A stretch of DNA of 61,340 nucleotides, taken from an uncultured Gammaproteobacteria bacterium (lineage in GTDB: Bacteria; Patescibacteriota; Patescibacteriia; SG8-24). The position numbers and the translations under genes are program-made. The stretch covers positions 82,909 through 144,248 of the forward strand of contig CAYOXM010000001.1 of assembly GCA_964407925.1 (NCBI GenBank). Reading direction: 5' to 3'. The notes beneath the pieces were generated by a model. The model was not told where the DNA came from and made no database searches. It saw only the letters and a program-made list of their open reading frames with translations. The number at the start of each line of letters is the position of its first letter. The first letter of the stretch is position 1. Below are positions 1 through 61,340 of the stretch, one piece after another.

Positions 1-1086
1 GACGGTCCTTTCCCCTCCCCCGCGAGAGAACGTCACGGCGACCGTGGTTCCGGGCGCGTACTCGGCGAGCAGGTCGGCAAGCGGACTCTTGGCGCTCACT
101 TCCTGGCCTCCGACGGCGGTGATGATGTCGCCGGCGGCGATTCCCGCGACGTCCGCCGGACCGCGGCGGTCGACCGCGGCGGCCTTGCCGTCGAGGGCCG
201 CGCTCGCGAGCGCGCCACGGCGAGGGAGGGAGGAATTGCCGGACGCGAGACGGGAGAGGTCGACGTAGCGGAGGCCGAGATACGGACGCGCGACGCGCTT
301 GTCACGCAGGACGCCGCCGATCATCCGCGAGACGGCTTCGAGCGGGACGGCGACGGCGTCATCGCCAGCCTTGCCGTCGAGGATGCCGACGACCTCGCCC
401 TCGCGGTTCAGGACCATGGCGCCGGCCAGCACGCCGCCCGCACCGGACAGGCGCAGGACCCTCTGCATCCGCTCGGAAGAACGGACGAGCCCCGCGAGGT
501 CGGCGGCGGGCGCGTCGTCGTACGCGACGACGCCGAGGCGGCGAAGGCCGCCGGAGGCGTCGAAGGAGAAGGCGGACTCGCCCGGCTGGAGCGCGCGGCC
601 TTCGCCGAAGGCGGTCACGGGGAGGTTGGACGCCTCGACTTTCATGAACGCGACGTCGGAATACGGGTCGCGGATGACGTCGGTGACGGGATACGCCTTC
701 GTCCCCACGAGCGCGACGAGCGATTTCGCCCCCTTCGGCCTGACGACGGCGGAGGCGTGCGACATGATCCAGCCGTCGGACGTGAGGACGGCGCCCGAAC
801 CGACGGCTTCGCTCGGCACGTAGGCGTCGGCGAGCGGACCGGCGACGCCGGATTTGGCGGGAAAGAAAACGACGGCCGACCGCTCCGCGGCGACCGCGGC
901 AGGGAGCGGCGCCTCGTCGACGCGCTTGTCCGTCACCGGACCGCCCACGAGCATCGTCGCGCCGCCGCCGAACATCGAGGCAGGGACGAGATACGCGATG
1001 ACGACGAGCATGCCGGTGATGCCCGCCGCGAGGCCGAAGAACACGCTGACGATGACGGTGGACACGAACGGACGGGAGGTTTTCAT
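1..1086 (-). CDS. HtrA/S1C-like trypsin-fold + PDZ membrane protein, catalytic residues degenerate; 3' end runs off the window
   Basis: Manually translated open frame from ATG 1086 to position 1 (absent from the ORF track because there is no stop). N-terminal TM helix, GSGAVLTSDGWI, DPYSDVAFMKV, NREGEVVGI, RPYLGLRY and a PDZ-like GPADVAGIAAGDIITAVGG. Confidence 0.8.
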   Translation of the reverse strand, partial: MKTSRPFVSTVIVSVFFGLAAGITGMLVVIAYLVPASMFGGGATMLVGGPVTDKRVDEAPLPAAVAAERSAVVFFPAKSGVAGPLADAYVPSEAVGSGAVLTSDGWIMSHASAVVRPKGAKSLVALVGTKAYPVTDVIRDPYSDVAFMKVEASNLPVTAFGEGRALQPGESAFSFDASGGLRRLGVVAYDDAPAADLAGLVRSSERMQRVLRLSGAGGVLAGAMVLNREGEVVGILDGKAGDDAVAVPLEAVSRMIGGVLRDKRVARPYLGLRYVDLSRLASGNSSLPRRGALASAALDGKAAAVDRRGPADVAGIAAGDIITAVGGQEVSAKSPLADLLAEYAPGTTVAVTFSRGGGERTV

Positions 1087-1092
1087 GGCGGT

Positions 1093-1884
1093 TCAGGCCC
1101 AACGGGCGGTAGCGAGAACGAGGACGACGAGGAGGCCGGACATCGCGAACTGCCGCCGCAGCCATTTGACCGATCCCGCCTCGTCGAAGACGCGCTCGGC
1201 GTAGTGCAGGGCGAAGGCGAGGAAGGTCGTGGCGACCGCGGCGTTCACGACCGCGGACGTCGGCAGGAAGGACAGGCCGACGTACAGCTGGGACGCGACG
1301 AGCGCCAGCGCGACGATGAGCGGCAGCTCCTCGCGCGAGGAACGTTTGGCGTGCCAGAGCGTCTCCCACGTCACGAGCGACGTCGCGGCGAGCACCGCAA
1401 GCGCGGGAATCCAGACGGGAACCTGCATGAACACGGTGATGCCGAAACAGAAGGCGAGGAAGAAGAACGACGCGACGGCACGGAGGGCGCGGACGAGATG
1501 GACGAACCCTTCCGGAGTGAAGCGCGCGGGCGCGCCGCGCATCCCGTCGACGTAGGCGAACCAGGCGTACAGCATGAAAGCCGTCGCGACCACGAGCGCG
1601 TAGCGGAAGGCCGCGCCTTCGATCAGAAGGAGGAATCCGGCGGCGCTCGCGGCGAAGAAGGCCGGGGCGATGGCATAGCGCATGGCGATCGCCCTGCCGT
1701 AGCCGCCGCGGGCGGCGGCATAGGCGCACGACGCCGCGAAGAGGGCGGCCGCGGCGACAAGGCCGGAAAGCGCCAAGACACGCGTCTCGGTCGACAGGGC
1801 CGGCAACCGCAGGGCAGCGACAAGGCAGCCCGTCACGAGCGCGGGACCGGCGAACTTGAGCGGTCGCGAGAGTCGGAGTCGCAT
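1093..1884 (-). CDS. Multi-pass membrane protein, function unknown
   Basis: 263-aa ORF with about 8 hydrophobic segments, tightly packed between co-oriented genes. Confidence 0.75.
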   Translation of the reverse strand: MRLRLSRPLKFAGPALVTGCLVAALRLPALSTETRVLALSGLVAAAALFAASCAYAAARGGYGRAIAMRYAIAPAFFAASAAGFLLLIEGAAFRYALVVATAFMLYAWFAYVDGMRGAPARFTPEGFVHLVRALRAVASFFFLAFCFGITVFMQVPVWIPALAVLAATSLVTWETLWHAKRSSREELPLIVALALVASQLYVGLSFLPTSAVVNAAVATTFLAFALHYAERVFDEAGSVKWLRRQFAMSGLLVVLVLATARWA

Positions 1885-1885
1885 G

Positions 1886-2617
1886 CTAAGGGGCGTTCTT
1901 GGGCATTATGAAAAACCGTATCGAGCCCTTGGAGAATTCAATCCGGAAAAGGGAACCGAGGTTTCCGCTTTCGGCGAGAATCGCCTGGGACATCGCCTTG
2001 CCGGCCTTGTCAAAGGCGGATTGGGCGAGCCAACGCGGCAGGACGAGGTCGCCGACGCGGACCTCCTGCACGCGGAAGGATATCGTCCCCCGGTCCGCGC
2101 TCGGGACGAAACGCGCGCGCACCGTCGTGTCCCCCGCCGCCTGCGGCGAAACCGCGAACACCTCGACCGTCTCGTCATCGAAGGCGACTTGCACGTCGCG
2201 GACGGGAAAAGGGAGGTCGCCGTCCTTCGCCTTGCGGACGCCCTCCTGAACCATGGTGGTCAGCTCGGTCTCGGTGAGCGTGAGGGTGAGGAGGCTCGTA
2301 TGCGGGTCGAATTTCGCCTTGGACACCGCAGACGTGATCACGGTTTGGGCATTCGACCCGACGAGCGGCATCACCCGACGCACGGGCGCGGCGGCCTTGT
2401 AGTACCGCTGGGTGAAAAAGGGAATCTTGTAAAACCCGGTACGCGCGAGCGTCGCGGCGACGAAGTACGTCGGTATCGCAAGGGCGACAAGCACGACGAG
2501 CGAACAGCCGCCGAACGCGCCAAGACGCCAGCGCAGGTTCTCCTGGCGGATTTCCTTCTTGATCTCGTTCTTGAGCGCCTCACGCTCGCTGGGGCTCGCC
2601 GGTTCGATCCTCGTCAT
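1886..2617 (-). CDS. Single-pass membrane protein; extracellular part loosely resembles LmeA/YpmS-type lipid-binding folds
   Basis: TM helix AFGGCSLVVLVALAIPTYFVA, then a beta-rich domain with LTLTETELT. ATG 2617 chosen as start. Confidence 0.6.
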   Translation of the reverse strand: MTRIEPASPSEREALKNEIKKEIRQENLRWRLGAFGGCSLVVLVALAIPTYFVAATLARTGFYKIPFFTQRYYKAAAPVRRVMPLVGSNAQTVITSAVSKAKFDPHTSLLTLTLTETELTTMVQEGVRKAKDGDLPFPVRDVQVAFDDETVEVFAVSPQAAGDTTVRARFVPSADRGTISFRVQEVRVGDLVLPRWLAQSAFDKAGKAMSQAILAESGNLGSLFRIEFSKGSIRFFIMPKNAP

Positions 2618-2636
2618 AGCAGGCAACAATCGGTCC

Positions 2637-3098
2637 TTAGCGGCGCTGCACCACCCACGGATTCGCCGTGAGGACGGCTTCGGATTTTTCGAACACCTTT
2701 TCCTGGTCGGCGACGGAGCCGCTCAGGGCACGCTTCCATTGGTCGAGGAGCAGCACGAACGACAAATGCGCGTCGCGGTCGTCCTTGGGGACGCGGACGC
2801 GCAAGAGGCGTTCCTGCGTCTTTTCGACGATGTCGACGAAACGCGGATCCGGCGCCTTCACGTCAGCGCGCGTCATGCGGGAGGACTGTTCCCAGAAATC
2901 GGCCATCACGCCTGACGTTTCCGCGCGGTACTCCTCCTGCGTCGGCGCGACGAGCGGCGCCGGGACGGACGGCGGGAGGATGTCCGCGCGCGACAAGCCG
3001 GAAATCGCGCCGTACGCCAAGCCTGCGAGCGTGGTCGCGGCGAACGCCCCGAGAACGATCATTTCTCCGCCTATCCAATGGTGCGGTTTACGGGCCAT
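2637..3098 (-). CDS. Hypothetical membrane-anchored helical protein
   Basis: ORF-track 2637..3149; ATG 3098 (MARKPHH) preferred. N-terminal hydrophobic helix; co-oriented with the downstream genes. Confidence 0.6.
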   Translation of the reverse strand: MARKPHHWIGGEMIVLGAFAATTLAGLAYGAISGLSRADILPPSVPAPLVAPTQEEYRAETSGVMADFWEQSSRMTRADVKAPDPRFVDIVEKTQERLLRVRVPKDDRDAHLSFVLLLDQWKRALSGSVADQEKVFEKSEAVLTANPWVVQRR

Positions 3099-3179
3099 GT
3101 TGGCGTGATTATCAGAGGAAATATACCAACCAAACCCCCGCTCGGTCAAAGAGACGATTTCGTGCTACCATTGGGGCAT

Positions 3180-5717
3180 ATGACGCCTCAAAAACTTGGC
3201 TATGCCGAGGCCGCATCTCGGAGCGCCGACGATGTCCTCGCCGCTCTCGGCAGCGACCGGGAGCGCGGCCTCGTGGCGAGCGCCGTGGACGCGCGGCTCG
3301 CCGCGTTCGGCAGGAACGAAATCGCGAGAAAGCGGAAAACGGCATTCGCCATCCTCGTCCGCCAGCTCGCCTCGCCGTTCATCTACATGCTCGCCGTCGC
3401 GGCCGGCATCGCCTTCGCGACCGGCGAACACGTGGACGGCGGGATGATCGTGCTGTTCACGCTCATCAACACCGCGCTCGGCTTCTACCAGGAATTCCGC
3501 GCGGAACGGGCGGTCGAGACGCTGATGGCGTTCTGGCAGGACAAGACGCACGTGCTGCGCGCCGGACGCATCGCGCTCATCCCGGCGGCAGGCCTCGTTC
3601 CCGGCGACGTCGTGCGGCTGCAGGCGGGCGACAAGATTCCCGCCGACGTGCGGTTCGTCACCGCGAAGAACGTGACGGTCGACGAGTCGGTGCTGACGGG
3701 CGAATCGGCAAACGTCACGAAGACGGCCGACGCGGTCTCCCCCGCCCCGCGCGACTATTACGAATCGTCCTGCATCGGATTCTCCGGAACGGCGCTCCTG
3801 ACCGGCGAGGCCGACGCGGTCGTCATCGCGACCGGCAAGGACGCCGTGCTCGGCGAGCTGGCGAAACTCGCGGCGGACACGAAGACCGTGAGCGCGTTCG
3901 AGAAGGAAATCGGCGCGTTCAGCGGCTTCATCATGAAGCTCGTCGTCGTGACGCTCGCGTTCGTTTTCGCACTGAACCTCGGCCTCAAGGGCATCGGGCG
4001 CATCGAGGAGCTGATCCTGTTCTCCATCGCGCTCACCGTGGGCGTCATCCCCGAAGCGCTCCCCGTCGTGTCGACCATCGCGCTGTCGCGCGGCGCGCTG
4101 CGCATGGCGAGGAAGAACGTCATCGTGAAGCGGCTCTCCGCCATCGACGACCTCGGGAGCATCGACGTGCTTTGCACCGACAAGACCGGAACGATCACGC
4201 AGAACGTGCTCCACGTGGCCGACGTGCGCGCGGACGACCCCGACGCATGCGTCCGGTACGCGCTGCTCGGCTCGTCGTTCCTCGGCGAGAGCGACAAGCA
4301 GCAGAACAACGCGTTCGACGTCGCGCTGTGGAAGCACGCCGACCCCGCCGCGCGCGCCGAGGCCGCGAAGGCGCGCAAGCTCGCCGAACTGCCGTTCGAT
4401 CCCGTGCGGCGGCGCAACACGGTGCTCATCGAATCGTCCGGCGGACGCATGCTCATCACGCGCGGCTCGCCCGAGGACGTCCTCGCGGTCTGCGGCGACG
4501 ACGTCGACAAGCTGGCGCTCGGACGCCACCTCGCGCGGCAGGGGCTCGGCGGCAACCGCGTCATCGCGGTCGCCGTCCGCGCCGACGCGGCGTCGATTGA
4601 CGACGAGTCGTCCGGCTTCGCCTTCGCGGGCGTCATCTCGTTCCACGACCCGGTGAAGCAGAGCGCGTACGCCGCCGTGCGCAAGGCGAAAATCCTCGGC
4701 GTGCAGATCAAGATCCTGACCGGCGACTCGAAAGAAGTCGCGGGCGCGGTCGCGAACAAGCTGCGCATCGTCGACGACCCGCTCGAGGTGATCACCGGCG
4801 CCGAATTCGACGCCCTGCCGGCCGAGGAGAAGCACCGCGCGCTCGAGCGGTACCACGTCTACGCGCGGATGAACCCGAAGCAGAAGTTCTCCGTCCTCGC
4901 GCTGCTGCAGGAAAAGAACGTCGTCGGCTTCCTCGGCGAAGGATTCAACGACGCGCCGGGGCTCAAGATGGCGAACGTCGGGCTGGCCGTCGAGGGCGCG
5001 TCGGACGTGGCGAAGGAATCGGCGGACGTGATCCTGCTCAACAAGAGCCTGCCCGTCATCTTCGACGGCATTGAGGAGGGACGGCGGACGTTCACGAACA
5101 CCATCAAGTACCTGAAGGTGACGCTCGCCTCGAACTTCGGCAACTTCTACGCGGTCGCGACGGCGTCGTTCTTCATCAGCTTCCTGCCGATGCTGCCGCT
5201 GCAGATCCTCCTCCTGAACCTGCTGACCGACTTCCCGATGATCGCCATCGCCGCGGACAGCGTCGACATCGGCGAGCTGCAGAAGCCGCGGAAGTACGAC
5301 GCCAAGCGCATCGTGCTGATCGCGACCATCCTCGGCGGCGTGAGCAGCCTGTTCGACTTCGCGACGTTCGCCGTCTTCACCCGGTTCGGCGAAGGATACC
5401 TGCAGTCGATGTGGTTCACGGTGAGCGCGCTGACCGAGCTGTGCCTCATTTACTCGCTGCGCACGGCAAAGCCGTTCTGGCGCGGCGAGCGGCCGCCGCT
5501 CGGGATGGCGCTCCTTACGGCCGCCGCCGCAGCCGCCGCGATCGGCCTGCCGTTCACCGCGTTCGGCCAAGAGGTGTTCCGCTTCGTCCGCCCGGGGATG
5601 AACCACGTCCTGCTCGGCACGGCGATCGTCATCGCCTATCTCACCGCGACGGAGCTGACGAAACGGTGGCTGTTGCGGGTCGCGAATGGGGCGGCAAGCC
5701 CAGCGACAGGGAAATAA
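3180..5717 (+). CDS. Cation-transporting P-type ATPase, MgtA-like (Mg2+; P2/P3 type)
   Basis: TGES, PEALP, DKTGT phosphorylation site, TGD and GEGFNDAP hinge; SNFGN and LLNLLTD membrane motifs resemble MgtA. ATG 3180 follows an extended -10 (TGcTACCAT, 3163-3171). Confidence 0.9.
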   Translation: MTPQKLGYAEAASRSADDVLAALGSDRERGLVASAVDARLAAFGRNEIARKRKTAFAILVRQLASPFIYMLAVAAGIAFATGEHVDGGMIVLFTLINTALGFYQEFRAERAVETLMAFWQDKTHVLRAGRIALIPAAGLVPGDVVRLQAGDKIPADVRFVTAKNVTVDESVLTGESANVTKTADAVSPAPRDYYESSCIGFSGTALLTGEADAVVIATGKDAVLGELAKLAADTKTVSAFEKEIGAFSGFIMKLVVVTLAFVFALNLGLKGIGRIEELILFSIALTVGVIPEALPVVSTIALSRGALRMARKNVIVKRLSAIDDLGSIDVLCTDKTGTITQNVLHVADVRADDPDACVRYALLGSSFLGESDKQQNNAFDVALWKHADPAARAEAAKARKLAELPFDPVRRRNTVLIESSGGRMLITRGSPEDVLAVCGDDVDKLALGRHLARQGLGGNRVIAVAVRADAASIDDESSGFAFAGVISFHDPVKQSAYAAVRKAKILGVQIKILTGDSKEVAGAVANKLRIVDDPLEVITGAEFDALPAEEKHRALERYHVYARMNPKQKFSVLALLQEKNVVGFLGEGFNDAPGLKMANVGLAVEGASDVAKESADVILLNKSLPVIFDGIEEGRRTFTNTIKYLKVTLASNFGNFYAVATASFFISFLPMLPLQILLLNLLTDFPMIAIAADSVDIGELQKPRKYDAKRIVLIATILGGVSSLFDFATFAVFTRFGEGYLQSMWFTVSALTELCLIYSLRTAKPFWRGERPPLGMALLTAAAAAAAIGLPFTAFGQEVFRFVRPGMNHVLLGTAIVIAYLTATELTKRWLLRVANGAASPATGK

Positions 5718-5762
5718 CATCAAGGGCGGGACGGCACCCCTCTGGCGGAATGCAAATGCGCC

Positions 5763-5868
5763 AGCAAGGCTCGCGTCCCCGGATCGCGAGCCCCGCGAAT
5801 GAGCCACGAGTCGTTATGCTCATTCGCGGAAGGTTCACGGTCTCGCGACCGGGGACGCGGCCTGCCGC
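5763..5868 (+). repeat. Structured intergenic element, family B copy 1 (long irregular hairpin with AGGTTCACGGTCTCG core)
   Basis: Nested inverted repeats GCGTCCCCGG/CCGGGGACGC, TCGCGAG/CTCGCGA and CCGCGAATGAGC/GCTCATTCGCGG. Core shared with 9507..9604 on the minus strand. Confidence 0.65.
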
Positions 5869-5932
5869 CGCTTCTTAATATAAAGAAAAAGCTCGCGCGC
5901 TTATCGGCGCGCTCAACGGAAGAACATCTCTC

Positions 5933-5973
5933 AAAAAAACGTCCCGCTTGGATGCGGGACGGTTTTGTTTTTT
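5933..5973. terminator. Bidirectional intrinsic terminator
   Basis: A-run, CGTCCCGC-TTGGAT-GCGGGACG hairpin, T-run, between convergent genes. Confidence 0.75.
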
Positions 5974-5975
5974 GG

Positions 5976-7223
5976 TCAGAAGCGGACCCTGAGCGAGCCG
6001 TCAGTACGGACGTCGGTGCGGAAGAAGCCGCCGCCGTTCCGCCCGTCGTCACCGCGACCGCCGTCTTCGGACGGCTCGTCGTCACGGTCGTCGGGCGCGT
6101 CCTTCTCGTCGTCATCAGCAGTCACGGCACCGCCGTTCTTCTCGCCCTCCTCCTGCTTCTTCTCCTGATCCTTCCGACGGTCGCCGTCCTGCCGCTCGCG
6201 CCGTCCGGCACGGAGCTCGACGCGGACGCGGAAAGTGGCGGCAGCCTTCACGAGACGCCTGGCTTCCTGGGCATCACGGTGCGCCTGCAGGTAGAGGGAG
6301 AACGCTCCCGAGAAATTCTCGACCGCGAGTTCGGTATCTCCGTCGGCGAGCTCCTTCTCGGCGGCGGCGAGGCGCGCCTCGGCGTTCGCGGCCGCGTCCG
6401 CTTCCATGCGGCCGCTCGCGGCGTCGAACTGCGCGCGGGCTTCGACGACCGCGGCGCGGGCATTCCGACCGCGCGCCTCGGCGGCGGCGCGGACGTCGGC
6501 CTGGGCCTTCACGCGGAGCTTGTCCTCCTTCTTCTCGCGGCGCTCGACGGCGGCCTTGGCCTCGGCCCCGACCTTCTCGGCGAGACGGGACGACCTCGCC
6601 CCCGTGTCGGCCTTCGCGGACGCGAGCATCGACAGAATCTCCTGGTGCGCGTTCAACGCGCCCTCGAATTCGGCATCGGCCTCCGCGACGTCGCCGTCGT
6701 CACCGTCGCGCTCCTCCTCTTCCTTCTCGGCCTCGGCGAAATGCTCCTTGGCCTTTTCGGCGTGCTTCGCGAAGCCCTTCTCGACGGCGGCCACGGCCTT
6801 GGCCTTGAGCCGTCCCTTGGCGGCGAGCGCTTCCGCTTCGGCAAGACGGCGCTCGGCGCGCTCGGTCTCCCACTTCGCCTTTTCCTCCGCGCCGACGGTA
6901 GCGGCGGCCCGGACCTCCTCGTTGACGGCGACCTTCACCGGATACAGCACGTCGCCGGGAAGCGCGGCTTCCGCGGCGTAGGACACGCCTCCGGCGGACA
7001 CCATGAGCGCGAGCACGAGCGCGAAGACGGACGCGGGCTTGACCAGCGGGACGAGGAACGCGAAACCAAACGGCTTCTTCGCCGCGCCCTGGCGGGCGAC
7101 GCGCACCGGCCGCAGCGCCATGTACGCGCGCAGCATCTCGCGGCCCGCGGCCTTCTCGTCGGCCGTGAGCGCGAGCTTCTTCGCGTCATCGAAAATTTTT
7201 TTGATATCGTTTTCCATAGTCAT
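5976..7223 (-). CDS. DUF5667-domain membrane protein, putative anti-sigma factor
   Basis: TM helix followed by SYAAEAALPGDVLYPVK (DUF5667 signature) and a coiled-coil region. Start overlaps the ECF sigma stop (ATGA). Confidence 0.8.
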   Translation of the reverse strand: MTMENDIKKIFDDAKKLALTADEKAAGREMLRAYMALRPVRVARQGAAKKPFGFAFLVPLVKPASVFALVLALMVSAGGVSYAAEAALPGDVLYPVKVAVNEEVRAAATVGAEEKAKWETERAERRLAEAEALAAKGRLKAKAVAAVEKGFAKHAEKAKEHFAEAEKEEEERDGDDGDVAEADAEFEGALNAHQEILSMLASAKADTGARSSRLAEKVGAEAKAAVERREKKEDKLRVKAQADVRAAAEARGRNARAAVVEARAQFDAASGRMEADAAANAEARLAAAEKELADGDTELAVENFSGAFSLYLQAHRDAQEARRLVKAAATFRVRVELRAGRRERQDGDRRKDQEKKQEEGEKNGGAVTADDDEKDAPDDRDDEPSEDGGRGDDGRNGGGFFRTDVRTDGSLRVRF

Positions 7224-7732
7224 GGTTGCTGCGGCGACGCCATCAGGTCCCGCAATTGGCGGATGCCGCGGTGCAAACGCACCGAGACGACGTTCTCCGA
7301 CTCGCCGACGACGACGGCGATTTCCTTCGGCGTCATGTCATCGAGGTAGCGCATCGAAACGATCTCGCGGTACTTCTCGTCGATCCGGCCGAGGAGGCCA
7401 ATCATCTGACCCGCTTCGGCGTTCACGACGGTCTTGTCCCTCGCGTCCGCAGGTTCGAACCCGCCCTCCATGAGCGTCTCGAGCGACGATTCCTTCTTCT
7501 TGCGGCTCTCGTCGATGACGAGGTTGTTTGCGACGCGATACAGGAACGCCTTGAGGTTCTTGATGTCCTTCCCCTCGACGACGTATTCCCAGGCGCGAAC
7601 GTAGCATTCCTGCATCAGTTCCTTCGCGCGCTCGCGGTCGTAACAGCGATAGTAGCAATGACGAAAAAGAGCATCGGAAAGCTCATCGTACGCCTTGAGA
7701 AACTCCTCGGTTTTCCCCTGGGCATTCGTCAT
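7220..7732 (-). CDS. ECF-type RNA polymerase sigma-70 family factor
   Basis: 170 aa. Region 2: AKELMQECYVRAW, FLYRVANNLVID. Region 4: YREIVSMRYLDDMTPKEIA...VSVRLHRG. Confidence 0.92.
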   Translation of the reverse strand: MTNAQGKTEEFLKAYDELSDALFRHCYYRCYDRERAKELMQECYVRAWEYVVEGKDIKNLKAFLYRVANNLVIDESRKKKESSLETLMEGGFEPADARDKTVVNAEAGQMIGLLGRIDEKYREIVSMRYLDDMTPKEIAVVVGESENVVSVRLHRGIRQLRDLMASPQQP

Positions 7733-7747
7733 GCTTCTGCAATCATC

Positions 7748-7773
7748 GACGGCGGGCCTCGACTTTTCTTACA
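7748..7773 (-). promoter_or_regulatory. Putative ECF-type autoregulatory promoter TGTAAG-N16-CGTC
   Basis: Resembles the SigW/SigX-like TGAAAC-N16-CGTC/CGTA architecture; lies 15 nt upstream of the sigma ATG. Confidence 0.45.
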
Positions 7774-7830
7774 TTGGGCCTATAAGGCGGTCCGTCTGAC
7801 GACCCACCATCTCATGTTTGGGCGGGGAAA

Positions 7831-8112
7831 TCAAGGTTGTCGCATCCTTTCGGGCGCGTCCTGTGCTAAATAGTGTTGCATTTGTTTTTTGAGAAATTTT
7901 CGACCAGAGCCACTTTTAAGAAACCTTTCTCGGCCGAGGGCATCCATTTTGTGGGAATAGGCCTCAAAATAAATCAGTTTAAATGGTCGACGAGCCGAGG
8001 TCGACTCGTTTTTACCACAATTATGATCCTGAAGGCGTCGTCGTATATCGGTCGTGTAACCGATGTACCACCCGCCATCTTTCAAACTTTGCAACACGTA
8101 TACGGCATGCAT
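7831..8112 (-). CDS. Small stand-alone GIY-YIG nuclease
   Basis: VYVLQS...WYIGYT, RRLQDHN, RRPFKLIYFE and RERFLKSG motifs. Visibly more AT-rich than its flanks. Confidence 0.9.
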   Translation of the reverse strand: MHAVYVLQSLKDGGWYIGYTTDIRRRLQDHNCGKNESTSARRPFKLIYFEAYSHKMDALGRERFLKSGSGRKFLKKQMQHYLAQDAPERMRQP

Positions 8113-8120
8113 CGACCGGC

Positions 8121-8149
8121 AAAATATTTGAGGTGAACATCAATGTCAA
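8121..8149 (-). promoter_or_regulatory. Sigma70 promoter TTGACA-17-TATTTT; probably gives a leaderless GIY-YIG mRNA
   Basis: Exact 17-nt spacer; the -10 ends 8 nt before the ATG at 8112. Confidence 0.6.
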
Positions 8150-8181
8150 ATCAACGGCTGCGCTCCCGTTACCGCGTAAAA

Positions 8182-8300
8182 TGGTGGCCGTGCCACGTGA
8201 ACGCCAGCTCCATCGCGGAAGGTGGCCCCGTAAAAGCGTTGCCGTTGGCAACGCTCACGGGGCACGTAAAAACGCCAGACGAGCTGGCGTTTTTACGTGG
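8182..8300 (-). repeat. CCA-anchored structured repeat, family A copy E1 (after tmRNA)
   Basis: Starts at the tmRNA CCA. First 77 nt match 51627..51703 at 76 positions. Perfect 16-bp hairpin, second bulged hairpin, ends GGCCACCA. Confidence 0.9.
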
Positions 8301-8689
8301 TGGAGATGGGGAGAATTGAACTCCCGTCTGGCGAGTCTTCCCACGACACGTCTACAAGCGTATCCCGTTTGGTCTCTCGGCCCGCCGGTGCGAAACGGGA
8401 CAAATCCGGCGAACCAACCTCAGGTGCAATTCGGCCGTGCCGTCAGAGGCCCGGCAGGCTCTGCCTGATATATGACACCCGTACCCCGCCTATCAGGCGT
8501 CGGCGGGACGGATGGGCTCAGGCGTTACGCGAGAGCCGGAGCGAACGAAGGGGAGAACGCTTTCGCGAACGCACCCTTCACCCGCGCGAGCAAGTTTGCA
8601 CTTGTTCATTTGTCCGTGGGTTTACGAGACAACGGACGTCCTCGGCTTGCATGTCATGAAACGAGCTCCCATCGATGCCGGTCATCCCC
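8298..8689 (-). ncRNA. ssrA: tmRNA
   Basis: 5' GGGGATG pairs with 3' CATCTCC-A-CCA; T-arm GGGAG-TTCAATT-CTCCC. Tag ORF 8599..8525 encodes ANLLARVKGAFAKAFSPSFAPALA*. Directly downstream of smpB. Confidence 0.95.
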
Positions 8690-8706
8690 GTTTTGGAGAT
8701 CCCGGA

Positions 8707-8780
8707 GGTTCAAAGGTTAGAGGTTCAAAGGTTAGAGCGTACGATCGCTCTAACCTCTAACCTTTGGGGCTCTAACCTTT
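8707..8780. repeat. Heptamer-period tract (AGGTTCA/AGGTTAG units) in inverted arrangement
   Basis: AAAGGTTAGAGGTTCAAAGGTTAGAGCG facing CGCTCTAACCTCTAACCTTT; similar tracts at 18951 and 20484. Confidence 0.7.
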
Positions 8781-9215
8781 CAATGCCCGCCTGATTTCCC
8801 TATCGACGTCGCGGCGTTTGATCTGATCCTTCTTCTCGAACTGCTTCTTTCCGCGACCGATACCGAACTCAAGCTTGATCTTCGAGCCCTTAGTGTAGAC
8901 CGAAATCGGCACCAAAGTCAATCCTTTCTGCTCCATTTTTCCCGACAACTTCGCAAGTTCCCGCTTGTGCACGAGGAGCTGACGGGTGCGGTCGGGATCG
9001 TAGTCGGGCAGCGGTCCGGCCTGCGGATAGCGCTGGATGTGGCTGCCGATGAGCCTCGCACCGCCGTTCGCAATCGTGACGTACGAGCCGAGCAGGCTCA
9101 TCCGGCCGGCGCGGACGGACTTCACTTCATGCCCATACAGCACCAATCCGGCCTCGAGGGTGTCGAGGATCTCATAGTCGTATTTCGCCCTCTTGTTCAC
9201 GGCGAGCGTCGGCAT
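8772..9215 (-). CDS. smpB: SsrA-binding protein
   Basis: NKRAKYDYEILDTLEAGLVLYGHEVKSVR, RTRQLLVHKREL, GLTLVP and GRGKKQFEKKDQIK. True start is ATG 9215. Confidence 0.97.
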   Translation of the reverse strand: MPTLAVNKRAKYDYEILDTLEAGLVLYGHEVKSVRAGRMSLLGSYVTIANGGARLIGSHIQRYPQAGPLPDYDPDRTRQLLVHKRELAKLSGKMEQKGLTLVPISVYTKGSKIKLEFGIGRGKKQFEKKDQIKRRDVDREIRRALKG

Positions 9216-9231
9216 AAGCGTGACGATTTCT

Positions 9232-9260
9232 ACTCTACCCCGCCCCGCATCAACGCTCAA
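9232..9260 (-). promoter_or_regulatory. Sigma70 promoter TTGAGC-17-TAGAGT for smpB-ssrA
   Basis: 17-nt spacer; 16 nt upstream of the smpB ATG. Confidence 0.5.
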
Positions 9261-9288
9261 CCTGCAGCCTCGCCGTCGAGATGCTCGC

Positions 9289-9395
9289 GCCGAAGCCAGG
9301 CGGGGAGGCGCGGCTCCTGGCGGCCCGACCAAGGGTCGGGCCCTCGCTCCGACTCGGGTTTACCCGCCCGGAGCCGCGCCTCCCCGCCTTGCGGC
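9289..9395. other. Unexplained branched hairpin (perfect 20-bp closing stem with two internal stem-loops)
   Basis: AGGCGGGGAGGCGCGGCTCC / GGAGCCGCGCCTCCCCGCCT enclosing CCCGACC-AAG-GGTCGGG and CGGG-TTTA-CCCG. Confidence 0.6.
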
Positions 9396-9506
9396 CACCT
9401 CCATATACGAGGTCATATCCACCTTGTCGTACCGGACTTAACCCAGAATCTAATCCTGTATTTCTGGATCCCGAGTCTCAGCCCGAGATGACAGTCGCCT
9501 TGCTCT

Positions 9507-9604
9507 GCGGCAGGGCACCTCGTCGTCGAGACCGTGAACCTCTCGTCGAGGCGGTCCGATGATACCGCCTCGATCGGGGCTCGACGACGACGGTGCCCCG
9601 CCGC
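9507..9604 (-). repeat. Structured intergenic element, family B copy 2
   Basis: Minus strand reads GGGCACC-GTCGTCGTCGAGCCCCG-ATCGAGGCGGT...ACCGCCTCGA-CGAGAGGTTCACGGTCTCGACGACGA-GGTGCCCTGCCGC; shares core and terminal CCTGCCGC with 5763..5868. Confidence 0.65.
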
Positions 9605-9638
9605 CCATAATTTTTAAAAACCGCCAAGCACCTCCCCC

Positions 9639-9667
9639 TTGCATATCCCCAAAAAAACGCGTACTGT
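9639..9667 (+). promoter_or_regulatory. Sigma70 promoter TTGCAT-17-TACTGT for infC-rpmI-rplT
   Basis: 17-nt spacer; 30 nt upstream of infC. Confidence 0.55.
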
Positions 9668-9697
9668 GGCCTCGTTATCTCTTAACCTCTTACGACC

Positions 9698-10246
9698 TTG
9701 CGAATTTCACGTCGGCGATTCAAACCGAAACCGGTGAAGGTGATGTATCTCGTGAACGAGAACATCCGGTTCACGGACCTGCGCGTCCTAGGCGCGGAGG
9801 GAGAACATCTGGGAGTGATGCCGACGGCTGAAGCGCTCGCCAAGGCGAAAGAGGCCGAACTCGACCTGGTCGTCATCCAGTCGAAGTCCGAGCCGCCCAT
9901 CGCGAAAATCGTCGATTTCGGTCGATACAAGTACGAACAGGACAAGGAGGCGCAGAAGGCCAAGGCCAAGCAGAAAACGGTCGAGGTCAAAGGCATCCGC
10001 CTCTCGGTCCGCATCGGCGAGCATGACTTGGACGTCCGCAAGGAACAGGCCAAGAAGTTCCTCGATCAGGGTGACAAGGTGAAGGTGGAAATCATCCTCC
10101 GCGGCCGCGAAAAACGGTTCGGTGACCTCGCTAAGCAGGTCATCGAGCAGTTCATCCAGCGTCTGAACGCCGACGTTCCCGTTAAAATGGAACAGCCGGT
10201 CACCCGACAGGGCGGACAGTTGACAAGTATCGTAGGTAAGGCATAA
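9698..10246 (+). CDS. infC: Translation initiation factor IF-3
   Basis: NENIRFTDLRVLGAEGEHLGVM, PPIAKIVDFGRYKYE, EVKGIRLSVRIGEHDL and GDKVKVEIILRGRE. TTG start. Confidence 0.97.
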   Translation: MRISRRRFKPKPVKVMYLVNENIRFTDLRVLGAEGEHLGVMPTAEALAKAKEAELDLVVIQSKSEPPIAKIVDFGRYKYEQDKEAQKAKAKQKTVEVKGIRLSVRIGEHDLDVRKEQAKKFLDQGDKVKVEIILRGREKRFGDLAKQVIEQFIQRLNADVPVKMEQPVTRQGGQLTSIVGKA

Positions 10247-10319
10247 TACGCAGGAATCAGGCGGGACTTGCCCCCGCGAAGGGGCGAGTTCTGTTATTTA
10301 CGGCCAATTCGGCTTTCTT

Positions 10320-10508
10320 ATGAAGACCCACAACGCCATCTCCAAGCGGTTCAAGGTCACGAAGGGCGGCAAAATCCTGAAGCGCGCCGCCGGCCAGGAC
10401 CACTTCAACGCCCGCGAGTCCGGAAACACGACCCGCAAGAAGCGCCGGGATAAGACCCAGCACCCCGCGTTTGCCAAGACGATTAAGAAGCTGGTCCAGC
10501 AGCAATAA
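10320..10508 (+). CDS. rpmI: 50S ribosomal protein bL35
   Basis: MKTHNAISKRFKVTKGGKILKR...HFN; lies between infC and rplT. Confidence 0.93.
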   Translation: MKTHNAISKRFKVTKGGKILKRAAGQDHFNARESGNTTRKKRRDKTQHPAFAKTIKKLVQQQ

Positions 10509-10511
10509 GCT

Positions 10512-10859
10512 ATGCCGCGCGTCAAACGTGGAAAAACTCACCTCAAGCGCCGCAAGAACCTGCTTGCCCAGACGAAGGGCTACATGTGGGGGCGCAAGAG
10601 CAAGATCAAGCTCGCGAAGGTCGCCGTGCTCAAGGCAGGTAAGAACGCCTACCGCGACCGCCGCCTCAAGAAGCGCTCGATGCGCGGCCTCTGGCAGATC
10701 AAGATCAGCGCGGCCGCCCGCATGAGCGACATGAGCTACAGCAAGCTCATGGGCAGCCTCAAGAAGGCGAACGTGGCGCTGGACCGCAAGATCCTCGCCC
10801 AGCTCGCCGCGAACTACCCTGACGCATTCAAGGCCGTCGTGGCCACTGCCAAGAAATAA
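10512..10859 (+). CDS. rplT: 50S ribosomal protein bL20
   Basis: MPRVKRG, AYRDRRLKKRSMRGLWQIKISAA, SYSKLMGSLKKANVALDRKILAQLA. Confidence 0.97.
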   Translation: MPRVKRGKTHLKRRKNLLAQTKGYMWGRKSKIKLAKVAVLKAGKNAYRDRRLKKRSMRGLWQIKISAAARMSDMSYSKLMGSLKKANVALDRKILAQLAANYPDAFKAVVATAKK

Positions 10860-10865
10860 GGCGAG

Positions 10866-10899
10866 AACGTCCTCCGTGAGCGGAGGACGTTTTTGTTTT
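10866..10899 (+). terminator. Intrinsic terminator of infC-rpmI-rplT
   Basis: AACGTCCTCCG-TGAG-CGGAGGACGTT followed by a T-rich tail. Confidence 0.85.
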
Positions 10900-10919
10900 C
10901 TCACGGCCAACGACGACGG

Positions 10920-10948
10920 TTGACAAACCGGCATTTCTATGCTATGTT
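10920..10948 (+). promoter_or_regulatory. Sigma70 promoter TTGACA-17-TATGTT (extended -10 TG)
   Basis: Consensus -35, 17-nt spacer. Confidence 0.65.
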
Positions 10949-11056
10949 GCTTTGTCTCAAGCTCCGCTTGGACATGCCGCGGGAATTCCCCCGCGTCATC
11001 AATCCGTTCTGTACAACCCCATCGGCAGCAACCCGACGCAGCCAAGGAGATTGACC

Positions 11057-11704
11057 ATGACCACGAAGGAAACGGCCTCGGCCAACGGCAACGGCAGCAC
11101 CACGGCCACCCCTGCCCCCGCGACCGGCATCGACACGGACACGCTCCGCGAGATCGCCAATGCGGAGCAGGCCACCGGGTCGGCGGGCACGAGCACCGGC
11201 ACCGAGCCGATGCCCGCGGTCCCCGAGCCCGTCGCCGTTCCTCCGGCGGCAAACGTCGCTCCCACGCCCTCCGCCACCGAGCCCGGCACCGATGCCGGCG
11301 CTCCGCAGCGGGAGTGGGACAACGATCCGCCGGACGGCCACGAGCACGTCCCCGGCACGGCCAACCCGCGCACCACGCGGAAGATCGTGTACGGGGTCAT
11401 CGCCGCCGCCGTCATCGCCGCGCTTCTCGTCTTCGGCCGACTCCTCACGGGGACGGCCGCCGACACGGAGCAGGTGAAGACGCCGGTGCTGACCCCGGTC
11501 AGCCAGCCCGTCGCGCAAGCCGCGGCGACCGTCGTCCCCAAGGACACGGACGCCACGGAGTGCGCGACCATGGGCGTGTCGACCGACACGTTCCGCGACG
11601 GCTGGTGCACGGGCCGCGCTCCCGGCGCGTACCTGCTCGCCGACGACACGATGGCCTACTGCTCCTGTGCCAAGCCCAGGAAGGCGGCCGCCAGCGGCAA
11701 GTGA
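11057..11704 (+). CDS. Hypothetical Pro/Thr/Ala-rich single-pass membrane protein with small Cys-containing C-terminal domain
   Basis: AAGGAG RBS before ATG 11057; TM IVYGVIAAAVIAALLVFG; four Cys in the last ~55 aa. Confidence 0.7.
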   Translation: MTTKETASANGNGSTTATPAPATGIDTDTLREIANAEQATGSAGTSTGTEPMPAVPEPVAVPPAANVAPTPSATEPGTDAGAPQREWDNDPPDGHEHVPGTANPRTTRKIVYGVIAAAVIAALLVFGRLLTGTAADTEQVKTPVLTPVSQPVAQAAATVVPKDTDATECATMGVSTDTFRDGWCTGRAPGAYLLADDTMAYCSCAKPRKAAASGK

Positions 11705-11793
11705 TGCCGCGCTCGCGACGGGCGGCCGACCTCTTGGTTGGCCGCCCGTTTCATTGCCTGAACCGCACATCCAGAAACGAAGGGAGTCGACCA

Positions 11794-12786
11794 ATGTTCG
11801 AACACAAACGTCTGACCGCACGGGTCGAGCACGGGCAGAACCAGCTCGGCGTCGTCAACCGCGAGCTGCGACCGATGGTCATCCGCGTCTCCGATGACGC
11901 GGGCGAACCGGCCGCGTTCGTGCCGGTGAACATCCGCCGCCTCGACGAGGGACAGGGACACTTCGAGCTGATCGATCAGGAAACCGATCAGTCCGGGTGC
12001 GCCGCGGCCCTCTACGTTCCGGCGGAGATGACCACGCGCTACGAGATCGAGTTCCGCGTCGTCAACGGCGATGACAGCAGCGCCGCGGTGATCTTCCACG
12101 GATGCATCACGGATCCCCAGCTCGGCGAAGCCGTCGAGCTGCCCGTGACCATCGGGCTGAAGCGCACGGGGAGGTCCATCCACCCCCGCGCCGACGTCCC
12201 GGAGATGAACCCGGTGCTCGCGCCCGTCGCCACGGTCATCGAGCTGCCCAAGCCGGCGCGCGTGCCGACGATGATGCCCGCGGCCGCGGTCCCCCCGCCG
12301 CCGCAAGCGCCGTCGGCCGCCGCGAACGGCCTCAACGACCGCTGGTTCTCGGAAGCGCCGTCGCCCGCCGTCATGGCGGCCGCCGACGCGCCCGAGACGC
12401 CCGCCGCCGCGGAGACCGAACGGGACCCGTTCCCGGCCGCCCCGCCCGCGCCGCGCAGGGTCTCGGCAGTGCTCGCCGCGCCGGTCGTTCCCTCGACCGT
12501 CGCGCGAACGATGCCGAAGCCCAGGCCGGTTCCGACGCAGATGACGGTCGCGAAGGCCGCCGTGGCCTTCCGCCACCGTCGTCCGCCGAAGCGCGCGAAA
12601 CGCGAGCTGCCGCTCCGGTACCTCATCGCCGCGGCAGTGGCGCTGTGGGTGATCGTCGGCGCGGGTTTCCTCGTGATGATCGTCTCGAAGCCCCCCAGCT
12701 TCAAGAGCGGCCAGGTCACGGGAACCCGCCCCGATCACGCGGCGACCGCGTACGCGATGGGCGACACCGCGCCCGACGGCCGGTGA
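11794..12786 (+). CDS. Hypothetical protein: beta-rich N-terminal domain, Pro/Ala linker, C-terminal TM helix
   Basis: AAGGGAG RBS before ATG 11794 (in frame within the 10939..12786 track ORF); TM YLIAAAVALWVIVGAGFLVMIV. Confidence 0.7.
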   Translation: MFEHKRLTARVEHGQNQLGVVNRELRPMVIRVSDDAGEPAAFVPVNIRRLDEGQGHFELIDQETDQSGCAAALYVPAEMTTRYEIEFRVVNGDDSSAAVIFHGCITDPQLGEAVELPVTIGLKRTGRSIHPRADVPEMNPVLAPVATVIELPKPARVPTMMPAAAVPPPPQAPSAAANGLNDRWFSEAPSPAVMAAADAPETPAAAETERDPFPAAPPAPRRVSAVLAAPVVPSTVARTMPKPRPVPTQMTVAKAAVAFRHRRPPKRAKRELPLRYLIAAAVALWVIVGAGFLVMIVSKPPSFKSGQVTGTRPDHAATAYAMGDTAPDGR

Positions 12787-12792
12787 CACGAC

Positions 12793-12830
12793 GAGGCCCC
12801 TCCTTCTTCCGAAGGATGGGGCCTCTTTTT
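12793..12830 (+). terminator. Intrinsic terminator
   Basis: GAGGCCCC-TCCTTC-TTCC-GAAGGA-TGGGGCCTC-TTTTT. Confidence 0.8.
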
Positions 12831-12881
12831 ATCCCCGCAATCGGGATTCACGGGCGGGACCGCCGCTGGTACAGTGCCGCC

Positions 12882-13385
12882 ATGTTCACCAGCACGGACC
12901 AGTTCTTTCTCGCATGCCGCCCATTCGTCAGGCTGTTCGACGTCTGGGCGACAAGCGTCGCGCCGAACGCGACGGCGGACCATCTCTGTTACAAATGCGG
13001 GAGTCCGCGGGAGTTCGAGGCGCTGCGCTCGCTCTTCGAGGGCGAAAGCGCTTACCTCTACCAGTCCCTCATTTCACGGCGACGCATCGCTGTCATCAAG
13101 TTCCTCCGGCCCGTCACGACGGCCCTCGGCGACATCTGGTTCATGGAACTGTCGGACCAGAAGCCGGACGGAGGACAGGTCAGCGGATTCGATCACATCG
13201 AAATCTATCCGACGTCGGGCACGGTCGAGGCGCTTGCCGCCGCGCTCGAAGCGAAAGGCACCGCGTTCGAGAAGGTCTTCAGACCGCACCACACGACGTA
13301 CGACGCGGTCATCGGCGGGACGTTCAAGGTCCGCCTGGAGCCGGAAGCGCTGATTCAAAAAATCGCAGCGACGGAAATGCGCTAG
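12882..13385 (+). CDS. YecM-like VOC/glyoxalase-superfamily metalloprotein
   Basis: ADHLCYKC, SLISRRRIAVIK, FMELSDQK and GFDHIEIYP motifs. ATG 12882 lies 6 nt after a TACAGT -10. Confidence 0.75.
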   Translation: MFTSTDQFFLACRPFVRLFDVWATSVAPNATADHLCYKCGSPREFEALRSLFEGESAYLYQSLISRRRIAVIKFLRPVTTALGDIWFMELSDQKPDGGQVSGFDHIEIYPTSGTVEALAAALEAKGTAFEKVFRPHHTTYDAVIGGTFKVRLEPEALIQKIAATEMR

Positions 13386-13416
13386 ACCCGCCGTCAGGAA
13401 CGTGACGCGCATGACG

Positions 13417-13449
13417 AAAAAAGCCGCCCTGCCGGGCGGCGTTTTATTT
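13417..13449. terminator. Bidirectional terminator
   Basis: A6-GCCGCCC-TGCC-GGGCGGC-GTTTT between convergent genes. Confidence 0.7.
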
Positions 13450-14150
13450 CAGGCGAGGAGCCGTGGCACGGTCGCCGCGAAAGCGAACCGCTCGCGCCAG
13501 AACTCCTGCGTGCCGGCATCACGCTCCCTGACTTCCGAAGCGACGACGAGAAACGCCTGATCGCCGAGCCGTCGGCGCAGGCCGTGAAGATGTCCGTACC
13601 CGCATACCGCGATCATCGGACCGTGGCGCAGAATCGCGTCGGCCATCGCGGGCTCGCGACTGTCGCAGTAGCCCTCTTCGGTCTCCCGCATCCAGTTCCA
13701 ATGGTACGGATCGAAGGCCACGACGCGCCAGCCGAGCCGCAAAGCCTCCTGCATCTGCCAGTACCGGTTCATCCGCGGACCGCCTGCGCCGGGCCTGTCG
13801 TCCAGCGAGGAGCGCGGATCGAACTCCGTGAGCGTCCCTTCCGGACCGATGGCACGGAGGTGTTCCAATTCTTCGCGGAGGCCGGAATACGGCCCCTTGC
13901 CCACGCTGGCCGTCTCCACGCCAAGCATGCGGTATCCCCTTTCGTGGGCGGCGCGGATGAGGACGAGCGCGGCCTGAAGGCCGGCACGGTCAGCGTGATT
14001 TTCGCCGACGATGATCGTCTCGCCGCGGGCGGCGGCAAGAACTTCGTCCGCGCCCATGCCGCCCCTGCGCGGCTTCGGTCGAGTGGCGTACAGGAAGACC
14101 GCGGCCGCGATGAGCGCCGCGGCAATCACGATGTGAAAAATGAACTCCAT
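13449..14150 (-). CDS. Membrane-anchored putative metallohydrolase, TIKI/TraB/ChaN/EreA-like
   Basis: N-terminal TM; IIVGENH, LGVE, SREPAM and CGYGHL motifs in the order seen in that superfamily. GAGG RBS before ATG 14150. Confidence 0.55.
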   Translation of the reverse strand: MEFIFHIVIAAALIAAAVFLYATRPKPRRGGMGADEVLAAARGETIIVGENHADRAGLQAALVLIRAAHERGYRMLGVETASVGKGPYSGLREELEHLRAIGPEGTLTEFDPRSSLDDRPGAGGPRMNRYWQMQEALRLGWRVVAFDPYHWNWMRETEEGYCDSREPAMADAILRHGPMIAVCGYGHLHGLRRRLGDQAFLVVASEVRERDAGTQEFWRERFAFAATVPRLLA

Positions 14151-14158
14151 GTGCCACC

Positions 14159-14395
14159 TCACTCGTCATCGTCGGGAAGCTCGATACTGCAACCGCAACT
14201 GCACGTGACGGTTGCCAGCCAGCCGAGGTTCGAGGGCGTCAAGGAATACGAGAGCCGAGCACCGAGCATGCCCACGTCGGGCATCGTACGCTTCACCCCC
14301 TTGTCATCAACGACGATCGGACACGTCGCATCATGCCGTCTCAGCCATTCCGCGACGATTCTCTGGTCTTCGGCAGTAAGAACGACGTGCGCCAT
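14159..14395 (-). CDS. Small hypothetical protein with His/Cys cluster (possible Zn-binding)
   Basis: 78 aa; HDATCP and TCSCGC; AGGAGG RBS upstream. Confidence 0.65.
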   Translation of the reverse strand: MAHVVLTAEDQRIVAEWLRRHDATCPIVVDDKGVKRTMPDVGMLGARLSYSLTPSNLGWLATVTCSCGCSIELPDDDE

Positions 14396-14499
14396 GCGCC
14401 CCTCCTTTTGCGGGTAGCCGCGTCAGTTTTCCACGCCATCGTCGCCACGTCAAGATAATCGCGCCTTATTTTGACCGTTTTTTGATGACACGTAGGGAC

Positions 14500-14528
14500 T
14501 TGAAAAGAAATTGGCCTTCCCCTATAAT
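14500..14528 (+). promoter_or_regulatory. Strong sigma70 promoter TTGAAA-17-TATAAT
   Basis: Consensus -10 and 17-nt spacer; drives the tRNA-mimic / GIY-YIG / tRNA-Asp unit. Confidence 0.8.
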
Positions 14529-14544
14529 GACCTCACAAAAATTT

Positions 14545-14605
14545 GGGTCCGTGGTGTAGCCGGTTAACACGCCCCGCAGTCCTGCGGGGAGATCGAGGGT
14601 TCAAA
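14545..14605 (+). pseudogene. tRNA-Asp mimic (5' two-thirds) with the anticodon arm replaced by an 18-nt GC hairpin
   Basis: GGGTCCGTGGTGTAGCC-GGTTAACACG and AGATCGAGGGTTCAAA match 14850..14910; CCCCGCAGTCCTGCGGGG replaces TCTCCCTGTCACGGAGA; no 3' acceptor strand. Confidence 0.85.
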
Positions 14606-14606
14606 A

Positions 14607-14864
14607 ATGCCCTGCCACCTCTACATCCTTGAAAATACGGCGGGAAAGTATTACGTTGGCGTTACGCATGAATTGGAGCGGAGGCTCGCCGAGCACAATC
14701 GCGGGCAAAATGCATCGACCCGCGGTCGCGGACCATGGACGATGGTGTACACAGAGCTCTTCGGAAGTTCGGCTGAAGCGAAGTCGAGAGAGGCGGAAAT
14801 CAAGCGGAAGAAGAGGAAGAGCTATCTAAGATGGCTCGTCAAAAATTATGGGTCCGTGGTGTAG
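14607..14864 (+). CDS. Small stand-alone GIY-YIG nuclease
   Basis: LYILEN...YYVGVT, RRLAEHN, RGPWTMVYTE and SREAEIKR. ATG lies in the mimic's T-loop; the stop TAG is supplied by the tRNA-Asp 5' end. Confidence 0.9.
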   Translation: MPCHLYILENTAGKYYVGVTHELERRLAEHNRGQNASTRGRGPWTMVYTELFGSSAEAKSREAEIKRKKRKSYLRWLVKNYGSVV

Positions 14865-14927
14865 CCCGGTTAACACGTCTCCCTGTCACGGAGAAGATCG
14901 AGGGTTCAAATCCCTTCGGACCCGCCA
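14850..14927 (+). tRNA. tRNA-Asp(GTC)
   Basis: Acceptor GGGTCCG/CGGACCC + G-CCA; anticodon arm TCTCC-CTGTCAC-GGAGA; T-loop TTCAAAT. Confidence 0.96.
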
Positions 14928-14928
14928 C

Positions 14929-14961
14929 AAAGACATCACCTTCAGGTGGTGTTTTTGTTTT
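14929..14961 (+). terminator. Intrinsic terminator after tRNA-Asp
   Basis: ACATCACC-TTCA-GGTGGTGT followed by T-rich tail. Confidence 0.75.
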
Positions 14962-14963
14962 GC

Positions 14964-15047
14964 GTAGCCCGGTTAACACGCCCCGCGGTACCGCGGGGAG
15001 ATCGGGGGTTCAAATCTCCCGCAATACTGCGGGATCCCGCCCTACCT
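14964..15047 (+). pseudogene. Second tRNA-Asp mimic with two 18-nt palindromic hairpins
   Basis: GTAGCCCGGTTAACACG, then perfect palindrome CCCCGCGGTACCGCGGGG (14981-14998), AGATCGGGGGTTCAAATC, and TCCCGCA-ATAC-TGCGGGA (15017-15034). Confidence 0.8.
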
Positions 15048-15140
15048 TGACCAAAATCAGAGTGGCGGGACCTTCGGCCCCACAATGCCTGTGCTATCAT
15101 CAAATGAGCGGGGCGCGCTGGTGCCCGCAATTAGCGTCAT

Positions 15141-15806
15141 ATGAGAATACGACTAGGGGGCCGGCGGCGGTCCTCCGTAACGACGGCCAAGCCAATCACT
15201 CCCGGAGCTCGCATCGTTATCGGGATTTTCGGCGCACTCATGCTTCTCGGCTCCATTTTCTATGCCATCAAACAATGGAAACTGGTGAGCGGCGGTCTCC
15301 ATGGTCAGGGTACGGTCATCGACATTGCGGAGAAGGAGGGCGGGCAGGACGACAGCACGGTGTACGCGGCCGTCGTCAAATTCACGGCCGAAGACGGCAA
15401 TGAGTACACCTTCACCTCCGGGATGAGCAGCAGCATTGCGCCGCGAATCGGGTCGACAAGGAAGATCGTCTATGACCGGTCGAATCCGGCGAAGGCCGAG
15501 GTCGATTCGTTCTTCGTCCTGTGGTTCGGCCCCTTCCTCCTCGCGTTCATGGGAATCGCTTTTACCTTCACCGGCCTCGTGGCAAAACCGCCGAGGCCGA
15601 GCGTTACGGCCGACCCGTCGCCGGGCACGGCCGCCTCATCGGGGGCGACGACTGCGGCTTCCGGCAGCATGGCGCCCGCCCTGCCGCCAGCACTCGTGAA
15701 CAGGGCGTTCACGGCCCTGTCGCAAGGACAGGACAAGCAGACGATCAAGCAGATACTGATTGCGGAGGGTTGGAATCCCAACGATGTCGACCGCGTGCTC
15801 GAATGA
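15141..15806 (+). CDS. DUF3592-domain membrane protein with short C-terminal helical domain
   Basis: TM, GTVIDI...AVVKFTAEDGNEYTF...IVYDRSNPAKAEV, TM; tail ALSQGQDKQTIKQILIAEGW. Confidence 0.8.
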   Translation: MRIRLGGRRRSSVTTAKPITPGARIVIGIFGALMLLGSIFYAIKQWKLVSGGLHGQGTVIDIAEKEGGQDDSTVYAAVVKFTAEDGNEYTFTSGMSSSIAPRIGSTRKIVYDRSNPAKAEVDSFFVLWFGPFLLAFMGIAFTFTGLVAKPPRPSVTADPSPGTAASSGATTAASGSMAPALPPALVNRAFTALSQGQDKQTIKQILIAEGWNPNDVDRVLE

Positions 15807-15894
15807 ACGGACGAGCACATGACGCATGCGCGATGCCCGTCATTTTGAAGGGTTTTGTCATGCCGTCGGCACGCGGGCGTGATGTCCGTAAATG

Positions 15895-15923
15895 TTGACA
15901 AAATGGCTAAAATATGCTATGAT
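15895..15923 (+). promoter_or_regulatory. Sigma70 promoter TTGACA-17-TATGAT
   Basis: Near-consensus, extended -10 TG. Confidence 0.75.
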
Positions 15924-15954
15924 TCAACCCGAGTACTTGTAACATTGCCGACCT

Positions 15955-16827
15955 ATGCGTTCCATGGAATCTTCGCGCCACGCGTCGCCCCAAAACGACG
16001 GCGGAGGCAAGGAATCCAAGCCGAAATTCGACTTGGAGGAGGTGTCCCAGGACATCACGCCCGAATTGCCGGGCGCGGAGGATGTGGATGCCGCGTTCGA
16101 GAATATGACGACCGGCGCGCTCGAACAGGAGCCTGCACGCAAGGACATTCCCCTTTCCGAGCAAATCGGGCCGATCGCGCGGGAAGAGCACGGACGAAAG
16201 CTGAGCGTGAACGAAGTCGCGAACAACGAGGCGCTCCGCGCCATTGATGCCCTTTCGCGATCGGCCGGTGCGAAAGAGCTGACCACGTTCAGGGAAGATT
16301 TCCTTGAAAAACTGCGTGCAGAACAGCCCGAAGCCGACGAGCAGGCCGCCCTGCGGCAGCTCGCGGCCGACCTCCGCCAGTACTACAGTCTCAACATCGA
16401 CCTCGAAAAGAAGGAGCTCGCCGCCGACATCCTCGCCCTCCGGCAGGAACTCGGCGTGGACGACATGGAATCGAACGCGGGAAAGGAACTGCTCGCCAAA
16501 ATCGAAGGCGGCGAGATCACCGACGTCGTCGAGGCGATGAACGCGTACCAGCAGGCGTTCGAGGACGCGAAAAAGGAAGGTTACCTGTCGACCGAGGTGC
16601 AAAAGCAGTTTGAAAAAATCCACAAAGCCATCGCCGAACTCGAAGCGGGAGGACGCACGCAGGGCGCCGCGGCCGAGCTCGCGAACATCGAGGAGTCGGA
16701 AGTGGACGACCTGTTCGGCGGCCTCGAAGCCGGCACGGAAAAGAAGCCTGAAACCGGCCTCGAGGACGTGACGGACAAGGACGTCGACGACCTGTTCGAC
16801 AACATCCAGAAGACCGGAACGGAATGA
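15955..16827 (+). CDS. Acidic helical hypothetical protein
   Basis: 290-aa Glu/Asp-rich ORF with its own promoter and terminator; VDDLF motif occurs twice near the C-terminus. Confidence 0.75.
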   Translation: MRSMESSRHASPQNDGGGKESKPKFDLEEVSQDITPELPGAEDVDAAFENMTTGALEQEPARKDIPLSEQIGPIAREEHGRKLSVNEVANNEALRAIDALSRSAGAKELTTFREDFLEKLRAEQPEADEQAALRQLAADLRQYYSLNIDLEKKELAADILALRQELGVDDMESNAGKELLAKIEGGEITDVVEAMNAYQQAFEDAKKEGYLSTEVQKQFEKIHKAIAELEAGGRTQGAAAELANIEESEVDDLFGGLEAGTEKKPETGLEDVTDKDVDDLFDNIQKTGTE

Positions 16828-16835
16828 TTCCGTTG

Positions 16836-16869
16836 AAACGAAAAACCGCCCTCGGGCGGTTTTTCGTTT
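16836..16869. terminator. Bidirectional terminator
   Basis: AAACGAAAAACCGCCC-TC-GGGCGGTTTTTCGTTT, a perfect inverted repeat. Confidence 0.85.
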
Positions 16870-16882
16870 GCGCGAGAATCGC

Positions 16883-18322
16883 TTACGGCACCATCCGAAT
16901 CTCGACGAGGTTCGCCGCGCCGGCGCCGGCGGGATCGACCGCCACGACGACGACCTTGTCGCCGGCCTTCACGAGCCCTTCTTTCTTGAGAAACTCCCCG
17001 CCCTTCTGCAGGAGCTCATCGATGGATTTGCACTCGGGGAGGAGGAACGGAATGACGCCCCAGGACAAGTTGAGCTGGTTGCGCGTCCGTTCAGAGGTCG
17101 TCGCGACGGCAATGGGGAGCTGCGGGCGGTGGCGGCTGACGATGCGGCCGAGATCGCCGTTCCCCGACAGCGCGAGGATGAGCTTGGCATCGACGTCCTT
17201 CGCCATGATGGCGGCAGCCTCGGCCATGACCGCCTCGTCGCTCTTCCCCGCCTGCATGTGCGCATGCGGTTCGATGTCGTCGCGTCCCGAAGCCTCCGTT
17301 TCCTGGACGATGCGCGCCATCGTCTCGACGGCCTCGAGCGGGAACTTACCGCTCGCCGACTCCCCTGAGAGCATCACGGCGTCGGTATGATCGATGACCG
17401 CGTTCGCGACGTCTGACACTTCGGCGCGCGTCGGCCGGGGGTTCCTGATCATCGAATCGAGCATCTGGGTGGCGACGATGACCGGTTTCGCGGCAGCGAG
17501 GCACTTCTCGATGAGCGTCTTCTGGGCGAGCGGCACCTCCTCGGCCGGCGTCTCGATGCCGAGGTCGCCGCGCGCGACCATGATGGCGTCGACCGCGGCG
17601 ACGATCTCATCCATGTTCCTGATCGCCTCGTGCTTCTCGATTTTCGCGATGACCCTGAGCGGGCGTTCCGGCGTGATGCCGAGCTCCTTCTCGTACGCGG
17701 CGATAAGCGCGCGGAGGTCGTTGATGTCGTTCGCGGAGCGCACGAAAGAGAGCGCGACCCAGTCGACGCCCTGACCCACGCCGAACTTCAGGTCCTCCTT
17801 GTCCTTGTCGGTGATGGCGGGGACGGAAAGCGATGCCGTCGGCAAGTTAAAGCCCTTGTGCGAGGTGAGCGGACCGCCGTTCACGACTTCGGTCACGATG
17901 TCGCGGCCGCGGATTTCCTTTACCTTCACCTCGAGCAGTCCGTCGTCGAGCAGGATGCTGTCGCCAGCCTTCAGGTCCTCGTGCAGGCGTTCGTGGGACA
18001 CGGTGATGCGCGGAAGCGCGGCACCCGGCTCGGTCGTGAACACGGCGTCCTCGCCCTTCATGAGCATGACGCCCTCCTTGGGGAGGTCGCCGACGCGGAT
18101 CTTTGGTCCCTGAAGGTCCTGGAGCAACGCCACGGGCTCCCCGATACGTCCAGCGACCTCGCGGATAGTCTTGATGAGCTTGGCGTGGTCGTCATGCGTA
18201 CCGTGGGAGAAATTGAGGCGTGCCACGTTCATGCCCGCCAAGAGCATCTTTTCGAGCATGTCCGGCTCATGGGACGCCGGACCGATGGTGCAGACGATCT
18301 TCGTTCGCTTGGCGTTCCTCAT
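16883..18322 (-). CDS. pyk: Pyruvate kinase
   Basis: TKIVCTIGPAS, ARLNFSHG, DLQGPKIR, IAKIEK, MVARGDLG, ATQMLDSM, PTRAEVSDVANA and MLSGESA. Confidence 0.98.
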   Translation of the reverse strand: MRNAKRTKIVCTIGPASHEPDMLEKMLLAGMNVARLNFSHGTHDDHAKLIKTIREVAGRIGEPVALLQDLQGPKIRVGDLPKEGVMLMKGEDAVFTTEPGAALPRITVSHERLHEDLKAGDSILLDDGLLEVKVKEIRGRDIVTEVVNGGPLTSHKGFNLPTASLSVPAITDKDKEDLKFGVGQGVDWVALSFVRSANDINDLRALIAAYEKELGITPERPLRVIAKIEKHEAIRNMDEIVAAVDAIMVARGDLGIETPAEEVPLAQKTLIEKCLAAAKPVIVATQMLDSMIRNPRPTRAEVSDVANAVIDHTDAVMLSGESASGKFPLEAVETMARIVQETEASGRDDIEPHAHMQAGKSDEAVMAEAAAIMAKDVDAKLILALSGNGDLGRIVSRHRPQLPIAVATTSERTRNQLNLSWGVIPFLLPECKSIDELLQKGGEFLKKEGLVKAGDKVVVVAVDPAGAGAANLVEIRMVP

Positions 18323-18379
18323 AGGGCGTAAGAAATGCCGGCCCTGTGGGCGCGGCGTTCGTGGTCTTATTCGACCTTA

Positions 18380-18408
18380 ATTATAGCAAAAAACGCGGCT
18401 CTTGTGAA
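18380..18408 (-). promoter_or_regulatory. Sigma70 promoter TTCACA-17-TATAAT for pyk
   Basis: Consensus -10 with TG extension; 17-nt spacer. Confidence 0.65.
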
Positions 18409-18449
18409 CCGCGTTTTACATCTCCCCTTATTTCGCGCGCTCCTCTTTT

Positions 18450-18944
18450 TTAACGCGCAATGACCTTTCTCAACGCCTTGCGACCGCCCTCTTCCTTCGC
18501 GATCAGCTTGTCGAGCTCCGCCTGGAAGGTTTTCACGTCCGCGAACGAACGGTAGACCGAGGCGAACCGGATATAGGCGACCGTATCGAAGGCGCGCAAG
18601 TGTGCCATGACAATTTCGCCAACCTCCTCGCTCGTGATTTCGTCTTTCTTTCGCTTCTGGATGTCGCGCTCGATGCCGCCGACGAGCGTCTTGAGGTCGT
18701 CCTTCGAGCACGGACGCTTCTCGAGCGCGCGCCTCAGGCCCGCCTCGAGCTTTTCGCGCAGATACGGCTCGCGGCGGCCGTTGCGCTTCACGACCGTCAG
18801 GTCGAGGATTTCCACCTCCTCGACGGTGGAAAAACGGTATTCGCATTCCATGCACTCGCGGCGGCGACGGATGCCCAAACCCTCGGAGGTGATCCGCGAG
18901 TCGACGACCTTCGAATCTTCGTGATTGCAGACGGGACAGCGCAT
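18450..18944 (-). CDS. nrdR: Transcriptional repressor NrdR
   Basis: MRCPVC...KVVDSR...IRRRRECMECEYRFSTVE, ATP cone, VAYIRFASVYRSF. Confidence 0.97.
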   Translation of the reverse strand: MRCPVCNHEDSKVVDSRITSEGLGIRRRRECMECEYRFSTVEEVEILDLTVVKRNGRREPYLREKLEAGLRRALEKRPCSKDDLKTLVGGIERDIQKRKKDEITSEEVGEIVMAHLRAFDTVAYIRFASVYRSFADVKTFQAELDKLIAKEEGGRKALRKVIAR

Positions 18945-18950
18945 CCGAGT

Positions 18951-18985
18951 GAGGTTAGAGCTTAAAGCGTCAGAGCTTAGAGCTC
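18951..18985. repeat. Heptamer-period tract
   Basis: GAGGTTA GAGCTTA AAGCGTCA GAGCTTA GAGCTCG, between ftsZ and nrdR. Confidence 0.55.
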
Positions 18986-18999
18986 GCGGGGCGTGCCGC

Positions 19000-20343
19000 C
19001 TACATCATCTTCCTGCGGATGAACGCGGGAATTTCGAGATCCTCTTCCTGGCTGGCCGCGGCGGCAGGGGCCGCTTCGGCATGAACGACTTCCTTGACCG
19101 GAAGGACGCGCTTCACGAACGGCGCGGGGGCGGCTGCCGGTTCCTCGATGACGTCGAGGACCGGAGCGGCCTGCTGCGGCCGCGGCTCGGGCTGACGCGC
19201 GGGCTCCTGGTGCAGGATGTCCCTCGCCGGAGCCGGGGCCGGCTGTTCGACGCGGCGATCGGGAAACGGCCGGACGCTCGCGGTCGGTGCGGGGGCAGGA
19301 GCGGGGGCGGCCTCCTTGCGCACGAAGCGGTTCGGGGTGAAATACCCCGCATCGGCGACGCGACGGTCGCTCCCGGCGGAAGGACGGGTCTCCCCGTCGA
19401 AACCGGTCGCGATGACGCAAACCTTGAGCTCATCCTTGAGTGCCTCGTCGATGACCGTGCCGAAGATGACCTTGGCTGAAGGGTCGGCGCTCTGGGTGAT
19501 GACCTTGGCCGCCTCGGAAACCTCGTACATGGAGAGGCTCGGACCGCCGGTGATGGTAAAGAGAATGCCCTTAGCGCCCTCGATGGACACCTCGAGGAGC
19601 GGGCTCGAAATGGCGGCCTTCGCTGCCTCGACCGCGCGGTTCTCGCCGGTGCCGCGGCCGATGCCCATGAGGGCGGAGCCGGTATCGTTCATGATGGCGC
19701 GGACGTCCGCGAAGTCGACGTTGATGAGGCCGGGGACGGTGATGACTTCGGAAATGCCCTGCACGCCCTGACGGAGCACGTCGTCGACGGTCTCGAACGC
19801 GTCAAGAAGCGAGGTCTTCTTGTCGATGACCTGCAGCACGCGGTCGTTCGGAATTGAGATGATGGTGTCGACGTGCGCGGCAAGGTCGGCGTACGCCTTC
19901 TCCGCGATATCACGGCGCTGGGCGCCCTCGAAACTGAACGGCTTCGTGACGACCGCGACAGTGAGCGCGCCGCAATCCTTGGCGATCTCCGCGATGACGG
20001 GCGACGCGCCGGAACCGGTGCCGCCGCCGAGGCCGCAGGTGATGAACACCATGTCCGCGCCCTTGAGCGCGTCGCGCAGCTCGTTCTGGCTCTCCTCCGC
20101 CGCGCCGCGACCGACTTCGGGATTCATGCCGGCACCGAGGCCGCGCGTGACGCTCTTGCCGAGATGGATCTTCGTGGGCGCCTGCGAGTAGTGCAGCGCC
20201 TGCACGTCGGTGTTCGCGGCGATGAACTCCACGCCCTTGATCTTCGACTTGATCATCCGGTTGACTGCCGAACCGCCGGAGCCGCCGGCACCGATGACTT
20301 TGATCTTCGCGAACGTCTCGATCGCGGGGCGCACTTCTGGCAT
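19000..20343 (-). CDS. ftsZ: Cell division protein FtsZ
   Basis: [39 protein letters not shown]; C-terminal [10 protein letters not shown]. Start ATG 20343. Confidence 0.98.
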
Positions 20344-20483
20344 AGGAGTGGGATGACGGATTTCTCGAGATGATATCCCATGCGCAGTCGCGCCGGGATG
20401 CTTACTGCAAGGATACAGAAGAGCGATAAGGCGCGTCAAGAAAAAATGGCTCTACTGAACAAAAAAAATACTCACTCGGTTGG

Positions 20484-20570
20484 AAGGTTCAAAGCTTAGA
20501 GCTTCAAAGCGCTGGAGCGAAAAAAAACCGGCTCATGCCGGCTTTCAACCTTTTAACCTCTCAACCTTGC
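20484..20570. repeat. Heptamer-period tracts in inverted arrangement
   Basis: AAGGTTC AAAGCTT AGAGCTT CAAAGCG facing TTCAACC TTTTAACC TCTCAACC TT, between ftsA and ftsZ. Confidence 0.6.
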
Positions 20571-20571
20571 C

Positions 20572-21843
20572 TTAGGGAACCATCGCGCCGAACCACTTCT
20601 TGAAAGTGGCAGTCACCTTCTCGACCGGTTTCGCGCCCGCGAACATGCGCATGCCCTTGCCGCGCTTCACCTGGTCGGGCGTCTCGTTGATGCCCCACTG
20701 CACGAGGCCGATGGCGGTCGTGAACGAAAGGTCGTTCACGCGATCGGTAATGCTCGTGATGCCGATCGGCGTGCCGAGGGCGACCGGGAGGCGGAGCTTC
20801 TGCTTCGCGAGCTCCACGAGGCCGGGGATCTTCGAGCCGCCGCCGGTGAGCACGATGCCCGCGGGCAGGAGTCCGTTGCGACCGACTTTCTTCAATTCCT
20901 TGTCGACCTTCTCGAGAATCTCCTCGAGCCGCGCCTGCACGATCTGCGACACGAAACGTCGCGAGACGAGTTCGTCCTGATCGGCGCCGAGCTCGCGCAG
21001 GTTGACCTCCTCGGCACGGTCGACGTCTTTCGCGACCGCGTTCGCGTACTGGAGCTTCACGCGCTCGGCGACGTCGATCGAGGTACGCAGCCCGATGGCG
21101 ACGTCGGAGGTGACGTGTTCCGAACCGACGGGAAGCGCGGCCATGTGCAGGATGTCGCCCTGCTCGAACACGACGACGTTGGTCGTCGCGCCGCCCACGT
21201 TCACGACGGCGACGCCGAGCTCCTTCTGGCGGTCTGTCGCGACCACTTCGGCCGCGGCGAGCACGCCGACGACGAGCCGTTCGATGTTGACGCCCGTGCG
21301 GTAGACGCACTTGGTGAGATTCTTGATGTGCGCCGACTGGCCTTGCACGATCTGCGCGTCGACTTCGAGGCGGATGCCGTTCATGCCGACCGGATCCTTG
21401 ATGCCCGGCTGGCCGTCGACGATGAAGGACTTGGGAATCACGTGAACGATCTCGAAATTGACCGGGGTCGCGACCGTCTGCGCCGCGTCGACCGCCCTTT
21501 CGACGTCATCTTCGCGGATTTCGCCGTCGGCGCGTGATACGGCGACGACGCCTTTGCTCTCGAGCATGCCGACGTTCGATCCGGAAATGGCGACCCAGGC
21601 GCTCCCGACAGGCGCGCCGGTCATCCGCTCGACTTTTTCGATGCACGAAGACACCGAGGATACCGCATCCTCGATGGAGTTGATCGCCCCGCGATGAATC
21701 CCTTCCGAGGGGACCTCCGCGGCGCCGATGATATGCACCTGCTCCTTGTCGCCCACCGGGAGCTTCTGACCGACCGCGATTCGGACCGCGGTGGAACCGA
21801 TGTCGATGCCGGCGAACAACATGTCTTCAGCCATGCGGGCCAT
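20572..21843 (-). CDS. ftsA: Cell division protein FtsA
   Basis: GIDIGSTAVRIAVG, GIHRGAINSIE, VNVGGATTNV, GSEHVTSDVAIGLRT and GIVLTGGGSKIPG. Start may be 21834. Confidence 0.97.
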   Translation of the reverse strand: MARMAEDMLFAGIDIGSTAVRIAVGQKLPVGDKEQVHIIGAAEVPSEGIHRGAINSIEDAVSSVSSCIEKVERMTGAPVGSAWVAISGSNVGMLESKGVVAVSRADGEIREDDVERAVDAAQTVATPVNFEIVHVIPKSFIVDGQPGIKDPVGMNGIRLEVDAQIVQGQSAHIKNLTKCVYRTGVNIERLVVGVLAAAEVVATDRQKELGVAVVNVGGATTNVVVFEQGDILHMAALPVGSEHVTSDVAIGLRTSIDVAERVKLQYANAVAKDVDRAEEVNLRELGADQDELVSRRFVSQIVQARLEEILEKVDKELKKVGRNGLLPAGIVLTGGGSKIPGLVELAKQKLRLPVALGTPIGITSITDRVNDLSFTTAIGLVQWGINETPDQVKRGKGMRMFAGAKPVEKVTATFKKWFGAMVP

Positions 21844-21861
21844 ACCTATGCTGGGCGGTTA

Positions 21862-22233
21862 CTATGCTTCGAACAGTTTGACGACGTACGGCCAAAAAAT
21901 CAAGACGCCGATCAGGAACGCGCCGACCGAAGCCACGAGCACCGTACCGGCCATGATGTCCTTGATGTCCTCGACGTAATGGTGGATGCGCGGCTTGAGG
22001 ATGTCGACCATCCGCTCGAAGATGCTGTTGACCAATTCTAGCACGAGAACAAGCACAATCGCAAGCGTAAGCAAGGCCTTTTCCGGGGTCCGCAGGCCGA
22101 GGAGGAACATCAGCGCGACGACCGCCGCGGCGAGGCCAAGTTGGATGCGGAAATTAGGCTCCTCACGGGCGACCGTGACGATGCCCTTGGCCGCGTACCG
22201 AAAGCTTTTTCCGAGACGAGCGAGCTCGTTCAT
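21862..22233 (-). CDS. dgkA: Prokaryotic diacylglycerol/undecaprenol kinase family protein
   Basis: SFRYAAKGI...EPNFRIQ, ELVNSIFERMVD and IKDIMAGTVL. ATG 22233 within the 21862..22770 track ORF. Confidence 0.88.
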   Translation of the reverse strand: MNELARLGKSFRYAAKGIVTVAREEPNFRIQLGLAAAVVALMFLLGLRTPEKALLTLAIVLVLVLELVNSIFERMVDILKPRIHHYVEDIKDIMAGTVLVASVGAFLIGVLIFWPYVVKLFEA

Positions 22234-22244
22234 AGGGTTGAGCG

Positions 22245-22712
22245 CTAGAGGATGCCGGCGCGGATGAGAATGTCGTGCTGGAGCGCGAACATCGCCCTTT
22301 CCTGACGTAAGGTCTCGTGATCGTGCCCGAGGAGGTGCAGGACCCCGTGGACGACCATGAGGGCGAATTCCTCCCGTACGGTCCGGCCGATGCGCTTCGC
22401 CTGGCGGCGGACTTGGGGCAGGCTCACGAAGAGGTCCCCGATGTCGTTTGCGGCCTTTTCCTTGTCGGGCAGGACGAACCCGCGCCGCTCCTTCAGGCCG
22501 AAGGAAAGCACGTCCGTCGTGCGGTCTTTTCCGCGCCACTGGCGGTTCAGGGAACGCATCTTGGCATCGCCAACGACCGAAAGCGACATGGATGCCCCTC
22601 CCCTCCCTCCGCCCCGCGCATATGCGAGCGTGGCAAGCCGTCCAAGCTCGGCCTTGCCGACGCCGGCAGGGAGCCGCCCTTCGAACGTGATGGACACCAT
22701 ATGGTTCATCAT
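22245..22712 (-). CDS. ybeY: rRNA maturation RNase YbeY
   Basis: LNRQWRGKDRTTDVLSF, IGDLFVS and VHGVLHLLGHDH. Confidence 0.95.
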   Translation of the reverse strand: MMNHMVSITFEGRLPAGVGKAELGRLATLAYARGGGRGGASMSLSVVGDAKMRSLNRQWRGKDRTTDVLSFGLKERRGFVLPDKEKAANDIGDLFVSLPQVRRQAKRIGRTVREEFALMVVHGVLHLLGHDHETLRQERAMFALQHDILIRAGIL

Positions 22713-22789
22713 AGCCCAGGGATGACGGTTTGAAAACAAAGGAGGCTGTCCACATTGGAACAGCCTCCATTGCGTGTTTCCGTCAACGA

Positions 22790-23920
22790 TCAGTTTGCCT
22801 TGAGGCTCATGATCATCATCTGGAACGTGACTTTATACTGTATTTGGAGCTGTTTGCCGAGGTTATACGTGACGACGGCCACCTTGTCGCCACCGAGCGA
22901 GACGTACGCCGTAAACCGGTCAGGACTCAGGATAGCCTCGTATCCCTGCCGCGTCGGGTACGGCTCGACCTGCGAGCTCGTGACGCCTGGGGCCGAAGCA
23001 AGGAACCAGTCCATGAGGCTCTGCCCCGGAGCCTTCTCTTCCATGAGCACCTGGATGGATTCGCCAGTCGGCGCCTCGAAGTAGATTTCCTTCTTCTCGG
23101 CGTCGCCTTCGCGCACGTTCCACGACGCGGGCTGGAGGACGGCGTACTTCTGCGTCGCGTTCGTGTAGGTGGCGATCTTCGGATTGTCCTTGAGCGCGGA
23201 CGGCGCGGGTGTCGCGGGATCGTAGAGGTTCAACGCCTCGTTGAGATCGACGTACACGTCCTTGTCGGTATTGGGATCGTCGATCTTCGTCCCGAACACC
23301 TGCTGTTCCTCCTGGTCGGTCAGGCCGTCGCTGTCGGAATCGAGTCCCGGCGTCGGTTCCGGCGGCTTGCAATCAGCAACGCATGATTCGATCGTTTCGG
23401 TCGGCGCCTCGCACTTGTTGTCGCCGCAGACGGGCGGCGGCGGGCCGCAGTCGGCAGAACAGTTCTGCGGGGTCTCCTTCGGGCTCTCGCACCGGTCATC
23501 GCCGCAGACGGGCGGCGGCGGGCCGCAGTCGGATGCGCAGCTCGTCGCCGTTTCCTGCGGCGCCTCGCACTTGTTGTCGCCGCAGACGGGCGCGGGAGGC
23601 GCGGTGTTGACCGCGACCACGACGGGTTTCTTTTTCGGTACGAGGAAAAACGCCGCCGCGCCGCCGCCTCCGAGAAGGACGAGCGCGATGATGACGATGA
23701 GGAGGACCGGCTTCTTCTTTTTCTGCTGGCCGGGCGGAACCGCGCCGGGGGCCGGCGGCGGGCCTGCAGGAGTGACGCCCGTCTGAATGGGCATCTCCCG
23801 AACCCGCTTCTTGAGCGCGGCACCGTAAAACTTATCCGGTATGACGTGAATCACCGGCTCGTCTGCCGACGGCTGCTGCGTACCGGCTGGTTTTTCGAGT
23901 TCGTTCGGCGGAGTCGCCAT
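22790..23920 (-). CDS. Type II membrane protein: three Cys-rich repeats, TSP3-like Ca-binding loops, PsbP-like C-terminal domain
   Basis: TM VLLIVIIALVLLGGGGAAAFFLV; 3x PPVCGDxxCExPxETxxxCxxDC; DSDSDGLTDQEE and DTDKDVYVD-like loops; YTNATQKYAVLQPASW. Confidence 0.8.
   Translation of the reverse strand: MATPPNELEKPAGTQQPSADEPVIHVIPDKFYGAALKKRVREMPIQTGVTPAGPPPAPGAVPPGQQKKKKPVLLIVIIALVLLGGGGAAAFFLVPKKKPVVVAVNTAPPAPVCGDNKCEAPQETATSCASDCGPPPPVCGDDRCESPKETPQNCSADCGPPPPVCGDNKCEAPTETIESCVADCKPPEPTPGLDSDSDGLTDQEEQQVFGTKIDDPNTDKDVYVDLNEALNLYDPATPAPSALKDNPKIATYTNATQKYAVLQPASWNVREGDAEKKEIYFEAPTGESIQVLMEEKAPGQSLMDWFLASAPGVTSSQVEPYPTRQGYEAILSPDRFTAYVSLGGDKVAVVTYNLGKQLQIQYKVTFQMMIMSLKAN
23350..23600 (-). 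repeat. Three in-frame 78-bp tandem repeats (26-aa Cys-rich unit)
   Basis: Homologous GCAC..GT..TCGCCGCAGACGGGCG units start at 23411, 23489 and 23567 (period 78). Confidence 0.85.
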
Positions 23921-23952
23921 AACGTTTTCGCTGCGGGTGATTCAAGCGCCGC

Positions 23953-24576
23953 CTACGGCTGACCGGGGACGCCGAAGAGTTTGCCCGGACCCTTGGGATT
24001 GTATCCCCCTTTGACTTCGGCCCCGTCGAGGAAGGAGTCGCCGTCGGTGTCGGGATTCTTCGGGTCGGTCGCGTAAATGCGCACCTCGTCGCGGTCCGAC
24101 AACCCGTCGGCGTCGGTATCGTTCGCCTGAGGATTGGTTCCGAGCGTCGCTTCCTCGCTGTCCGTCAGGCCGTCACCGTCGTTATCGATCGGCTGAGCGA
24201 CGGGCTCGGGGGGCTGAACGGGCTCAGTGGGCTGCGGTGCGGGCGCAGGAGGTGCGACTGGCGGTTCGGGCGTCGGCGCAGGAGCGGGGGCAGGCTGAGC
24301 CGACGGCTGCGGTGCGGGGGCAGGAGCCGGTGCGGGCGCTGCGGCGTCGTTGGTATCGGGAACGACGGCAGGCGCTTCTTTCTTGCCGCCACGGGCGAAA
24401 AGGAAGTATCCGCCGCCGCCGAGGCCGAGGATGAAAACGATGATGATCAGCAAGAGGAGTTTGGACGGACCGCTGCGGGTCACCGGCTGCACGGGAGGAG
24501 TAATGACGCGCGTTTTGGGCGTGTCCTTATCCACGTCTGCAAAGATATCCACCGGCTCCTTTTTGTCGTCGAACAT
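23953..24576 (-). CDS. Membrane-anchored Pro-rich protein with TSP3-like DxDxDG repeats
   Basis: TM, PAPAP stalk, DNDGDGLTDSEE / DTDADGLSDRDE / DTDGDSFLDGAE. Confidence 0.85.
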   Translation of the reverse strand: MFDDKKEPVDIFADVDKDTPKTRVITPPVQPVTRSGPSKLLLLIIIVFILGLGGGGYFLFARGGKKEAPAVVPDTNDAAAPAPAPAPAPQPSAQPAPAPAPTPEPPVAPPAPAPQPTEPVQPPEPVAQPIDNDGDGLTDSEEATLGTNPQANDTDADGLSDRDEVRIYATDPKNPDTDGDSFLDGAEVKGGYNPKGPGKLFGVPGQP

Positions 24577-24692
24577 AAGGGGGAAGCGGTCGGTATTGAC
24601 TTTATTCAGTATAGCACGTTTTGACCCGCGCGCCTATCGCTCAGGAAGGGAAAAGGCCAGGCGTTGCCGCCCGGCCCCTTCGTCCGCGTCCA

Positions 24693-25349
24693 TCACGTTC
24701 CCGCGGCCAACGGATCGCGTTTCTGCTCGACTTCGTCGCCGTCATTGACACGATCGCCGTCGGAATCGACGCGGAGGGGGTCGGTTTTCAGGTCCTCGAC
24801 CTCGTCTCGGTCACTGAGACGATCACCGTCCGTATCGATCCTTGCCGGATCGGTCCCGAGTTCCTGCTCCTTTTCATCGGACAAACCGTCCTCGTCCTGA
24901 TCTGCCGGCTGATCGCCCTTGCTGATGATGACGTACTCGGCGAAGAGCTCGCTGCTCCCCTCCCTTTGCCTGGCGCGAATCTGTACGGTCCAGGACAAGG
25001 GATAGCCATGCTGCTTCTTTTCATCGTCCGTCAGGTCACGGACCATGCCTGCCGTCAGGCCGTTCGAAGACGATGCAGGCGTTGCCTGTGCGCCAGGAGT
25101 ATCGCCGCCGATGGTCGTCGCGGAGTAGTCAGACGGCGGCGGCAACGGAGGCAGCGGCGGTCCAGGCGGCGATGCCGGAGCGGAAACGGGGGCGCTCGGC
25201 GTACCGCCGTCAGCCACCGCGCCGTCATCGGCGCGCCGCCGAATGATGATGACGACCGTTACGATGACGACGACCAGAACGACCGCACCGATACCGATGC
25301 CGATGAACAACCGTTTATTGCCGCCGGATTCTTCTTCGTACCCGTCCAT
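24693..25349 (-). CDS. Membrane-anchored protein with TSP3-like DxDxDG repeats
   Basis: TM, Pro-rich linker, DQDEDGLSDEKE / DTDGDRLSDRDE / DSDGDRVNDGDE. Confidence 0.8.
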   Translation of the reverse strand: MDGYEEESGGNKRLFIGIGIGAVVLVVVIVTVVIIIRRRADDGAVADGGTPSAPVSAPASPPGPPLPPLPPPSDYSATTIGGDTPGAQATPASSSNGLTAGMVRDLTDDEKKQHGYPLSWTVQIRARQREGSSELFAEYVIISKGDQPADQDEDGLSDEKEQELGTDPARIDTDGDRLSDRDEVEDLKTDPLRVDSDGDRVNDGDEVEQKRDPLAAGT

Positions 25350-25358
25350 ACCCATTGA

Positions 25359-28300
25359 TCAAGGTTTACACGCGTTTCCCGGCCCCGGATCGATGCTGCT
25401 GCAATACGCGGGCGTATTCGGCGATAAGGGTGCACCGGGGTAAACGCAGTACGTGTACTTGCTGGGATTCCCGTTGCAATACGTCGGCCCGGAGACGTCC
25501 GGAACTGACCAGTAGGCGATGTATCGCTTGCCCGCAGCCGGCGTATTGTTCACGCCGCTGCCGCCGATCGGGTAGTACAGCACCGAGCAATCGTCGTGCC
25601 AGCTCTTCGCCGACAGGCCGTAATCGGGGAACCCGCTGCCTCCGCTCGTGTAGTCATACACGTAGTAGTCGTAACGTACGCCCGGCTTACGGTCGATCGT
25701 CATGGTTTCGATGCCGCCGGGGTTGAAGTACCCGCTGCTCGAACCGGTGTCGTCGACGTCGAGCACGTAGGAATACGGACCGTCCGTGATCTTCGCCTTC
25801 CAGTACGGCATGTTTCCGCCGCCTGCGCTGTAATACAGGTGTTTGGTCTTCGCGGCATCGCCGCCCTCCGATGTCACCATGTGGAAGTCCAAGTCGCGGC
25901 CGGCGCTCCATTTTATCGTCGTACGAACCTGGTTCGCCGCAGGCTTGATCGTCGTGTCAGCGAAGTCCTTCGTGCCCTGAATGCAGTTCGTGCCATACGC
26001 ATTGTTCAAGGGTACGGGCGACGTGTCGTTGCAGAGCGGGGTCGCACCACCGTCCTTGACCACCTTTGCCATCGGCGTCACGCCGTTGCATGGTGTCTTG
26101 TCGATGTCGCCGCTGAACGAGTAGGAGCCGTCTCCCGCAACGCCGGCCTCGGCCACGACCGTGGCGCCGCATATGATCTGCACTTTCGCGTTCGCGAGGC
26201 CGCCGCCGGTCTGCGGATCGATGATCTTGCCCGAGACGGCGATGCCTTCGTCATAGAGGCCGTCGCAATCGTTATCCTTTCCGTCGCATGACTCGACCGC
26301 CGCCGCGACGCTTACCGATTGCGGCGCGCCATTTTCGTCGGTGTATCCCTGCACGTACGCGCCGTGCGTATTGTAGTTCTTGTCGTCGCAGTCCGGCGGG
26401 ACCGGCACGCCGTCGTTGTCGTCGTCGGGGTCGCAAACGTCCTTGAGCGTCTTCGGGGTCAATTGCCCGCACCACGGCTTCGCACCCGCTTGGCAGGAAT
26501 CGTTTTCCCAATTGTTGTAGTCGGAGTTGTATTGCGGACAAACCTGCGAATCCTCGGCTGCGCACGTCCGCAGGCAGGTCTTGGCGTCGCAGACGGCGTC
26601 GCCGGTCCGCTTGCCGTAAGACCTGTGCTCGGGCTTGTTGCTCACGCAGATGTATTCGCCGGACAGGCCGAGACCGCCATCGCAGTCCTCGGGGCCCGAA
26701 GGGTTCGTCAGGCTGCTCTGGACGATGTTGTCGCCGCAGTAACCGCCAGATTTGACCGCGGTCTTGCAGGCGCTCGTGCAGTACGTGCACGTCAGGCCGT
26801 AGGCGGGGGTGCAGACCTTGTTGTTGTTCTTGCCCTCGTCGCACTCCTCGGCCGCGCCGGCATACACGAACCCGTCGCCGCACTTGGCAAGCTTGCACAT
26901 GATGCCTTTGGCCGGATCGATGATGCAGCCGTCCTTGTTGTTATCGTTGCCGTCATCGCACTCCTCGGCACCCTCTTTGACGCCGTTGCCGCAGGAACCG
27001 GGAACGGTGCACTTCCAATTCGTCCACGTACAGGCCTTGTTCGAACCCGTATTGTCCGCAGTCGTGGTCGGGTCGTTCGGACGGCACTCGCGCCGGTTCT
27101 TCTGCTGCGCCTCGGGACAGAATCCCATGCACTTCACGCCGACGCCGCAATCGATGTCCTTTTCGCAGCCCGTCTGCGCGGGATTGTCGCAGAAACCCTT
27201 GGCTTCCTGGAATCCGCCGTCACAAACCTCCGCGCCGCTCACCTGACCGTCGCCGCAGCGAGGACCGGCAGCCGTACAATCCCACGTGCACGACGAAGTA
27301 CCGACGCCCGCCTTGGTCGTGCCGCAGGCGGCGAAGCCGTCGATGCCGTTCTTCGGCGACCATGCGGGTACGGCGTCGAAGTAGTACTGACCGTTCAGAT
27401 CCTTGCAGTCGCAAGCCTCGCTCGGCTGTTTCTGGCCGTCGCCGCAGAAGAATCCCTTGCCGGTGCAGCTCGCGCCGCAATACCCGTACTTGCCGTTCAG
27501 CGGCCCGTCGTCGCACGTTTCGGGCGGCGATTGGATCACGCCGTCGCCGCACGAACCGCCCTCGCAGACGCCTGAGGCGGGCAGTTCCCACTTGCAGCTC
27601 CCGGTGCATTTCTGCGTCTGCATGCCCGCGCGGCCGCCGGCCGTCGTGCACTTGATCGCCTGAGCCTGTCCCGGTTCGCACTCTTCCGTCGCGGGATCGA
27701 CTTGGCCGTCGCCGCATACGCCGTTCTTGCCCACCTCGGTCCCCTTGCATTGCGGCGACACCGGGTTGACGCGGCCGATGAACACCCTGCCGTCCTTGTA
27801 GGTGCAGACGGCGCTGTCCACGACGCATTCAGGATCGGCCGCGCACGTCCCGACGCTCCGTTCGGGGCACGTGCCGCCAGACCACGACACGGCGTTGGCG
27901 TAATACTCGAAATCGTTGCGCAGCCGGAAGTTCGGGCCGGCCGTGTCCTGGAAGTACTGGTACTCGTACACGTGCGATCCGGACGGGCAGAGGTACGAAC
28001 GCTTGGCGTCGGACCAGCACGTCGTACCGTCGCGGTCGGTCGCCTTGCAGAAGCCGTGATCGTTCAACGGATCGACCGGTCCGCCGAAGCCGGCGGCGCT
28101 CCTCAACTGGCCGTTCCAGGACGGCCACGTGCTGTTCGACATCGTTACGATGTACGAACCGGCGTCGAGCCGCGGGTACGCCCCCGTCTCCTGCTTCTTC
28201 ATGACGAGCGCGCGGCGATAACCGTCGATTTGCGCCCAGCGGAGGACGTCGCGTACGAGCTTCGACTTCGGCGCGTCGCAATAGAAGCCGCCTCGGGCGA

Positions 28301-31300
28301 GCGAACCGTCGCCTTTCAGCATGAATTCGCCGGACTTGTCCTTCTTGCACGTGAGGTCATCGTTGCAACCGACGCTCATGCCGGCGTTCGGAACCGCGAC
28401 TCCGGCGCCGTCCTTGCATTGGCCGGACTCCAAATCGCACTTGTTTTCGCCATAACCGGGGACGAGCACTCCGGCGATGTTCACCTTGCAGTCGTCGTCG
28501 GTAATGCAGCGGACGGTCACGTCGTCGCTCCGCCGGCACACCAGCTGATCCTTCAGTTCTTCCTGATAGTTGAAGTCGACGTTCTGAATGATCTGATTGA
28601 AGATATTCGTCGTTTCCGCCGAGGCGCCGTCCGTGTAGGACATGATCGCCACGTTGGTGAAGAGCTTGCTGCTCACCTTGGAACCAGCGCTCACGTACGT
28701 GGTACGGCCGTCCTTGAGGGCCTCGTACCCGTCGGAAGTCGAGCGGACCGGATTGCCGCCGAAACCGCGCGATCGATACCAATCCATGATGTCGACGTGC
28801 TTCAAGTTCGTCGTCAGGCGGAGGCCGACGGCGTCTTTCGCCCATTTCGGATCTTTGGTGGCGTAGGTGAAGAGGTACTCCTTGATGATGTCCTTGCCGG
28901 GGTTGATGATGACCGGCTTCTCGTTGAAGTCGGGCAGCGAGGCGGGCAGCGCGTCGCCGGCCTGTTTCGCGCCATCGCGGCAATAGTAGAACTTCACCCT
29001 GGTTTCGGGATCGTAGAAGGGATACCAGATGGTGGAATTTGCCACGCAGTCGCTCTTCGCAGGCGACGGGTCCCACGGCAATACGCCGCCGGACAGCGAG
29101 CCGTTCGCCGGACAGAGACGGCGTGCGGGCCACGGGTTGTCGCAGAGGAAGACGGTCACGTCCGAGGTGCCCGAGAATACCTGCTCGTCGGCGTCCTTGC
29201 AGCTCGCGCCGGCGCAATCGCCGTCGACGGCGCAGACTTTTCCGGCCTTCGTTCCGCCGTCGCACAGCTTCGGCTTCACGTGTGCCGTAGCCTCGACGAC
29301 CGCTTCGCCGTTGTGGGCGACGTAGCCGACGGGAAGATCGGTCTTGACGCTGCCGCGGACGCGGACGTCGGCCGTGGCCTGCTGCTTCGCGCCGACGATA
29401 TCGGGATTCACGATGACGACGGAAGCCGTCTCCTTGGTCGACGCCGGCTGCGGGGTCCATTGCCAATCCCACTCATAGGGCGGCATCGAGGCGATCTGCT
29501 CGCCGCTGGACGCCTTGGCGTGGGCGACGACGCCCTGATGGTCGTCCGGCGGATTGGTGGTCCACAGCAGGATCGAAGACGGGATGACCTCGACGTGGTC
29601 GATCGTGCAGATGTCCTGCTTGGTGCGGAAATACGTCACGACGCCCTTGGACACGTCGGTTGCGGAGAGCAGCGAGACGCCTTGGACGTTCTTGACGTCC
29701 TTCTTGACCAAGAGGCGGACCCACGTGTTCGCGGGAAGGGCAGCGGTCGGCGCGATGGTCGTCTCGGTCACGCCGGACGACTCGATGGAATCGACCGTGA
29801 TCGGCACGCTGCAGTACGTGTTGGTCACCGGCGGACCGGCGGCGCTGATGTCGCGGAAGAAGAGGCCTCGGAAGAAGTCGATGGTACCGCGAATGACGCG
29901 CTGGATGAACGATCCGGGGGCGGACGAGGGGGCGACGACGTTGTCGGCAAGCACCTTCACGGTCCCTGCCGGGCAGGTCGCATTGGGATCGGCCGAGAAG
30001 TCGGTTCCGAGAAGGACGTTCTGCGCGATCGAGCCGGCGTCCATGAGCTGGTCGAAGCTCACGGTGTAGGCGGCATTCCGGCAGATGTCGGGCGGCCACG
30101 GCGGTTTGACGGCCGTGATCTTCGGCCGCGGCGCGCAGCACCCGTTCGTGGCACAGGCCAAGCTCGCGCCATACGTTTCGCAGAAGGCGTCCTGCTGATT
30201 CTCGGGTTTGGTCTTGCAAGTGCAGGAAAGCGCGACCTTCGCGATGCCCGCATCATCGGTCGCGATGCCCGTAGTCGTTGCACGGACTTGGGAGGTGCTG
30301 CCGGCGGCGGTCTTCGCGTCGAAACCGACCTGCGGCTGCGCGACCGTGACCTGATACGAGTCGATTTTCGCGTCCGGCGGCTGCTCGCAAAGCGCCTGTT
30401 CGCCCTTGCCTGCGGGCGGCGGGAAGCCGTTATCGCCGCAGAACGAGGCATCGGTATAGAAAGCGGACGACCCCTTGAGCAGGCAGCTCGTTGAGCAGAA
30501 TTCTGAGGCGGCGGGATCAGTCTCGCAGGCGGCGTCTTCGCCGAGTTCGGCGATGCCGTTACCGCAGCATGGCGCGGCGATGCCCGCACCGCAGGCCTTC
30601 GTCCCCTTGCGGAGACATGTCGCGGCATCGCATCCGTTCGCCGTGGGCGTCTCGCCGGGATCGGCGATGCCGTTCGGACCGAGCTCGCAGTAGGCGTCTT
30701 CGCCGGGTTCATCCTTGCCGTTGCCGCAGAAATTCAGGCAGGCCTGACCGGGAGTCGCGCCCTTGCACGACGGGAGCGTGCCCTCCCTCACGCACTCCTT
30801 GTTGCAACCGTCGCCGTCGGAGGTGTTGCCGTCGTCGCATGACTCGCCGTCGCTCACGAAGCCGTCGCCGCAGACCGAACCCTTCGCCGATGACGTGCCG
30901 GTGAAGATGCAACCGATGTCATCGGCATACCCGTCGACATGGTCTCCGGGCTTCTTGCAGCCTGGGGCGAAAGTGTCGGCGCACGTGCCGCCGGGGCAGT
31001 CGCCGTTCGTCGTGCACGACTTCTCGTCCTTCGTGCCGCCGTCGCACCGCTGCACCATGTCGCACGATTCGCCGGCGTTCACGGTCTTGTTGCCGCACGT
31101 GGGGGCGATGGTGCCGACGAGGAGGCACTTGGCGCTGCAGACGGCGGGCGTGATCGCGATGTCACACTCTTCGTACTGCGCGTCGAGAACGCCGTTGCCG
31201 CATTGCGGAATCACGTTTTGCGAACCGCGAAGGAGGCATTGCGCGGTGCACTGCTGCTTCGGCACGGGGTTGGTGTTGACGAGCGTCGCTACGGGAGACG

Positions 31301-34300
31301 GCGAAACAGGCGTCACGGGGTTGCCATCGATAAAGCCGCCGAGCACGTGGTTCGGATTATCGAACGTCCACTGCCAATCGTAATCGTCCGCATCGAGCAG
31401 CTGACCGTTCTTGCTGCATTCGTCCGGAGAGCCGAAGGGACTCACCGTGAGGTCCTTGCGCTCACCGACATAGAAAAGGGTCGAAACCGACGGCTTCACT
31501 TCGGCACGGCTCGCGAGACATGCCGTCGGATCGTCCTTGGTGCGGAATTTCCAGCTGTAGTACAGGCCGTCATTGAGGCCGCCGAGCGGGACGCTGCTGC
31601 GGCTGTAGACGCCCTCGAGGACGGACGGCGTGGCGGGATTATCGCTCTTCACGCGGACGAGGTAGAACGTGCTCGGGAGAAGGTTCTTGCCCGTCTGCTC
31701 CTTGAGCGTGAAGTGCTTGAACAGCTTGATGTCCGGCGTCCCGAGAATGGTCTCGTCGGGCGGCATGACTTCGGCCGTCCAGACCTGCCCCCCGAGATCG
31801 AGGAAGGGCGGCGTGCAAGAAGCGTTGCGGCAGCGGAGAAGCTCGATGTTGCCCGCCGCGGTCAGGCTGTTCTCGTTCATCGGAACGTTGAACTTGGCCT
31901 CGATTGCGGCGTTGATGCACGCCTCCGTGCATCCCGCGACCGGCGTCATTTCGATGATGCGCGGCTCGGCGAACTTCACGGTGATGTCCGACTCCCCCTT
32001 CTTCGTGATCGGCGTCCCGATGGCGGACATGGTCGCCTCAAGCGGCGTCGACGGCGTTTCGATTTTCGCCTTGACCTTCTGCACGCACTCGCTTTCGGGC
32101 GGGCTGTACGGAGGAGGCAGGAGGGCGAGGTACACGTTGTTCGCGTACCAAACGATCGAGTACACGCCGGGGGTGCACTGCAGGCTATTGCAGTTCACGC
32201 CGGTCGGCCTCGCGGCATATCCGACGCCGAACTCGTCCTGGTCGATCGTGTCCTTCGGCGGATCGACGAACACCTTTGAGAGCGCGCACGGCTGACCGCT
32301 CGTCTGTACGCGGAACTTGTAAACGTAATCGCCGCCCGGTTTGCGGTCGAGGTCGCCGTCGAGGAAGCGGCCACCGGGGCCGGGCTCCCTGAATCCGAGG
32401 TTGCTGCCGGGATTCGAAACCAGGCGTACCTGATACCACATGCCGTCCTTGAGGAAGGTCGACGTCGGACCTGCGCCGTTGTAATTGAACGGCGGCGTGA
32501 ACGTGATGACTTTGCAAGACTCGTTCGTCGGCCCGTCGCTGCAGTCGGTCTTCGAGAAAATCAGCGGGCTCACGAGGACGTCGCAAGAGCCGGGGGCGGC
32601 GTCGTTACCGCACTCGCGGACCTCGACCGAAGCGGAGAGCGAACCGAGATCGGTCTGCAGTTCCGTGCTGAACTGAATGCGGATTTCGGCATTCTTGCAG
32701 GCATCGGTCGACTCCTTGTACGGCGAAGGACTCTGCAGGACGGCGGGGGCGGGATCAAGTTTGCAAATCGCATTTTCCACGACGACCGGGAGCGACGGCA
32801 GGATGCTCGTGCTGAAAAGCCAGCCGTAGGCGCTGTTCCTGACCGGAGGGGCGCAGAAATTCGGACCGCCCTGACAAGAGCCGTTCGCGCAGCATTCGGT
32901 ACCGTTGGGGCAAGACGCGCCGGCATCGTTGCAGTCCCCCACCGTGAACGGCACGGCATTCGAACTCAGCTGGTTGTTGGCGACGACGTACACCGGACCC
33001 GATGCGGGCCACGTGGACTTGTTCGGGAAATCGCCGGCGACGATCGTGTCGATCTTCGCGTCCGACCACGTGCTGTATGCGCCATCGCCCGTCGTGACGG
33101 TCGTGGGCGCGCACACGCCATCGGAGGCGGGGGCACACTGGTCGCCGATCGCGGCGCTGCAGGCCGCCTTGGTATTGATGCACTTGGTGACGTTGCTCTT
33201 GAAAAATTCGACGCTATACCGCGGAGCCGAACCCGGACCGGCGTTTCCCGACGAACCGAAGCCTTCGCCGGTGATGGACACGGCCTTACCCGGACGACCG
33301 TTGTCCGGCTCGATGGCGCAAAGTCCCGGACGCAACGGCTCGTTCGTCACCCGGAAAAGGATGTCGTCGTTGCTGTATTTTGCCGGCGGAGCGGTGACGA
33401 TCTGCACCTTATGCGAGACGCCAGGGAGCGCGCCGAAGTTGAGCGGCAAGCCGCCCTGATACTCGCTCGGGACCTTCACGATGACGTAGTTGTCCTTCCA
33501 ATTGTTGGCGCAAATCGGATCGTCTCCGAGGCCGATATCGCCGGAGCACGAACCCTGCGGGCAGTCGGCATCCTTGGTGCAGGCGGTGCCGTTCTTCGTA
33601 CCGCCGACGCAATGCAGCGCGCCGCCCGTATTTTTGAACCGTACCGTCCCCTTGAAACCGCCGAAACCGGTACCGATGACGGTGACGTAGGAACCGACCG
33701 GACCGTGATCGGGAACGACCTCGAGAATCTTCGGGAGTCCTGCGGCAGAGGGCGGCGCTACGAGGAAGTTGACCGTGTTCGAATCCGTGCCGTTAACGAC
33801 GACTTTCACCGGGTAGGTCTTCTCCGGCACGGGAGGCACGATTGCCTTCACCGACGCTGCCGTCCATCCGCCCGACGCCACGGTCGCGGCATAGGAACCG
33901 AGAGCGACCGTACTAGAGCCGATCACGTCGCCAAAACCCGACCCGTGGATGAGGAAATCGTTGCCTGGCGTTCCCTGATCGGGTTCCACGTAACAAATGC
34001 CCGGAAGAACGGTGGCGTTCACCGTGAACGTCCCGTTGTTGCCGGGTTTCGCGCCAAAATCGTCGTCGGTCTGGTCTGAAGGACCGCCGGCGGTAGTAAG
34101 TTTCAACGGGCCGGTGACGGCGTTCGCGGGAACGGCGACGACGACCTCGTCGTTCTTCCATGCGCCGGGCGCGCACGCCGCCGCGACGACGTCGTCGGAA
34201 GGATCGGGTCCGCCGAGGAACGTGACAGAACCGGGGTTGTCCCCGAGGAAACGGCCCTTGATCGTGATGAGCGAACCGGGACCGGCAGCCTTCGGGTTGA

Positions 34301-35735
34301 AATCGTCGATGACCGGCCTTTCTTCGCATTTCTTCGTCAGGGGGTTGCAATATCCCGAAGAGCAGTCGCTGTTCGATGAGCAGCTCGAGCCGTTGCATGA
34401 CCCGCACGCGCCACCGCAGTCGACGCCCGTCTCCCCTTCCGCGTCGTCCTTAACAGCGTTGCAGCAGTGCGGGGGGGTTACGGTGAAGGTCGCCTGCGCC
34501 GTAGTGCTCGATTGGGGAACGCCGTCCTGCGCCACCGCGGAAATCGTGTGGCTTCCGGGGGTCATGGTGGCGATATCGACGCTCAGCAGCGAGCTGTCGA
34601 CGATGAACGGCTTGTCCAAATTGGCGTTGGCGATGCTGCCCGGCGACGGATTAAGCTCGGCATCGAGCAGCTTGTCCGTGCCGCCGTCGACGAGGAAGTC
34701 GACGACGCCGACGAGGAAGTCGTCGTCGGCAACGGCATGGACGGAGGCGGGATTCACGCCGCAATATGCCGGCGACGACGTGGGCGAATCCACGCTGACT
34801 GTCGGCGGTGCGACGTCACGGAGCGAGTTGAACGCGATCGCACGATCGCAGAGATCGGCCTGGGCCTGCGGCGAAGAGATGTCGCCCGGGGGGCCCGGCG
34901 GCAGGAAGGGGCAGAGCAGGGTCCTCCCGTTCACGTCGGTGATGGCGCCGCCTTTCGCGCGAACGACGTACCAGAAATCACCCTCGAAATCGGTCGGGTT
35001 GTCGCCCGGCGTCCCACTCGGCTTGAAGAGCACCTTGTTCGACTGGACGGTGAGCGTGCCCGCGACCGTCGTGGTGCAGGAGGCTGACGCGAACGGCTGC
35101 GCAGCGCCGCCGCCATCGAGACGCGCGTTGCATTTCTTCACCTCGACATTCGTCGGCGTGATGCTGACGCCGGAAACCGCGGTGTTGAACGTTATGGTGA
35201 TGCCGTAGTTCTTCGGCCAGCCGGCGGAGCTCGGACCGGGACCGAACGGCGTGATGCCGCCGATCTTGAATCCGCCGAACCCTCCTCCCCCGAAACCGCC
35301 GCTGCATACCTGACCGGGAGGACAGTTACCGCTGCCGCTGCCGCCGAGACCGTCATCGCCGGTGATCGCGCGGAAGACGAACTGCGTGATGGCGAATGCG
35401 GACATGATGATGACGAGGCCGATCGTCCCGTTGATCATCCACTTCTTCGCGGTGCTGATTTTTTCCTCGTTGCCGCCCGCGGTCATCCACAGGAATCCCG
35501 CGTACAGCATGATGCCGACGGCGATGATGCCGAGGAATCCGAGGAAGTAGCTGATGATGCGGGAAATCGTCGTCCGGATGTCGGTGGTCGTGAGGCCGAT
35601 CGCCGTGGCATAGCCGAGCCCGAGGTCGGGACCGCCCGTGCCCTGCGCCATCGCCGGCAAGGCGACGAGAACGCTCAAGAAAGCGGCAGCGGCCGCTTTC
35701 TTCATTCTGGAGAAGAGTGTGGCGAGGATGGGCAT
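25359..35735 (-). CDS. Giant (3458 aa) Cys-rich surface protein: VirB2/TrbC-like pilin N-terminus, Ig-like (SbsA/Big), IPT/TIG x3, Cys-rich CGNG/CGDG repeats, PsbP-like, pilin-head-like, metal-binding DCDD..CDGKDNDCDG motif, YfaP/DUF2135-like C-terminus
   Basis: DIRTTISRIISYFLGFLGIIAV...YAGFLWMTAGGNEEKISTAKKWMINGTIGLVII; GPGSLITIKGRF, GPVGSYVTVIGTGF; many CGxG..E.CD repeats; IKWSAGRDLDFH...LDVDD...ETMTI. Start may be ATG 35705. Confidence 0.88.
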   Translation of the reverse strand: MPILATLFSRMKKAAAAAFLSVLVALPAMAQGTGGPDLGLGYATAIGLTTTDIRTTISRIISYFLGFLGIIAVGIMLYAGFLWMTAGGNEEKISTAKKWMINGTIGLVIIMSAFAITQFVFRAITGDDGLGGSGSGNCPPGQVCSGGFGGGGFGGFKIGGITPFGPGPSSAGWPKNYGITITFNTAVSGVSITPTNVEVKKCNARLDGGGAAQPFASASCTTTVAGTLTVQSNKVLFKPSGTPGDNPTDFEGDFWYVVRAKGGAITDVNGRTLLCPFLPPGPPGDISSPQAQADLCDRAIAFNSLRDVAPPTVSVDSPTSSPAYCGVNPASVHAVADDDFLVGVVDFLVDGGTDKLLDAELNPSPGSIANANLDKPFIVDSSLLSVDIATMTPGSHTISAVAQDGVPQSSTTAQATFTVTPPHCCNAVKDDAEGETGVDCGGACGSCNGSSCSSNSDCSSGYCNPLTKKCEERPVIDDFNPKAAGPGSLITIKGRFLGDNPGSVTFLGGPDPSDDVVAAACAPGAWKNDEVVVAVPANAVTGPLKLTTAGGPSDQTDDDFGAKPGNNGTFTVNATVLPGICYVEPDQGTPGNDFLIHGSGFGDVIGSSTVALGSYAATVASGGWTAASVKAIVPPVPEKTYPVKVVVNGTDSNTVNFLVAPPSAAGLPKILEVVPDHGPVGSYVTVIGTGFGGFKGTVRFKNTGGALHCVGGTKNGTACTKDADCPQGSCSGDIGLGDDPICANNWKDNYVIVKVPSEYQGGLPLNFGALPGVSHKVQIVTAPPAKYSNDDILFRVTNEPLRPGLCAIEPDNGRPGKAVSITGEGFGSSGNAGPGSAPRYSVEFFKSNVTKCINTKAACSAAIGDQCAPASDGVCAPTTVTTGDGAYSTWSDAKIDTIVAGDFPNKSTWPASGPVYVVANNQLSSNAVPFTVGDCNDAGASCPNGTECCANGSCQGGPNFCAPPVRNSAYGWLFSTSILPSLPVVVENAICKLDPAPAVLQSPSPYKESTDACKNAEIRIQFSTELQTDLGSLSASVEVRECGNDAAPGSCDVLVSPLIFSKTDCSDGPTNESCKVITFTPPFNYNGAGPTSTFLKDGMWYQVRLVSNPGSNLGFREPGPGGRFLDGDLDRKPGGDYVYKFRVQTSGQPCALSKVFVDPPKDTIDQDEFGVGYAARPTGVNCNSLQCTPGVYSIVWYANNVYLALLPPPYSPPESECVQKVKAKIETPSTPLEATMSAIGTPITKKGESDITVKFAEPRIIEMTPVAGCTEACINAAIEAKFNVPMNENSLTAAGNIELLRCRNASCTPPFLDLGGQVWTAEVMPPDETILGTPDIKLFKHFTLKEQTGKNLLPSTFYLVRVKSDNPATPSVLEGVYSRSSVPLGGLNDGLYYSWKFRTKDDPTACLASRAEVKPSVSTLFYVGERKDLTVSPFGSPDECSKNGQLLDADDYDWQWTFDNPNHVLGGFIDGNPVTPVSPSPVATLVNTNPVPKQQCTAQCLLRGSQNVIPQCGNGVLDAQYEECDIAITPAVCSAKCLLVGTIAPTCGNKTVNAGESCDMVQRCDGGTKDEKSCTTNGDCPGGTCADTFAPGCKKPGDHVDGYADDIGCIFTGTSSAKGSVCGDGFVSDGESCDDGNTSDGDGCNKECVREGTLPSCKGATPGQACLNFCGNGKDEPGEDAYCELGPNGIADPGETPTANGCDAATCLRKGTKACGAGIAAPCCGNGIAELGEDAACETDPAASEFCSTSCLLKGSSAFYTDASFCGDNGFPPPAGKGEQALCEQPPDAKIDSYQVTVAQPQVGFDAKTAAGSTSQVRATTTGIATDDAGIAKVALSCTCKTKPENQQDAFCETYGASLACATNGCCAPRPKITAVKPPWPPDICRNAAYTVSFDQLMDAGSIAQNVLLGTDFSADPNATCPAGTVKVLADNVVAPSSAPGSFIQRVIRGTIDFFRGLFFRDISAAGPPVTNTYCSVPITVDSIESSGVTETTIAPTAALPANTWVRLLVKKDVKNVQGVSLLSATDVSKGVVTYFRTKQDICTIDHVEVIPSSILLWTTNPPDDHQGVVAHAKASSGEQIASMPPYEWDWQWTPQPASTKETASVVIVNPDIVGAKQQATADVRVRGSVKTDLPVGYVAHNGEAVVEATAHVKPKLCDGGTKAGKVCAVDGDCAGASCKDADEQVFSGTSDVTVFLCDNPWPARRLCPANGSLSGGVLPWDPSPAKSDCVANSTIWYPFYDPETRVKFYYCRDGAKQAGDALPASLPDFNEKPVIINPGKDIIKEYLFTYATKDPKWAKDAVGLRLTTNLKHVDIMDWYRSRGFGGNPVRSTSDGYEALKDGRTTYVSAGSKVSSKLFTNVAIMSYTDGASAETTNIFNQIIQNVDFNYQEELKDQLVCRRSDDVTVRCITDDDCKVNIAGVLVPGYGENKCDLESGQCKDGAGVAVPNAGMSVGCNDDLTCKKDKSGEFMLKGDGSLARGGFYCDAPKSKLVRDVLRWAQIDGYRRALVMKKQETGAYPRLDAGSYIVTMSNSTWPSWNGQLRSAAGFGGPVDPLNDHGFCKATDRDGTTCWSDAKRSYLCPSGSHVYEYQYFQDTAGPNFRLRNDFEYYANAVSWSGGTCPERSVGTCAADPECVVDSAVCTYKDGRVFIGRVNPVSPQCKGTEVGKNGVCGDGQVDPATEECEPGQAQAIKCTTAGGRAGMQTQKCTGSCKWELPASGVCEGGSCGDGVIQSPPETCDDGPLNGKYGYCGASCTGKGFFCGDGQKQPSEACDCKDLNGQYYFDAVPAWSPKNGIDGFAACGTTKAGVGTSSCTWDCTAAGPRCGDGQVSGAEVCDGGFQEAKGFCDNPAQTGCEKDIDCGVGVKCMGFCPEAQQKNRRECRPNDPTTTADNTGSNKACTWTNWKCTVPGSCGNGVKEGAEECDDGNDNNKDGCIIDPAKGIMCKLAKCGDGFVYAGAAEECDEGKNNNKVCTPAYGLTCTYCTSACKTAVKSGGYCGDNIVQSSLTNPSGPEDCDGGLGLSGEYICVSNKPEHRSYGKRTGDAVCDAKTCLRTCAAEDSQVCPQYNSDYNNWENDSCQAGAKPWCGQLTPKTLKDVCDPDDDNDGVPVPPDCDDKNYNTHGAYVQGYTDENGAPQSVSVAAAVESCDGKDNDCDGLYDEGIAVSGKIIDPQTGGGLANAKVQIICGATVVAEAGVAGDGSYSFSGDIDKTPCNGVTPMAKVVKDGGATPLCNDTSPVPLNNAYGTNCIQGTKDFADTTIKPAANQVRTTIKWSAGRDLDFHMVTSEGGDAAKTKHLYYSAGGGNMPYWKAKITDGPYSYVLDVDDTGSSSGYFNPGGIETMTIDRKPGVRYDYYVYDYTSGGSGFPDYGLSAKSWHDDCSVLYYPIGGSGVNNTPAAGKRYIAYWSVPDVSGPTYCNGNPSKYTYCVYPGAPLSPNTPAYCSSIDPGPGNACKP

Positions 35736-35744
35736 GGTCGGTAA

Positions 35745-38075
35745 TTACGGCGATACGGGCGTGCACTTTCCGAGGAACTGCCCGTCATCCTCGCCGTACT
35801 TATTGCAACAGGAATTCGGGTTCGGTCCGGCGGCGGCGGAGCAGTCCTGGAAACGGCTGGGGTAGAAGCAATTCTGCTTCGTGTCCTTCAATTTCGCGCG
35901 CAATATCGGAAGGTACGCAGGCACGTTCTCGGGAGCCGCAGCCACGTCATCTTCAGTATACCCGAGATCGTCAGCGGTGAAGAAGGGGTATGCGGGATGC
36001 AGGATCGACATGCGCGTCACGTATCCTGTGCCGGAGGGGTTCGGGACGAGCATGGAACCCGGGGCGAGGCTGTCGGAATCCTGTCCTCCGATGTAGAAAC
36101 CCGCGGGCTCGAGCCGGTTGCAGGGGCATTTCACGCCGGGCTGACACGGCGTCTCCCGATCCGTCTTCTCGCACTCATAGGAACGGAGCACGACGGTGGA
36201 GTACGGATCCTTGTAGGCACCGGGCGGCGGCAGTTCGCCGTAAGCTCCCGTACGCATGGAACCGACGCTCATGACCTTGCTCCACGTCGCCGAGATGGGC
36301 AGCGTCGTCGGTATCTTCGACGGACCCGTCGGCCATGCTTCGTTCGAGGGCGGTGGCGCGAACGCCGGCGGATCGATCGATTTCACTTGAGGAACGGTCA
36401 GGTCGACGTTTGATCCGACGTTATACACCCAGAATGAGGAGTCGCTGACCGTCGAGAGGTCCGCCGGCGGATCGTTCACATAGTACAGCTGGACCTTTCC
36501 TCCGGGCTGCGCGCCCTGCGGCTCGATTTGCGGACCTTCGGTCGTGCCGTTGCCGTTGCCGTCGAGCGAATTGCCGACCATATCCTCGACGCCGTTATCG
36601 AGCGCGGCGGCGGGCGGTTCGGGCTCCTTCGGCGGCGTGAGATCGACGGTCGCCGCTTTGGAGGTGACGGTGAGTTTCACGTTCTTCGGGAGGCAGTAGA
36701 CCGTTTCGCCGCAGGAATTCTCGGTGATGCCCTCGCAGGGGGCGGCAGGCATGAACTCCGCAGTGCGGTAGCGGTTGCCGAGCACGAGCGTGCCGTCGAC
36801 CGTGCCGCCGGGGAAGACGCAGTTCGGCGCAACGACGCCCGGAAGGCATTCGGCCTTCACCTCGATGTTGTTGAATCCCCCGCCCGTGCCGATGATGCCG
36901 CTTGCGGTCGTCGGGTCCACCGCTTCGTCGAAATAAATCTGGAGCAGCTGATTCCGGTCCAAGACGCTGTCGTCGGGAGTTCCCGGAATCGGCGTCGTGG
37001 TCGGAATGACCGCGATGATCTTCGGCGGCGTCACGTCGATCGTCGTGTTGGTCGTGAACGACCAGTAGTACCCGCCGTCGACGGACAGGGACCCCTGGAA
37101 CGCGTCCTCAATCTCGGGCGTGCCGTCGTCCTTTTCCGCCCAAACCTTGAGGCCGTTCTCTCCGCCCCGGATGGCAACGCGGTAATTGATGTCCGTCACC
37201 GGGCTGCCCAGATAAGTGAGCGGCTTGATGGTAATCGTCTGCATCTGCCCGCCCTTGTACGGCATCACGACGGCGGTCACCGCGGCCTTCGGCGCGGGCG
37301 TGATGACGGCGCCCGAATCGGGATAACGGTTGTTGAACTGCTCGTCGGCGGTTCCCGAGCCGGGCGTACCGAGCGACTCGTTGGGGATGATCTTGACGTT
37401 GTCGGTATTCAATTCGAGCGGCGTGTTCGCCGTGACCGGAGTGCCGCCGCTGCACGGCGGCTTTGACGGGCAAATCTCGTCATCGGCCTTGTCGTACGTC
37501 CCCTTGTCGTCGTAATTCTTGAGGATGCTCGAAAGCACGAGCGGCTTTTTGAACGTGATGGCGATCTTGGTGTTCCGGGGCACGTCAATCTGCCCCGGTT
37601 CCGGATAATGATACTCGATGATGCCGTTGCCGAGCGCCGTACCGCGATTGCCGGTGAAAAGCGAACCGAGCTGCGTGCCGGAACCGCTGCCGCTGCCGCC
37701 CAATCCCTCGCCAGTGAGGGCGCGGAACAGGAAAGCGACGATGGCGTACGCGGACGTGATGATGACGAGGCCGATGACCGCGTTGATCATTATCTTCTTG
37801 CCCTTCTCGACCTTCTCCGCGCTGCCCGCGGCGGTCATGATGGTGTACCCGGCGTACATCATGAGACACACCGCGATGAAGCCGAGCAGTCCGAGGAAGT
37901 ACCGGATGATGCGGCTGACGAACGTCCGGATGTCCGTCGTCGTGAGCCCCGTCGTCGTCAGGTACTGAAGGCCGGTGTCGACCGCATGCGCGGCTTTCGG
38001 CGTAAGCGCGAAAACGGCGAACAAAAGAAAGGCCGCGAGCACGATGTGCACGGCCTTTCCCCTCTTTCTGTTCAC
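35745..38075 (-). CDS. VirB2/TrbC-like pilin-domain protein with tandem Ig-like (SbsA-type) domains
   Basis: TTTDIRTFVSRIIRYFLGLLG...YAGYTIMTAAGSAEKVEKGKKIMINAVIGLVII; VPRNTKIAITF, DVTPPKII and RNQLLQIYFDEAVDP. GTG 38075 has an AGGAGG RBS. Confidence 0.87.
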   Translation of the reverse strand: MNRKRGKAVHIVLAAFLLFAVFALTPKAAHAVDTGLQYLTTTGLTTTDIRTFVSRIIRYFLGLLGFIAVCLMMYAGYTIMTAAGSAEKVEKGKKIMINAVIGLVIITSAYAIVAFLFRALTGEGLGGSGSGSGTQLGSLFTGNRGTALGNGIIEYHYPEPGQIDVPRNTKIAITFKKPLVLSSILKNYDDKGTYDKADDEICPSKPPCSGGTPVTANTPLELNTDNVKIIPNESLGTPGSGTADEQFNNRYPDSGAVITPAPKAAVTAVVMPYKGGQMQTITIKPLTYLGSPVTDINYRVAIRGGENGLKVWAEKDDGTPEIEDAFQGSLSVDGGYYWSFTTNTTIDVTPPKIIAVIPTTTPIPGTPDDSVLDRNQLLQIYFDEAVDPTTASGIIGTGGGFNNIEVKAECLPGVVAPNCVFPGGTVDGTLVLGNRYRTAEFMPAAPCEGITENSCGETVYCLPKNVKLTVTSKAATVDLTPPKEPEPPAAALDNGVEDMVGNSLDGNGNGTTEGPQIEPQGAQPGGKVQLYYVNDPPADLSTVSDSSFWVYNVGSNVDLTVPQVKSIDPPAFAPPPSNEAWPTGPSKIPTTLPISATWSKVMSVGSMRTGAYGELPPPGAYKDPYSTVVLRSYECEKTDRETPCQPGVKCPCNRLEPAGFYIGGQDSDSLAPGSMLVPNPSGTGYVTRMSILHPAYPFFTADDLGYTEDDVAAAPENVPAYLPILRAKLKDTKQNCFYPSRFQDCSAAAGPNPNSCCNKYGEDDGQFLGKCTPVSP

Positions 38076-38134
38076 GCACCCTCCTAGCATGGAAGAAGTG
38101 TTTGATGAACGAACCTCCGTTCTTCGGTTTTTAC

Positions 38135-38593
38135 TTACTGCGGCGCTGCGGAGGCGATCGCTTCCTTGAGGACTTGGCCGACTTTCGCCCCCTCGGCCCG
38201 CCCCTTGGCGTCCTTCATCACTTCCGCCATCAGCCTTCCGAAATCCTTCGCCGTGACCGTACCCGCCGCCGCGATTTTTTCTTTCACTATCGCGCGGAGG
38301 GCGTCGTCATCGAGCTGTTCCGGGAGGTAGGCGCTCATGGTCGCGATTTCCGCCTCCGCCTGGGCGACCAGGTCGGCCCTGTTGCCCGCTTTGAAGGTTT
38401 CGAGCGCATCCCTGAGCTTCTTCACTTCCCTCCCGACGAGATCGACGACTTCGTCTTCTTCGAGCGTTTTCATTTTTTCGATGTCCGCGTTCTTCAGAGC
38501 AGCGCGAAGCATCCGCAGCGTTGAAGCGGCGGACGCGTTTCGCGCCTTGAACTCCTTGGCGAAATCATTGTCGATTCGCTCACGGGTAGTCAT
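38135..38593 (-). CDS. yqeY: GatB/YqeY domain protein
   Basis: TLRMLRAALKN, EVKKLRDALETFKAGNRADL, YLPEQL and KDFGRLMAEVM...GRAEG; follows rpsU. Confidence 0.92.
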   Translation of the reverse strand: MTTRERIDNDFAKEFKARNASAASTLRMLRAALKNADIEKMKTLEEDEVVDLVGREVKKLRDALETFKAGNRADLVAQAEAEIATMSAYLPEQLDDDALRAIVKEKIAAAGTVTAKDFGRLMAEVMKDAKGRAEGAKVGQVLKEAIASAAPQ

Positions 38594-38604
38594 CGATGGT
38601 TCGC

Positions 38605-38859
38605 TTACGAGCGGGAACGGCCGCGCTTCGGACGGAAATCCTCCTCAGTCGCTTGGCCCGTCTTGATCAGGAACTCGCGCTTCGCCTTCAGATATTCGCG
38701 CCTGAGCGCGGCGTCGCGCTGGGCGTTCTTGCTCTTCGGACGAGCGAAGTAGCGAATCTTTTTGGCCTGCAGCAATTTGCCGCTGTCCTGGACCTTCCTG
38801 CTGAACCGGCGCAACAGACTCTCAAAACTTTCTCCCTTTTTTCGTTTAACTTCAGCCAC
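38605..38859 (-). CDS. rpsU: 30S ribosomal protein bS21 (divergent, C-terminally extended)
   Basis: EVKRKKGESFESLLRRFSRKVQDSG...RYFARPKS; rpsU-yqeY synteny; GAGG RBS before GTG. Confidence 0.8.
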   Translation of the reverse strand: MAEVKRKKGESFESLLRRFSRKVQDSGKLLQAKKIRYFARPKSKNAQRDAALRREYLKAKREFLIKTGQATEEDFRPKRGRSRS

Positions 38860-38922
38860 AAGGTTTCACCTCTCTTTCAACGTGCAGTGATGCACTTAGG
38901 GGTTTGAATCCCTCCTTCCCGC

Positions 38923-38951
38923 ATACTATCGGACTCGGGAAGGCGCGTCAA
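38923..38951 (-). promoter_or_regulatory. Sigma70 promoter TTGACG-17-TAGTAT for rpsU-yqeY
   Basis: 17-nt spacer, near-consensus hexamers. Confidence 0.65.
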
Positions 38952-38991
38952 ATCGAAATAAGCGTAAGTTGTGGGCAAAACCAAGTCCGAC

Positions 38992-40392
38992 TCAGGCTCG
39001 GCCCAGTTTCTTCTTCATTTCGACCGCCGCCTTGTCGTAGAGGACGATTTCCTGCATGCCGGACTCCATGTCGCGGATGAGGATGGTGCCGTCAATGACC
39101 TCTTTCTGGCCGAGGATGACGGTGTATTTTGCGCCGAGACGGTTGGCGATCTCAAGCTGTCCCTTGAGCGAACCCTTGGAGAAGTTGGCGGTCACGGGGA
39201 TGCCGGAACTGCGCAATTCTTCGAAGAGCACGAACGCCTTTCGGCGGGCGGCATCGCCAAGCTGGGCGAGGAAGATGTCCGGCCGGCGGTCGTCTTTGGG
39301 CTCAATCTGCTGAGCCTTAAGCTGGAGAATGACGCGCTCGATACCGATACCGAAGCCGCAGGCGGGGGTCGGACGACCGCCCATCTGTTCGACGAGAGTG
39401 TCGTAGCGGCCTCCCCCGCCGAGTGCGACCTGGCCCATCTCGTTCTCTTCGGCGAGCATCATCTCGAACACGGTACGGTTGTAGTAGTCGAAACCGCGGA
39501 CGAGATGCGGATTAAGGACGTAGGGAACCTGAAGATCGTCCAAATACTCAAGGACGCGCATCAGGTGATTCTTGCACTCGTCATCGAGGAAATCGACGAT
39601 ATGCGGGGCGGATTCCTTGATGGGCTGGCAGCCGGGCTCCTTGCAGTCGAGCAGTCGGAGCGGATTCTTGGCGAGGCGGCGCTTGCAGTCCTCGCAAAGC
39701 TGGGAGCGCTTGCTGCGGTAGTACGCGACGAGTTCGGCCGAGTATCCCGGTCGGCACTGGGCGCAACCGAGGCTGTTGATGTGGATGGTGGTCTTGATGC
39801 CGAGCTCCTTGTAGAACAGGTGCGCGAGCAGAATGACTTCGGAATCCTGGACCGGATTGGCATCGCCGAACACCTCCACGCCGAACTGGTGATGCTGGCG
39901 GAAACGGCCGTGCTGCGGCCGCTCGTAACGGAACATCGGTCCCCAGTAGTACATCTTCACCGGCTGGGGCTGGTTGATCATGCCGTGGTTGATGTAGGCA
40001 CGGACGAGCGGCGCGGTGCCTTCGGGACGAAGCGAGACGTTGTCATTACCCTTGTCGATGAACGAAAAAAGTTCTTTTTCAACGACATCGCTCTGTTTGC
40101 CGGCGGAGCGGACGAAAAGCGAGGTCTCTTCGAGGATGGGCGTGTCCACGCGTTCGTATCCGTAGGAGCTGGTGAGCTCCTCGGCCTTCCTATATATATA
40201 GCGCCAGTACTTCTGCTCGGACGGCAGAGTGTCGCGCATGCCGCGCAACGTCTGCGGCGTGGAAATGGTCCTTCCCGAAGGCTTCGCTGCCGCCTCAGCC
40301 GAAGGGGCCGCCGCCTGACGCGGGGCAAACATCTTCTTTTTCGCGGGCGGCTTAGCCTTGGCGGAAACCTGTTTTTTTGGCTTTGTTGACAT
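38992..40392 (-). CDS. hisS: Histidine--tRNA ligase
   Basis: LRGMRD, LRPEGTAPLVRAY, GPMFRYERPQHGRFRQHHQFGVE, LVRGFDYY and GGGRYDTL. Start ATG 40392. Confidence 0.98.
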   Translation of the reverse strand: MSTKPKKQVSAKAKPPAKKKMFAPRQAAAPSAEAAAKPSGRTISTPQTLRGMRDTLPSEQKYWRYIYRKAEELTSSYGYERVDTPILEETSLFVRSAGKQSDVVEKELFSFIDKGNDNVSLRPEGTAPLVRAYINHGMINQPQPVKMYYWGPMFRYERPQHGRFRQHHQFGVEVFGDANPVQDSEVILLAHLFYKELGIKTTIHINSLGCAQCRPGYSAELVAYYRSKRSQLCEDCKRRLAKNPLRLLDCKEPGCQPIKESAPHIVDFLDDECKNHLMRVLEYLDDLQVPYVLNPHLVRGFDYYNRTVFEMMLAEENEMGQVALGGGGRYDTLVEQMGGRPTPACGFGIGIERVILQLKAQQIEPKDDRRPDIFLAQLGDAARRKAFVLFEELRSSGIPVTANFSKGSLKGQLEIANRLGAKYTVILGQKEVIDGTILIRDMESGMQEIVLYDKAAVEMKKKLGRA

Positions 40393-40402
40393 ATATTCTT
40401 GC

Positions 40403-41032
40403 TTACTGGGACTTCTCAAGTTCGGATTGCGCCGTAAAAAGCTTCACCTTTTCCGGCGGCCATCCGCGGAACCAAACCTTACCGACGATGAACGAACGAG
40501 GAACGGCACCGAAGATTCGGGAATCGAGGCTCGCGGCACGATTGTCGCCGAGGAGGAAGTATTCGCCGGTATCAAGCCGTTCTTCCTTGTCGCCGTGAGT
40601 GTAGATGGTCCCGAGATACGCGTTTTCATCGAGCACGGTTCCTTCGGGATGCTCGTCATTGTACACCGTGACCTGTCCGCCCGACACCTTTACGCGCTCG
40701 CCGGGGAGACCGATGACCCGCTTGATGAAGTACTGACGGGGATCGTTCGGATAGCGAAAAACCACGATATCTCCGCGCTTCGGCTCGTTGAACCGATAGC
40801 TGATTTCGTCGATGATGAGGTACTCGTGGTCGTAAAAGTTGGGCTCCATCGAAGCCCCCTTCACGTAAAACGGCTGAATTAAAAAATACCGAACGGGGAT
40901 GATGATGGCGAGCGAGATGACCACGACGTGCAGGAGCTCGCCCACGAATTCCATCGCTTTCGCGAGAATCGTCGGTTTTTTCTCCTGCGCCTCGTCGGTC
41001 GAACCACCCGTTTCCGTCGGCAATTCTGGCAT
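40403..41032 (-). CDS. lepB: Signal peptidase I
   Basis: QPFYVKGASMEP, RGDIVVF, FIKRVIGLPGE and GDNRAASLDSRIFG. Confidence 0.96.
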   Translation of the reverse strand: MPELPTETGGSTDEAQEKKPTILAKAMEFVGELLHVVVISLAIIIPVRYFLIQPFYVKGASMEPNFYDHEYLIIDEISYRFNEPKRGDIVVFRYPNDPRQYFIKRVIGLPGERVKVSGGQVTVYNDEHPEGTVLDENAYLGTIYTHGDKEERLDTGEYFLLGDNRAASLDSRIFGAVPRSFIVGKVWFRGWPPEKVKLFTAQSELEKSQ

Positions 41033-41075
41033 AGTCGATGCGCGATTTTTTGCTTGAATGAAGGCGCCGACGGCC

Positions 41076-41195
41076 GCTTAGCGTGGCTAGCCACCCGAAG
41101 CTTCCCGTGCGATAGCCGCCCCCTTCGCCGCTGCTTCGGGGGGTCACCCTCCGCTCACCTCTTAAAGTTGGCTTTAAAAGGGTAGCGGAGGGTGG
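41076..41195 (-). repeat. CCA-anchored hairpin and REP-like motif downstream of tRNA-Val
   Basis: CACCCTCCGCT...AGCGGAGGGTG stem (41145-41194) begins inside the CCA; downstream GCTTCGGGTGGCTAGCC resembles the family A terminal motif. Confidence 0.55.
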
Positions 41196-41269
41196 TGGAC
41201 GATGGTGGGATCGAACCACCGACCTCTGTCGTGTGAGGACAGCGCTCTAACCAGCTGAGCTAATCGTCC
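41193..41269 (-). tRNA. tRNA-Val(CAC)
   Basis: GGACGAT/ATCGTCC + A-CCA; anticodon arm CTGTC-CTCACAC-GACAG; T-arm GGTGG-TTCGATC-CCACC. Confidence 0.96.
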
Positions 41270-41403
41270 GCGTTGCGGCGCGTGAAGTAAAGCAAAAATA
41301 GCACGTTCGGGTCAAATTGCAAAGGATGGCGGCCGACAATCCCCAGTTGGGTTGCGTTTTCCCTCATTTTGAGTATGCTTAAGGAGAATTTCATACGACG
41401 AGC

Positions 41404-42843
41404 ATGAGACTCCCCAAGGTCAATCTGCTGTCAGGCGATCGTACCGTCGCGACTGCCGACCGCACCGGCCGTTCGCCGGTGGCGTTTTTTTTATCACCCG
41501 TGCTCATCGGCCTTATTTTCGTGCTTTCGTTCGGTTTTGGCCGCCTGACATTGTCCGAATCCGCCTCATTCGCCCTCTCCGAACTCGACGGCATCCCCAT
41601 CCTCGGGCAGATGCGGCATCTCATCGGCAGCCCCGACCGGAAACTTCGCGGGGAGGAGGATGACCGCATCAACGTGCTCCTGCTCGGCATGGGCGGCGAG
41701 GGGCACGAAGGTCCGAACCTGACGGACACGATCATGGTCGCGAGCATCAGGCCGTCCGAGAAGAAAGTGGCGCTGCTGTCCATTCCCCGCGACCTGCTCG
41801 TGCCGGTACCGAAGATCGGCTGGCGCAAGATCAATTCGGTGAACGCGTTCGGCGAGCTCGAGACGCGCGGCCGCGGCGGCGAGCAGGCGCGCGCGATGAT
41901 GGAAGGGCTGCTCGGCCTCGACATCCCCTACTACGTCCGCGTCGATTTCGACGGCTTCCGCGAACTGATCGACGGCGTGAACGGCGTCGACATCCACGTG
42001 GACAGGAAATTCAGCGACTACACGTATCCGACGAACAATTTCGGCGTGCAGACCGTGTCCTTCAAGGAGGGCTGGCAGACCATGGATGGCGACACGGCGC
42101 TCCGGTTCGCGAGGTCGCGGCACGGCAACAACGGCGAGGGTTCGGATTTCGCCCGAGCGAAACGGCAGCAGAAGGTCATCAACGCGCTGAAGGAGAAGAT
42201 GCTTGCCGCGAAGACCTACCGCAACCCCGCGACGGTGGCCAATACGCTCGCCGCGCTCCAGGCGAACATCACGACCAACCTGCAGATCGGCGAAATCCTC
42301 CGTCTCGCAAGGATGGCGCAGGGCGACGGCAACTTCGAGATCGTGCACCGCATCATCGACGACGCCCCCGGCTCCCCGCTCGTCAACAGCTCCTTCGCTG
42401 GCGCGTACGTGCTCGTGCCGAAAAACGACGATTGGGGCGGGCTGCGCAGCGTCGCGGCGAACGTCTTCGCGGAAGCGACGCCCGAAACGCCGGCGCCGCC
42501 GAAACCCGAAGAGAAGAAGGCCGTGGCCGTCGAAGAGAAGGCGCGCGTCGAGATCAGGAACGGTACCGGCAAGTCCGGACAGGCGCGCGTCGCGGCGACG
42601 TCGATCGCCGGCGCGGGATTCGAAGTCGTGAAGATCGGCAACGCCGACGCGTTCTCCTACACGAAGACCGTCATTTACGACCTCACCAAGGGAAAGAAGC
42701 CGCTCGCGCTCGCGCGCCTGCGCAAGACCGTCGGTGACGCGGAAGCGTCCGCCTCGCTGCCGAAGTCGCTCAAGGTGACCGGGGACGCCAACGTGGATTT
42801 CCTGGTCATCATCGGAAAAATCGCGGACGAAGCCGCGCTCTAA
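41404..42843 (+). CDS. LCP (LytR-CpsA-Psr) family glycopolymer transferase with LytR C-terminal domain
   Basis: NVLLLG, TDTIMVASI, LLSIPRDL, KINSVNA, ALRFARSRH...SDFARAKRQQKVI; C-terminal VEIRNGTGKSGQA. Confidence 0.93.
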   Translation: MRLPKVNLLSGDRTVATADRTGRSPVAFFLSPVLIGLIFVLSFGFGRLTLSESASFALSELDGIPILGQMRHLIGSPDRKLRGEEDDRINVLLLGMGGEGHEGPNLTDTIMVASIRPSEKKVALLSIPRDLLVPVPKIGWRKINSVNAFGELETRGRGGEQARAMMEGLLGLDIPYYVRVDFDGFRELIDGVNGVDIHVDRKFSDYTYPTNNFGVQTVSFKEGWQTMDGDTALRFARSRHGNNGEGSDFARAKRQQKVINALKEKMLAAKTYRNPATVANTLAALQANITTNLQIGEILRLARMAQGDGNFEIVHRIIDDAPGSPLVNSSFAGAYVLVPKNDDWGGLRSVAANVFAEATPETPAPPKPEEKKAVAVEEKARVEIRNGTGKSGQARVAATSIAGAGFEVVKIGNADAFSYTKTVIYDLTKGKKPLALARLRKTVGDAEASASLPKSLKVTGDANVDFLVIIGKIADEAAL

Positions 42844-42863
42844 GCCGGCGGAAACCAAACCTT

Positions 42864-44264
42864 ATGGACGAACGGATGAAAACGACGCCGGTCATCGCCC
42901 TCGTCGGTCGGACCAACGTGGGAAAATCCACGCTGTTCAACCGGCTGCTTGAGACGCGCAAGGCCATCACCTCCCCCGTTCCGGGCACCACCCAGGACAT
43001 CAATTTCGGGCACTGCCATTGGCGCGGCAAGACGTTCACGATCATCGATACCGCCGGCCTCGACCTGACGTCGAAGGCGGCGACCGACGCCAGCCTCAAG
43101 CGCCAGGCGGACCTCGCCATGACCAAGGCGGACGTCATCCTTCTGATCGTCGACGTGCGCGACGGCGTGATGCCGCAGGACCGCGCGTTCGCCGCGCACC
43201 TCCGCAAGGCCGGCAAGCGCGTGATGCTCGTCGCGAACAAGGCGGACAACCCCGGCGCGCGGCGCCTCGCGGAAGCTCCGGACTGGATGAAGCTCGGCAT
43301 GGGCAAACCGCACGCGCTCTCGGCCGCGAACGGCACGGGCGTCGGCGACCTCCTCGACGAGGTTTATGCGGCGCTCAAGGCCGACAACCTCGACGAGAAG
43401 GAGATTCCCGCCCCCGACGTGCGCATCGCCATCATCGGCCGGCCGAACGTCGGCAAGTCGTCGCTCCTCAACGCGCTCGCCGGCGAGGACCGCGTCATCG
43501 TGAGCGAGGTCCCGCACACCACGAAGGAACCGCAGGACACGCTGCTCACGCACGAACGCGAGGACGGCGCGACGAAGCGGCTGCTCGTCATCGACACCGT
43601 GGGCATCCGCAAAAAGTCGAAGGTGGCGCCCGGCATCGAAAAGATCGGCGTGCACATGAGCCTCGAGGAGCTGAAGCGCGCGGACGTCGTGTTCCTGTGC
43701 ATCGACGCGGTCGCGGGCATCGACCTTCAGGAAAAGAAGCTCGCCGGTTTCATCGAGGACCACAGCTCGGCGGTGCTTGTCGTCGTCAACAAGTGGGATC
43801 TCGCGTCCGACAAGGAACTCGGCGACACCGACGCCTACCGCGAATACGTGCGCATCCAGCTCCCCTTCTACAAGTGGGCGCCGATCACGTTCATCTCGGC
43901 GAAATCGGGACGCGGCGTCGGCAGGCTGCTCGGCTACGCGACCGAACTCGCGGAACGCCGCGACCGGACCGTCAGTCAGGAGGACCTCGACGCGTTCGTC
44001 TCAAAACTGAAGAAGCAGCACCATTCGATGTTCGCCGAGGGGGGCGACCGGTTCGGGAAGATCGGCAAGCGCCCGAAGGTGTACGGCATGACGCAGATCG
44101 CGACGAAGCCGCCGACGTTCATGGTCGTCGTGAAGGACAAGGACACCCTGAACAAGGGGTTCCTGAGCTTCATCGAGAACAGGATGCGCGAGACGTTCGA
44201 GTTCGAGGGGACGCCGGTGCGCGTGCTCGCGCGCGAAATCGGCAAGGGGAAGGACGAAAAATGA
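42864..44264 (+). CDS. der: Ribosome biogenesis GTPase Der (EngA)
   Basis: Two G domains (GRTNVGKSTLFN, DTAG, NKAD; GRPNVGKSSLLN, DTVG, NKWD) and a KH-like tail. Confidence 0.96.
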   Translation: MDERMKTTPVIALVGRTNVGKSTLFNRLLETRKAITSPVPGTTQDINFGHCHWRGKTFTIIDTAGLDLTSKAATDASLKRQADLAMTKADVILLIVDVRDGVMPQDRAFAAHLRKAGKRVMLVANKADNPGARRLAEAPDWMKLGMGKPHALSAANGTGVGDLLDEVYAALKADNLDEKEIPAPDVRIAIIGRPNVGKSSLLNALAGEDRVIVSEVPHTTKEPQDTLLTHEREDGATKRLLVIDTVGIRKKSKVAPGIEKIGVHMSLEELKRADVVFLCIDAVAGIDLQEKKLAGFIEDHSSAVLVVVNKWDLASDKELGDTDAYREYVRIQLPFYKWAPITFISAKSGRGVGRLLGYATELAERRDRTVSQEDLDAFVSKLKKQHHSMFAEGGDRFGKIGKRPKVYGMTQIATKPPTFMVVVKDKDTLNKGFLSFIENRMRETFEFEGTPVRVLAREIGKGKDEK

Positions 44265-44265
44265 T

Positions 44266-44832
44266 ATGAAGCTCATCGTCGGCCTCGGCAATCCCGGCAA
44301 GGAGTACGAGCGCACGCGGCATAACGCGGGGTTCCGCGCCGTCCGTGCGTTCCATACGCTGCACATCGAGGAATTCGACGGGTGGAGGCGGAAGTTCAAC
44401 GCGGAGATAGCCGAGGGCCGCATCGCCGGCGACAAGGTCGCGCTCCTCCTGCCGCAGACGTACATGAACGAATCCGGAACGTCGGTCGCCGAGGCGGCGG
44501 GGTTCTGGCATGTCGATCCGAAGGACGTCATCATCGTCTACGACGAGCTCGACATCCCCGTCGGTTCCCTGCGCATCCGCCCCGAGGGTTCGGCGGGCGG
44601 GCACAACGGCATGAAATCGGTGCTCGCGCGGCTCGGCACGGCGGACGTTCCCCGCTTTCGCATCGGCATCAAGGGCGAGCATGCCGCCGGCGTACCGTCG
44701 GAAGAGTACGTCCTCGGGAAATTCACCGCGGAAGAGGAGACGCTCCTCGGACAGGCGATTGGCAAGACGGTCGAGGCGCTCGATGTCCTGCTGAACGAAG
44801 GCATCGACGCGGCGATGAACCGGTACAATTAA
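44266..44832 (+). CDS. pth: Peptidyl-tRNA hydrolase
   Basis: MKLIVGLGNPG, TRHNAGF, PQTYMNESG, YDELD and GGHNGMKS. Confidence 0.97.
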   Translation: MKLIVGLGNPGKEYERTRHNAGFRAVRAFHTLHIEEFDGWRRKFNAEIAEGRIAGDKVALLLPQTYMNESGTSVAEAAGFWHVDPKDVIIVYDELDIPVGSLRIRPEGSAGGHNGMKSVLARLGTADVPRFRIGIKGEHAAGVPSEEYVLGKFTAEEETLLGQAIGKTVEALDVLLNEGIDAAMNRYN

Positions 44833-44840
44833 GCGGCGGG

Positions 44841-44863
44841 AAAACGGCCTCCGGGCCGTTTTT
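44841..44863 (+). terminator. Intrinsic terminator after pth
   Basis: AAAACGGCC-TCCG-GGCCGTTTTT. Confidence 0.7.
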
Positions 44864-44866
44864 GAT

Positions 44867-44896
44867 TTGACACCGTCCCGCGGCCTCGTCTATAGT
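44867..44896 (+). promoter_or_regulatory. Sigma70 promoter TTGACA-18-TATAGT; probably leaderless dprA
   Basis: -10 ends 8 nt before ATG 44905. Confidence 0.65.
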
Positions 44897-44904
44897 CCGG
44901 CCCC

Positions 44905-45786
44905 ATGGGAACTGAGCGGACCCCATCGCCGACGACGGACGTCATCGCCATCCCCTTCGGGGACGGCCGGTATCCTCCCCTGCTCCGGCATATTTCCGAT
45001 CCTCCGGAAACGCTCTATATAAGAGGGAGCATCGAGGCGCTCCGGCGCGGGACGACGGTCGCCGTCATCGGCACGCGTGCGGTCACGCGATACGGCGAAG
45101 CCGCGGCAGTCTCGATCGCCGGACCGCTGGCGCGCGCGGGGGCGTGCGTGGCGAGCGGCCTCGCGCTCGGGGTCGACGCCGTCGCGCATGCCGCCGCGCT
45201 CGACGCGAACGGGACGACGGTCGCGGTGCTCGCCTCGGGCGTCGATGACGCGTGCGTGGGTCCGAAGACGAATTTCGGACTGGCAAGGAAGATTCTCGCG
45301 TCCGGCGGCGCGCTCGTCTCCGAGTTCCCGCCCGGAACGCCTGCGGCAAAGCACCGCTTCCCGCTACGTAACCGCATCATCGCGGGGCTGTCCCAGGCCG
45401 TCGTCGTCATCGAGGCGGCGGAACGCTCGGGCGCGCTCATCACGGCGAAGCTCGCGCTCGACGCCGGCCGCGACGTCTACGCGGTGCCCGGACCCATCTT
45501 TTCGGAAGCGTCGAAAGGCACGAACGGCCTCATCGGACAGGGAGCGACGCCGCTGCTCGACGCCAAGGACCTCATCGTCCGGCTCGGCCTCGACGCGCCG
45601 ACGCCGAAAAAACGCGCCGAGGGCGTCGCCGGCATCCTGCTCGCGCGCCTCGACGCCGGCCCCGCGACGATCGACGAACTCGCGCTCGTCGCGAAACGTC
45701 CGGGGCGGGAAATCGCGGAGGCGATCGCCCTCCTCGAGATCGACGGGCGCGTCACGCGGCGCGCCGGACTCTGCATCAAAAATTGA
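44905..45786 (+). CDS. dprA: DNA-processing protein DprA
   Basis: YPPLLRHISDPP, AVIGTR, SGLALGVDAVAH, FPLRNRIIAGLS, EAAERSGALITA and VYAVPG. Confidence 0.96.
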   Translation: MGTERTPSPTTDVIAIPFGDGRYPPLLRHISDPPETLYIRGSIEALRRGTTVAVIGTRAVTRYGEAAAVSIAGPLARAGACVASGLALGVDAVAHAAALDANGTTVAVLASGVDDACVGPKTNFGLARKILASGGALVSEFPPGTPAAKHRFPLRNRIIAGLSQAVVVIEAAERSGALITAKLALDAGRDVYAVPGPIFSEASKGTNGLIGQGATPLLDAKDLIVRLGLDAPTPKKRAEGVAGILLARLDAGPATIDELALVAKRPGREIAEAIALLEIDGRVTRRAGLCIKN

Positions 45787-45824
45787 CAGGCCGTCGGAAC
45801 GACGGCTACGCTGTTGAAGAATCT

Positions 45825-48077
45825 ATGAAAAAGAAGACGCAACGCTCGCTCGTCATCGTCGAGTCGCCTACGAAGGCGAAAACGATATCGAAATTCCTGG
45901 GGAAGGGCTACGAGGTCCTTTCTTCTTTCGGTCACGTGCGCGACCTCCCGAAGAACGACATCGGCGTCGACGTCGATCACGACTTCGCCCCGAAGTACGT
46001 GATCCCCACCAAGGCCAAGAAGGCCGTGAGCGAACTCAAAAAGGCCGCGGCGAAGGCCGACGTCGTGTACTTCGCGTCGGACGAAGACCGCGAAGGGGAA
46101 GCCATCTCGTGGCATCTTCGCGAAATCCTCAAGGTCGATGACGAAAAGATCAAACGCATCACGTTCCACGAAATCACCGAGGAGGCGATCAGGGAGGCGC
46201 TCGAGAAGCCGCGCGAACTGGACGTGAACCTCGTCGACGCGCAACAGGCGCGCCGCGTGCTCGACCGTCTCGTCGGCTACGAGCTCTCCCCCTTCCTCTG
46301 GCGCAAGGTCGCGCGCGGCCTTTCGGCGGGGCGCGTGCAGTCGGTCATCGTGCGCCTCATCGTCGAACGCGAACGGGAAATCGGCAAGTTCGTCCCGCAG
46401 GAATACTGGTCCATCGAGGCGATGCTCGCGAAGCGTGCGGGCAAGGACGCGGCGTTCCTCTCGAAGCTGGTGAAACGGGACGACGAGACGCTCGACAAGT
46501 TCGCCGTCCCCGCGGCGGCTGATGCCGAGAAAATCGTCGCCGACCTCGGCGGCGCCGAATGGACCGTCGAATCCGTCGAGAGCAAGAAGGTCCACCGGAG
46601 CCCACAACCGCCGTTCACCACCTCGACGCTCCAGCAGGAAGCGAACAACCGGTACGGCTTCTCCGCGAAGCAGACCATGATGATCGCGCAGCAGCTTTAC
46701 GAAGGCGTCGAGCTCGGCGAGCACGGGTCGACCGGTCTCATCACCTACATGCGTACCGACTCGGTGAACCTTTCCGAAAAGTTCATCGCCGAAGCGCGGG
46801 ACTACGTTAAAAAGGAATACGGCCCCGCGGCGTTCCCCGACGAGGCCCGCAAATACAAGACCAAGGCGAAGGGCGCGCAGGAGGCGCACGAGGCGATCCG
46901 TCCGACGGGCGCGCTCCGCGTTCCCGACGACATCGCGTCGCACCTCGACGACAAGCAGTTCAAGCTCTACGACCTCATCTGGCGCCGAGCCGTCGCTTCG
47001 CAGATGGCGGACGCGGAACTGCTGACCGTCACGGTGAACGTCGACGCCGAGAAGGCCGGCGCGCCGAAGTACGGATTCCGCGCGACCGGGTCGACCATCG
47101 CCAAAAAGGGCTTCCTCGACGTCTATGAAACGGACACGAAGGAGACGCTCCTGCCCGAACTCGAGGACGGCGAAAAACTCGACGCCGAATCCGTCACGCC
47201 GAAACAGCATTTCACCGAACCGCCGCCCCGGTACACCGAAGCCTCGCTCGTGAAGACGCTCGAGGAGAACGGCATCGGCCGCCCGTCGACCTACGCGCCG
47301 ACCATCGGCACGGTCGTCGACCGCGGATACGTGGAAAAGGACGGCCGCAAGCTGAAACCGACCGAGCTCGCCACCCTCGTGAACGACCTGCTCGTCGCGC
47401 ACTTTCCCGACATCGTCGACTTCGGCTTCACCGCGTCGATCGAAGAGGACCTCGACGACATCGCCGAGGGGAAAAAGAAGTGGGTCCCCGTCATCAAGGC
47501 GTTCTACGACCCCTTCAAGAAGAACCTCACGGCGAAAGACAAGGAAGTGAAGAAAAAGGACGTCACCGAAGAGACGACCGACGAGGTCTGCGAGAAGTGC
47601 GGCAAGCCGATGATCATCAAGTTCGGCCGTTTCGGCAAGTTCATGGCCTGCACCGGTTTCCCCGAGTGCCGCAACACGAAGCCGGTCCCCGGAGCCGAGG
47701 GTGCGGCTCCCGCGCCGGTCATCGACGAGAAATGCGCGGCCTGCGGCGCGCCGATGATGGTGAAGCGCGGACGCTTCGGCGAATTCCTGAGCTGTTCCCG
47801 CTATCCCGAATGCAAGACGGTGAAGCCGCTCCAGAAGAAGGTCGGCGCGAAGTGCACCGCCTGCAAGGAGGGCGACATCATCGAGAAGAAGACGCGCAAA
47901 GGCAAGATGTTCTACGCCTGCTCGCGGTATCCGGACTGCACCTTCGCCCTCTGGTCGAAACCGAACGGCGAAATCTGCCCGAAGTGCAGCTCGCTCCTCG
48001 TCTTCGCCAAGGCGGACACCATCCGCTGCTCGAGCAAGGAATGCGACTTCGAGAAGGAAGCGGAAAAGAAGCCGTAG
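45825..48077 (+). CDS. topA: DNA topoisomerase I with C-terminal Zn ribbons
   Basis: LVIVESPTKAKTI, ASDEDREGEAI, SAGRVQS, ITYMRTDS, QEAHEAIRPT, GIGRPSTYA and C4 zinc fingers. Start ATG 45825. Confidence 0.98.
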   Translation: MKKKTQRSLVIVESPTKAKTISKFLGKGYEVLSSFGHVRDLPKNDIGVDVDHDFAPKYVIPTKAKKAVSELKKAAAKADVVYFASDEDREGEAISWHLREILKVDDEKIKRITFHEITEEAIREALEKPRELDVNLVDAQQARRVLDRLVGYELSPFLWRKVARGLSAGRVQSVIVRLIVEREREIGKFVPQEYWSIEAMLAKRAGKDAAFLSKLVKRDDETLDKFAVPAAADAEKIVADLGGAEWTVESVESKKVHRSPQPPFTTSTLQQEANNRYGFSAKQTMMIAQQLYEGVELGEHGSTGLITYMRTDSVNLSEKFIAEARDYVKKEYGPAAFPDEARKYKTKAKGAQEAHEAIRPTGALRVPDDIASHLDDKQFKLYDLIWRRAVASQMADAELLTVTVNVDAEKAGAPKYGFRATGSTIAKKGFLDVYETDTKETLLPELEDGEKLDAESVTPKQHFTEPPPRYTEASLVKTLEENGIGRPSTYAPTIGTVVDRGYVEKDGRKLKPTELATLVNDLLVAHFPDIVDFGFTASIEEDLDDIAEGKKKWVPVIKAFYDPFKKNLTAKDKEVKKKDVTEETTDEVCEKCGKPMIIKFGRFGKFMACTGFPECRNTKPVPGAEGAAPAPVIDEKCAACGAPMMVKRGRFGEFLSCSRYPECKTVKPLQKKVGAKCTACKEGDIIEKKTRKGKMFYACSRYPDCTFALWSKPNGEICPKCSSLLVFAKADTIRCSSKECDFEKEAEKKP

Positions 48078-48082
48078 CCGCG

Positions 48083-48120
48083 AAAAAGGCCCGTCACGAC
48101 GCGTGAGGGGCCTTTTGTTT
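48083..48120 (+). terminator. Intrinsic terminator after topA
   Basis: AAAAGGCCC...GGGCCTTTT followed by T-rich tail. Confidence 0.65.
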
Positions 48121-48197
48121 GCCGAAGAAGGCCGGCGACGGCGATGCCCCCTTTACGGAATTGGAGTACAATGCCAGCATTACGGGTCAGCCGCCCT

Positions 48198-49733
48198 ATG
48201 CCCAATTCGGTCAACATCGAAAACCTCCTGCGGAAGATCCGCACGTACAATCCCAAGGCAGACCTCGACATGGTCCGCCTGGCTTTCGATTTCGCCGAAA
48301 AGGCGCACGAGGGGCAGCTGCGGACGTCCGGCGAGCCGTACTTCGTCCACCCCGTGAAGGCGGCGGAGATTCTCGCCGACATGAAGCTGCCGACCCCCAT
48401 CATCGTCGCCGGTCTCCTGCACGACGTCCCGGAAGACACGAAGGCGACGCTCGCCGACATCCGCAAGAACTTCGGCGACGACGTCGCGTCGATGGTCGGC
48501 GGCATCACCAAGCTGGGCAAAATCAAGTACCGCGGACTCGACCGGTACATCGAGAACCTGCGCAAGATGTTCGTGGCGATGGCGTCCGACGTCCGCGTCA
48601 TCCTGATCAAGTTCGCCGACCGCATCCATAACCTCGAGACGCTCGACGCGCTCCCCCCGGAAAAACGACGGCGCATCGCGCTCGAGTCCCTCGAGATCTA
48701 CGCGCCGATCGCGAACCGCCTCGGCATGAACGAGATGCGCACGCGCATCGAGGACCTCGCCTTCCGGCACGCGATGCCCAAGGAATACGAATGGGTGAAT
48801 CAGCTCGCGGCGACCACCATCAAGGTGAAAAAGGGGTACATCGAAAAGGTGAAGCGCGCGGTCGAGGACGACCTCAGGACGGCGAACGTCGCCTTCGTGG
48901 AAATCGACGGGCGCGTGAAGCACCTGTACAGCCTGTATAAAAAACTGCTCAAGCACGAGCGCGACATCGTGCAGATCCACGACCTCGTGGCGCTCCGCGT
49001 CATCGTCCCGAACGTCGCCGACTGCTACGGCGCGCTCGGCATCATCCACCAGCGCTGGAAGCCGCTCTCCGGCCGCATCAAGGACTACATCGCCCAGCCG
49101 AAACCGAACGGCTACCGGTCGCTCCACACGACGGTGTTCTGCGACGGCGGCGAAATCGTCGAATTCCAGATCCGCACCCTGCAGATGCACGAGGAGGCCG
49201 AGCGCGGCATCGCGGCGCACTGGCAATACGACGAGGAAGGAAAGGCGTCCGCCGTGCCCGAGGACCTGCGCGGCCTCGAGTGGGTGAAGGAACTCGCCGA
49301 ACGCCAGCGGCACATCCGCGACAAGGCGGCGTATCTGGAATCGCTCGAGTCGCTCAAGATCGACGTGTTCCAGAACCGGCTGTTCGTCTTCACGCCGAAA
49401 GGCGACGTCATCGACCTTCCCGAAGGGGCGACGCCGGTCGATTTCGCCTACGCCATCCACTCGCAGATCGGCGACACCTGCGTGGGCGCGCGCGTGAACG
49501 ACCAGATCGTCAGCCTCGATTCCAAGCTGAACTCCGGCGACTTCTGCGAAATCATCGTCGACAAGAACCGCAAGGGGCCGAACGCCGACTGGCTGACGTT
49601 CGTGAAAACGTCGAACGCGCGCTCGCACATCCGGAGCCAGGCGAAGTCGAAGCTGACCAAGTGGCTCAAGGACATGTCCTCGGAGGACGGCGACGGAAAG
49701 GACGACGAGCAACCGAAACGCCGGGCGAAATAG
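48198..49733 (+). CDS. rel: RelA/SpoT homologue (HD + synthetase + TGS; no ACT domain)
   Basis: HEGQLRTSGEPYFVHP, LHDVPEDT, KFADRIHN, DLVALRVI, KPNGYRSLHT, EFQIRT and TPVDFAYAIHS. Start ATG 48198. Confidence 0.93.
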   Translation: MPNSVNIENLLRKIRTYNPKADLDMVRLAFDFAEKAHEGQLRTSGEPYFVHPVKAAEILADMKLPTPIIVAGLLHDVPEDTKATLADIRKNFGDDVASMVGGITKLGKIKYRGLDRYIENLRKMFVAMASDVRVILIKFADRIHNLETLDALPPEKRRRIALESLEIYAPIANRLGMNEMRTRIEDLAFRHAMPKEYEWVNQLAATTIKVKKGYIEKVKRAVEDDLRTANVAFVEIDGRVKHLYSLYKKLLKHERDIVQIHDLVALRVIVPNVADCYGALGIIHQRWKPLSGRIKDYIAQPKPNGYRSLHTTVFCDGGEIVEFQIRTLQMHEEAERGIAAHWQYDEEGKASAVPEDLRGLEWVKELAERQRHIRDKAAYLESLESLKIDVFQNRLFVFTPKGDVIDLPEGATPVDFAYAIHSQIGDTCVGARVNDQIVSLDSKLNSGDFCEIIVDKNRKGPNADWLTFVKTSNARSHIRSQAKSKLTKWLKDMSSEDGDGKDDEQPKRRAK

Positions 49734-49744
49734 CCCGGCGTTTT
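49716..49744. terminator. Bidirectional terminator overlapping the rel stop
   Basis: AAACGCCGGGC-GAAATA-GCCCGGCGTTT. Confidence 0.7.
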
Positions 49745-49767
49745 CATTTCTCCGGATTGCCGCCGCG

Positions 49768-50679
49768 CTACTCCTGCAGCCGGCGGACGATGTCGGCGTA
49801 CTCCTCGTCGGAGTAGAAGGCGATGGCGACCGCTCCCCTGCCGTTGCGCTTCTTGATCTCCACGCGCGCGCCAAGCGCGTTCCTGAGCTGTTCCTCGACG
49901 GCGAGGATGGCGGGATCCTTGCTGCGGCCGCTCTTGCCGACGACGCGGCGCACGCCGGCTTCGGCCTCACGGCTCGTCATCCGGTCGGCGACAAGCTTCT
50001 TGAAGAAGGCGAGTTGGCTTTCGGTATCGGGAAGGCTGAGCATCGCGCGGGCGCTGCCGGCGGGAACGATGCCGGCACCGATCGCCTCCTGCACCTCCTG
50101 CGGAAGGTCGAGCAGGCGCACGATGTTCGCGACCGTCGAACGCGCCTTGCCGACCTGCTTCGCGACGATCTCCTGCGTCAGGCCGAACTCGCCGAGGAGA
50201 CGGCCGTACGCGCGCGCTTCTTCGAGCGGATTGAGGTCCTCGCGCTGGATGTTCTCGATGAGGGCGAGTACGAGCTTGTCCTGAAGGTCCGCTTCGCGCA
50301 CGAGCGCGGGGACGGTCTCCATGCCCAGCATTTTCGCGGAGCGGAACCGCCGCTCGCCGGCGATGAGCTCATATCCCCCGTCGGGCCTGCGCGTGACGGT
50401 GATCGGCTGAAGGATGCCGTGCTCGCGGATGGAATTCATCAGGTCCTCGAGCTCCTGATGCTTGAAGACCGCGCGAGGCTGTTCGGGGTTCGCCGCGATG
50501 TCGCTGACGCGAATCTGCAGCACGCCGCCTGACGCCTGCGCCCTGCCGTCGGTCGCGGAATCAGCCACGGCGACGGCGGACTGCGAAACCGCCTGCGCCT
50601 GCTGCGGCGCGGCGACGGGCTTTTGCGGGATGAGCGCGCCGAGGCCCCTGCCGAGGCCGGTGAACTTCTTCGCGGACAT
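49768..50679 (-). CDS. parB: ParB/Spo0J chromosome partitioning protein
   Basis: GLGRGLGALI, NPEQPR, GILQPI, IAGERRFR, ENIQREDLNPLEEA and an HTH. Start ATG 50679. Confidence 0.97.
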   Translation of the reverse strand: MSAKKFTGLGRGLGALIPQKPVAAPQQAQAVSQSAVAVADSATDGRAQASGGVLQIRVSDIAANPEQPRAVFKHQELEDLMNSIREHGILQPITVTRRPDGGYELIAGERRFRSAKMLGMETVPALVREADLQDKLVLALIENIQREDLNPLEEARAYGRLLGEFGLTQEIVAKQVGKARSTVANIVRLLDLPQEVQEAIGAGIVPAGSARAMLSLPDTESQLAFFKKLVADRMTSREAEAGVRRVVGKSGRSKDPAILAVEEQLRNALGARVEIKKRNGRGAVAIAFYSDEEYADIVRRLQE

Positions 50680-50681
50680 AT

Positions 50682-51452
50682 CTAGAGGGAATGCTCGAGC
50701 TCGATGATTTCGTCGGTCAGGCTCTCGTAGGCCTTGGCTCCCTTCGACCACGGGTCATAGTGCGTGATGGGGTTGCCGAAGCTCGGCGCTTCCGCGAGAC
50801 GGACGTTCCTCGGGATGACCGAACGGAAAATGCGCTGCGGGAAGAACTTCTGGAGTTCGGCCATGACGTCGGCGGACAGCTTGTTGCGGCCGTCGAACAT
50901 CGTGATGACCGCGCCCATGACCTCGAGGTCGGGCCGCAGGCTGTTCTTCACGAGCTCGATCGTCTCAAGCAGCTGGCTCAAGCCTTCGAGCGCGTAATAT
51001 TCGGCCTGCACGGGGATGAGCACGCGGTCGGCGGCGGCGAGGCCGTTCACCGTAAGGAGGCTGAGCGACGGCGGACAGTCGATGATGACGTAATCGAAAT
51101 CGTTGCGCACCTCGAGAAGCGCGTCGGACAGGCGGTACTCGCGCCGCTCCATGTCAGCGAGCTCGAGCGCCGCGCCGGCAAGTGCGGCGGTCGCGGGCGC
51201 GACCTTCATCCCCTCGACTTTGGTGGGGACGACCACTTCGCGGAACCCCTTGGTTCCGATGATCGCTTCGTACACTCCCTTGTCGAGCGCGCGGTGGTCG
51301 ACGCCGAGTCCCGACGTCGCGTTCGCCTGCGGATCAAGGTCGACAAGCAGGACAAACCGCCCCTTGGATGCCAGATAGGAGCCGAGGTTGACGGCGGTGG
51401 TGGTCTTGCCCACGCCGCCTTTCTGATTCACGACAGCGATGATGTAGGCCAT
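50682..51452 (-). CDS. parA: ParA/Soj ATPase
   Basis: NQKGGVGKTTT, DLDPQANATSG, IIDCPPSL, PVQAEYYALEG and IPRNVRLAEAPSFG. Start ATG 51452. Confidence 0.97.
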   Translation of the reverse strand: MAYIIAVVNQKGGVGKTTTAVNLGSYLASKGRFVLLVDLDPQANATSGLGVDHRALDKGVYEAIIGTKGFREVVVPTKVEGMKVAPATAALAGAALELADMERREYRLSDALLEVRNDFDYVIIDCPPSLSLLTVNGLAAADRVLIPVQAEYYALEGLSQLLETIELVKNSLRPDLEVMGAVITMFDGRNKLSADVMAELQKFFPQRIFRSVIPRNVRLAEAPSFGNPITHYDPWSKGAKAYESLTDEIIELEHSL

Positions 51453-51484
51453 AACGGCCTTACTGTACCCCATTTTTCCCCGCT

Positions 51485-51513
51485 TTGACAAGGCGGGTGC
51501 TCGGGGGTACGAT
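51485..51513 (+). promoter_or_regulatory. Sigma70 promoter TTGACA-17-TACGAT for tRNA-Leu
   Basis: 17-nt spacer; overlaps the divergent parA promoter (TTGTCA...TACAGT on the minus strand). Confidence 0.75.
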
Positions 51514-51542
51514 GCCGCAGAGGTCAGCCAAAAATCGACCCC

Positions 51543-51629
51543 GCCGGAGTGGCGAAACTGGCAGACGCACACGACTCAAAATCGTGCGGGGGCAACCCCA
51601 TGAGGGTTCAAGTCCCTCCTCCGGCACCA
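51543..51629 (+). tRNA. tRNA-Leu(CAA)
   Basis: GCCGGAG/CTCCGGC + A-CCA; anticodon arm CACGA-CTCAAAA-TCGTG; long variable arm GGGG-GCAA-CCCC. Confidence 0.96.
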
Positions 51630-51744
51630 CGTAAAAACGCCAGCTCGTCTGGCGTTTTTACGTGCCCCGTGAGCGTTGCCGACGGCAACGCTTTTACGGG
51701 GCCTCCTCCCGCCCTGCGCCGGCGTTCACGTGGCGCGGCCACCA
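51627..51744 (+). repeat. CCA-anchored structured repeat, family A copy E2 (after tRNA-Leu)
   Basis: 76/77 identity with E1 over the two-hairpin part; ends GGCCACCA. An extra GGCTCACGTGGCGCAGCC motif sits at 51783-51800. Confidence 0.9.
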
Positions 51745-51831
51745 GCTTCAGTCCAAACCTTTTACATGACCACAACCGGCGCGGCTCACGTGGCGCAGCC
51801 CGTAAAAAAAGACGCCTCCGGTGAGGAAGCG

Positions 51832-52305
51832 TCAGAGGGCAGCGAGCAGGGAGCGGACCCACTCGACGGCGCCGAGGTAAACGGCGACCCAGAACGCGGA
51901 GCTGATGAGGGTGGTGACGAAGGCGTACATCCACGCCTTCTGCTCGCGCAACCCGAGGAAGCGGATGACCAGGGCCCCGAAAAACGGACCGACGAGAAAG
52001 TTCGCCGCGAGCGCCAGAACGAACGGCCCGCGCTTGCGGAACCACGGCCAGACGCCGCCCTGGAACCTGCCCTCGTCGAGGGTGAGCTTCTTCGCCCATT
52101 CCGCGGCGAACAACGCCTTGCGTTGGGGCGGCAGCAGGACGATCAGCACGAGCCCGGTGAGCAGCATGCCGAGACCGAAGTGCGCGGGCAGCGCCCACCA
52201 GCCGAGAAGCCTGACGCCGGCGATGATCACGCCGGAAAGCGCGAAATTCGCAATGACGGCGCCTACGCCGCCGAGCGCGTAGCCGATTTTTGCGAGATGT
52301 TTCAA
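51832..52305 (-). CDS. Small multi-pass membrane protein, function unknown
   Basis: 157 aa, about 4 TM helices; AGGAGG RBS before TTG. Confidence 0.7.
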   Translation of the reverse strand: MKHLAKIGYALGGVGAVIANFALSGVIIAGVRLLGWWALPAHFGLGMLLTGLVLIVLLPPQRKALFAAEWAKKLTLDEGRFQGGVWPWFRKRGPFVLALAANFLVGPFFGALVIRFLGLREQKAWMYAFVTTLISSAFWVAVYLGAVEWVRSLLAAL

Positions 52306-52423
52306 CGAACGCCTCCTCCTGAAGCAGGTTGATCGTACTTCTTGCTTATCAGATTTTCAGCAACCGGGCAAGAGTCGGGGAAACGAAAAGGCGCCCTTTC
52401 AGGCGCCTTCGTCGCGGGGAATT

Positions 52424-52918
52424 TTACAGGATGACCTTCACCAGAATCACGAGCACGACTGCCTGCATCAGCAGGCCGTAGCGGAACGGAATGTCCCTCT
52501 CCTTGCGGACGTGCTTGATCATGAAGTGATGGTTCGCCATGTGGAACCCGTGGAACCACGCGAGCTTGCGGTTGAGCCACGTGCGCTGTTTCGGCTTGAG
52601 GACTTCGCAAAGCCCGACGAGGAGATCGGGCAAGAGGCCGCCGAGGATGCCCATCGCCACGTTAAGCGGGTGGAAAAAATCCTGCCTGAGGAAGAACAGC
52701 GCGATAAGGACGACGGTCGCGAGGGCATCGAGACCGACGTACAGCAGCGCGCGGCCGACCTTGTTACCATTCTTATAGCCTTCGTACATGTGCTCATCCC
52801 CATGCGGAACCATGTCCGTAAAGAAATGGGAGATGAACCCGAGCGCGAAAGCCGCAGTCGGACTTCCGACGGCGTTGCCCGCGAGGGCGCCGATGGACGC
52901 GTGGACGGCTAGAAACAT
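52424..52918 (-). CDS. Membrane protein, metal-dependent hydrolase-like (H..G / SHF..D / PDL / H motifs)
   Basis: MFLAVHASIGA, ISHFFTDMVPHGD, GGLLPDL and FHMANHH. ATG 52918. Confidence 0.7.
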   Translation of the reverse strand: MFLAVHASIGALAGNAVGSPTAAFALGFISHFFTDMVPHGDEHMYEGYKNGNKVGRALLYVGLDALATVVLIALFFLRQDFFHPLNVAMGILGGLLPDLLVGLCEVLKPKQRTWLNRKLAWFHGFHMANHHFMIKHVRKERDIPFRYGLLMQAVVLVILVKVIL

Positions 52919-53060
52919 ATGACGAGGACAGCATAGCAGGGTGTGGCCCGCGCGGCAAGACGGCAAATAAGGCTAAACGAGGTCGAACCCTTGCCTTTTT
53001 TTAAAAACCTGTGCTAAGGTGAGTCCGTTGAGGGGGATAAGCCAGAATTTCTGCAAGAAT

Positions 53061-53288
53061 ATGCGAAAAAAGAAGCATAACGCCGACGAAATCCGCTTCT
53101 GCCAGTCAAGGATGCACAAGCGCATTTACGAGTTCCGTAACGGCGAAACTTCCTTTCTCGTGAACGTCGAATGGGAAGGCGGCCGTCCTCTCCGCATGGT
53201 GGTCTGCAAGGACTGCTACGGCAACAACTTCGGCAGTCTCATCAAGGAAATCGTCATCGACAACCCCCGGGTGGTGGCGACCGCCTAA
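53061..53288 (+). CDS. Small hypothetical protein with CxxC
   Basis: 75 aa from ATG 53061, CKDC motif; followed by terminator AAAAATCCGCC-GATAA-GGCGGATTTTT. Confidence 0.55.
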   Translation: MRKKKHNADEIRFCQSRMHKRIYEFRNGETSFLVNVEWEGGRPLRMVVCKDCYGNNFGSLIKEIVIDNPRVVATA

Positions 53289-53346
53289 CGGCCCTCTGGC
53301 CTGCTAAAAATCCGCCGATAAGGCGGATTTTTAGGACGGTCGGGAC

Positions 53347-53375
53347 TTGTCAGGGCTGAGGCCTTCATATATATT
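53347..53375 (+). promoter_or_regulatory. Sigma70 promoter TTGTCA-17-TATATT for tRNA-Met
   Basis: 17-nt spacer; 32 nt upstream of the tRNA. Confidence 0.65.
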
Positions 53376-53407
53376 GCCTGCATTCGGTCGGAAAAAATGC
53401 ATATCGT

Positions 53408-53482
53408 GGCGAGGTAGCTCAGTGGTAGAGCAAAGGACTCATAAGCCTTGGGTCGAGGGTTCGATCCCCTCCCTCGCTACCA
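53408..53482 (+). tRNA. tRNA-Met(CAT), probably elongator (Ile2 not excluded)
   Basis: GGCGAGG/CCTCGCT + A-CCA; anticodon loop CTCATAA with an A31-G39 mismatch; lacks the three G-C pairs and 1:72 mismatch of initiator tRNA. Confidence 0.9.
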
Positions 53483-53595
53483 CGTAAAAAGCCTGCGCGA
53501 AAGCGGAGGCTTTTTACGTGCCACGTGAGGCTCGCCGCGCGAGCCTTTTACGTGGCTACCTTGAGATAGCGCACAGGCTTCACGCGGCACAGCCA
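53480..53595 (+). repeat. CCA-anchored structured repeat, family A copy E3 (diverged; after tRNA-Met)
   Basis: CACGTAAAAAGCC...GGCTTTTTACGTG, GCCACGTGAGGCTCGC...GCGAGCCTTTTACGTGGC and GGCTTCACGCGGCACAGCCA: same order and similar length (116 nt) as E1/E2. Confidence 0.8.
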
Positions 53596-53596
53596 T

Positions 53597-53629
53597 GAAA
53601 AGCGCCCCATCATCGGTGGGGCGCTTTTC
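53597..53629. terminator. Bidirectional terminator
   Basis: GAAAAGCGCCCCA-TCATCGG-TGGGGCGCTTTTC. Confidence 0.8.
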
Positions 53630-56600
53630 TATTCCGCGGATGGCATCTCTTCGGAAGCGGGAGCCGGCACGGGCGGTTCGGGACTCGATTCCTGTACCGG
53701 CTCCGTGGAGGGCGGCTCTGGAACGGGAGCCGGCGCAGGTTCCGGCGCGGGCGGCGCAACGACAGGTTCGGGAACGTCGCCGTCGATGCCGACAATCCAG
53801 TAGGTAAACGTCGCATTCTGAGTAGCCGGTGCCGAGAGCTTAATGACGAACGAGCCATCGTGCCTCTCCGAAATCCACCAACGCGAACCCGGATCGCCGT
53901 CGAAAGTGACGACGACGAGCGAATTCGCTCTCATACCGAGATTCGTGACGACCTTGGCATCGGAACCGGCCTCGATGATACCGCGACCGACGGTCTTGTC
54001 GTTGCCTTCGGCATTGATGACCGTTTCACGGGCTTTCACCCTGTCGGCAACGACTTCGTTCACGGTCAGTACGCCGTTGCCGTCGACACCGAGCCTGCCG
54101 GACAGTGCCGTGATGCGGTTCTCGTGGTCCTTGATCGCCGCCGCCAAGTAAGCGGTCAGCAACTTATATTCGATACCCTCGATCTGTCCGTTCTTATACG
54201 TGATGACTTCCGGGATGATCTGCGCGACCTCTTCCGCGATGAAGCCGACGGAGCGTTCGTCGCGGTCCTTCCACTTGAAGTCGACGGGACGGAGCGCGAG
54301 CACTTTCTGCATGTCAAACGCGAGGTCGTGCACGTCCTCCTTGTAACGGAGGGACGAGGAGCAGGTGGAGAAGGAATTGAAGCCAAGTATCGGAGAGGTA
54401 TTGTAGCAGAGGGAGGTCGATGTCGCCGAAGCAAGGACGGACACGCCGACGTTCCCGGAGTTATTGACGGCGAGTCGCGCCGAGCCGCCATTCGCCAAGT
54501 ACAGATAGTCGTTTGAATTATCGTATGACAGGGTCGAATCGTCCGCGCCGCCGGTCGTCTGGAAGACGATTTGCGGAACGCCCGCATCCGTTCGCTGAAG
54601 CACGATCATGTTGTTGGTCGCCCCTTCGATTTCGAGCGGGCCCGCGGGAGCGTTCGTGCCGATGCCGACCCTGTTATTCGTCGCGTCGATGGAAAGCGTA
54701 TTCGAATCGAAGTTGATGCCGTCCACGCCGCCGGAGAGCGTCACGGCGGTATCGTTCGCGAACGTCCACGACGCGGCGTTCGACGTGGCTGAATCGCCCG
54801 AGCCGTCGCCGAAGGTCACGGCACCCGACGTGCGGAACGACCCGCCGACGTCAAGCGTCGTGTTGGGTGCGAGACAGTTGACGCAGAGGCTTCCGCTCGT
54901 AAGGTGGTGCGGCCCGGTGGAACCGCCGACGAGTCCGCGGCTCGTCGTCGTAATCGCCGCAGTCGAAGTCTTGACGTAGATGCCAGCGGTCGACTGCTGC
55001 TCGAGCTGGGCGCCCCACATGACGACGTTCGTGCTCGTGCCGCTCTCGATGCGGAAGGTCGCGGTTCCCGTGGAGCCGCCGGTGAACGTCTGGGTGACCT
55101 TGAATCGCTGCCAGGACGTGGTGACCGAGGCGGCCGAGACGGTGCCGGTCTCGTTGCCTGAGCTGATGCGCAGGTTCACAGTCGCGGATCCGGTCGACAT
55201 CTTAAGCCAGACGGACCCAGTCCAGGTCGTCGAGGCTGTCGCAGGCGAGCCGTTCGCCGCCTGAGTGACGCCGTTCGTGGCGGACGCGCCGGCCGTCGAG
55301 ACTCGCTCGGCCGCGCTCGCGACGCCATCCGGCGACGTCTGGTCGGAAGTCACGACGATGGTCGACTCCTTGGTCCAAGAAGCGTTGTCGAACTCTTCCG
55401 AACGCAGTAACCAGTTCTCGTACCTGCCGAAACCGCCGAACGGCGACTCGACGTATCCCGCCTGCACCAACACGTTACCGCCGTCGGCAATCGTGAGCTT
55501 CTCGCTCGGAGTAGACGTGCCGACGCCGATCAGTCCGGTGCAGGTCATCGTGCCGTCCACGCCCGTGATGGTGCAGCCGTTGTTCGAGAAGCCGCCCATG
55601 AGGTTCAGCACGGAGGATGCGGTAGAAGGCCCGAAATTCAATGCCGTGGCCGGCGATGAACCGATGAACATGTCGAAGGTGCCGTCGGTGGTCGTCATCT
55701 GCGACGAGAAGTTTCCCGAATTGATGTCGGGAGTGCTGAGGCTGGGGCTCGTCGCGAAGACGAGCGCGCCGGAACCGGTATCGTCGCTGAACAGCGTATC
55801 GAGATTGGCCGAAGACGCGATGCCGGCCGCGGTAGAAAGCGCGCCGGAACCGTCCGTCCCGATGATGTAGTTCGGCGCAAACGAGCTCGAGCCGAGCACG
55901 ACCGTGCCAGTGGCGTCAGGGAACGTGATGGTCTTGGACGTCGTCGTCGGATCGGTAATGACGAATTTGGTATAGATGTCGTTGTTCGTCGCGCCCTCGA
56001 ATTCCAAGGCGTATCCTCCCGACGCGTTGAGAATTTCGGACGTTACGGTCAGCGTGTCAGTGGCCGCGTCACCGACTGAGACGTTGCCGGTGAAAGAGAC
56101 CGTGCCCGAGCTCGTTATGCCGGTCGCGCCGGAGATAACGCCCGCGCCGGAGATGTCGAGCGCGGGAGTTTCGAGGATGAAATCCCAGCCCGAACCTGCC
56201 TTAAGCACGGTTTCCGTGGCATCCGCGCCGCCGTTATGGTCGCCGACGCTGAACGCGTTCAGGTTCATCTGGGCGTCACCCGTGAAGTCGTTGACGCGGA
56301 AAAGGTTCGTCGTGTTCGTGCCGCCGGAAGCGTTGTCCATGGAAGTCGAGACGGCGATAAGGTTGTGCACGTTCGTCCCCGTCGTATCGGCGGGGGTGGT
56401 GAAGGGGTAGGAGAACGCGCTCACCGTCGTTCCGGTGTCAGCCGCCTGTGCCACCGTGAAGGAGGTGGTATTCGCGCCCATCGAGAGCGACAGGTTCGTG
56501 GAAGGACTGGTCAGGTTGCTCCACGAGGGGCTGGCACCGGCGCCGATGCAGTCGGTCCACGCGCCGTTCTGGTAGCAGCGGAACTTGTTGCTCGTGGTGT

Positions 56601-59600
56601 TGTAGTAGGTGAGGCCGTTCGTGCCGGTCGGGTCTGCCCCGGAGAGGTTGGCGAGCTTCAGGGGGCCGTTCAGCACGCTGTTCGAGGTGCTGTTCGAGGT
56701 GATGGCGCCCGTCACCGTGAGCGAGCCGCCGAGCGTCACGGCCTGGCCGCCCGCGGCGTTCACGGCGAGCGTGCCGCCGGACTCGATCTTGTTGTCGCTG
56801 AAGTAGGTCGACCCGTTGCCGGTGACGACGCCGTCGATGAAGTAGCCGCGGCCGTAGCGGTTGGCGAGGGCCTGGCTCGTGTCGACGCCGCCGATTTCGG
56901 GCACGTGGACCTCGGTGACGGCGTCGGCGTTGCTCCAGGTGAGCGCCGGGCTGATGGTGAGCGTCGTCGTCCCGCCGCCCGCGGTGATCTTGGCGAAGCA
57001 GGGGTTGGCGACGCAGGAGGCCGAGGCGACCTGGACGTAGTTGCCGTTGTCGAAGTTCGTGCCCGAGTTGACGACGAGGCTGGTAGAATTCGACCCTCCT
57101 CCGTTCGCCGTCGTCGAACCGTCGAGCGTCGTGAAGGTGCTCGTCACGTCGCCCGAGGCGTTCACGTTGAACCGGTCGCCCGAGCCGACGGTGAGGAGGC
57201 TCGCGGGGGATCCGTCGCCGATGCCGACGTTGCCGGAACTGGCCAACACGAGCTGCGTCGTGCTGGAGTTCGTGCCGAGCGTCAGCGGCACGGCGGCGTT
57301 CGTGGAAATCTGCGCGGAACCGCTCGCAGTGTTCGATATGACGAGCGAGTCGACGGGGCTGGCCTGTGTCGCGACGAGCGAACCGCCCTTGGTCCTGATG
57401 TTGCCCACGGCCTCGAGTTTCGCGCCGGGACCCGTCGTCCCGATGCCCACGTCACCTGCCGCCGTGATAGTCATCTGTGGCGTCGGTGCGCCACTGAGCG
57501 CGTCGGTAAGCGTGCCGAAATTGATGCCGAGGGAGTCGACGAAAATCGATTTGTATTTTTCGTCGGACGCGCCGCCGGTGTAGCCGATGACAAGGTTCGT
57601 CCCGATGGACGAATTGCCGTCGACGATCCGCGCGGTGTAATTGGACGTTCCGCTCGTAGCCGCGTTGAGATGCAACGGGCTCGCGGGCGAAACGGTGCCG
57701 ATGCCGACGCTGCCGTTGACGAAGAGGTGCGGACCGGCCGAATCAACGACCAGGCCCCGGCCCGTCGTCGTGACTGCCGATGCGACGGTCTGCACGTACG
57801 ACCCCGTTGAGGCCTGCTTTTCGAGCTGGGCGCCCCAGATAAGGACGTTCGTGTTCGTTCCGGATTCGACGCGGAGCGTGGCGGTACCGGTCGACGCGCC
57901 CGTAAAAGACTGGATGACGTTGGCTCGCCGCCAGAAATTGCCGAGCGTGTACGTGGCCGCGGTGCCGGTCTGGTTGCCCGAGCTGATACGTACCGCCACC
58001 GACGGCGTTCCCGTAGTCGCCTTGAGCCAAACCGAACCGGCCCAAGTCGTCGATGCCGTCGCGGGCGCGCCCGATGCCGCCTGCGTCACGCCGTCCGTCA
58101 CGGCGGCCCCGCCCGTCGTCACCTTATCCGCGGTCGTGGAGCCGTTGGGCGCGGTGTCCGTGTTCGCGGTAATGGCGACTGTGCTCGTCTTCGTCCACGC
58201 CGCATTGTCAATCTGTTCGGAATACGTCAGGTAATTTTCATACCGACCGACGCCGCCGTACGCCGTCTCGAGATTTCCGGTCGTGATGAGCAAGTTGCCC
58301 GAACCGAACGTCGCGCCGATGGCATCGCCGATGGTCAAGCGCTCATTCGGCGTCAAGCCCGTATACAATCCGAAATAGCCGTTGCCGTCGATTCGTCCCG
58401 CGTCGACGGCATTGCCGTCCTGAAAACTCAGGATCGGAATAGTCGTCAAATTGGTGCCGAGATTCGTCCAGGCAGGCGCAATGCTGGACATCACCTGAAG
58501 CCCCGTCGATTCCGCCGCCTTCATCGTGAAGGTGTTATCGGACAGGTGGAATTTAACGGCCGGTCCGGTCGTGCCGATGCCGACGTTGCCCGACGAATCG
58601 ATCGTCATCCGCACGTTGTCGTTCGTGCCGAACTGAATCGGCGTCGCATCGCTGTTGCCGACGAAAAGCGCATTTGCGAGCGTGCCGGTGTATCCGCCAT
58701 TTGCCGGATCGGCCGCGGCGTTGCCGACGATGCCGACGAAAGCCTCGCGCCCCGTCCCTTGGTCCTGGGTCATCTGGATGTAGGCGTTGTGGTCCTCGGT
58801 AAGATTGTCCATGTCGGCATAAAGCTGGATGGCGGCGTCGTTCTGGCCGGTGATCCGGAGAATTTCGTCGGCCGTCGACGTGGTGGACCCGACGGCGAGG
58901 TGCGTGGTCGTGGTCGTGGTACCGAGCGCGACATTGCCGTTCGGGTCGATGAAGAACGTCCCCTGGCCAAACGCGCCGGTGGTCGGGGAAATCCAAAACC
59001 CGTCGGGAGAGGCATCCGAACCCGCTTCCCATGTCCTCGTCACGTTCACGAACTGCATTTGCGCGGCAGCGCCGGCGGACGTTTCCTCGATGATAAAATC
59101 CGGCGCGCTGCTGAGCCGAATGTGCAGAGGCGCCGAGGGCGCGTTCGTGCCGATGCCCACGCGGTTGTTCGTGGCGTCGATGGAAAGCGTGTCGGAGTCG
59201 AAATTGAGACCGTTCACGCCGCCGGATAGCGCCACCGCGGTGTCGTTCGCGAACGTCCAAGCCGCCGCGTTCGAGGTGACGGTGTCGCCGGACGCGTCGC
59301 CGAAGGTGTTGTTGCCTACGGTGCTCACGTTGCCCGACGCGTCGATCGTCATGCGCACGGCGTCGTTCGTCGCGAACTTGAGCGGCGCGTTACGCCTGTT
59401 GCCGATGACGCCCTGGTTGTCGGAGTTGACCTCGAGGCTCGCGATGCCGGCCTGCGTGCCGAGTCCGAAGACGGAAAGGCCCGAGCTGCCGCCGATGGTC
59501 ATGTAGAACGAGGCATTGCTCGTCTGCGTCGTGTTGGAGACGCTGACCGCCGTATAATCGGTCGCGGCGCTTTCGAACCTGCCGAGCTGATTGTTGGCGC

Positions 59601-61340
59601 TCGATCCGAGCACGTGGAAACGATAGCCCGGACTCGCGGTACCGACCGCGAAGTTGCCATCGAACAGGCCGAACCCGGTCACGCCTTGCCGCAGTACCTC
59701 GAAACGGTCGGCGGCGCTGCTGTCCGTGTCAATCGACAGGCGAAAATTATCCCACGCCGACGTCAGGTTGAGGTCTCCCGAGCTCGCGCCGTTATAAGAC
59801 CACGTCCAAATGCCGTTCCCTACCGCACCAGTATTGTTGAACTCGAGGATGTCGCCGCCGGCGGTGTTGAGGAGTTCGAGCTTCGCGGACGGACTGGATT
59901 GACCGATGCCGACCAGCTGTGTCGAGGTGATCCGCATCGCCTCGGTCATTGCGGCGGCGGCGGTCTGCGTACGGAACGCCATGTAGCCCTGGAAGCCCGT
60001 ACCCGCGCTCTCGATCTGCGACATGATTGAACCAAGCGCGACGTCGACGAAGCCGATACGTACCGGGTTGCCGCCGGTGCCGGTATTCTCGACAGAGAAT
60101 GTTTTGTCGTATTGGCTGGGCGACGATCCGATGTTTCCTTGAATCGCGGCGGCAGGCGTCAGTGAGGCGAGATTGCCGCCCGATACGACAAGCTTCGCGC
60201 CCGGTGAAGTGTTGCCGATCCCGACATTGCCAGTCTGCGTGATGCGCATGCGCTCATTTGTCGTGGGAGCGCTGGCGCCGGTATAGAATGTTATCGGCGC
60301 CGTGGATTTTTCCGTGCCGATGGAAAGACCGTCAGCCGTGGATAATGCTTGGACGTACACGCGGTTCGCAAGAAATTCGCCCCCGCTGCTGTAATTGACG
60401 GCAGTTCCTGCGATTGAGCCAAGTTCGGATGCCCCTGAATTTCCGACGGCGACCCTCGAATAAAAATTCCCTGTTGCCGTGGTCGTGACCACCGACCTGA
60501 TGACCGAAACGTTGGCATTTGAAACCTCGAGATTGACCCCGGGCGTCGTGGTCCCGATGCCGACGAAACCCGCGCTCGAGATGCGCATCCTTTCAGCAAG
60601 CGAATTGTCCGCCATCGTCGCGAAGGAGAGGTAGGAATCGCGGCTGGTCGTGTCGTTCGCCTGCGCCGCCTCCCACGCGCCGCGGATGCGACCGGCGAGG
60701 ACGCTGGAATTATTGGTGAAGCCCTCGAGGCGCCAGGTGCGGTCGGCACCGAAGTCCGCCGCGCCAGGGGCCGTGGAATCGGCGCGGGTGCGGCTCGCGG
60801 CCTCTACTTCGAGAGCGGCGTTCGAGTTCGTCTGGTCCTCGACTTGGAGCTTGGTGCTCGGGGAGGTGGTGCCGATGCCGACGTTCCCGCCCGCGAGCAC
60901 CGTCATGCGCACGACGTCCGAAGCAGTCGCTATATTGAGCCCGGCCGTACTGTTATCGTACTGAATGAATGACCTTCGTGTGCCATTCTGCCTGAATTCG
61001 ACGAAAGGATTTCCCGTCGCGTCACCATCTATGCTGAAGATGCCGTTCGGCGATGCTTTTGACCTGACCGTACCGGCGACATCCAGAAGCGCGCCCGGCG
61101 TCACCGTCCCCACCCCCACCCGATGGTTCGTCGAATCCACGAAGAATGTCGGCGAGTCGAAGGTCACGTCCTTCGTGAGCGTGAAGTTGCCGGAGGAGTC
61201 GGTGACCGGCACGAAGGCGTTCGAGCCTCCCGCGGCCGAGGTGTCGAGGTCGTCCAATCTGTCGGCGTTCAGCGCGTAGCCGGCGGCGACGATCCTCTTC
61301 CTCGGGGTCATCTCGGCGTCGGCGTTGACCGTCACGCCGA
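53629..61340 (-). CDS. Giant (>2568 aa, 5' end outside window) tail-fibre-like surface protein with peptidase S74 intramolecular chaperone domain
   Basis: More than a dozen GNVGIGTTxP-type repeats; two ...WGAQLE beta-sandwich repeats; SSSLRYKEDV...VGFIAEEVAQIIPEV...IEYKLL; Pro-rich tail. Frame stays open to the window edge. Confidence 0.88.
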   Translation of the reverse strand, partial: GVTVNADAEMTPRKRIVAAGYALNADRLDDLDTSAAGGSNAFVPVTDSSGNFTLTKDVTFDSPTFFVDSTNHRVGVGTVTPGALLDVAGTVRSKASPNGIFSIDGDATGNPFVEFRQNGTRRSFIQYDNSTAGLNIATASDVVRMTVLAGGNVGIGTTSPSTKLQVEDQTNSNAALEVEAASRTRADSTAPGAADFGADRTWRLEGFTNNSSVLAGRIRGAWEAAQANDTTSRDSYLSFATMADNSLAERMRISSAGFVGIGTTTPGVNLEVSNANVSVIRSVVTTTATGNFYSRVAVGNSGASELGSIAGTAVNYSSGGEFLANRVYVQALSTADGLSIGTEKSTAPITFYTGASAPTTNERMRITQTGNVGIGNTSPGAKLVVSGGNLASLTPAAAIQGNIGSSPSQYDKTFSVENTGTGGNPVRIGFVDVALGSIMSQIESAGTGFQGYMAFRTQTAAAAMTEAMRITSTQLVGIGQSSPSAKLELLNTAGGDILEFNNTGAVGNGIWTWSYNGASSGDLNLTSAWDNFRLSIDTDSSAADRFEVLRQGVTGFGLFDGNFAVGTASPGYRFHVLGSSANNQLGRFESAATDYTAVSVSNTTQTSNASFYMTIGGSSGLSVFGLGTQAGIASLEVNSDNQGVIGNRRNAPLKFATNDAVRMTIDASGNVSTVGNNTFGDASGDTVTSNAAAWTFANDTAVALSGGVNGLNFDSDTLSIDATNNRVGIGTNAPSAPLHIRLSSAPDFIIEETSAGAAAQMQFVNVTRTWEAGSDASPDGFWISPTTGAFGQGTFFIDPNGNVALGTTTTTTHLAVGSTTSTADEILRITGQNDAAIQLYADMDNLTEDHNAYIQMTQDQGTGREAFVGIVGNAAADPANGGYTGTLANALFVGNSDATPIQFGTNDNVRMTIDSSGNVGIGTTGPAVKFHLSDNTFTMKAAESTGLQVMSSIAPAWTNLGTNLTTIPILSFQDGNAVDAGRIDGNGYFGLYTGLTPNERLTIGDAIGATFGSGNLLITTGNLETAYGGVGRYENYLTYSEQIDNAAWTKTSTVAITANTDTAPNGSTTADKVTTGGAAVTDGVTQAASGAPATASTTWAGSVWLKATTGTPSVAVRISSGNQTGTAATYTLGNFWRRANVIQSFTGASTGTATLRVESGTNTNVLIWGAQLEKQASTGSYVQTVASAVTTTGRGLVVDSAGPHLFVNGSVGIGTVSPASPLHLNAATSGTSNYTARIVDGNSSIGTNLVIGYTGGASDEKYKSIFVDSLGINFGTLTDALSGAPTPQMTITAAGDVGIGTTGPGAKLEAVGNIRTKGGSLVATQASPVDSLVISNTASGSAQISTNAAVPLTLGTNSSTTQLVLASSGNVGIGDGSPASLLTVGSGDRFNVNASGDVTSTFTTLDGSTTANGGGSNSTSLVVNSGTNFDNGNYVQVASASCVANPCFAKITAGGGTTTLTISPALTWSNADAVTEVHVPEIGGVDTSQALANRYGRGYFIDGVVTGNGSTYFSDNKIESGGTLAVNAAGGQAVTLGGSLTVTGAITSNSTSNSVLNGPLKLANLSGADPTGTNGLTYYNTTSNKFRCYQNGAWTDCIGAGASPSWSNLTSPSTNLSLSMGANTTSFTVAQAADTGTTVSAFSYPFTTPADTTGTNVHNLIAVSTSMDNASGGTNTTNLFRVNDFTGDAQMNLNAFSVGDHNGGADATETVLKAGSGWDFILETPALDISGAGVISGATGITSSGTVSFTGNVSVGDAATDTLTVTSEILNASGGYALEFEGATNNDIYTKFVITDPTTTSKTITFPDATGTVVLGSSSFAPNYIIGTDGSGALSTAAGIASSANLDTLFSDDTGSGALVFATSPSLSTPDINSGNFSSQMTTTDGTFDMFIGSSPATALNFGPSTASSVLNLMGGFSNNGCTITGVDGTMTCTGLIGVGTSTPSEKLTIADGGNVLVQAGYVESPFGGFGRYENWLLRSEEFDNASWTKESTIVVTSDQTSPDGVASAAERVSTAGASATNGVTQAANGSPATASTTWTGSVWLKMSTGSATVNLRISSGNETGTVSAASVTTSWQRFKVTQTFTGGSTGTATFRIESGTSTNVVMWGAQLEQQSTAGIYVKTSTAAITTTSRGLVGGSTGPHHLTSGSLCVNCLAPNTTLDVGGSFRTSGAVTFGDGSGDSATSNAASWTFANDTAVTLSGGVDGINFDSNTLSIDATNNRVGIGTNAPAGPLEIEGATNNMIVLQRTDAGVPQIVFQTTGGADDSTLSYDNSNDYLYLANGGSARLAVNNSGNVGVSVLASATSTSLCYNTSPILGFNSFSTCSSSLRYKEDVHDLAFDMQKVLALRPVDFKWKDRDERSVGFIAEEVAQIIPEVITYKNGQIEGIEYKLLTAYLAAAIKDHENRITALSGRLGVDGNGVLTVNEVVADRVKARETVINAEGNDKTVGRGIIEAGSDAKVVTNLGMRANSLVVVTFDGDPGSRWWISERHDGSFVIKLSAPATQNATFTYWIVGIDGDVPEPVVAPPAPEPAPAPVPEPPSTEPVQESSPEPPVPAPASEEMPSAE

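What the first reader, a model, noticed from the sequence alone, without database searches (positions are those of the whole stretch)
8182..8300. E1 and E2 end in a second ACCA: target-site repeat or tRNA 3'-end mimic
Seen: tmRNA ends CC-ACCA and tRNA-Leu ends GC-ACCA. Both appended elements terminate in GGCC-ACCA, after which E1/E2 similarity stops; E3 ends in GCCA. The element is therefore bracketed by ACCA...ACCA. Inference: a 4-bp target duplication or tetranucleotide target as in HUH-type insertion, or a decoy CCA end.
Basis: partly seen in the sequence, partly recalled or inferred. Interest (0 to 1): 0.6.

Follow-up and report, generated by a model that had tools for sequence, protein, structure and literature searches.

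The report
CCA-to-CCA hairpin cassette behind tRNA genes
The second ACCA is real, but it is shared only by two sister copies of a roughly 113-base hairpin cassette that starts right after the CCA end of tRNA and tmRNA genes in these tiny bacteria and normally ends in GCCA, so it is not a four-base insertion scar.

Summary
E1 (window 8182-8297, minus strand) and E2 (51630-51744, plus strand) both start right after the encoded ACCA of tmRNA and tRNA-Leu. Both end GGCC-ACCA, and their similarity stops there.

ACCA does not define the family. In 83 full-length copies (own genome, relatives, metagenomes) the conserved end is ...CACGTGGC-NNN-GCC plus A. That A is present in 75% of copies, and the next three bases are at background. 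GCC-ACCA occurs in 3 of 83 copies: E1, E2 and one unrelated copy. About 0.8 are expected by chance.

What does hold across the family is a CCA-to-GCCA frame. Every copy starts after a CCA. In tandem arrays the next unit starts exactly after the previous unit's GCCA.

Copies resemble other copies in the same genome rather than copies at the same tRNA in other genomes. Copy number is patchy (0 to 21 or more per genome). Of 29 relatives examined, only this genome has a full unit at tmRNA. The cassette therefore spreads or recombines at the DNA level.

No HUH transposase, reverse transcriptase or resolvase tracks it. A small GIY-YIG nuclease gene follows 12 of 83 copies, E1 included. Six copies are followed by 11-19-nt repeats of their tRNA's tail.

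A tRNA-end decoy is not supported by the fold, but it was not tested.

This scan had already noted the cassette family, on this window and in other genomes.

The parts
8298..8689 (-). tmRNA gene; its 3' end is ...CTCCACCA
   Evidence: Rfam RF00023, 135.6 bits, full length
8185..8297 (-). E1, one full cassette unit (113 nt) running from the base after the tmRNA CCA to the conserved GCCA
   Evidence: Sequence; unit profile match to model positions 1-116, 91.5 bits; alignment A1
8263..8299 (-). H1: a 16-bp hairpin whose foot pairs the CA of the tmRNA CCA. It has an A5/U5 tract and a GC core CGCCAG/CUGGCG, and reads as terminator-like on both strands
   Evidence: MFE fold; 98% paired with 6 covarying pairs
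8226..8262 (-). H2: a variable hairpin with a conserved foot CCNCGUG(A/G)...UUUACGNGG and a conserved G.U wobble
   Evidence: Fold; 13 covarying pairs; G.U present in 78/82 copies
8209..8225 (-). Pyrimidine-rich spacer, poorly conserved (9/16 identical between E1 and E2)
   Evidence: Alignment A2
8193..8208 (-). seg3: GCUGGCGUUCACGUGG. It is complementary to the tRNA CCA plus the 5' arm of H1, giving an alternative long-range helix P1
   Evidence: 92-98% paired with 5-6 covarying pairs
8185..8194 (-). Conserved unit terminus GGC-NNN-GCCA
   Evidence: GGC and GCC are near-invariant and the following A is present in 62/83 copies; no covariation in the small UGGC/GCCA hairpin
8182..8184 (-). Extra CCA triplet, which makes the end read GGCC-ACCA. 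Private to E1, E2 and one metagenomic copy
   Evidence: 3/83 copies
51543..51629 (+). tRNA-Leu(CAA) with encoded CCA
   Evidence: ARAGORN and Rfam
51630..51741 (+). E2, a full cassette unit ending GGCCA; the extra CCA lies at 51742-51744
51757..51801 (+). 5'-truncated second unit (model positions 63-115: H2 3' foot, spacer, seg3, GCAGCC). It is followed directly by the terminator of the convergent gene (51811-51833)
   Evidence: nhmmer E = 0.028; sequence; terminator scan
53483..53595 (+). E3, a full unit behind tRNA-Met (53408-53482), ending GGCACAGCCA
7831..8112 (-). 93-aa GIY-YIG nuclease-domain gene 69 nt downstream of E1 on the same strand, with a promoter-like site at 8149-8121
   Evidence: Pfam PF01541, E = 3.7e-15; promoter scan; the same arrangement follows 12/83 units

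Best explanation
The second ACCA is the normal GCCA end of a roughly 113-nt hairpin cassette plus one extra CCA triplet that only the E1/E2 lineage carries. The triplet is most simply a 3-nt slip (GCCA to GCCACCA) or a junction microhomology made when the unit was copied between the tmRNA and tRNA-Leu loci.

The cassette is a DNA-level repeat family of ultra-small (Patescibacteria) genomes. Its left edge is always the last A of a CCA, belonging to a tRNA, a tmRNA, a tRNA-tail fragment or a preceding unit. Its first hairpin (H1) takes the place of the rho-independent terminator that abuts the CCA at other tRNA genes of this genome. Its right edge re-creates a GCCA. Further units, plain terminators, or a promoter plus a small GIY-YIG nuclease gene can be stacked behind that GCCA.

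Units are copied or recombined among unrelated tRNA 3' ends within a genome, by an enzyme not yet identified.

Shown here: the anatomy, the exact CCA/GCCA phasing, the covariation, the within-genome similarity, the patchy copy number and the lack of a correlated transposase. Inferred: that H1 terminates transcription, that spread is DNA-based, and how the extra CCA arose.
For: Position and phasing:
- In the own genome there are 8 full units, all abutting a tRNA or tmRNA CCA on the same strand.
- Among 37 units from this genome and its relatives, 5 start exactly after the GCCA of a preceding unit.
- 46 further units came from metagenomes. 35 of them abut an ARAGORN-called tRNA, covering 17 specificities, and 2 are in tandem.
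- The end is GCC+A in 62 of 83 copies (p = 6e-17), the next three positions are at background, and ACCA occurs in 3 of 83.

Spread within genomes:
- A two-unit block is shared by two loci of G014. Identity switches on exactly at CCA| and off at GCC(A).
- The nearest neighbour of nearly every unit lies in the same genome at a different tRNA.
- Copy number ranges from 0 to 21 among 37 genomes of the order.
- In the 29 relatives examined, tmRNA is followed by a different trailer, in most a plain terminator hairpin abutting the CCA. Only this genome has the full unit there.
- E1 and E2 are mosaic: H1-H2 76/77 identical, spacer 9/16, seg3 plus end 25/27. That points to recombination between units rather than a single clean duplication.

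Structure:
- H1, H2 and the alternative helix P1 all covary.
Against: - No mobilising enzyme was found. Y1_Tnp, RVT_1 and Resolvase are absent from the richest genome, and every genome has just one Xer-like integrase.
- No same-species empty allele was available, so insertion was never seen directly.
- In the metagenomic units, helix mismatches favour G.T over A.C on the sense strand (49 against 17 in H1, H2 and the terminal hairpin). A G.U wobble is conserved in 78 of 82 copies. Both fit selection on a transcript as well as on DNA.
- The three-way covariation X/X'/X'' has no settled explanation.
- The consensus terminator scan did not call H1, because its U-tract is paired with the A-tract.
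Confidence: 0.55

Rival explanations
1. The ACCA is a shrunken tRNA-tail repeat. Cassettes (a unit with or without a GIY-YIG gene) enter the tRNA 3' end with a duplication of that end, as integrative or homing elements do. In E1 and E2 only the last 4-6 nt (CCACCA and CACCA) remain, fused to the unit.
For: - Six of 83 units are followed at +16 to +343 nt by an 11-19-nt exact copy of their own tRNA's 3' end ending NCCA. In four of these a plain terminator follows the copy, and in one (L045) a second unit does.
- In L019 the repeat lies just after the GIY-YIG gene, so the unit plus the nuclease gene is bracketed by tRNA-Val tails.
- In L245 the sequence GCC-ACCA is followed at once by an A-tract, as after a real tRNA end.
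- The match of the E1 end to the tmRNA tail is 6 nt (CCACCA), and that of E2 to the tRNA-Leu tail is 5 nt.
Against: - In E1 the ACCA lies between the unit and the GIY-YIG gene, not behind the gene, and no tmRNA-tail copy follows the gene.
- What follows the ACCA in E1 and E2 is not a terminator. It looks like the 3' part of an older unit.
- A match of 4-6 nt that overlaps the unit's own GCC is within chance.
- 77 of 83 units have no tail repeat within 2.5 kb.
Confidence: 0.2
2. The unit is a co-transcribed functional 3' trailer RNA. H1 and H2 act as tandem terminators or processing platforms. The GCCA is an RNA 3' end made by the same activity that trims the tRNA, giving a CCA-ended small RNA that could act as a decoy or competitor for enzymes that act on CCA ends.
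For: - The orientation relative to the tRNA is always the same and the unit always abuts it exactly.
- Covariation is strong.
- The G.U wobble is conserved and mismatches favour G.U on the sense strand.
- Folds are far more stable than shuffled sequences, z = -6 to -7.
- A CCA-adding enzyme family is encoded in the genome.
- There is a precedent for structured modules whose 5' end defines a tRNA 3' end: the theta ribozymes (PMC10879173).
Against: - H1 looks like a strong terminator placed upstream of the rest of the unit.
- Outside the helix feet there is no conserved single-stranded core.
- The end is not a free NCCA behind an acceptor-like helix.
- No RNase Z equivalog is present.
- The distribution is patchy and units cluster by genome, which is unlike a housekeeping RNA.
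- The sense-strand G.T excess could come from transcription-associated deamination rather than selection.
Confidence: 0.2
3. The unit is a non-autonomous IS200/IS605-type (HUH, single-strand) element that inserts 3' of the tetranucleotide ACCA and carries its own ACCA cleavage site.
For: Insertion always falls 3' of a fixed short motif, and the element's right end repeats that motif. The DNA is hairpin-rich and sequence-variable but structure-conserved.
Against: - Y1_Tnp is absent from G014 (21 units) and present four times in G015 (no units).
- The right end reads GCCA, not ACCA, in nearly all copies.
- There are no matching subterminal hairpins at the two ends. The left hairpin starts at base 1 and the right end has only a 4-bp stem without covariation.
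Confidence: 0.03

Closest known systems
Rho-independent terminators that abut the CCA of bacterial tRNA genes
   Same: H1 starts at the base after the CCA and has a GC-rich stem with a U5 tract and a matching upstream A-tract. Nearly all other tRNA genes of this genome carry a plain hairpin of this kind in the same place.
   Different: The unit continues for another 75 nt or so: a second covarying hairpin, a distal arm complementary to the 5' arm of H1, and a conserved GCCA end. It is a multi-copy family shared among unrelated tRNAs and it forms arrays.
Theta ribozymes (minimal HDV-like ribozymes next to phage tRNAs; PMC10879173)
   Same: Both are structured modules whose first nucleotide coincides with the tRNA 3' end.
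   Different: In theta ribozymes the cleavage site is G1, the fold is HDV-like, and a catalytic C lies in J4/2. Most of the tRNAs they follow lack an encoded CCA. Here position +1 is C in every copy, there is no Rfam ribozyme match and there is no conserved unpaired core.
IS200/IS605-derived palindromic elements and REP/RAYT repeats
   Same: All are small, gene-less, hairpin-forming, multi-copy intergenic repeats with a fixed short motif at the insertion point.
   Different: No HUH enzyme tracks the copies. The copies are confined to tRNA 3' ends and always co-oriented with the tRNA.
tRNA-3'-end integration with att-type tail repeats, and free-standing GIY-YIG homing-nuclease genes in tRNA clusters
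   Same: Six of 83 units are followed by 11-19-nt tRNA-tail repeats, and 12 of 83 by a small GIY-YIG gene.
   Different: Most units have neither feature. The GIY-YIG proteins are about 90 aa, consisting of the catalytic domain only. No integrase gene is linked.
Integron attC sites (comparison from my own knowledge)
   Same: Sequence is variable while structure is conserved, conserved asymmetric features are present (here AAA opposite C, and a fixed G.U), and units join head to tail at a short fixed junction.
   Different: The units carry no cargo genes, there is no integron integrase, and the junction motif is different.

Membership tests
Transposable element with a 4-bp ACCA target-site duplication | The same 4-bp direct repeat flanks most copies, and it matches the local target | tested here: not met
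   GCC-ACCA occurs in 3/83 copies. The distal end reads G-CCA regardless of the discriminator base (A 61, G 13, C 5, T 4). Positions 2-4 after GCC are at background.
Transposable element with a 4-bp ACCA target-site duplication | The empty allele carries a single copy of the repeat with otherwise continuous flanks | not testable with these tools
   No same-genus genome is held. The tmRNA trailers of 29 relatives are unrelated in sequence.
IS200/IS605-type (HUH Y1) single-strand element or its non-autonomous derivative | A Y1 HUH transposase is present in genomes that carry copies | tested here: not met
   PF01797 gives 0 matches in G014 (at least 21 units, 100% complete) and 4 matches in G015 (0 units).
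IS200/IS605-type (HUH Y1) single-strand element or its non-autonomous derivative | Similar subterminal imperfect hairpins at both ends, with cleavage tetranucleotides at a short distance from them | tested here: not met
   The left hairpin starts at base 1. The right end has only a 4-bp UGGC/GCCA stem with no covariation, and the two are not alike.
tRNA-like structure or tRNA 3'-end mimic (decoy) | An acceptor-like helix formed by the 5' and 3' ends, with a free single-stranded NCCA tail | tested here: not met
   In the MFE and centroid folds the terminal A of GCCA pairs inside a 4-5-bp hairpin, and E1 is left with only a 2-nt overhang.
tRNA-like structure or tRNA 3'-end mimic (decoy) | A match to tRNA, TLS or tmRNA covariance models | tested here: not met
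   At E <= 10 Rfam gives only the tmRNA end itself and a sub-threshold TLS-PK2 match on the opposite strand (17 bits against 42).
tRNA-like structure or tRNA 3'-end mimic (decoy) | An RNA 3' end at the distal CCA in vivo | not testable with these tools
   No transcript data are available.
Intrinsic (rho-independent) terminator | A GC-rich stem-loop followed directly by a U-tract at the end of the gene | tested here: met
   H1 has a core stem of 7-8 bp followed by U5, and the feature is conserved in alignment A1. The consensus scanner did not list it because the U-tract is paired with the A-tract. Termination itself was not tested.
HDV-like / theta ribozyme | G at +1 (the cleavage site), a nested double pseudoknot with a catalytic C in J4/2, and a match to HDV-type models | tested here: not met
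   Position +1 is C in 36/36 aligned copies and no ribozyme family appears at E <= 10. The defining features are taken from PMC10879173. The double-pseudoknot topology was not tested.
tRNA-end integrative or homing cassette with att-type tail repeats | A direct repeat of the tRNA 3' end (10 nt or more) at the far side of the inserted DNA | tested here: inconclusive
   Met in 6/83 units (11-19 nt). E1 and E2 have only 4-6 nt, which is within chance.

The most novel reading that the evidence does not exclude
The cassette is a new kind of mobile module that finds the exact 3' end of tRNA-type genes by base pairing. Its distal arm (X''-TTCACGTGG) is complementary to the tRNA's CCA plus the first arm of the terminator hairpin. 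This pairing covaries in every subfamily. Insertion re-creates a CCA end so that units can stack. The small GIY-YIG nucleases encoded just behind 14% of the copies would supply the cut in trans.
Probability: 0.12. Interest if true: 0.8.

Novelty: new variant of a known kind. Interest (0 to 1): 0.45.

Why it matters
The ACCA itself is a minor, lineage-private detail. The rule behind it matters more: an apparently undescribed, structure-conserved cassette that always begins at a CCA and re-creates one at its own end. That rule shows that the 3' ends of tRNA genes in these minimal genomes are modular docking points. Terminators, nuclease genes and further cassettes accumulate there. If the distal arm really guides insertion by pairing with the tRNA end, this would be a new targeting principle for small mobile DNA. 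If the unit works as RNA, it would bear on how bacteria without RNase Z make tRNA 3' ends.

Tried and rejected
- **Rfam.** No family was found at gathering score or at E <= 10.
- **Literature.** Two full-text searches found no description of the element.
- **16-mer scan of the genome collection.** It was too unspecific, giving mostly chance matches in GC-rich genomes. The metagenome scan with a two-anchor pattern worked.
- **Consensus terminator scan.** It does not list H1 because it counts the paired A/U tract as stem.
- **tRNA-likeness of seg3 read as a T-arm plus acceptor strand.** I tried the registers by hand and the stems do not pair, so I rejected it.
- **X'' as a target-site duplication of the 3' arm of H1.**
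  - X'' differs from X' in a fixed way in every copy inspected: TTT is replaced by C.
  - The required 'empty' hairpin type (CGTAAAAA-X-loop-X'-TTCACGTGGC) does not occur in any held sequence.
- **The original terminator preserved behind the unit.** Only about 15 of 83 units have a terminator-like hairpin within 12 nt of the end.
- **GIY-YIG gene count against unit count per genome.** The correlation is weak: rho 0.30 (p = 0.07) across the order and 0.55 within the family. It is not corrected for kinship, and there are clear counter-examples such as G031 with 9 genes and 0 units.
- **H2-type hairpins as free-standing repeats in this genome.** There are none outside the units.

Full report
**Observation**

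Rfam places tmRNA at 8298-8689 on the minus strand, and ARAGORN places tRNA-Leu(CAA) at 51543-51629 and tRNA-Met at 53408-53482 on the plus strand. Read on their own strands, tmRNA ends ...CATCTCCACCA and tRNA-Leu ends ...CTCCGGCACCA.

From the next base on, both loci carry CGTAAAAACGCCAGCTCGTCTGGCGTTTTTACGTG CCCCGTGAGCGTTGCC(A/G)ACGGCAACGCTTTTACGGGG CC, then a spacer, then GC(T/C)GGCGTTCACGTGGC(A/G)CGGCCACCA. In a three-way alignment with the nearest third copy (behind tRNA-Arg-GCG), similarity between E1 and E2 ends exactly after ACCA. The third copy ends GCGACC|TGCG, with no ACCA. E3 ends GGCACAGCCA.

**Is ACCA a feature of the family?**

The window belongs to a 1.40-Mb, 64% GC genome of 45 contigs. 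Earlier notes of this scan assign it to Patescibacteria, class ABY1. I did not check that assignment.

- A profile search finds 8 full-length units in this genome. All directly abut the CCA of a tRNA or of tmRNA and lie on the same strand. H1-only versions sit at five more tRNAs.
- BLASTN finds the unit in 19 of 41 genomes searched (this genome plus 40 relatives). One of them, G014, has at least 21 copies.
- A two-anchor pattern scan of metagenome contigs added 46 unique full-length units. 35 of these abut an ARAGORN-called tRNA, covering 17 specificities.

Pooling the 83 units gives a conserved end of ...T(T/C)CACG(T/C)GGC-N(2-3)-GCC. The next base is A in 62 of 83 (p = 6e-17 against 30%). 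Positions 2-4 after GCC are at background (C 28%, C 14%, A 31%). GCC-ACCA occurs three times: in E1, in E2 and in one unrelated metagenomic copy (L245). About 0.8 such cases are expected by chance.

E1 and E2 are sister copies, so their ACCA is a single event. The distal end reads G-CCA whatever the discriminator base of the tRNA in front.

**What does hold: a CCA-to-GCCA frame**

Every unit begins at the base after a CCA. In 5 of the 37 units from relatives and 2 of the 46 metagenomic units, that CCA is the GCCA of a preceding unit (...CACGTGGCGCRGCCA|CGTAAAAA...). Units therefore form head-to-tail arrays of two or three, usually of different subtypes.

Two loci of G014 share a two-unit block. 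Identity begins exactly at CCA|: upstream lies tRNA-Leu in one locus and another unit in the other. Identity ends at GCC(A). The unit is thus a discrete quantum with CCA at its left edge and its own CCA at the right.

**Anatomy and structure**

- **H1** is a 16-bp hairpin whose foot pairs the CA of the tRNA's CCA (CCACGU.../...ACGUG). It has an A5/U5 tract and a GC core X/X'.
- **H2** has a conserved foot (CCNCGUG(A/G) ... UUUACGN'GG) around a freely varying inner stem.
- **A variable spacer** follows H2.
- **seg3** (X''-UUCACGUGG) is complementary to CCACGUAAAAA-X. This gives an alternative long-range helix, P1, which includes the tRNA's CCA.
- X'' equals X' with TTT replaced by C in every copy I inspected.

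On a 36-sequence alignment the pair counts are as follows.

| Helix | Cells paired | Pairs changed on both sides |
|---|---|---|
| H1 | 98% | 6 |
| H2 | 81-90% | 13 |
| P1 | 88-98% | 7 |
| Terminal UGGC/GCCA stem | 84% | 0 |

Minimum-energy folds choose H1 plus H2 on either strand, with z between -5 and -7.

A G.U wobble in the H2 foot is kept in 78 of 82 units. In the metagenomic units, mismatches in H1, H2 and the terminal stem favour G.T over A.C by 49 to 17. In X:X'' the ratio is the reverse, 9 to 16. The sense-strand bias fits an RNA or a folded sense DNA strand, but it could also come from transcription-associated deamination. I cannot decide between these.

**Behaviour as a repeat**

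- The nearest neighbour of almost every unit is another unit of the same genome at an unrelated tRNA. Examples: G014 Lys/Asp 93%, G014 Leu/Arg 97%, and here tmRNA/Leu 89%.
- Counts per genome in the order range from 0 to 21.
- In the 29 relatives examined, tmRNA is followed by a different trailer, in most a plain terminator hairpin abutting the CCA. Only this genome has the full unit there, and one other has an H1-type hairpin with a partial H2.
- E1 against E2 is mosaic: 76/77 identical in H1-H2, 9/16 in the spacer, 25/27 in seg3 plus the end. That points to recombination between units rather than one clean duplication followed by drift.
- 5'-truncated second units that begin at the H2 3' foot recur behind full units. 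One lies 12 nt behind E2's ACCA (51757-51801), and a possible remnant follows E1.

**Which enzyme?**

| Family | Finding |
|---|---|
| Y1_Tnp (HUH) | Absent from G014, the richest genome; 4 matches in G015, which has no units |
| RVT_1 | Absent from this genome and from G014 |
| Phage_integrase | One Xer-like integrase in G000, G014 and G001; two in G006 and G015 |
| Resolvase | Absent from G014 |
| CCA-adding enzyme family | Present |
| RNase Z equivalog | Absent |

The one positive link is a family of GIY-YIG catalytic-domain genes of about 90 aa. A homologue of the gene behind E1 (window 7831-8112, Pfam E = 3.7e-15) sits 12-90 nt (285 nt in one case) downstream of 12 of 83 units, on the same strand. 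These come from several genera and from metagenomes. Genome-wide counts correlate only weakly.

**tRNA-tail repeats**

Six of 83 units are followed at +16 to +343 nt by an exact 11-19-nt copy of their own tRNA's 3' end ending NCCA. In four of them a plain terminator follows the copy; in L045 a second unit follows it. In L019 this copy lies just behind the GIY-YIG gene. Real target-type repeats therefore do occur at these sites. The ACCA of E1 and E2 could be a 4-6-nt relic of one, but a match of that length overlapping the unit's own GCC is within chance. In E1, moreover, the ACCA lies in front of the nuclease gene, not behind it.

**Comparison with known systems**

- H1 meets the sequence definition of an intrinsic terminator abutting a tRNA CCA, as plain hairpins do at most other tRNAs of this genome.
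- Theta ribozymes also start at a tRNA 3' end, but they have G at +1 and an HDV-type fold (PMC10879173). Here +1 is always C, and no ribozyme model matches.
- The HUH model, the 4-bp duplication model and the tRNA-mimic model each fail a defining feature that I tested.
- No paper or Rfam family describing the cassette was found.
- Earlier reports of this scan had already noted the cassette family on this window and in other genomes. What this report adds is the 3'-end rule, the arrays, the enzyme survey, the GIY-YIG linkage and the tail repeats.

**Verdict**

The flagged ACCA is real but private to one sub-lineage. It is best read as the family's GCCA end plus an extra CCA. The cassette is an apparently undescribed, structured, CCA-framed repeat that moves or recombines among tRNA 3' ends. 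Its mechanism and any RNA role remain open.

Noticed in passing
window 7831-8112 (-), promoter-like site at 8149-8121 (-): A 93-aa GIY-YIG gene lies directly behind E1. Close homologues sit 12-90 nt (285 nt in one case) behind 12 of 83 cassette units, in several genera and in metagenomes, so [tRNA]-[unit]-[GIY-YIG] is a recurring arrangement.
   Followed up: partly
window 51757-51801 (+) and 8156-8181 (-): Behind E2 lies a 5'-truncated second unit that starts at the H2 3' foot. Behind E1 an orphan TTTTACGCGG...GCGCAGCC may be the same kind of remnant. Truncated units starting at the same point recur behind full units in metagenomes (L226, L220, L251, L253).
   Followed up: partly
L019, L031, L014, L045, L289 (downstream of the units): Exact 11-19-nt copies of the tRNA's own 3' end, each followed by a plain terminator or, in L045, by a second unit. 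In L031 and L045 the copy is part of a pseudo-tRNA 3' half carrying a perfect palindromic hairpin.
   Followed up: partly
G000 contig C1 at about 45.5-64.7 kb, and contig C22 (outside the window): A different multi-copy repeat, ...GGTGATGCAGGGCAAGCCCTGCGGCTACA...GTAGCTGCGCGGCTTGCCGCGCTTCACC..., turned up several times in a loose motif scan.
   Followed up: no
L068 (G011), L075 (G022), L082 (G015), downstream of tmRNA: In several relatives the tmRNA terminator is followed by a second copy of the tmRNA 3' end (...ATCTCCCCATCTCCACCA) with about 100 nt of structured insert between the two. This resembles an att-type duplication at ssrA.
   Followed up: no
H2 apices of G014 units (L045, L046, L047, L049 and others): Many H2 loops read GCGAAGC or GCGGAGC. 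From my own knowledge, that heptamer forms an unusually stable mini-hairpin in single-stranded DNA. This is a weak hint that a DNA strand is what folds.
   Followed up: no
window 7795-7809 (+): GACGACCCACCA on the strand opposite the tmRNA matches 11 of 12 bases of the 3' end of this genome's tRNA-Lys genes (GCCGACCCACCA). It may be a stray tRNA-tail fragment or it may be chance.
   Followed up: no

Follow-up and report, generated by a model that had tools for sequence, protein, structure and literature searches.

Giant proteins with predicted VirB2-like pilin modules in a class-wide core locus of ABY1 Patescibacteria

A class-wide, syntenic, chromosomal core locus of ABY1 (Patescibacteria) encodes two adjacent proteins, A and B, whose N-termini are, by the evidence of sequence profiles, complete T4SS-pilin (VirB2-like) modules of the kind that forms the stand-alone pilins of CPR bacteria. 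The best explanation of the locus is a surface-protein operon vertically inherited across the class, and the chances are about even that A and B are modular VirB2-like pilins showing adhesive cargo, working with a T4SS encoded elsewhere. The ABY1 carriers are tiny, probably host-dependent bacteria, and pilin-anchored giant proteins may be one account of how they grip other cells. An earlier sequence-only reading of this DNA, partly supported overall by the present analysis, had not recognized the class-wide locus, and it had rightly expected such genes to be annotated in CPR genomes, where NCBI labels them "pilin." Giant proteins on VirB2-like pilin units are thus present in databases, and no paper describing them was found.

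The cluster lies in a window of 61,340 nucleotides, the whole stretch of DNA analysed, where five co-oriented and closely packed genes occupy positions 22790-38090 of the minus strand, on which all features described below also lie. Gene A (35745..38090; 781 aa) is followed after 9 nt by gene B, the giant modular pilin (25359..35735; 3458 aa), then after gaps of 3, 116, and 32 nt by C (24693..25355; 220 aa), D (23953..24576; 207 aa), and E (22790..23920; 376 aa, defined from its ORF and from a reading of hydrophobicity and motifs). Starting A at an alternative GTG, at 38075, yields the 776 aa of the gene call in the database and explains the coordinate used previously. Third-codon GC of 0.74-0.83 in the five frames favours them over overlapping shadow ORFs. 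Directly past E, a terminator-like hairpin (22741..22768; 11 pairs, 7 of them G-C, then TTTGTTTT), found by consensus scan only, probably marks the end of the operon ahead of ybeY. Pfam scans of the plausible ORFs found no VirB4, VirD4, VirB6, PilB, or PilC in the window, which otherwise holds only housekeeping genes. ORF coordinates and gaps on the one hand, and these scans on the other, bear out both the gene arrangement described in the sequence-only reading and its statement that VirB4/VirD4 and PilB/PilC genes are missing from the window.

Protein A begins with a predicted signal peptide (aa 1-36; 37983..38090) that has a hydrophobic segment at residues 13-31, modelled by AF2 as a helix at 13-29, and that would be cleaved between AHA and V. 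The pilin module follows (aa 37-126; 37713..37982), identified by Pfam and HMM matches and consisting of an exposed GL-TTTDIRT segment, a first helix, the loop TAAGSAEKVEKGKK, and a second helix, with the AF2 helices at 54-86 and 91-126 (pLDDT ~90). A flexible Gly/Ser-rich linker, GEGLGGSGSGSG (aa 127-150; 37641..37712; pLDDT <50 at 129-143), leads to the passenger. In B, a signal peptide (aa 1-30), with cleavage proposed between AMA and Q, and a pilin module (aa 31-125) together span 35361..35735, as defined by Pfam, the A-B alignment, and the HMM, and the loop MTAGGNEEKISTAKK agrees with the stand-alone pilin consensus. The two N-termini, previously called near-identical, are clearly homologous (E 3e-31) and rather less alike than that term implies, with 56% identity over 111 aa and 66% identity between the modules at the DNA level.

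Several lines of evidence place these modules within the pilin family. Both pass the gathering score of PF18895 (T4SS_pilin; 26.6 bits) by ~10 bits, A with 36.6 and B with 37.5, and both fall narrowly below the cut-off of PF04956 (TrbC; 27.9 bits), with 26.1 and 23.1 bits and E-values of 5e-6 to 1e-5. When the window is translated in all six frames, an HMM derived from 100 stand-alone pilins picks out just two matches, the A module (E 1e-36) and the B module (E 4e-38). By N-domain, their closest relatives are stand-alone pilins of 106-240 aa, with 46-59% identity at best, and two giant B-like proteins (P0343 and P0355) score ~143 bits against a general family profile, equal to the stand-alone pilins themselves. 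Per-column entropies correlate with those of stand-alone pilins (Spearman 0.84 for the A module and 0.80 for B), and this agreement takes in the exposed N-segment as well as the loop. Invariant Gly, Leu, and Ile columns are common to both sets, and conservation reaches beyond the hydrophobic stretches to the polar loop motif M-T-A-x-G-N/D-E-E-K..A-K-K. Aligned by hhalign with eight annotated MPF_T VirB2/TrbC proteins, the hairpin falls in register (probability 65%, E 6e-5). AlphaFold gives the N-domain as a confident helical hairpin. Foldseek with this model returned no significant match, the best pilin being the Aeropyrum pernix conjugation pilus (E 1.5), and for this reason the pilin assignment is founded on sequence profiles, not fold; a profile search of solved structures with the N-domain found no pilin. 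The profile matches uphold the earlier proposal of a pilin-type N-domain fused to very large extracellular proteins, and the families suggested for an HMM search were matched in Pfam, TIG, Big_5, and DUF4215 as named and TrbC/VirB2 through T4SS_pilin.

The passengers themselves are of two kinds. The ectodomain of A (aa 151-781; 35748..37640) is modelled as a compact tandem array of Ig-like beta-sandwiches (pLDDT mostly >90, against 87 for A as a whole; pTM 0.80). Its best Foldseek matches are Ig-like domains from LdtMt2 (E 6.5e-5), and it is strongly conserved, with many invariant columns among 82 orthologs. That of B is conserved over aa 126-3000 (26736..35360; 25-41% identity in 69 related loci) and combines Big_5 and TIG domains (58.4 bits for TIG, the best match at aa 583-656) with Cys-rich DUF4215/myxo_disulf repeats at ~aa 1500-1800 and 2650-3000, and includes large conserved stretches that carry no annotation. 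B has 174 cysteines (5.0%) and A has 18 (2.3%). The distal ~450 residues of B (aa 3001-3458; 25362..26735) are, on sequence comparison, a variable, fast-evolving, membrane-distal tip: this lineage-specific region is left uncovered by B-like proteins from other genomes, and a search of 5.8 billion proteins gives it a single real homolog, other matches being to the MopE-type motif only. From the Ig-like fold of A and the TIG and Big_5 domains and hypervariable tip of B, the cargo looks adhesive.

Downstream, a single hydrophobic segment is present in each of C, D, and E, alongside DxDxDG motifs, in keeping with the three TM-anchored proteins recognized earlier. All three are predicted to cross the membrane once and to bear Pro/Ala-rich stalks and TSP3-type calcium-binding loops. 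C (TM-like segment 20-38, Pro-rich stalk, TSP3 repeats) and D (single TM segment, Pro/Ala stalk, TSP3 repeats) pass Pfam TSP3_bac at 43.4 and 54 bits, respectively, and with 32% identity over 173 aa are, by sequence, paralogs. E, below the TSP3_bac cut-off and with no match in Pfam or PDB searches, combines a single TM segment and a ~150-aa C-terminal domain with three Cys-rich CGDxxCExPxET..C..DC repeats and one DxDxDG loop.

The conservation of the locus gives it an evolutionary context. A relative of A is encoded in at least 553 species-level genomes. Full-length orthologs number more than 100, with identities of 37-84%, and 117 of the 120 homologs listed retain PF18895. The orthologs come from Uhrbacteria, Magasanikbacteria, Falkowbacteria, and "Parcubacteria," confirming membership of the CPR/Patescibacteria. 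Across the 83 related loci examined the recurring order is lepB-hisS-yqeY-A-B-D-E-(ybeY)-dgkA-ftsA-ftsZ: in ~77 of them the A-like ORF has a B-like ORF immediately downstream, in 14 (all those where the fetched DNA extends far enough) a D-like ORF comes after B, and in nine an E-like ORF comes after D. In four loci (L024, L043, L046, and L061) a complete small pilin gene sits between A and B. Similarity between the A and B modules is higher within a genome (0.504) than across genomes, both for GC-matched pairs (0.418, p 1e-11) and when A is set against the B of the three genomes most closely related to its own (0.453, p 1e-8). This excess suggests shared partners or co-assembly but could instead come from old gene conversion. 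In A-B adjacency, embedded small pilins, and A-B covariation, the locus resembles a pilin array in its behaviour.

In none of these 83 loci does a T4SS gene come within 10 kb of the pilin module, and the two nearest small-pilin arrays examined also have no VirB4 within that distance. VirB2-like pilins, detected with the PF04956 and PF18895 profiles, are known from 1,948 VirB4-positive Patescibacteria assemblies and adjoin virB4 in 1,135 of these; six A-B carriers appear in Table S1 of that survey, all of class ABY1, and five of the six have VirB4 (PMC12102498). Pilin arrays of Patescibacteria were described in the same work (Quinonero-Coronel et al. 2025), in whose dataset a PrgB-like adhesin was undetected, and in Southlakia epibionticum the pilin series is essential (Wang et al. 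2023, PMC10633639). In the T-pilus, VirB2 turns its loop toward the lumen and its termini to the outside (10.1101/2022.09.25.509369), so that a C-terminal passenger would point away from the fibre. The literature surveyed lists no cultured ABY1 representative. Because no VirB2-type filament has, to our knowledge, been seen so far in any Patescibacterium, the function of the VirB2-like pilin family there has itself been deduced.

How modular pilins of this type might work can be outlined. Signal peptidase I would cut off the leader of A and B, and the hairpin would insert with both ends outside the cell, so that the passenger is exported. The pilin module would then engage the partners of the stand-alone pilins, a monoderm-type (MPF_FATA-like) T4SS encoded elsewhere, and this would put A and B on the surface in low copy number, either at the tip of a VirB2-like fibre, as the subunits that enter it first, or docked to the base of the fibre. 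There the variable tip of B could hold another cell, with the TSP3 proteins perhaps bracing the assembly in a calcium-dependent way. The tight packing of such a fibre leaves no room for a 3,300-aa passenger on each subunit, and on steric grounds the only plausible placement is at low copy or at the tip.

The bulk of the passenger also favours the main competing explanation, to which an appreciable, smaller-than-even likelihood was assigned: that the pilin-derived hairpin never leaves the membrane, A and B being membrane-rooted spikes or an S-layer-like canopy, and, with the same likelihood, that the TSP3 proteins brace them and there is no working T4SS link. Big_5 Ig-like domains are known from S-layer proteins. 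The locus, chromosomal and class-wide, is wedged between rpsU-yqeY and ybeY-dgkA-ftsA-ftsZ and never adjoins T4SS genes, and such housekeeping and cell-division neighbours suit a constitutive envelope protein at least equally well. Moreover, the ectodomain of A and the first 3,000 residues of B are conserved like structural proteins, which for A is unusual in an adhesin, and the modelled hairpin fold does not separate a pilin from other anchors. Against a static role, however, the hairpin retains the full conservation pattern of stand-alone pilins, loop and exposed N-segment included, which counts for a working pilin because an inert anchor need not keep them; PF18895 rather than another anchor is kept in nearly all listed homologs, and small pilins within the locus and covariation of the A and B modules point the same way.

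The remaining alternatives carry little weight. That the N-termini are a signal peptide and an ordinary two-TM anchor, matching Pfam through hydrophobic composition, would agree with the structural searches, with the TrbC scores under the cut-off, and with the composition bias common in comparisons of TM-segment profiles, but is very improbable given the PF18895 margin in both proteins, their identity to stand-alone pilins, the custom HMM E-values, and conservation of shared Gly, Leu, and Ile columns and of a polar loop motif beyond the hydrophobic stretches. Mis-assembly, or a sequencing error fusing a small pilin gene to a downstream gene, might be considered in a metagenome assembly, where high-GC DNA can yield spurious giant ORFs; this reading is effectively refuted by conservation across genomes, the A-B architecture recurring with uninterrupted ORFs in independent assemblies of 32% to 70% GC. 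Third-codon GC of 0.82-0.83 and the confident AF2 fold of A also speak against it. It is just as improbable that A and B belong to a type IV (Tad or Pil) or sortase-assembled pilus. Type IV pili do occur in Patescibacteria, and type IV pili in general are known to include modular pilins whose C-terminal modules are large, but the defining motifs are absent: the first 60 residues of A and B contain no class III (prepilin peptidase) motif, and their C-termini carry no LPxTG sorting signal. The topology is a two-helix hairpin rather than a single N-terminal helix.

Compared with known systems, the modular VirB2-like pilins proposed here are closest to the stand-alone pilins of Patescibacteria (PMC12102498, PMC10633639), with which they share the PF18895 family above its cut-off, a signal peptide, hairpin, loop motif, column conservation, and tandem genes, as well as, with the published arrays, a frequent location away from virB4 (PMC12102498). 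They differ in that stand-alone pilins (~100-240 aa; ~130 aa in the present bacteria) have no other domain, whereas A and B carry passengers of 650 and 3,300 aa and keep to one housekeeping locus throughout the class. The diderm VirB2, TrbC, and TraA pilins of the T-pilus and F-pilus are likewise signal-peptide-processed helical hairpins; in contrast to them, A and B score just under the TrbC cut-off, have a longer loop, are not adjoined by virB3, virB4, or virB5, and occur in a monoderm host. Among natural VirB2, TrbC, and TraA pilins, none is known to us that bears a large passenger domain, and full-text literature searches turned up no example. Giant Ig-repeat adhesins such as SiiE and the LapA type, together with the TSP3-repeat envelope proteins CglD, GltJ, and MtsD of Myxococcus, resemble the cluster in tandem Ig-like domains, calcium-binding loops, very large size, and surface location, and C and D have partial, weak matches to CglD and MtsD in the TSP3 repeats only. 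Such adhesins, however, leave the cell through type I secretion or are lipoproteins, and none is known to use a pilin hairpin. The role proposed for A and B, target-cell contact for a T4SS, is that of the tip protein VirB5 and of the PrgB and TraN adhesins, with no sequence relationship. Finally, some modular or minor type IV pilins, among them GspK, CofB/TcpB, and Streptococcus sanguinis PilB/PilC, have C-terminal modules whose bulk places them at the tip, and these pilins prime assembly. Although their pilin fold and machinery are unrelated and A and B have no class III signal peptide, the design logic is the same, an incorporation module joined to an adhesion module at low copy.

The two large proteins of the locus, A and B, are built to a common plan in which a complete CPR pilin module, consisting of a signal peptide and a two-helix hairpin, is joined through a flexible linker to an Ig-rich ectodomain, and the pair is retained in a class-wide operon in which the tip of B is variable. 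They are encoded by the first two of five co-oriented genes on the minus strand: A (35745-38090, a 781-aa ORF), B (25359-35735, 3458 aa), C (24693-25355, 220 aa), D (23953-24576, 207 aa) and E (22790-23920, 376 aa). The tight spacing that had been described from sequence alone is borne out over 22790-38090, with intergenic gaps of 9 (A-B), 3 (B-C), 116 (C-D) and 32 nt (D-E); 38075, the right-hand coordinate proposed at that time, is the GTG start of a 776-aa database gene call (P0101). Among the many shadow ORFs of a window with 63% G+C, a third-codon GC of 0.74-0.83 marks the A-E frames as the coding ones, and a strong terminator-like hairpin lies directly 3' of E (22768-22741). A 302-aa “DagK” ORF (21862-22770, minus) was considered as a sixth gene of the cluster and rejected as over-extended, since the DAGK_prokar match is confined to the C-terminal ~100 residues and the 5' part runs across ybeY (22245-22739, minus) in another frame. 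Because this ORF resolves into ybeY and dgkA, the cluster lies between rpsU-yqeY and ybeY-dgkA, a pairing known from Bacillus genomes.

The N-terminal regions of A and B are homologous, with 56% identity over 111 aligned residues (E 3e-31), as the sequence-only reading had held; its description of them as near-identical goes too far, the DNA identity of the two modules being 66%, a value low enough to rule out recent gene conversion between them. Hydropathy places a signal-peptide-like segment and two hydrophobic helices in both proteins, and AlphaFold2 (AF2) models the N-terminal domain as a leader helix (8-28) followed by a confident hairpin (54-86 and 91-126). This order of signal peptide and two-helix hydrophobic hairpin with a short polar loop is the architecture of the T4SS_pilin family (PF18895), in which the small single-domain size of the members (~100-240 aa) is far exceeded by the 781 and 3458 aa of A and B. 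On sequence grounds both modules are members of PF18895, scoring 36.6 bits in A and 37.5 bits in B (39.9 for the isolated segment) against a gathering cut-off of 26.6. Matches to the TrbC/VirB2 family (PF04956) span nearly the whole profile and narrowly miss its cut-off of 27.9 bits (A 26.1; B 23.1, or 27.1 for the isolated segment); several stand-alone relatives of the module, the single-domain VirB2-like pilins of CPR bacteria, carry this family. A further match to the NCBIfam Mbov_0395 pilin-like conjugal transfer family is sub-threshold. Profile searches have thus recovered T4SS_pilin together with the TIG, Big_5 and DUF4215 domains foreseen from sequence alone, the foreseen TrbC/VirB2 assignment being the one to fall short.

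Aligned by hhalign with eight annotated MPF_T VirB2/TrbC proteins from plasmids, the module keeps helix 1, loop and helix 2 in register (probability 65%, E 6e-5, 61 columns), a result that may owe something to transmembrane composition bias and is supportive but not conclusive for VirB2 kinship. Modelling gave the confident hairpin that had been anticipated; a significant fold match to solved pilins did not follow, a Foldseek search of the PDB ranking the Aeropyrum pernix conjugation pilus (8dfu) second at E 1.5. Because such hairpins match many unrelated coiled structures at E ~1, their fold is non-discriminating and gives no decision on pilin kinship. A profile built from the pilin alignment found no pilin among PDB sequences, only spurious matches to P-type ATPase transmembrane segments. 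Membership of the classical TrbC/VirB2 family may therefore be put narrowly below the cut-off by score, with no decision from profile-profile alignment or fold.

Comparison with the CPR pilins themselves is closer. The best 100 N-domain relatives listed are stand-alone pilins of 106-240 aa with at most 59% identity (from Buchananbacteria and Falkowbacteria, for example), drawn from a family that numbers 85,827 cluster representatives at E <=1e-3. Per-column entropy of the module follows that of the stand-alone pilins (Spearman 0.84 for A and 0.80 for B), an agreement that takes in the polar loop M-T-A-x-G-N/D-E-E-K..A-K-K and the exposed N-segment, and the two sets share the consensus LGLLGII..LYAGFLWMTAgG.eeK..kAKk...NA.IGLvIiLSA.AI. 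By a general family profile the B-like giants score ~143 bits, equal to 140-aa pilins. Within a genome, the modules of A and B have a similarity of 0.504, against 0.418 for GC-matched pairs taken across genomes (Wilcoxon p 1e-11) and 0.453 when A is compared with the B proteins of its three nearest relatives (p 1e-8); this excess points to possible shared partners or co-assembly, with old gene conversion and phylogenetic non-independence as caveats. Also common in the family are polypilins, in which one signal peptide is followed by 2 to ~8 or more hairpins on short linkers, as in the database proteins P0225 (233 aa, two modules), P0221 (552 aa, six matched stretches) and P0262 (1775 aa, 17 matched stretches). 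Such a chain is topologically consistent because each hairpin starts and ends outside the cell, and the existence of polypilins shows that a module can be extended covalently at its C-terminus. Four results, namely the entropy agreement, the equal family-profile scores, the likeness of the A and B modules within a genome and the small pilin genes located between A and B in some loci (below), argue that the hairpin of A and B still works as a pilin module.

The full AF2 model of A (pLDDT 87, pTM 0.80) has a disordered Gly/Ser linker (129-143) and then an all-beta ectodomain; Big_5 is below cut-off in A, and tandem Ig-like domains are recognized by AF2 and Foldseek. In structure the A ectodomain comes closest to the bacterial Ig-like domains of LdtMt2, antibody and cadherin folds ranking next, and the structural search returned no enzyme fold. 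In B, Pfam identifies TIG (58.4 bits) and Big_5 (56.5 bits) along with DUF4215/myxo_disulf repeats and MopE-like motifs; scans of 500-aa slices add no further domain, so that long stretches carry no annotation, and phmmer against the PDB matches the TIG domain alone. The two proteins contain 18 (A) and 174 (B; 5.0%) cysteines. Whereas the A ectodomain is strongly conserved, with many invariant columns over 82 orthologs, and residues 1-3000 of B are conserved at 25-41% identity in 69 loci, the last ~450 residues of B are not; a search of 5.8 billion proteins with the last 458 aa produced one genuine homolog and no pointer to function. Because B is rooted at its N-terminus, this variable end would be its membrane-distal tip. 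The DxDxDG motifs and membrane anchoring earlier attributed to C, D and E are borne out, all three having such motifs in their sequence and one transmembrane segment each by hydropathy. TSP3_bac (PF18884) is recognized in C and D, at 43.4 and 54.0 bits against a 25-bit cut-off; E, with one DxDxDG motif, scores only 13.7 bits and has no family match, and phmmer of E against the PDB found nothing.

The distribution of the locus is broad. Orthologs of full-length A number more than 100, measure 740-860 aa and are 37-84% identical to it, with a further tier at ~30%; PF18895 is found in 117 of the 120 A orthologs listed, several of which are named “pilin” by NCBI. In a scan of one genome per GTDB species, relatives of A occur in at least 553 genomes, those with informative titles being Uhrbacteria, Magasanikbacteria, Falkowbacteria or “Parcubacteria”. 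The title “uncultured Gammaproteobacteria bacterium” is given to many MAG records (loci L005, L014, L017, L018 and ~40 others) whose gene order, lepB-hisS-yqeY-A-B, is of the full Patescibacteria type; there the title would seem to be a placeholder or a mistake. The A sequence itself (35745-38090) has an exact match in a sand metagenome run, and 0.55 of its sampled words are present in a bioreactor metagenome, so that close relatives occur in engineered water systems; none of the RNA runs searched contains the sequence of the locus.

Among 83 related loci, a B-like ORF with its own pilin module lies directly 3' of the A-like ORF in ~77, and complete B-like ORFs range from ~1,700 to 3,450 aa, with many more running out at the end of the locus at ~3,450 aa or beyond. 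The order is pth-der-lytR (opposite strand), then lepB-hisS-(rpsU)-yqeY-A-B-D-E-dgkA-ftsA-ftsZ, with HisS in 68 loci, LepB in 65 and YqeY in 64, and with D, E, DgkA and FtsA present wherever the examined DNA extends past B. Because this synteny is fixed across loci of 32% to 70% GC, the locus is best regarded as an old, vertically inherited core; a mobile-element origin is ruled out by the conserved housekeeping neighbors, and an assembly artefact has next to no probability. In the window, lepB (40403-41032, minus) lies three to four genes upstream of A/B on the same strand; its conserved position may be coincidental synteny or may reflect a processing enzyme for A and B. In four related loci a complete small pilin gene is located between the A-like and B-like genes (L024, 8735-9247; L043, 11914-12321; L046, 11731-12129; L061, 7065-7439); the corresponding gene is apparently frameshifted in L055 (11787-12130), and in L079 a small pilin gene is found just upstream of A (3224-3640).

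Secretion genes are not among these neighbors. As the sequence-only reading had stated, VirB4, VirD4, PilB and PilC, and also VirB6, are absent from Pfam scans of plausible window ORFs; virB3, virB4 or virB6 was found beside A/B neither in the window nor in the 83 related loci, and an HMM of stand-alone pilins run on the six-frame translation of the window retrieves A and B only, so no small pilin is present there. The genes that Pfam identifies in the window are housekeeping only, including an HtrA-like protease, a P-type ATPase, an ECF sigma factor, smpB, infC, rplT, pyk, nrdR, ftsZ, ftsA, dgkA, ybeY, yqeY, rpsU, hisS, lepB, a LytR-family gene, der, pth, topA, relA/spoT and parB/parA. The ECF-type sigma factor (7220-7732, minus) is directly upstream of a DUF5667 protein (5976-7223, minus), likely a sigma/anti-sigma pair. 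A third giant ORF of at least 2,569 aa (53629-61340, minus), its N-terminus past the right end of the window and without homology to A/B, is rich in Thr, Gly, Ala, Ser and Asn and has fibre-like repeats, with Peptidase_S74 (an endosialidase/tail-fibre intramolecular chaperone) near its C-terminus and a Pro-rich tail thereafter.

In the phylum at large, VirB4 is found in 2,417 of 3,035 Patescibacteria assemblies as part of systems akin to the monoderm MPF_FATA class, and VirB2-like pilins, detected by the PF04956 and PF18895 profiles, are found in 1,948, beside virB4 in 1,135; pilin genes form arrays of 2-11, T4SS loci of the class ABY1 occur with comF, recG and radA, and no PrgB-like adhesin was detected in the phylum (PMC12102498). 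All six carriers of the A-B module in Table S1 of that study are ABY1, and five have VirB4, the sixth being a 619-kb partial assembly. The two nearest small-pilin arrays inspected are likewise surrounded by housekeeping genes, and no VirB4 is encoded within 10 kb of either, so that distance from virB4 is not evidence against a pilin role in ABY1. A Southlakia T4SS cluster that includes predicted pilins is essential for epibiotic growth (PMC10633639), and these systems have been credited with only the “potential to elaborate conjugative pili” (PMC12857230).

How the hairpins of A and B function can be viewed in several ways. We give about an even chance to A and B being VirB2-like pilins that engage a type IV secretion system in low copy and contact another cell. 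Signal peptidase I would remove the leader, the hairpin would insert with both ends outside so that the passenger is exported, and the module would then engage the machinery used by stand-alone pilins. The bulk of A and B would restrict them to low-copy positions in a VirB2-like fibre, either at its tip as the first subunits to enter or at its base; from there they would make contact with another cell, with C, D and E acting as calcium-dependent braces. VirB2 in the solved T-pilus has its termini on the outside and its loop directed toward the lumen (10.1101/2022.09.25.509369), so that a C-terminal passenger would project away from the fibre. A bolder form seems unlikely, if still worth consideration: as first-in subunits, the two proteins would both nucleate and cap a T4SS pilus in a monoderm, which would make them the first modular VirB2-type pilins known from nature; they would replace the missing VirB5/PrgB, and the hypervariable C-terminal 450 aa of B would set the host.

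The main rival to the pilin reading, less probable than it but serious, is that the hairpin serves as the permanent membrane root of a constitutive surface spike or canopy; the cell-division neighborhood and the structural-protein-like conservation favor such a root, and the agreement of loop and exposed N-segment with stand-alone pilins speaks against it. Beside that agreement, and for all the promiscuity of the fold, a chance resemblance of the hairpin to a pilin appears very improbable. Type IV pilus or sortase pilus identity has a negligible probability and is ruled out on motifs: no class III signal (G|F/M-T/S-L-x-E) occurs in the first 60 residues, and no C-terminal LPXTG is present, the LPASG of B being internal rather than terminal.

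About 80% of Patescibacteria assemblies contain type IV secretion genes and their VirB2-like pilins, which the one tractable species requires for epibiotic growth, and a T4SS adhesin has yet to be found in the phylum. The conserved pairing of two pilin modules with giant Ig-rich ectodomains offers a concrete candidate contact apparatus in an uncultured class, in which the fast-evolving tip of B could mark host specificity. Should A and B nucleate and cap a pilus, T4SS pilin function in Patescibacteria would be at least partly adhesion, including in Saccharibacteria where it is essential, and polypilins would be covalently linked filament segments. If the hairpin is merely an anchor, the locus would be a core envelope structure of ABY1, conserved beside cell-division genes.

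Some of this ground is familiar, as the genes are already annotated “pilin” and small-pilin arrays are published; the fusion of pilin modules to large proteins is undescribed in the literature searched. A natural VirB2-type pilin bearing a large passenger is not known to us, nor did the literature searches show one, so that A and B, if pilins, would be the first known to us, with a bearing on pilus assembly and surface display. In design they are closest to the modular or minor type IV pilins, which likewise combine a pilin module with a tip-borne functional module, but they lack the features that define those proteins: A and B have no class III signal, and their module is a hairpin rather than a single N-terminal helix.
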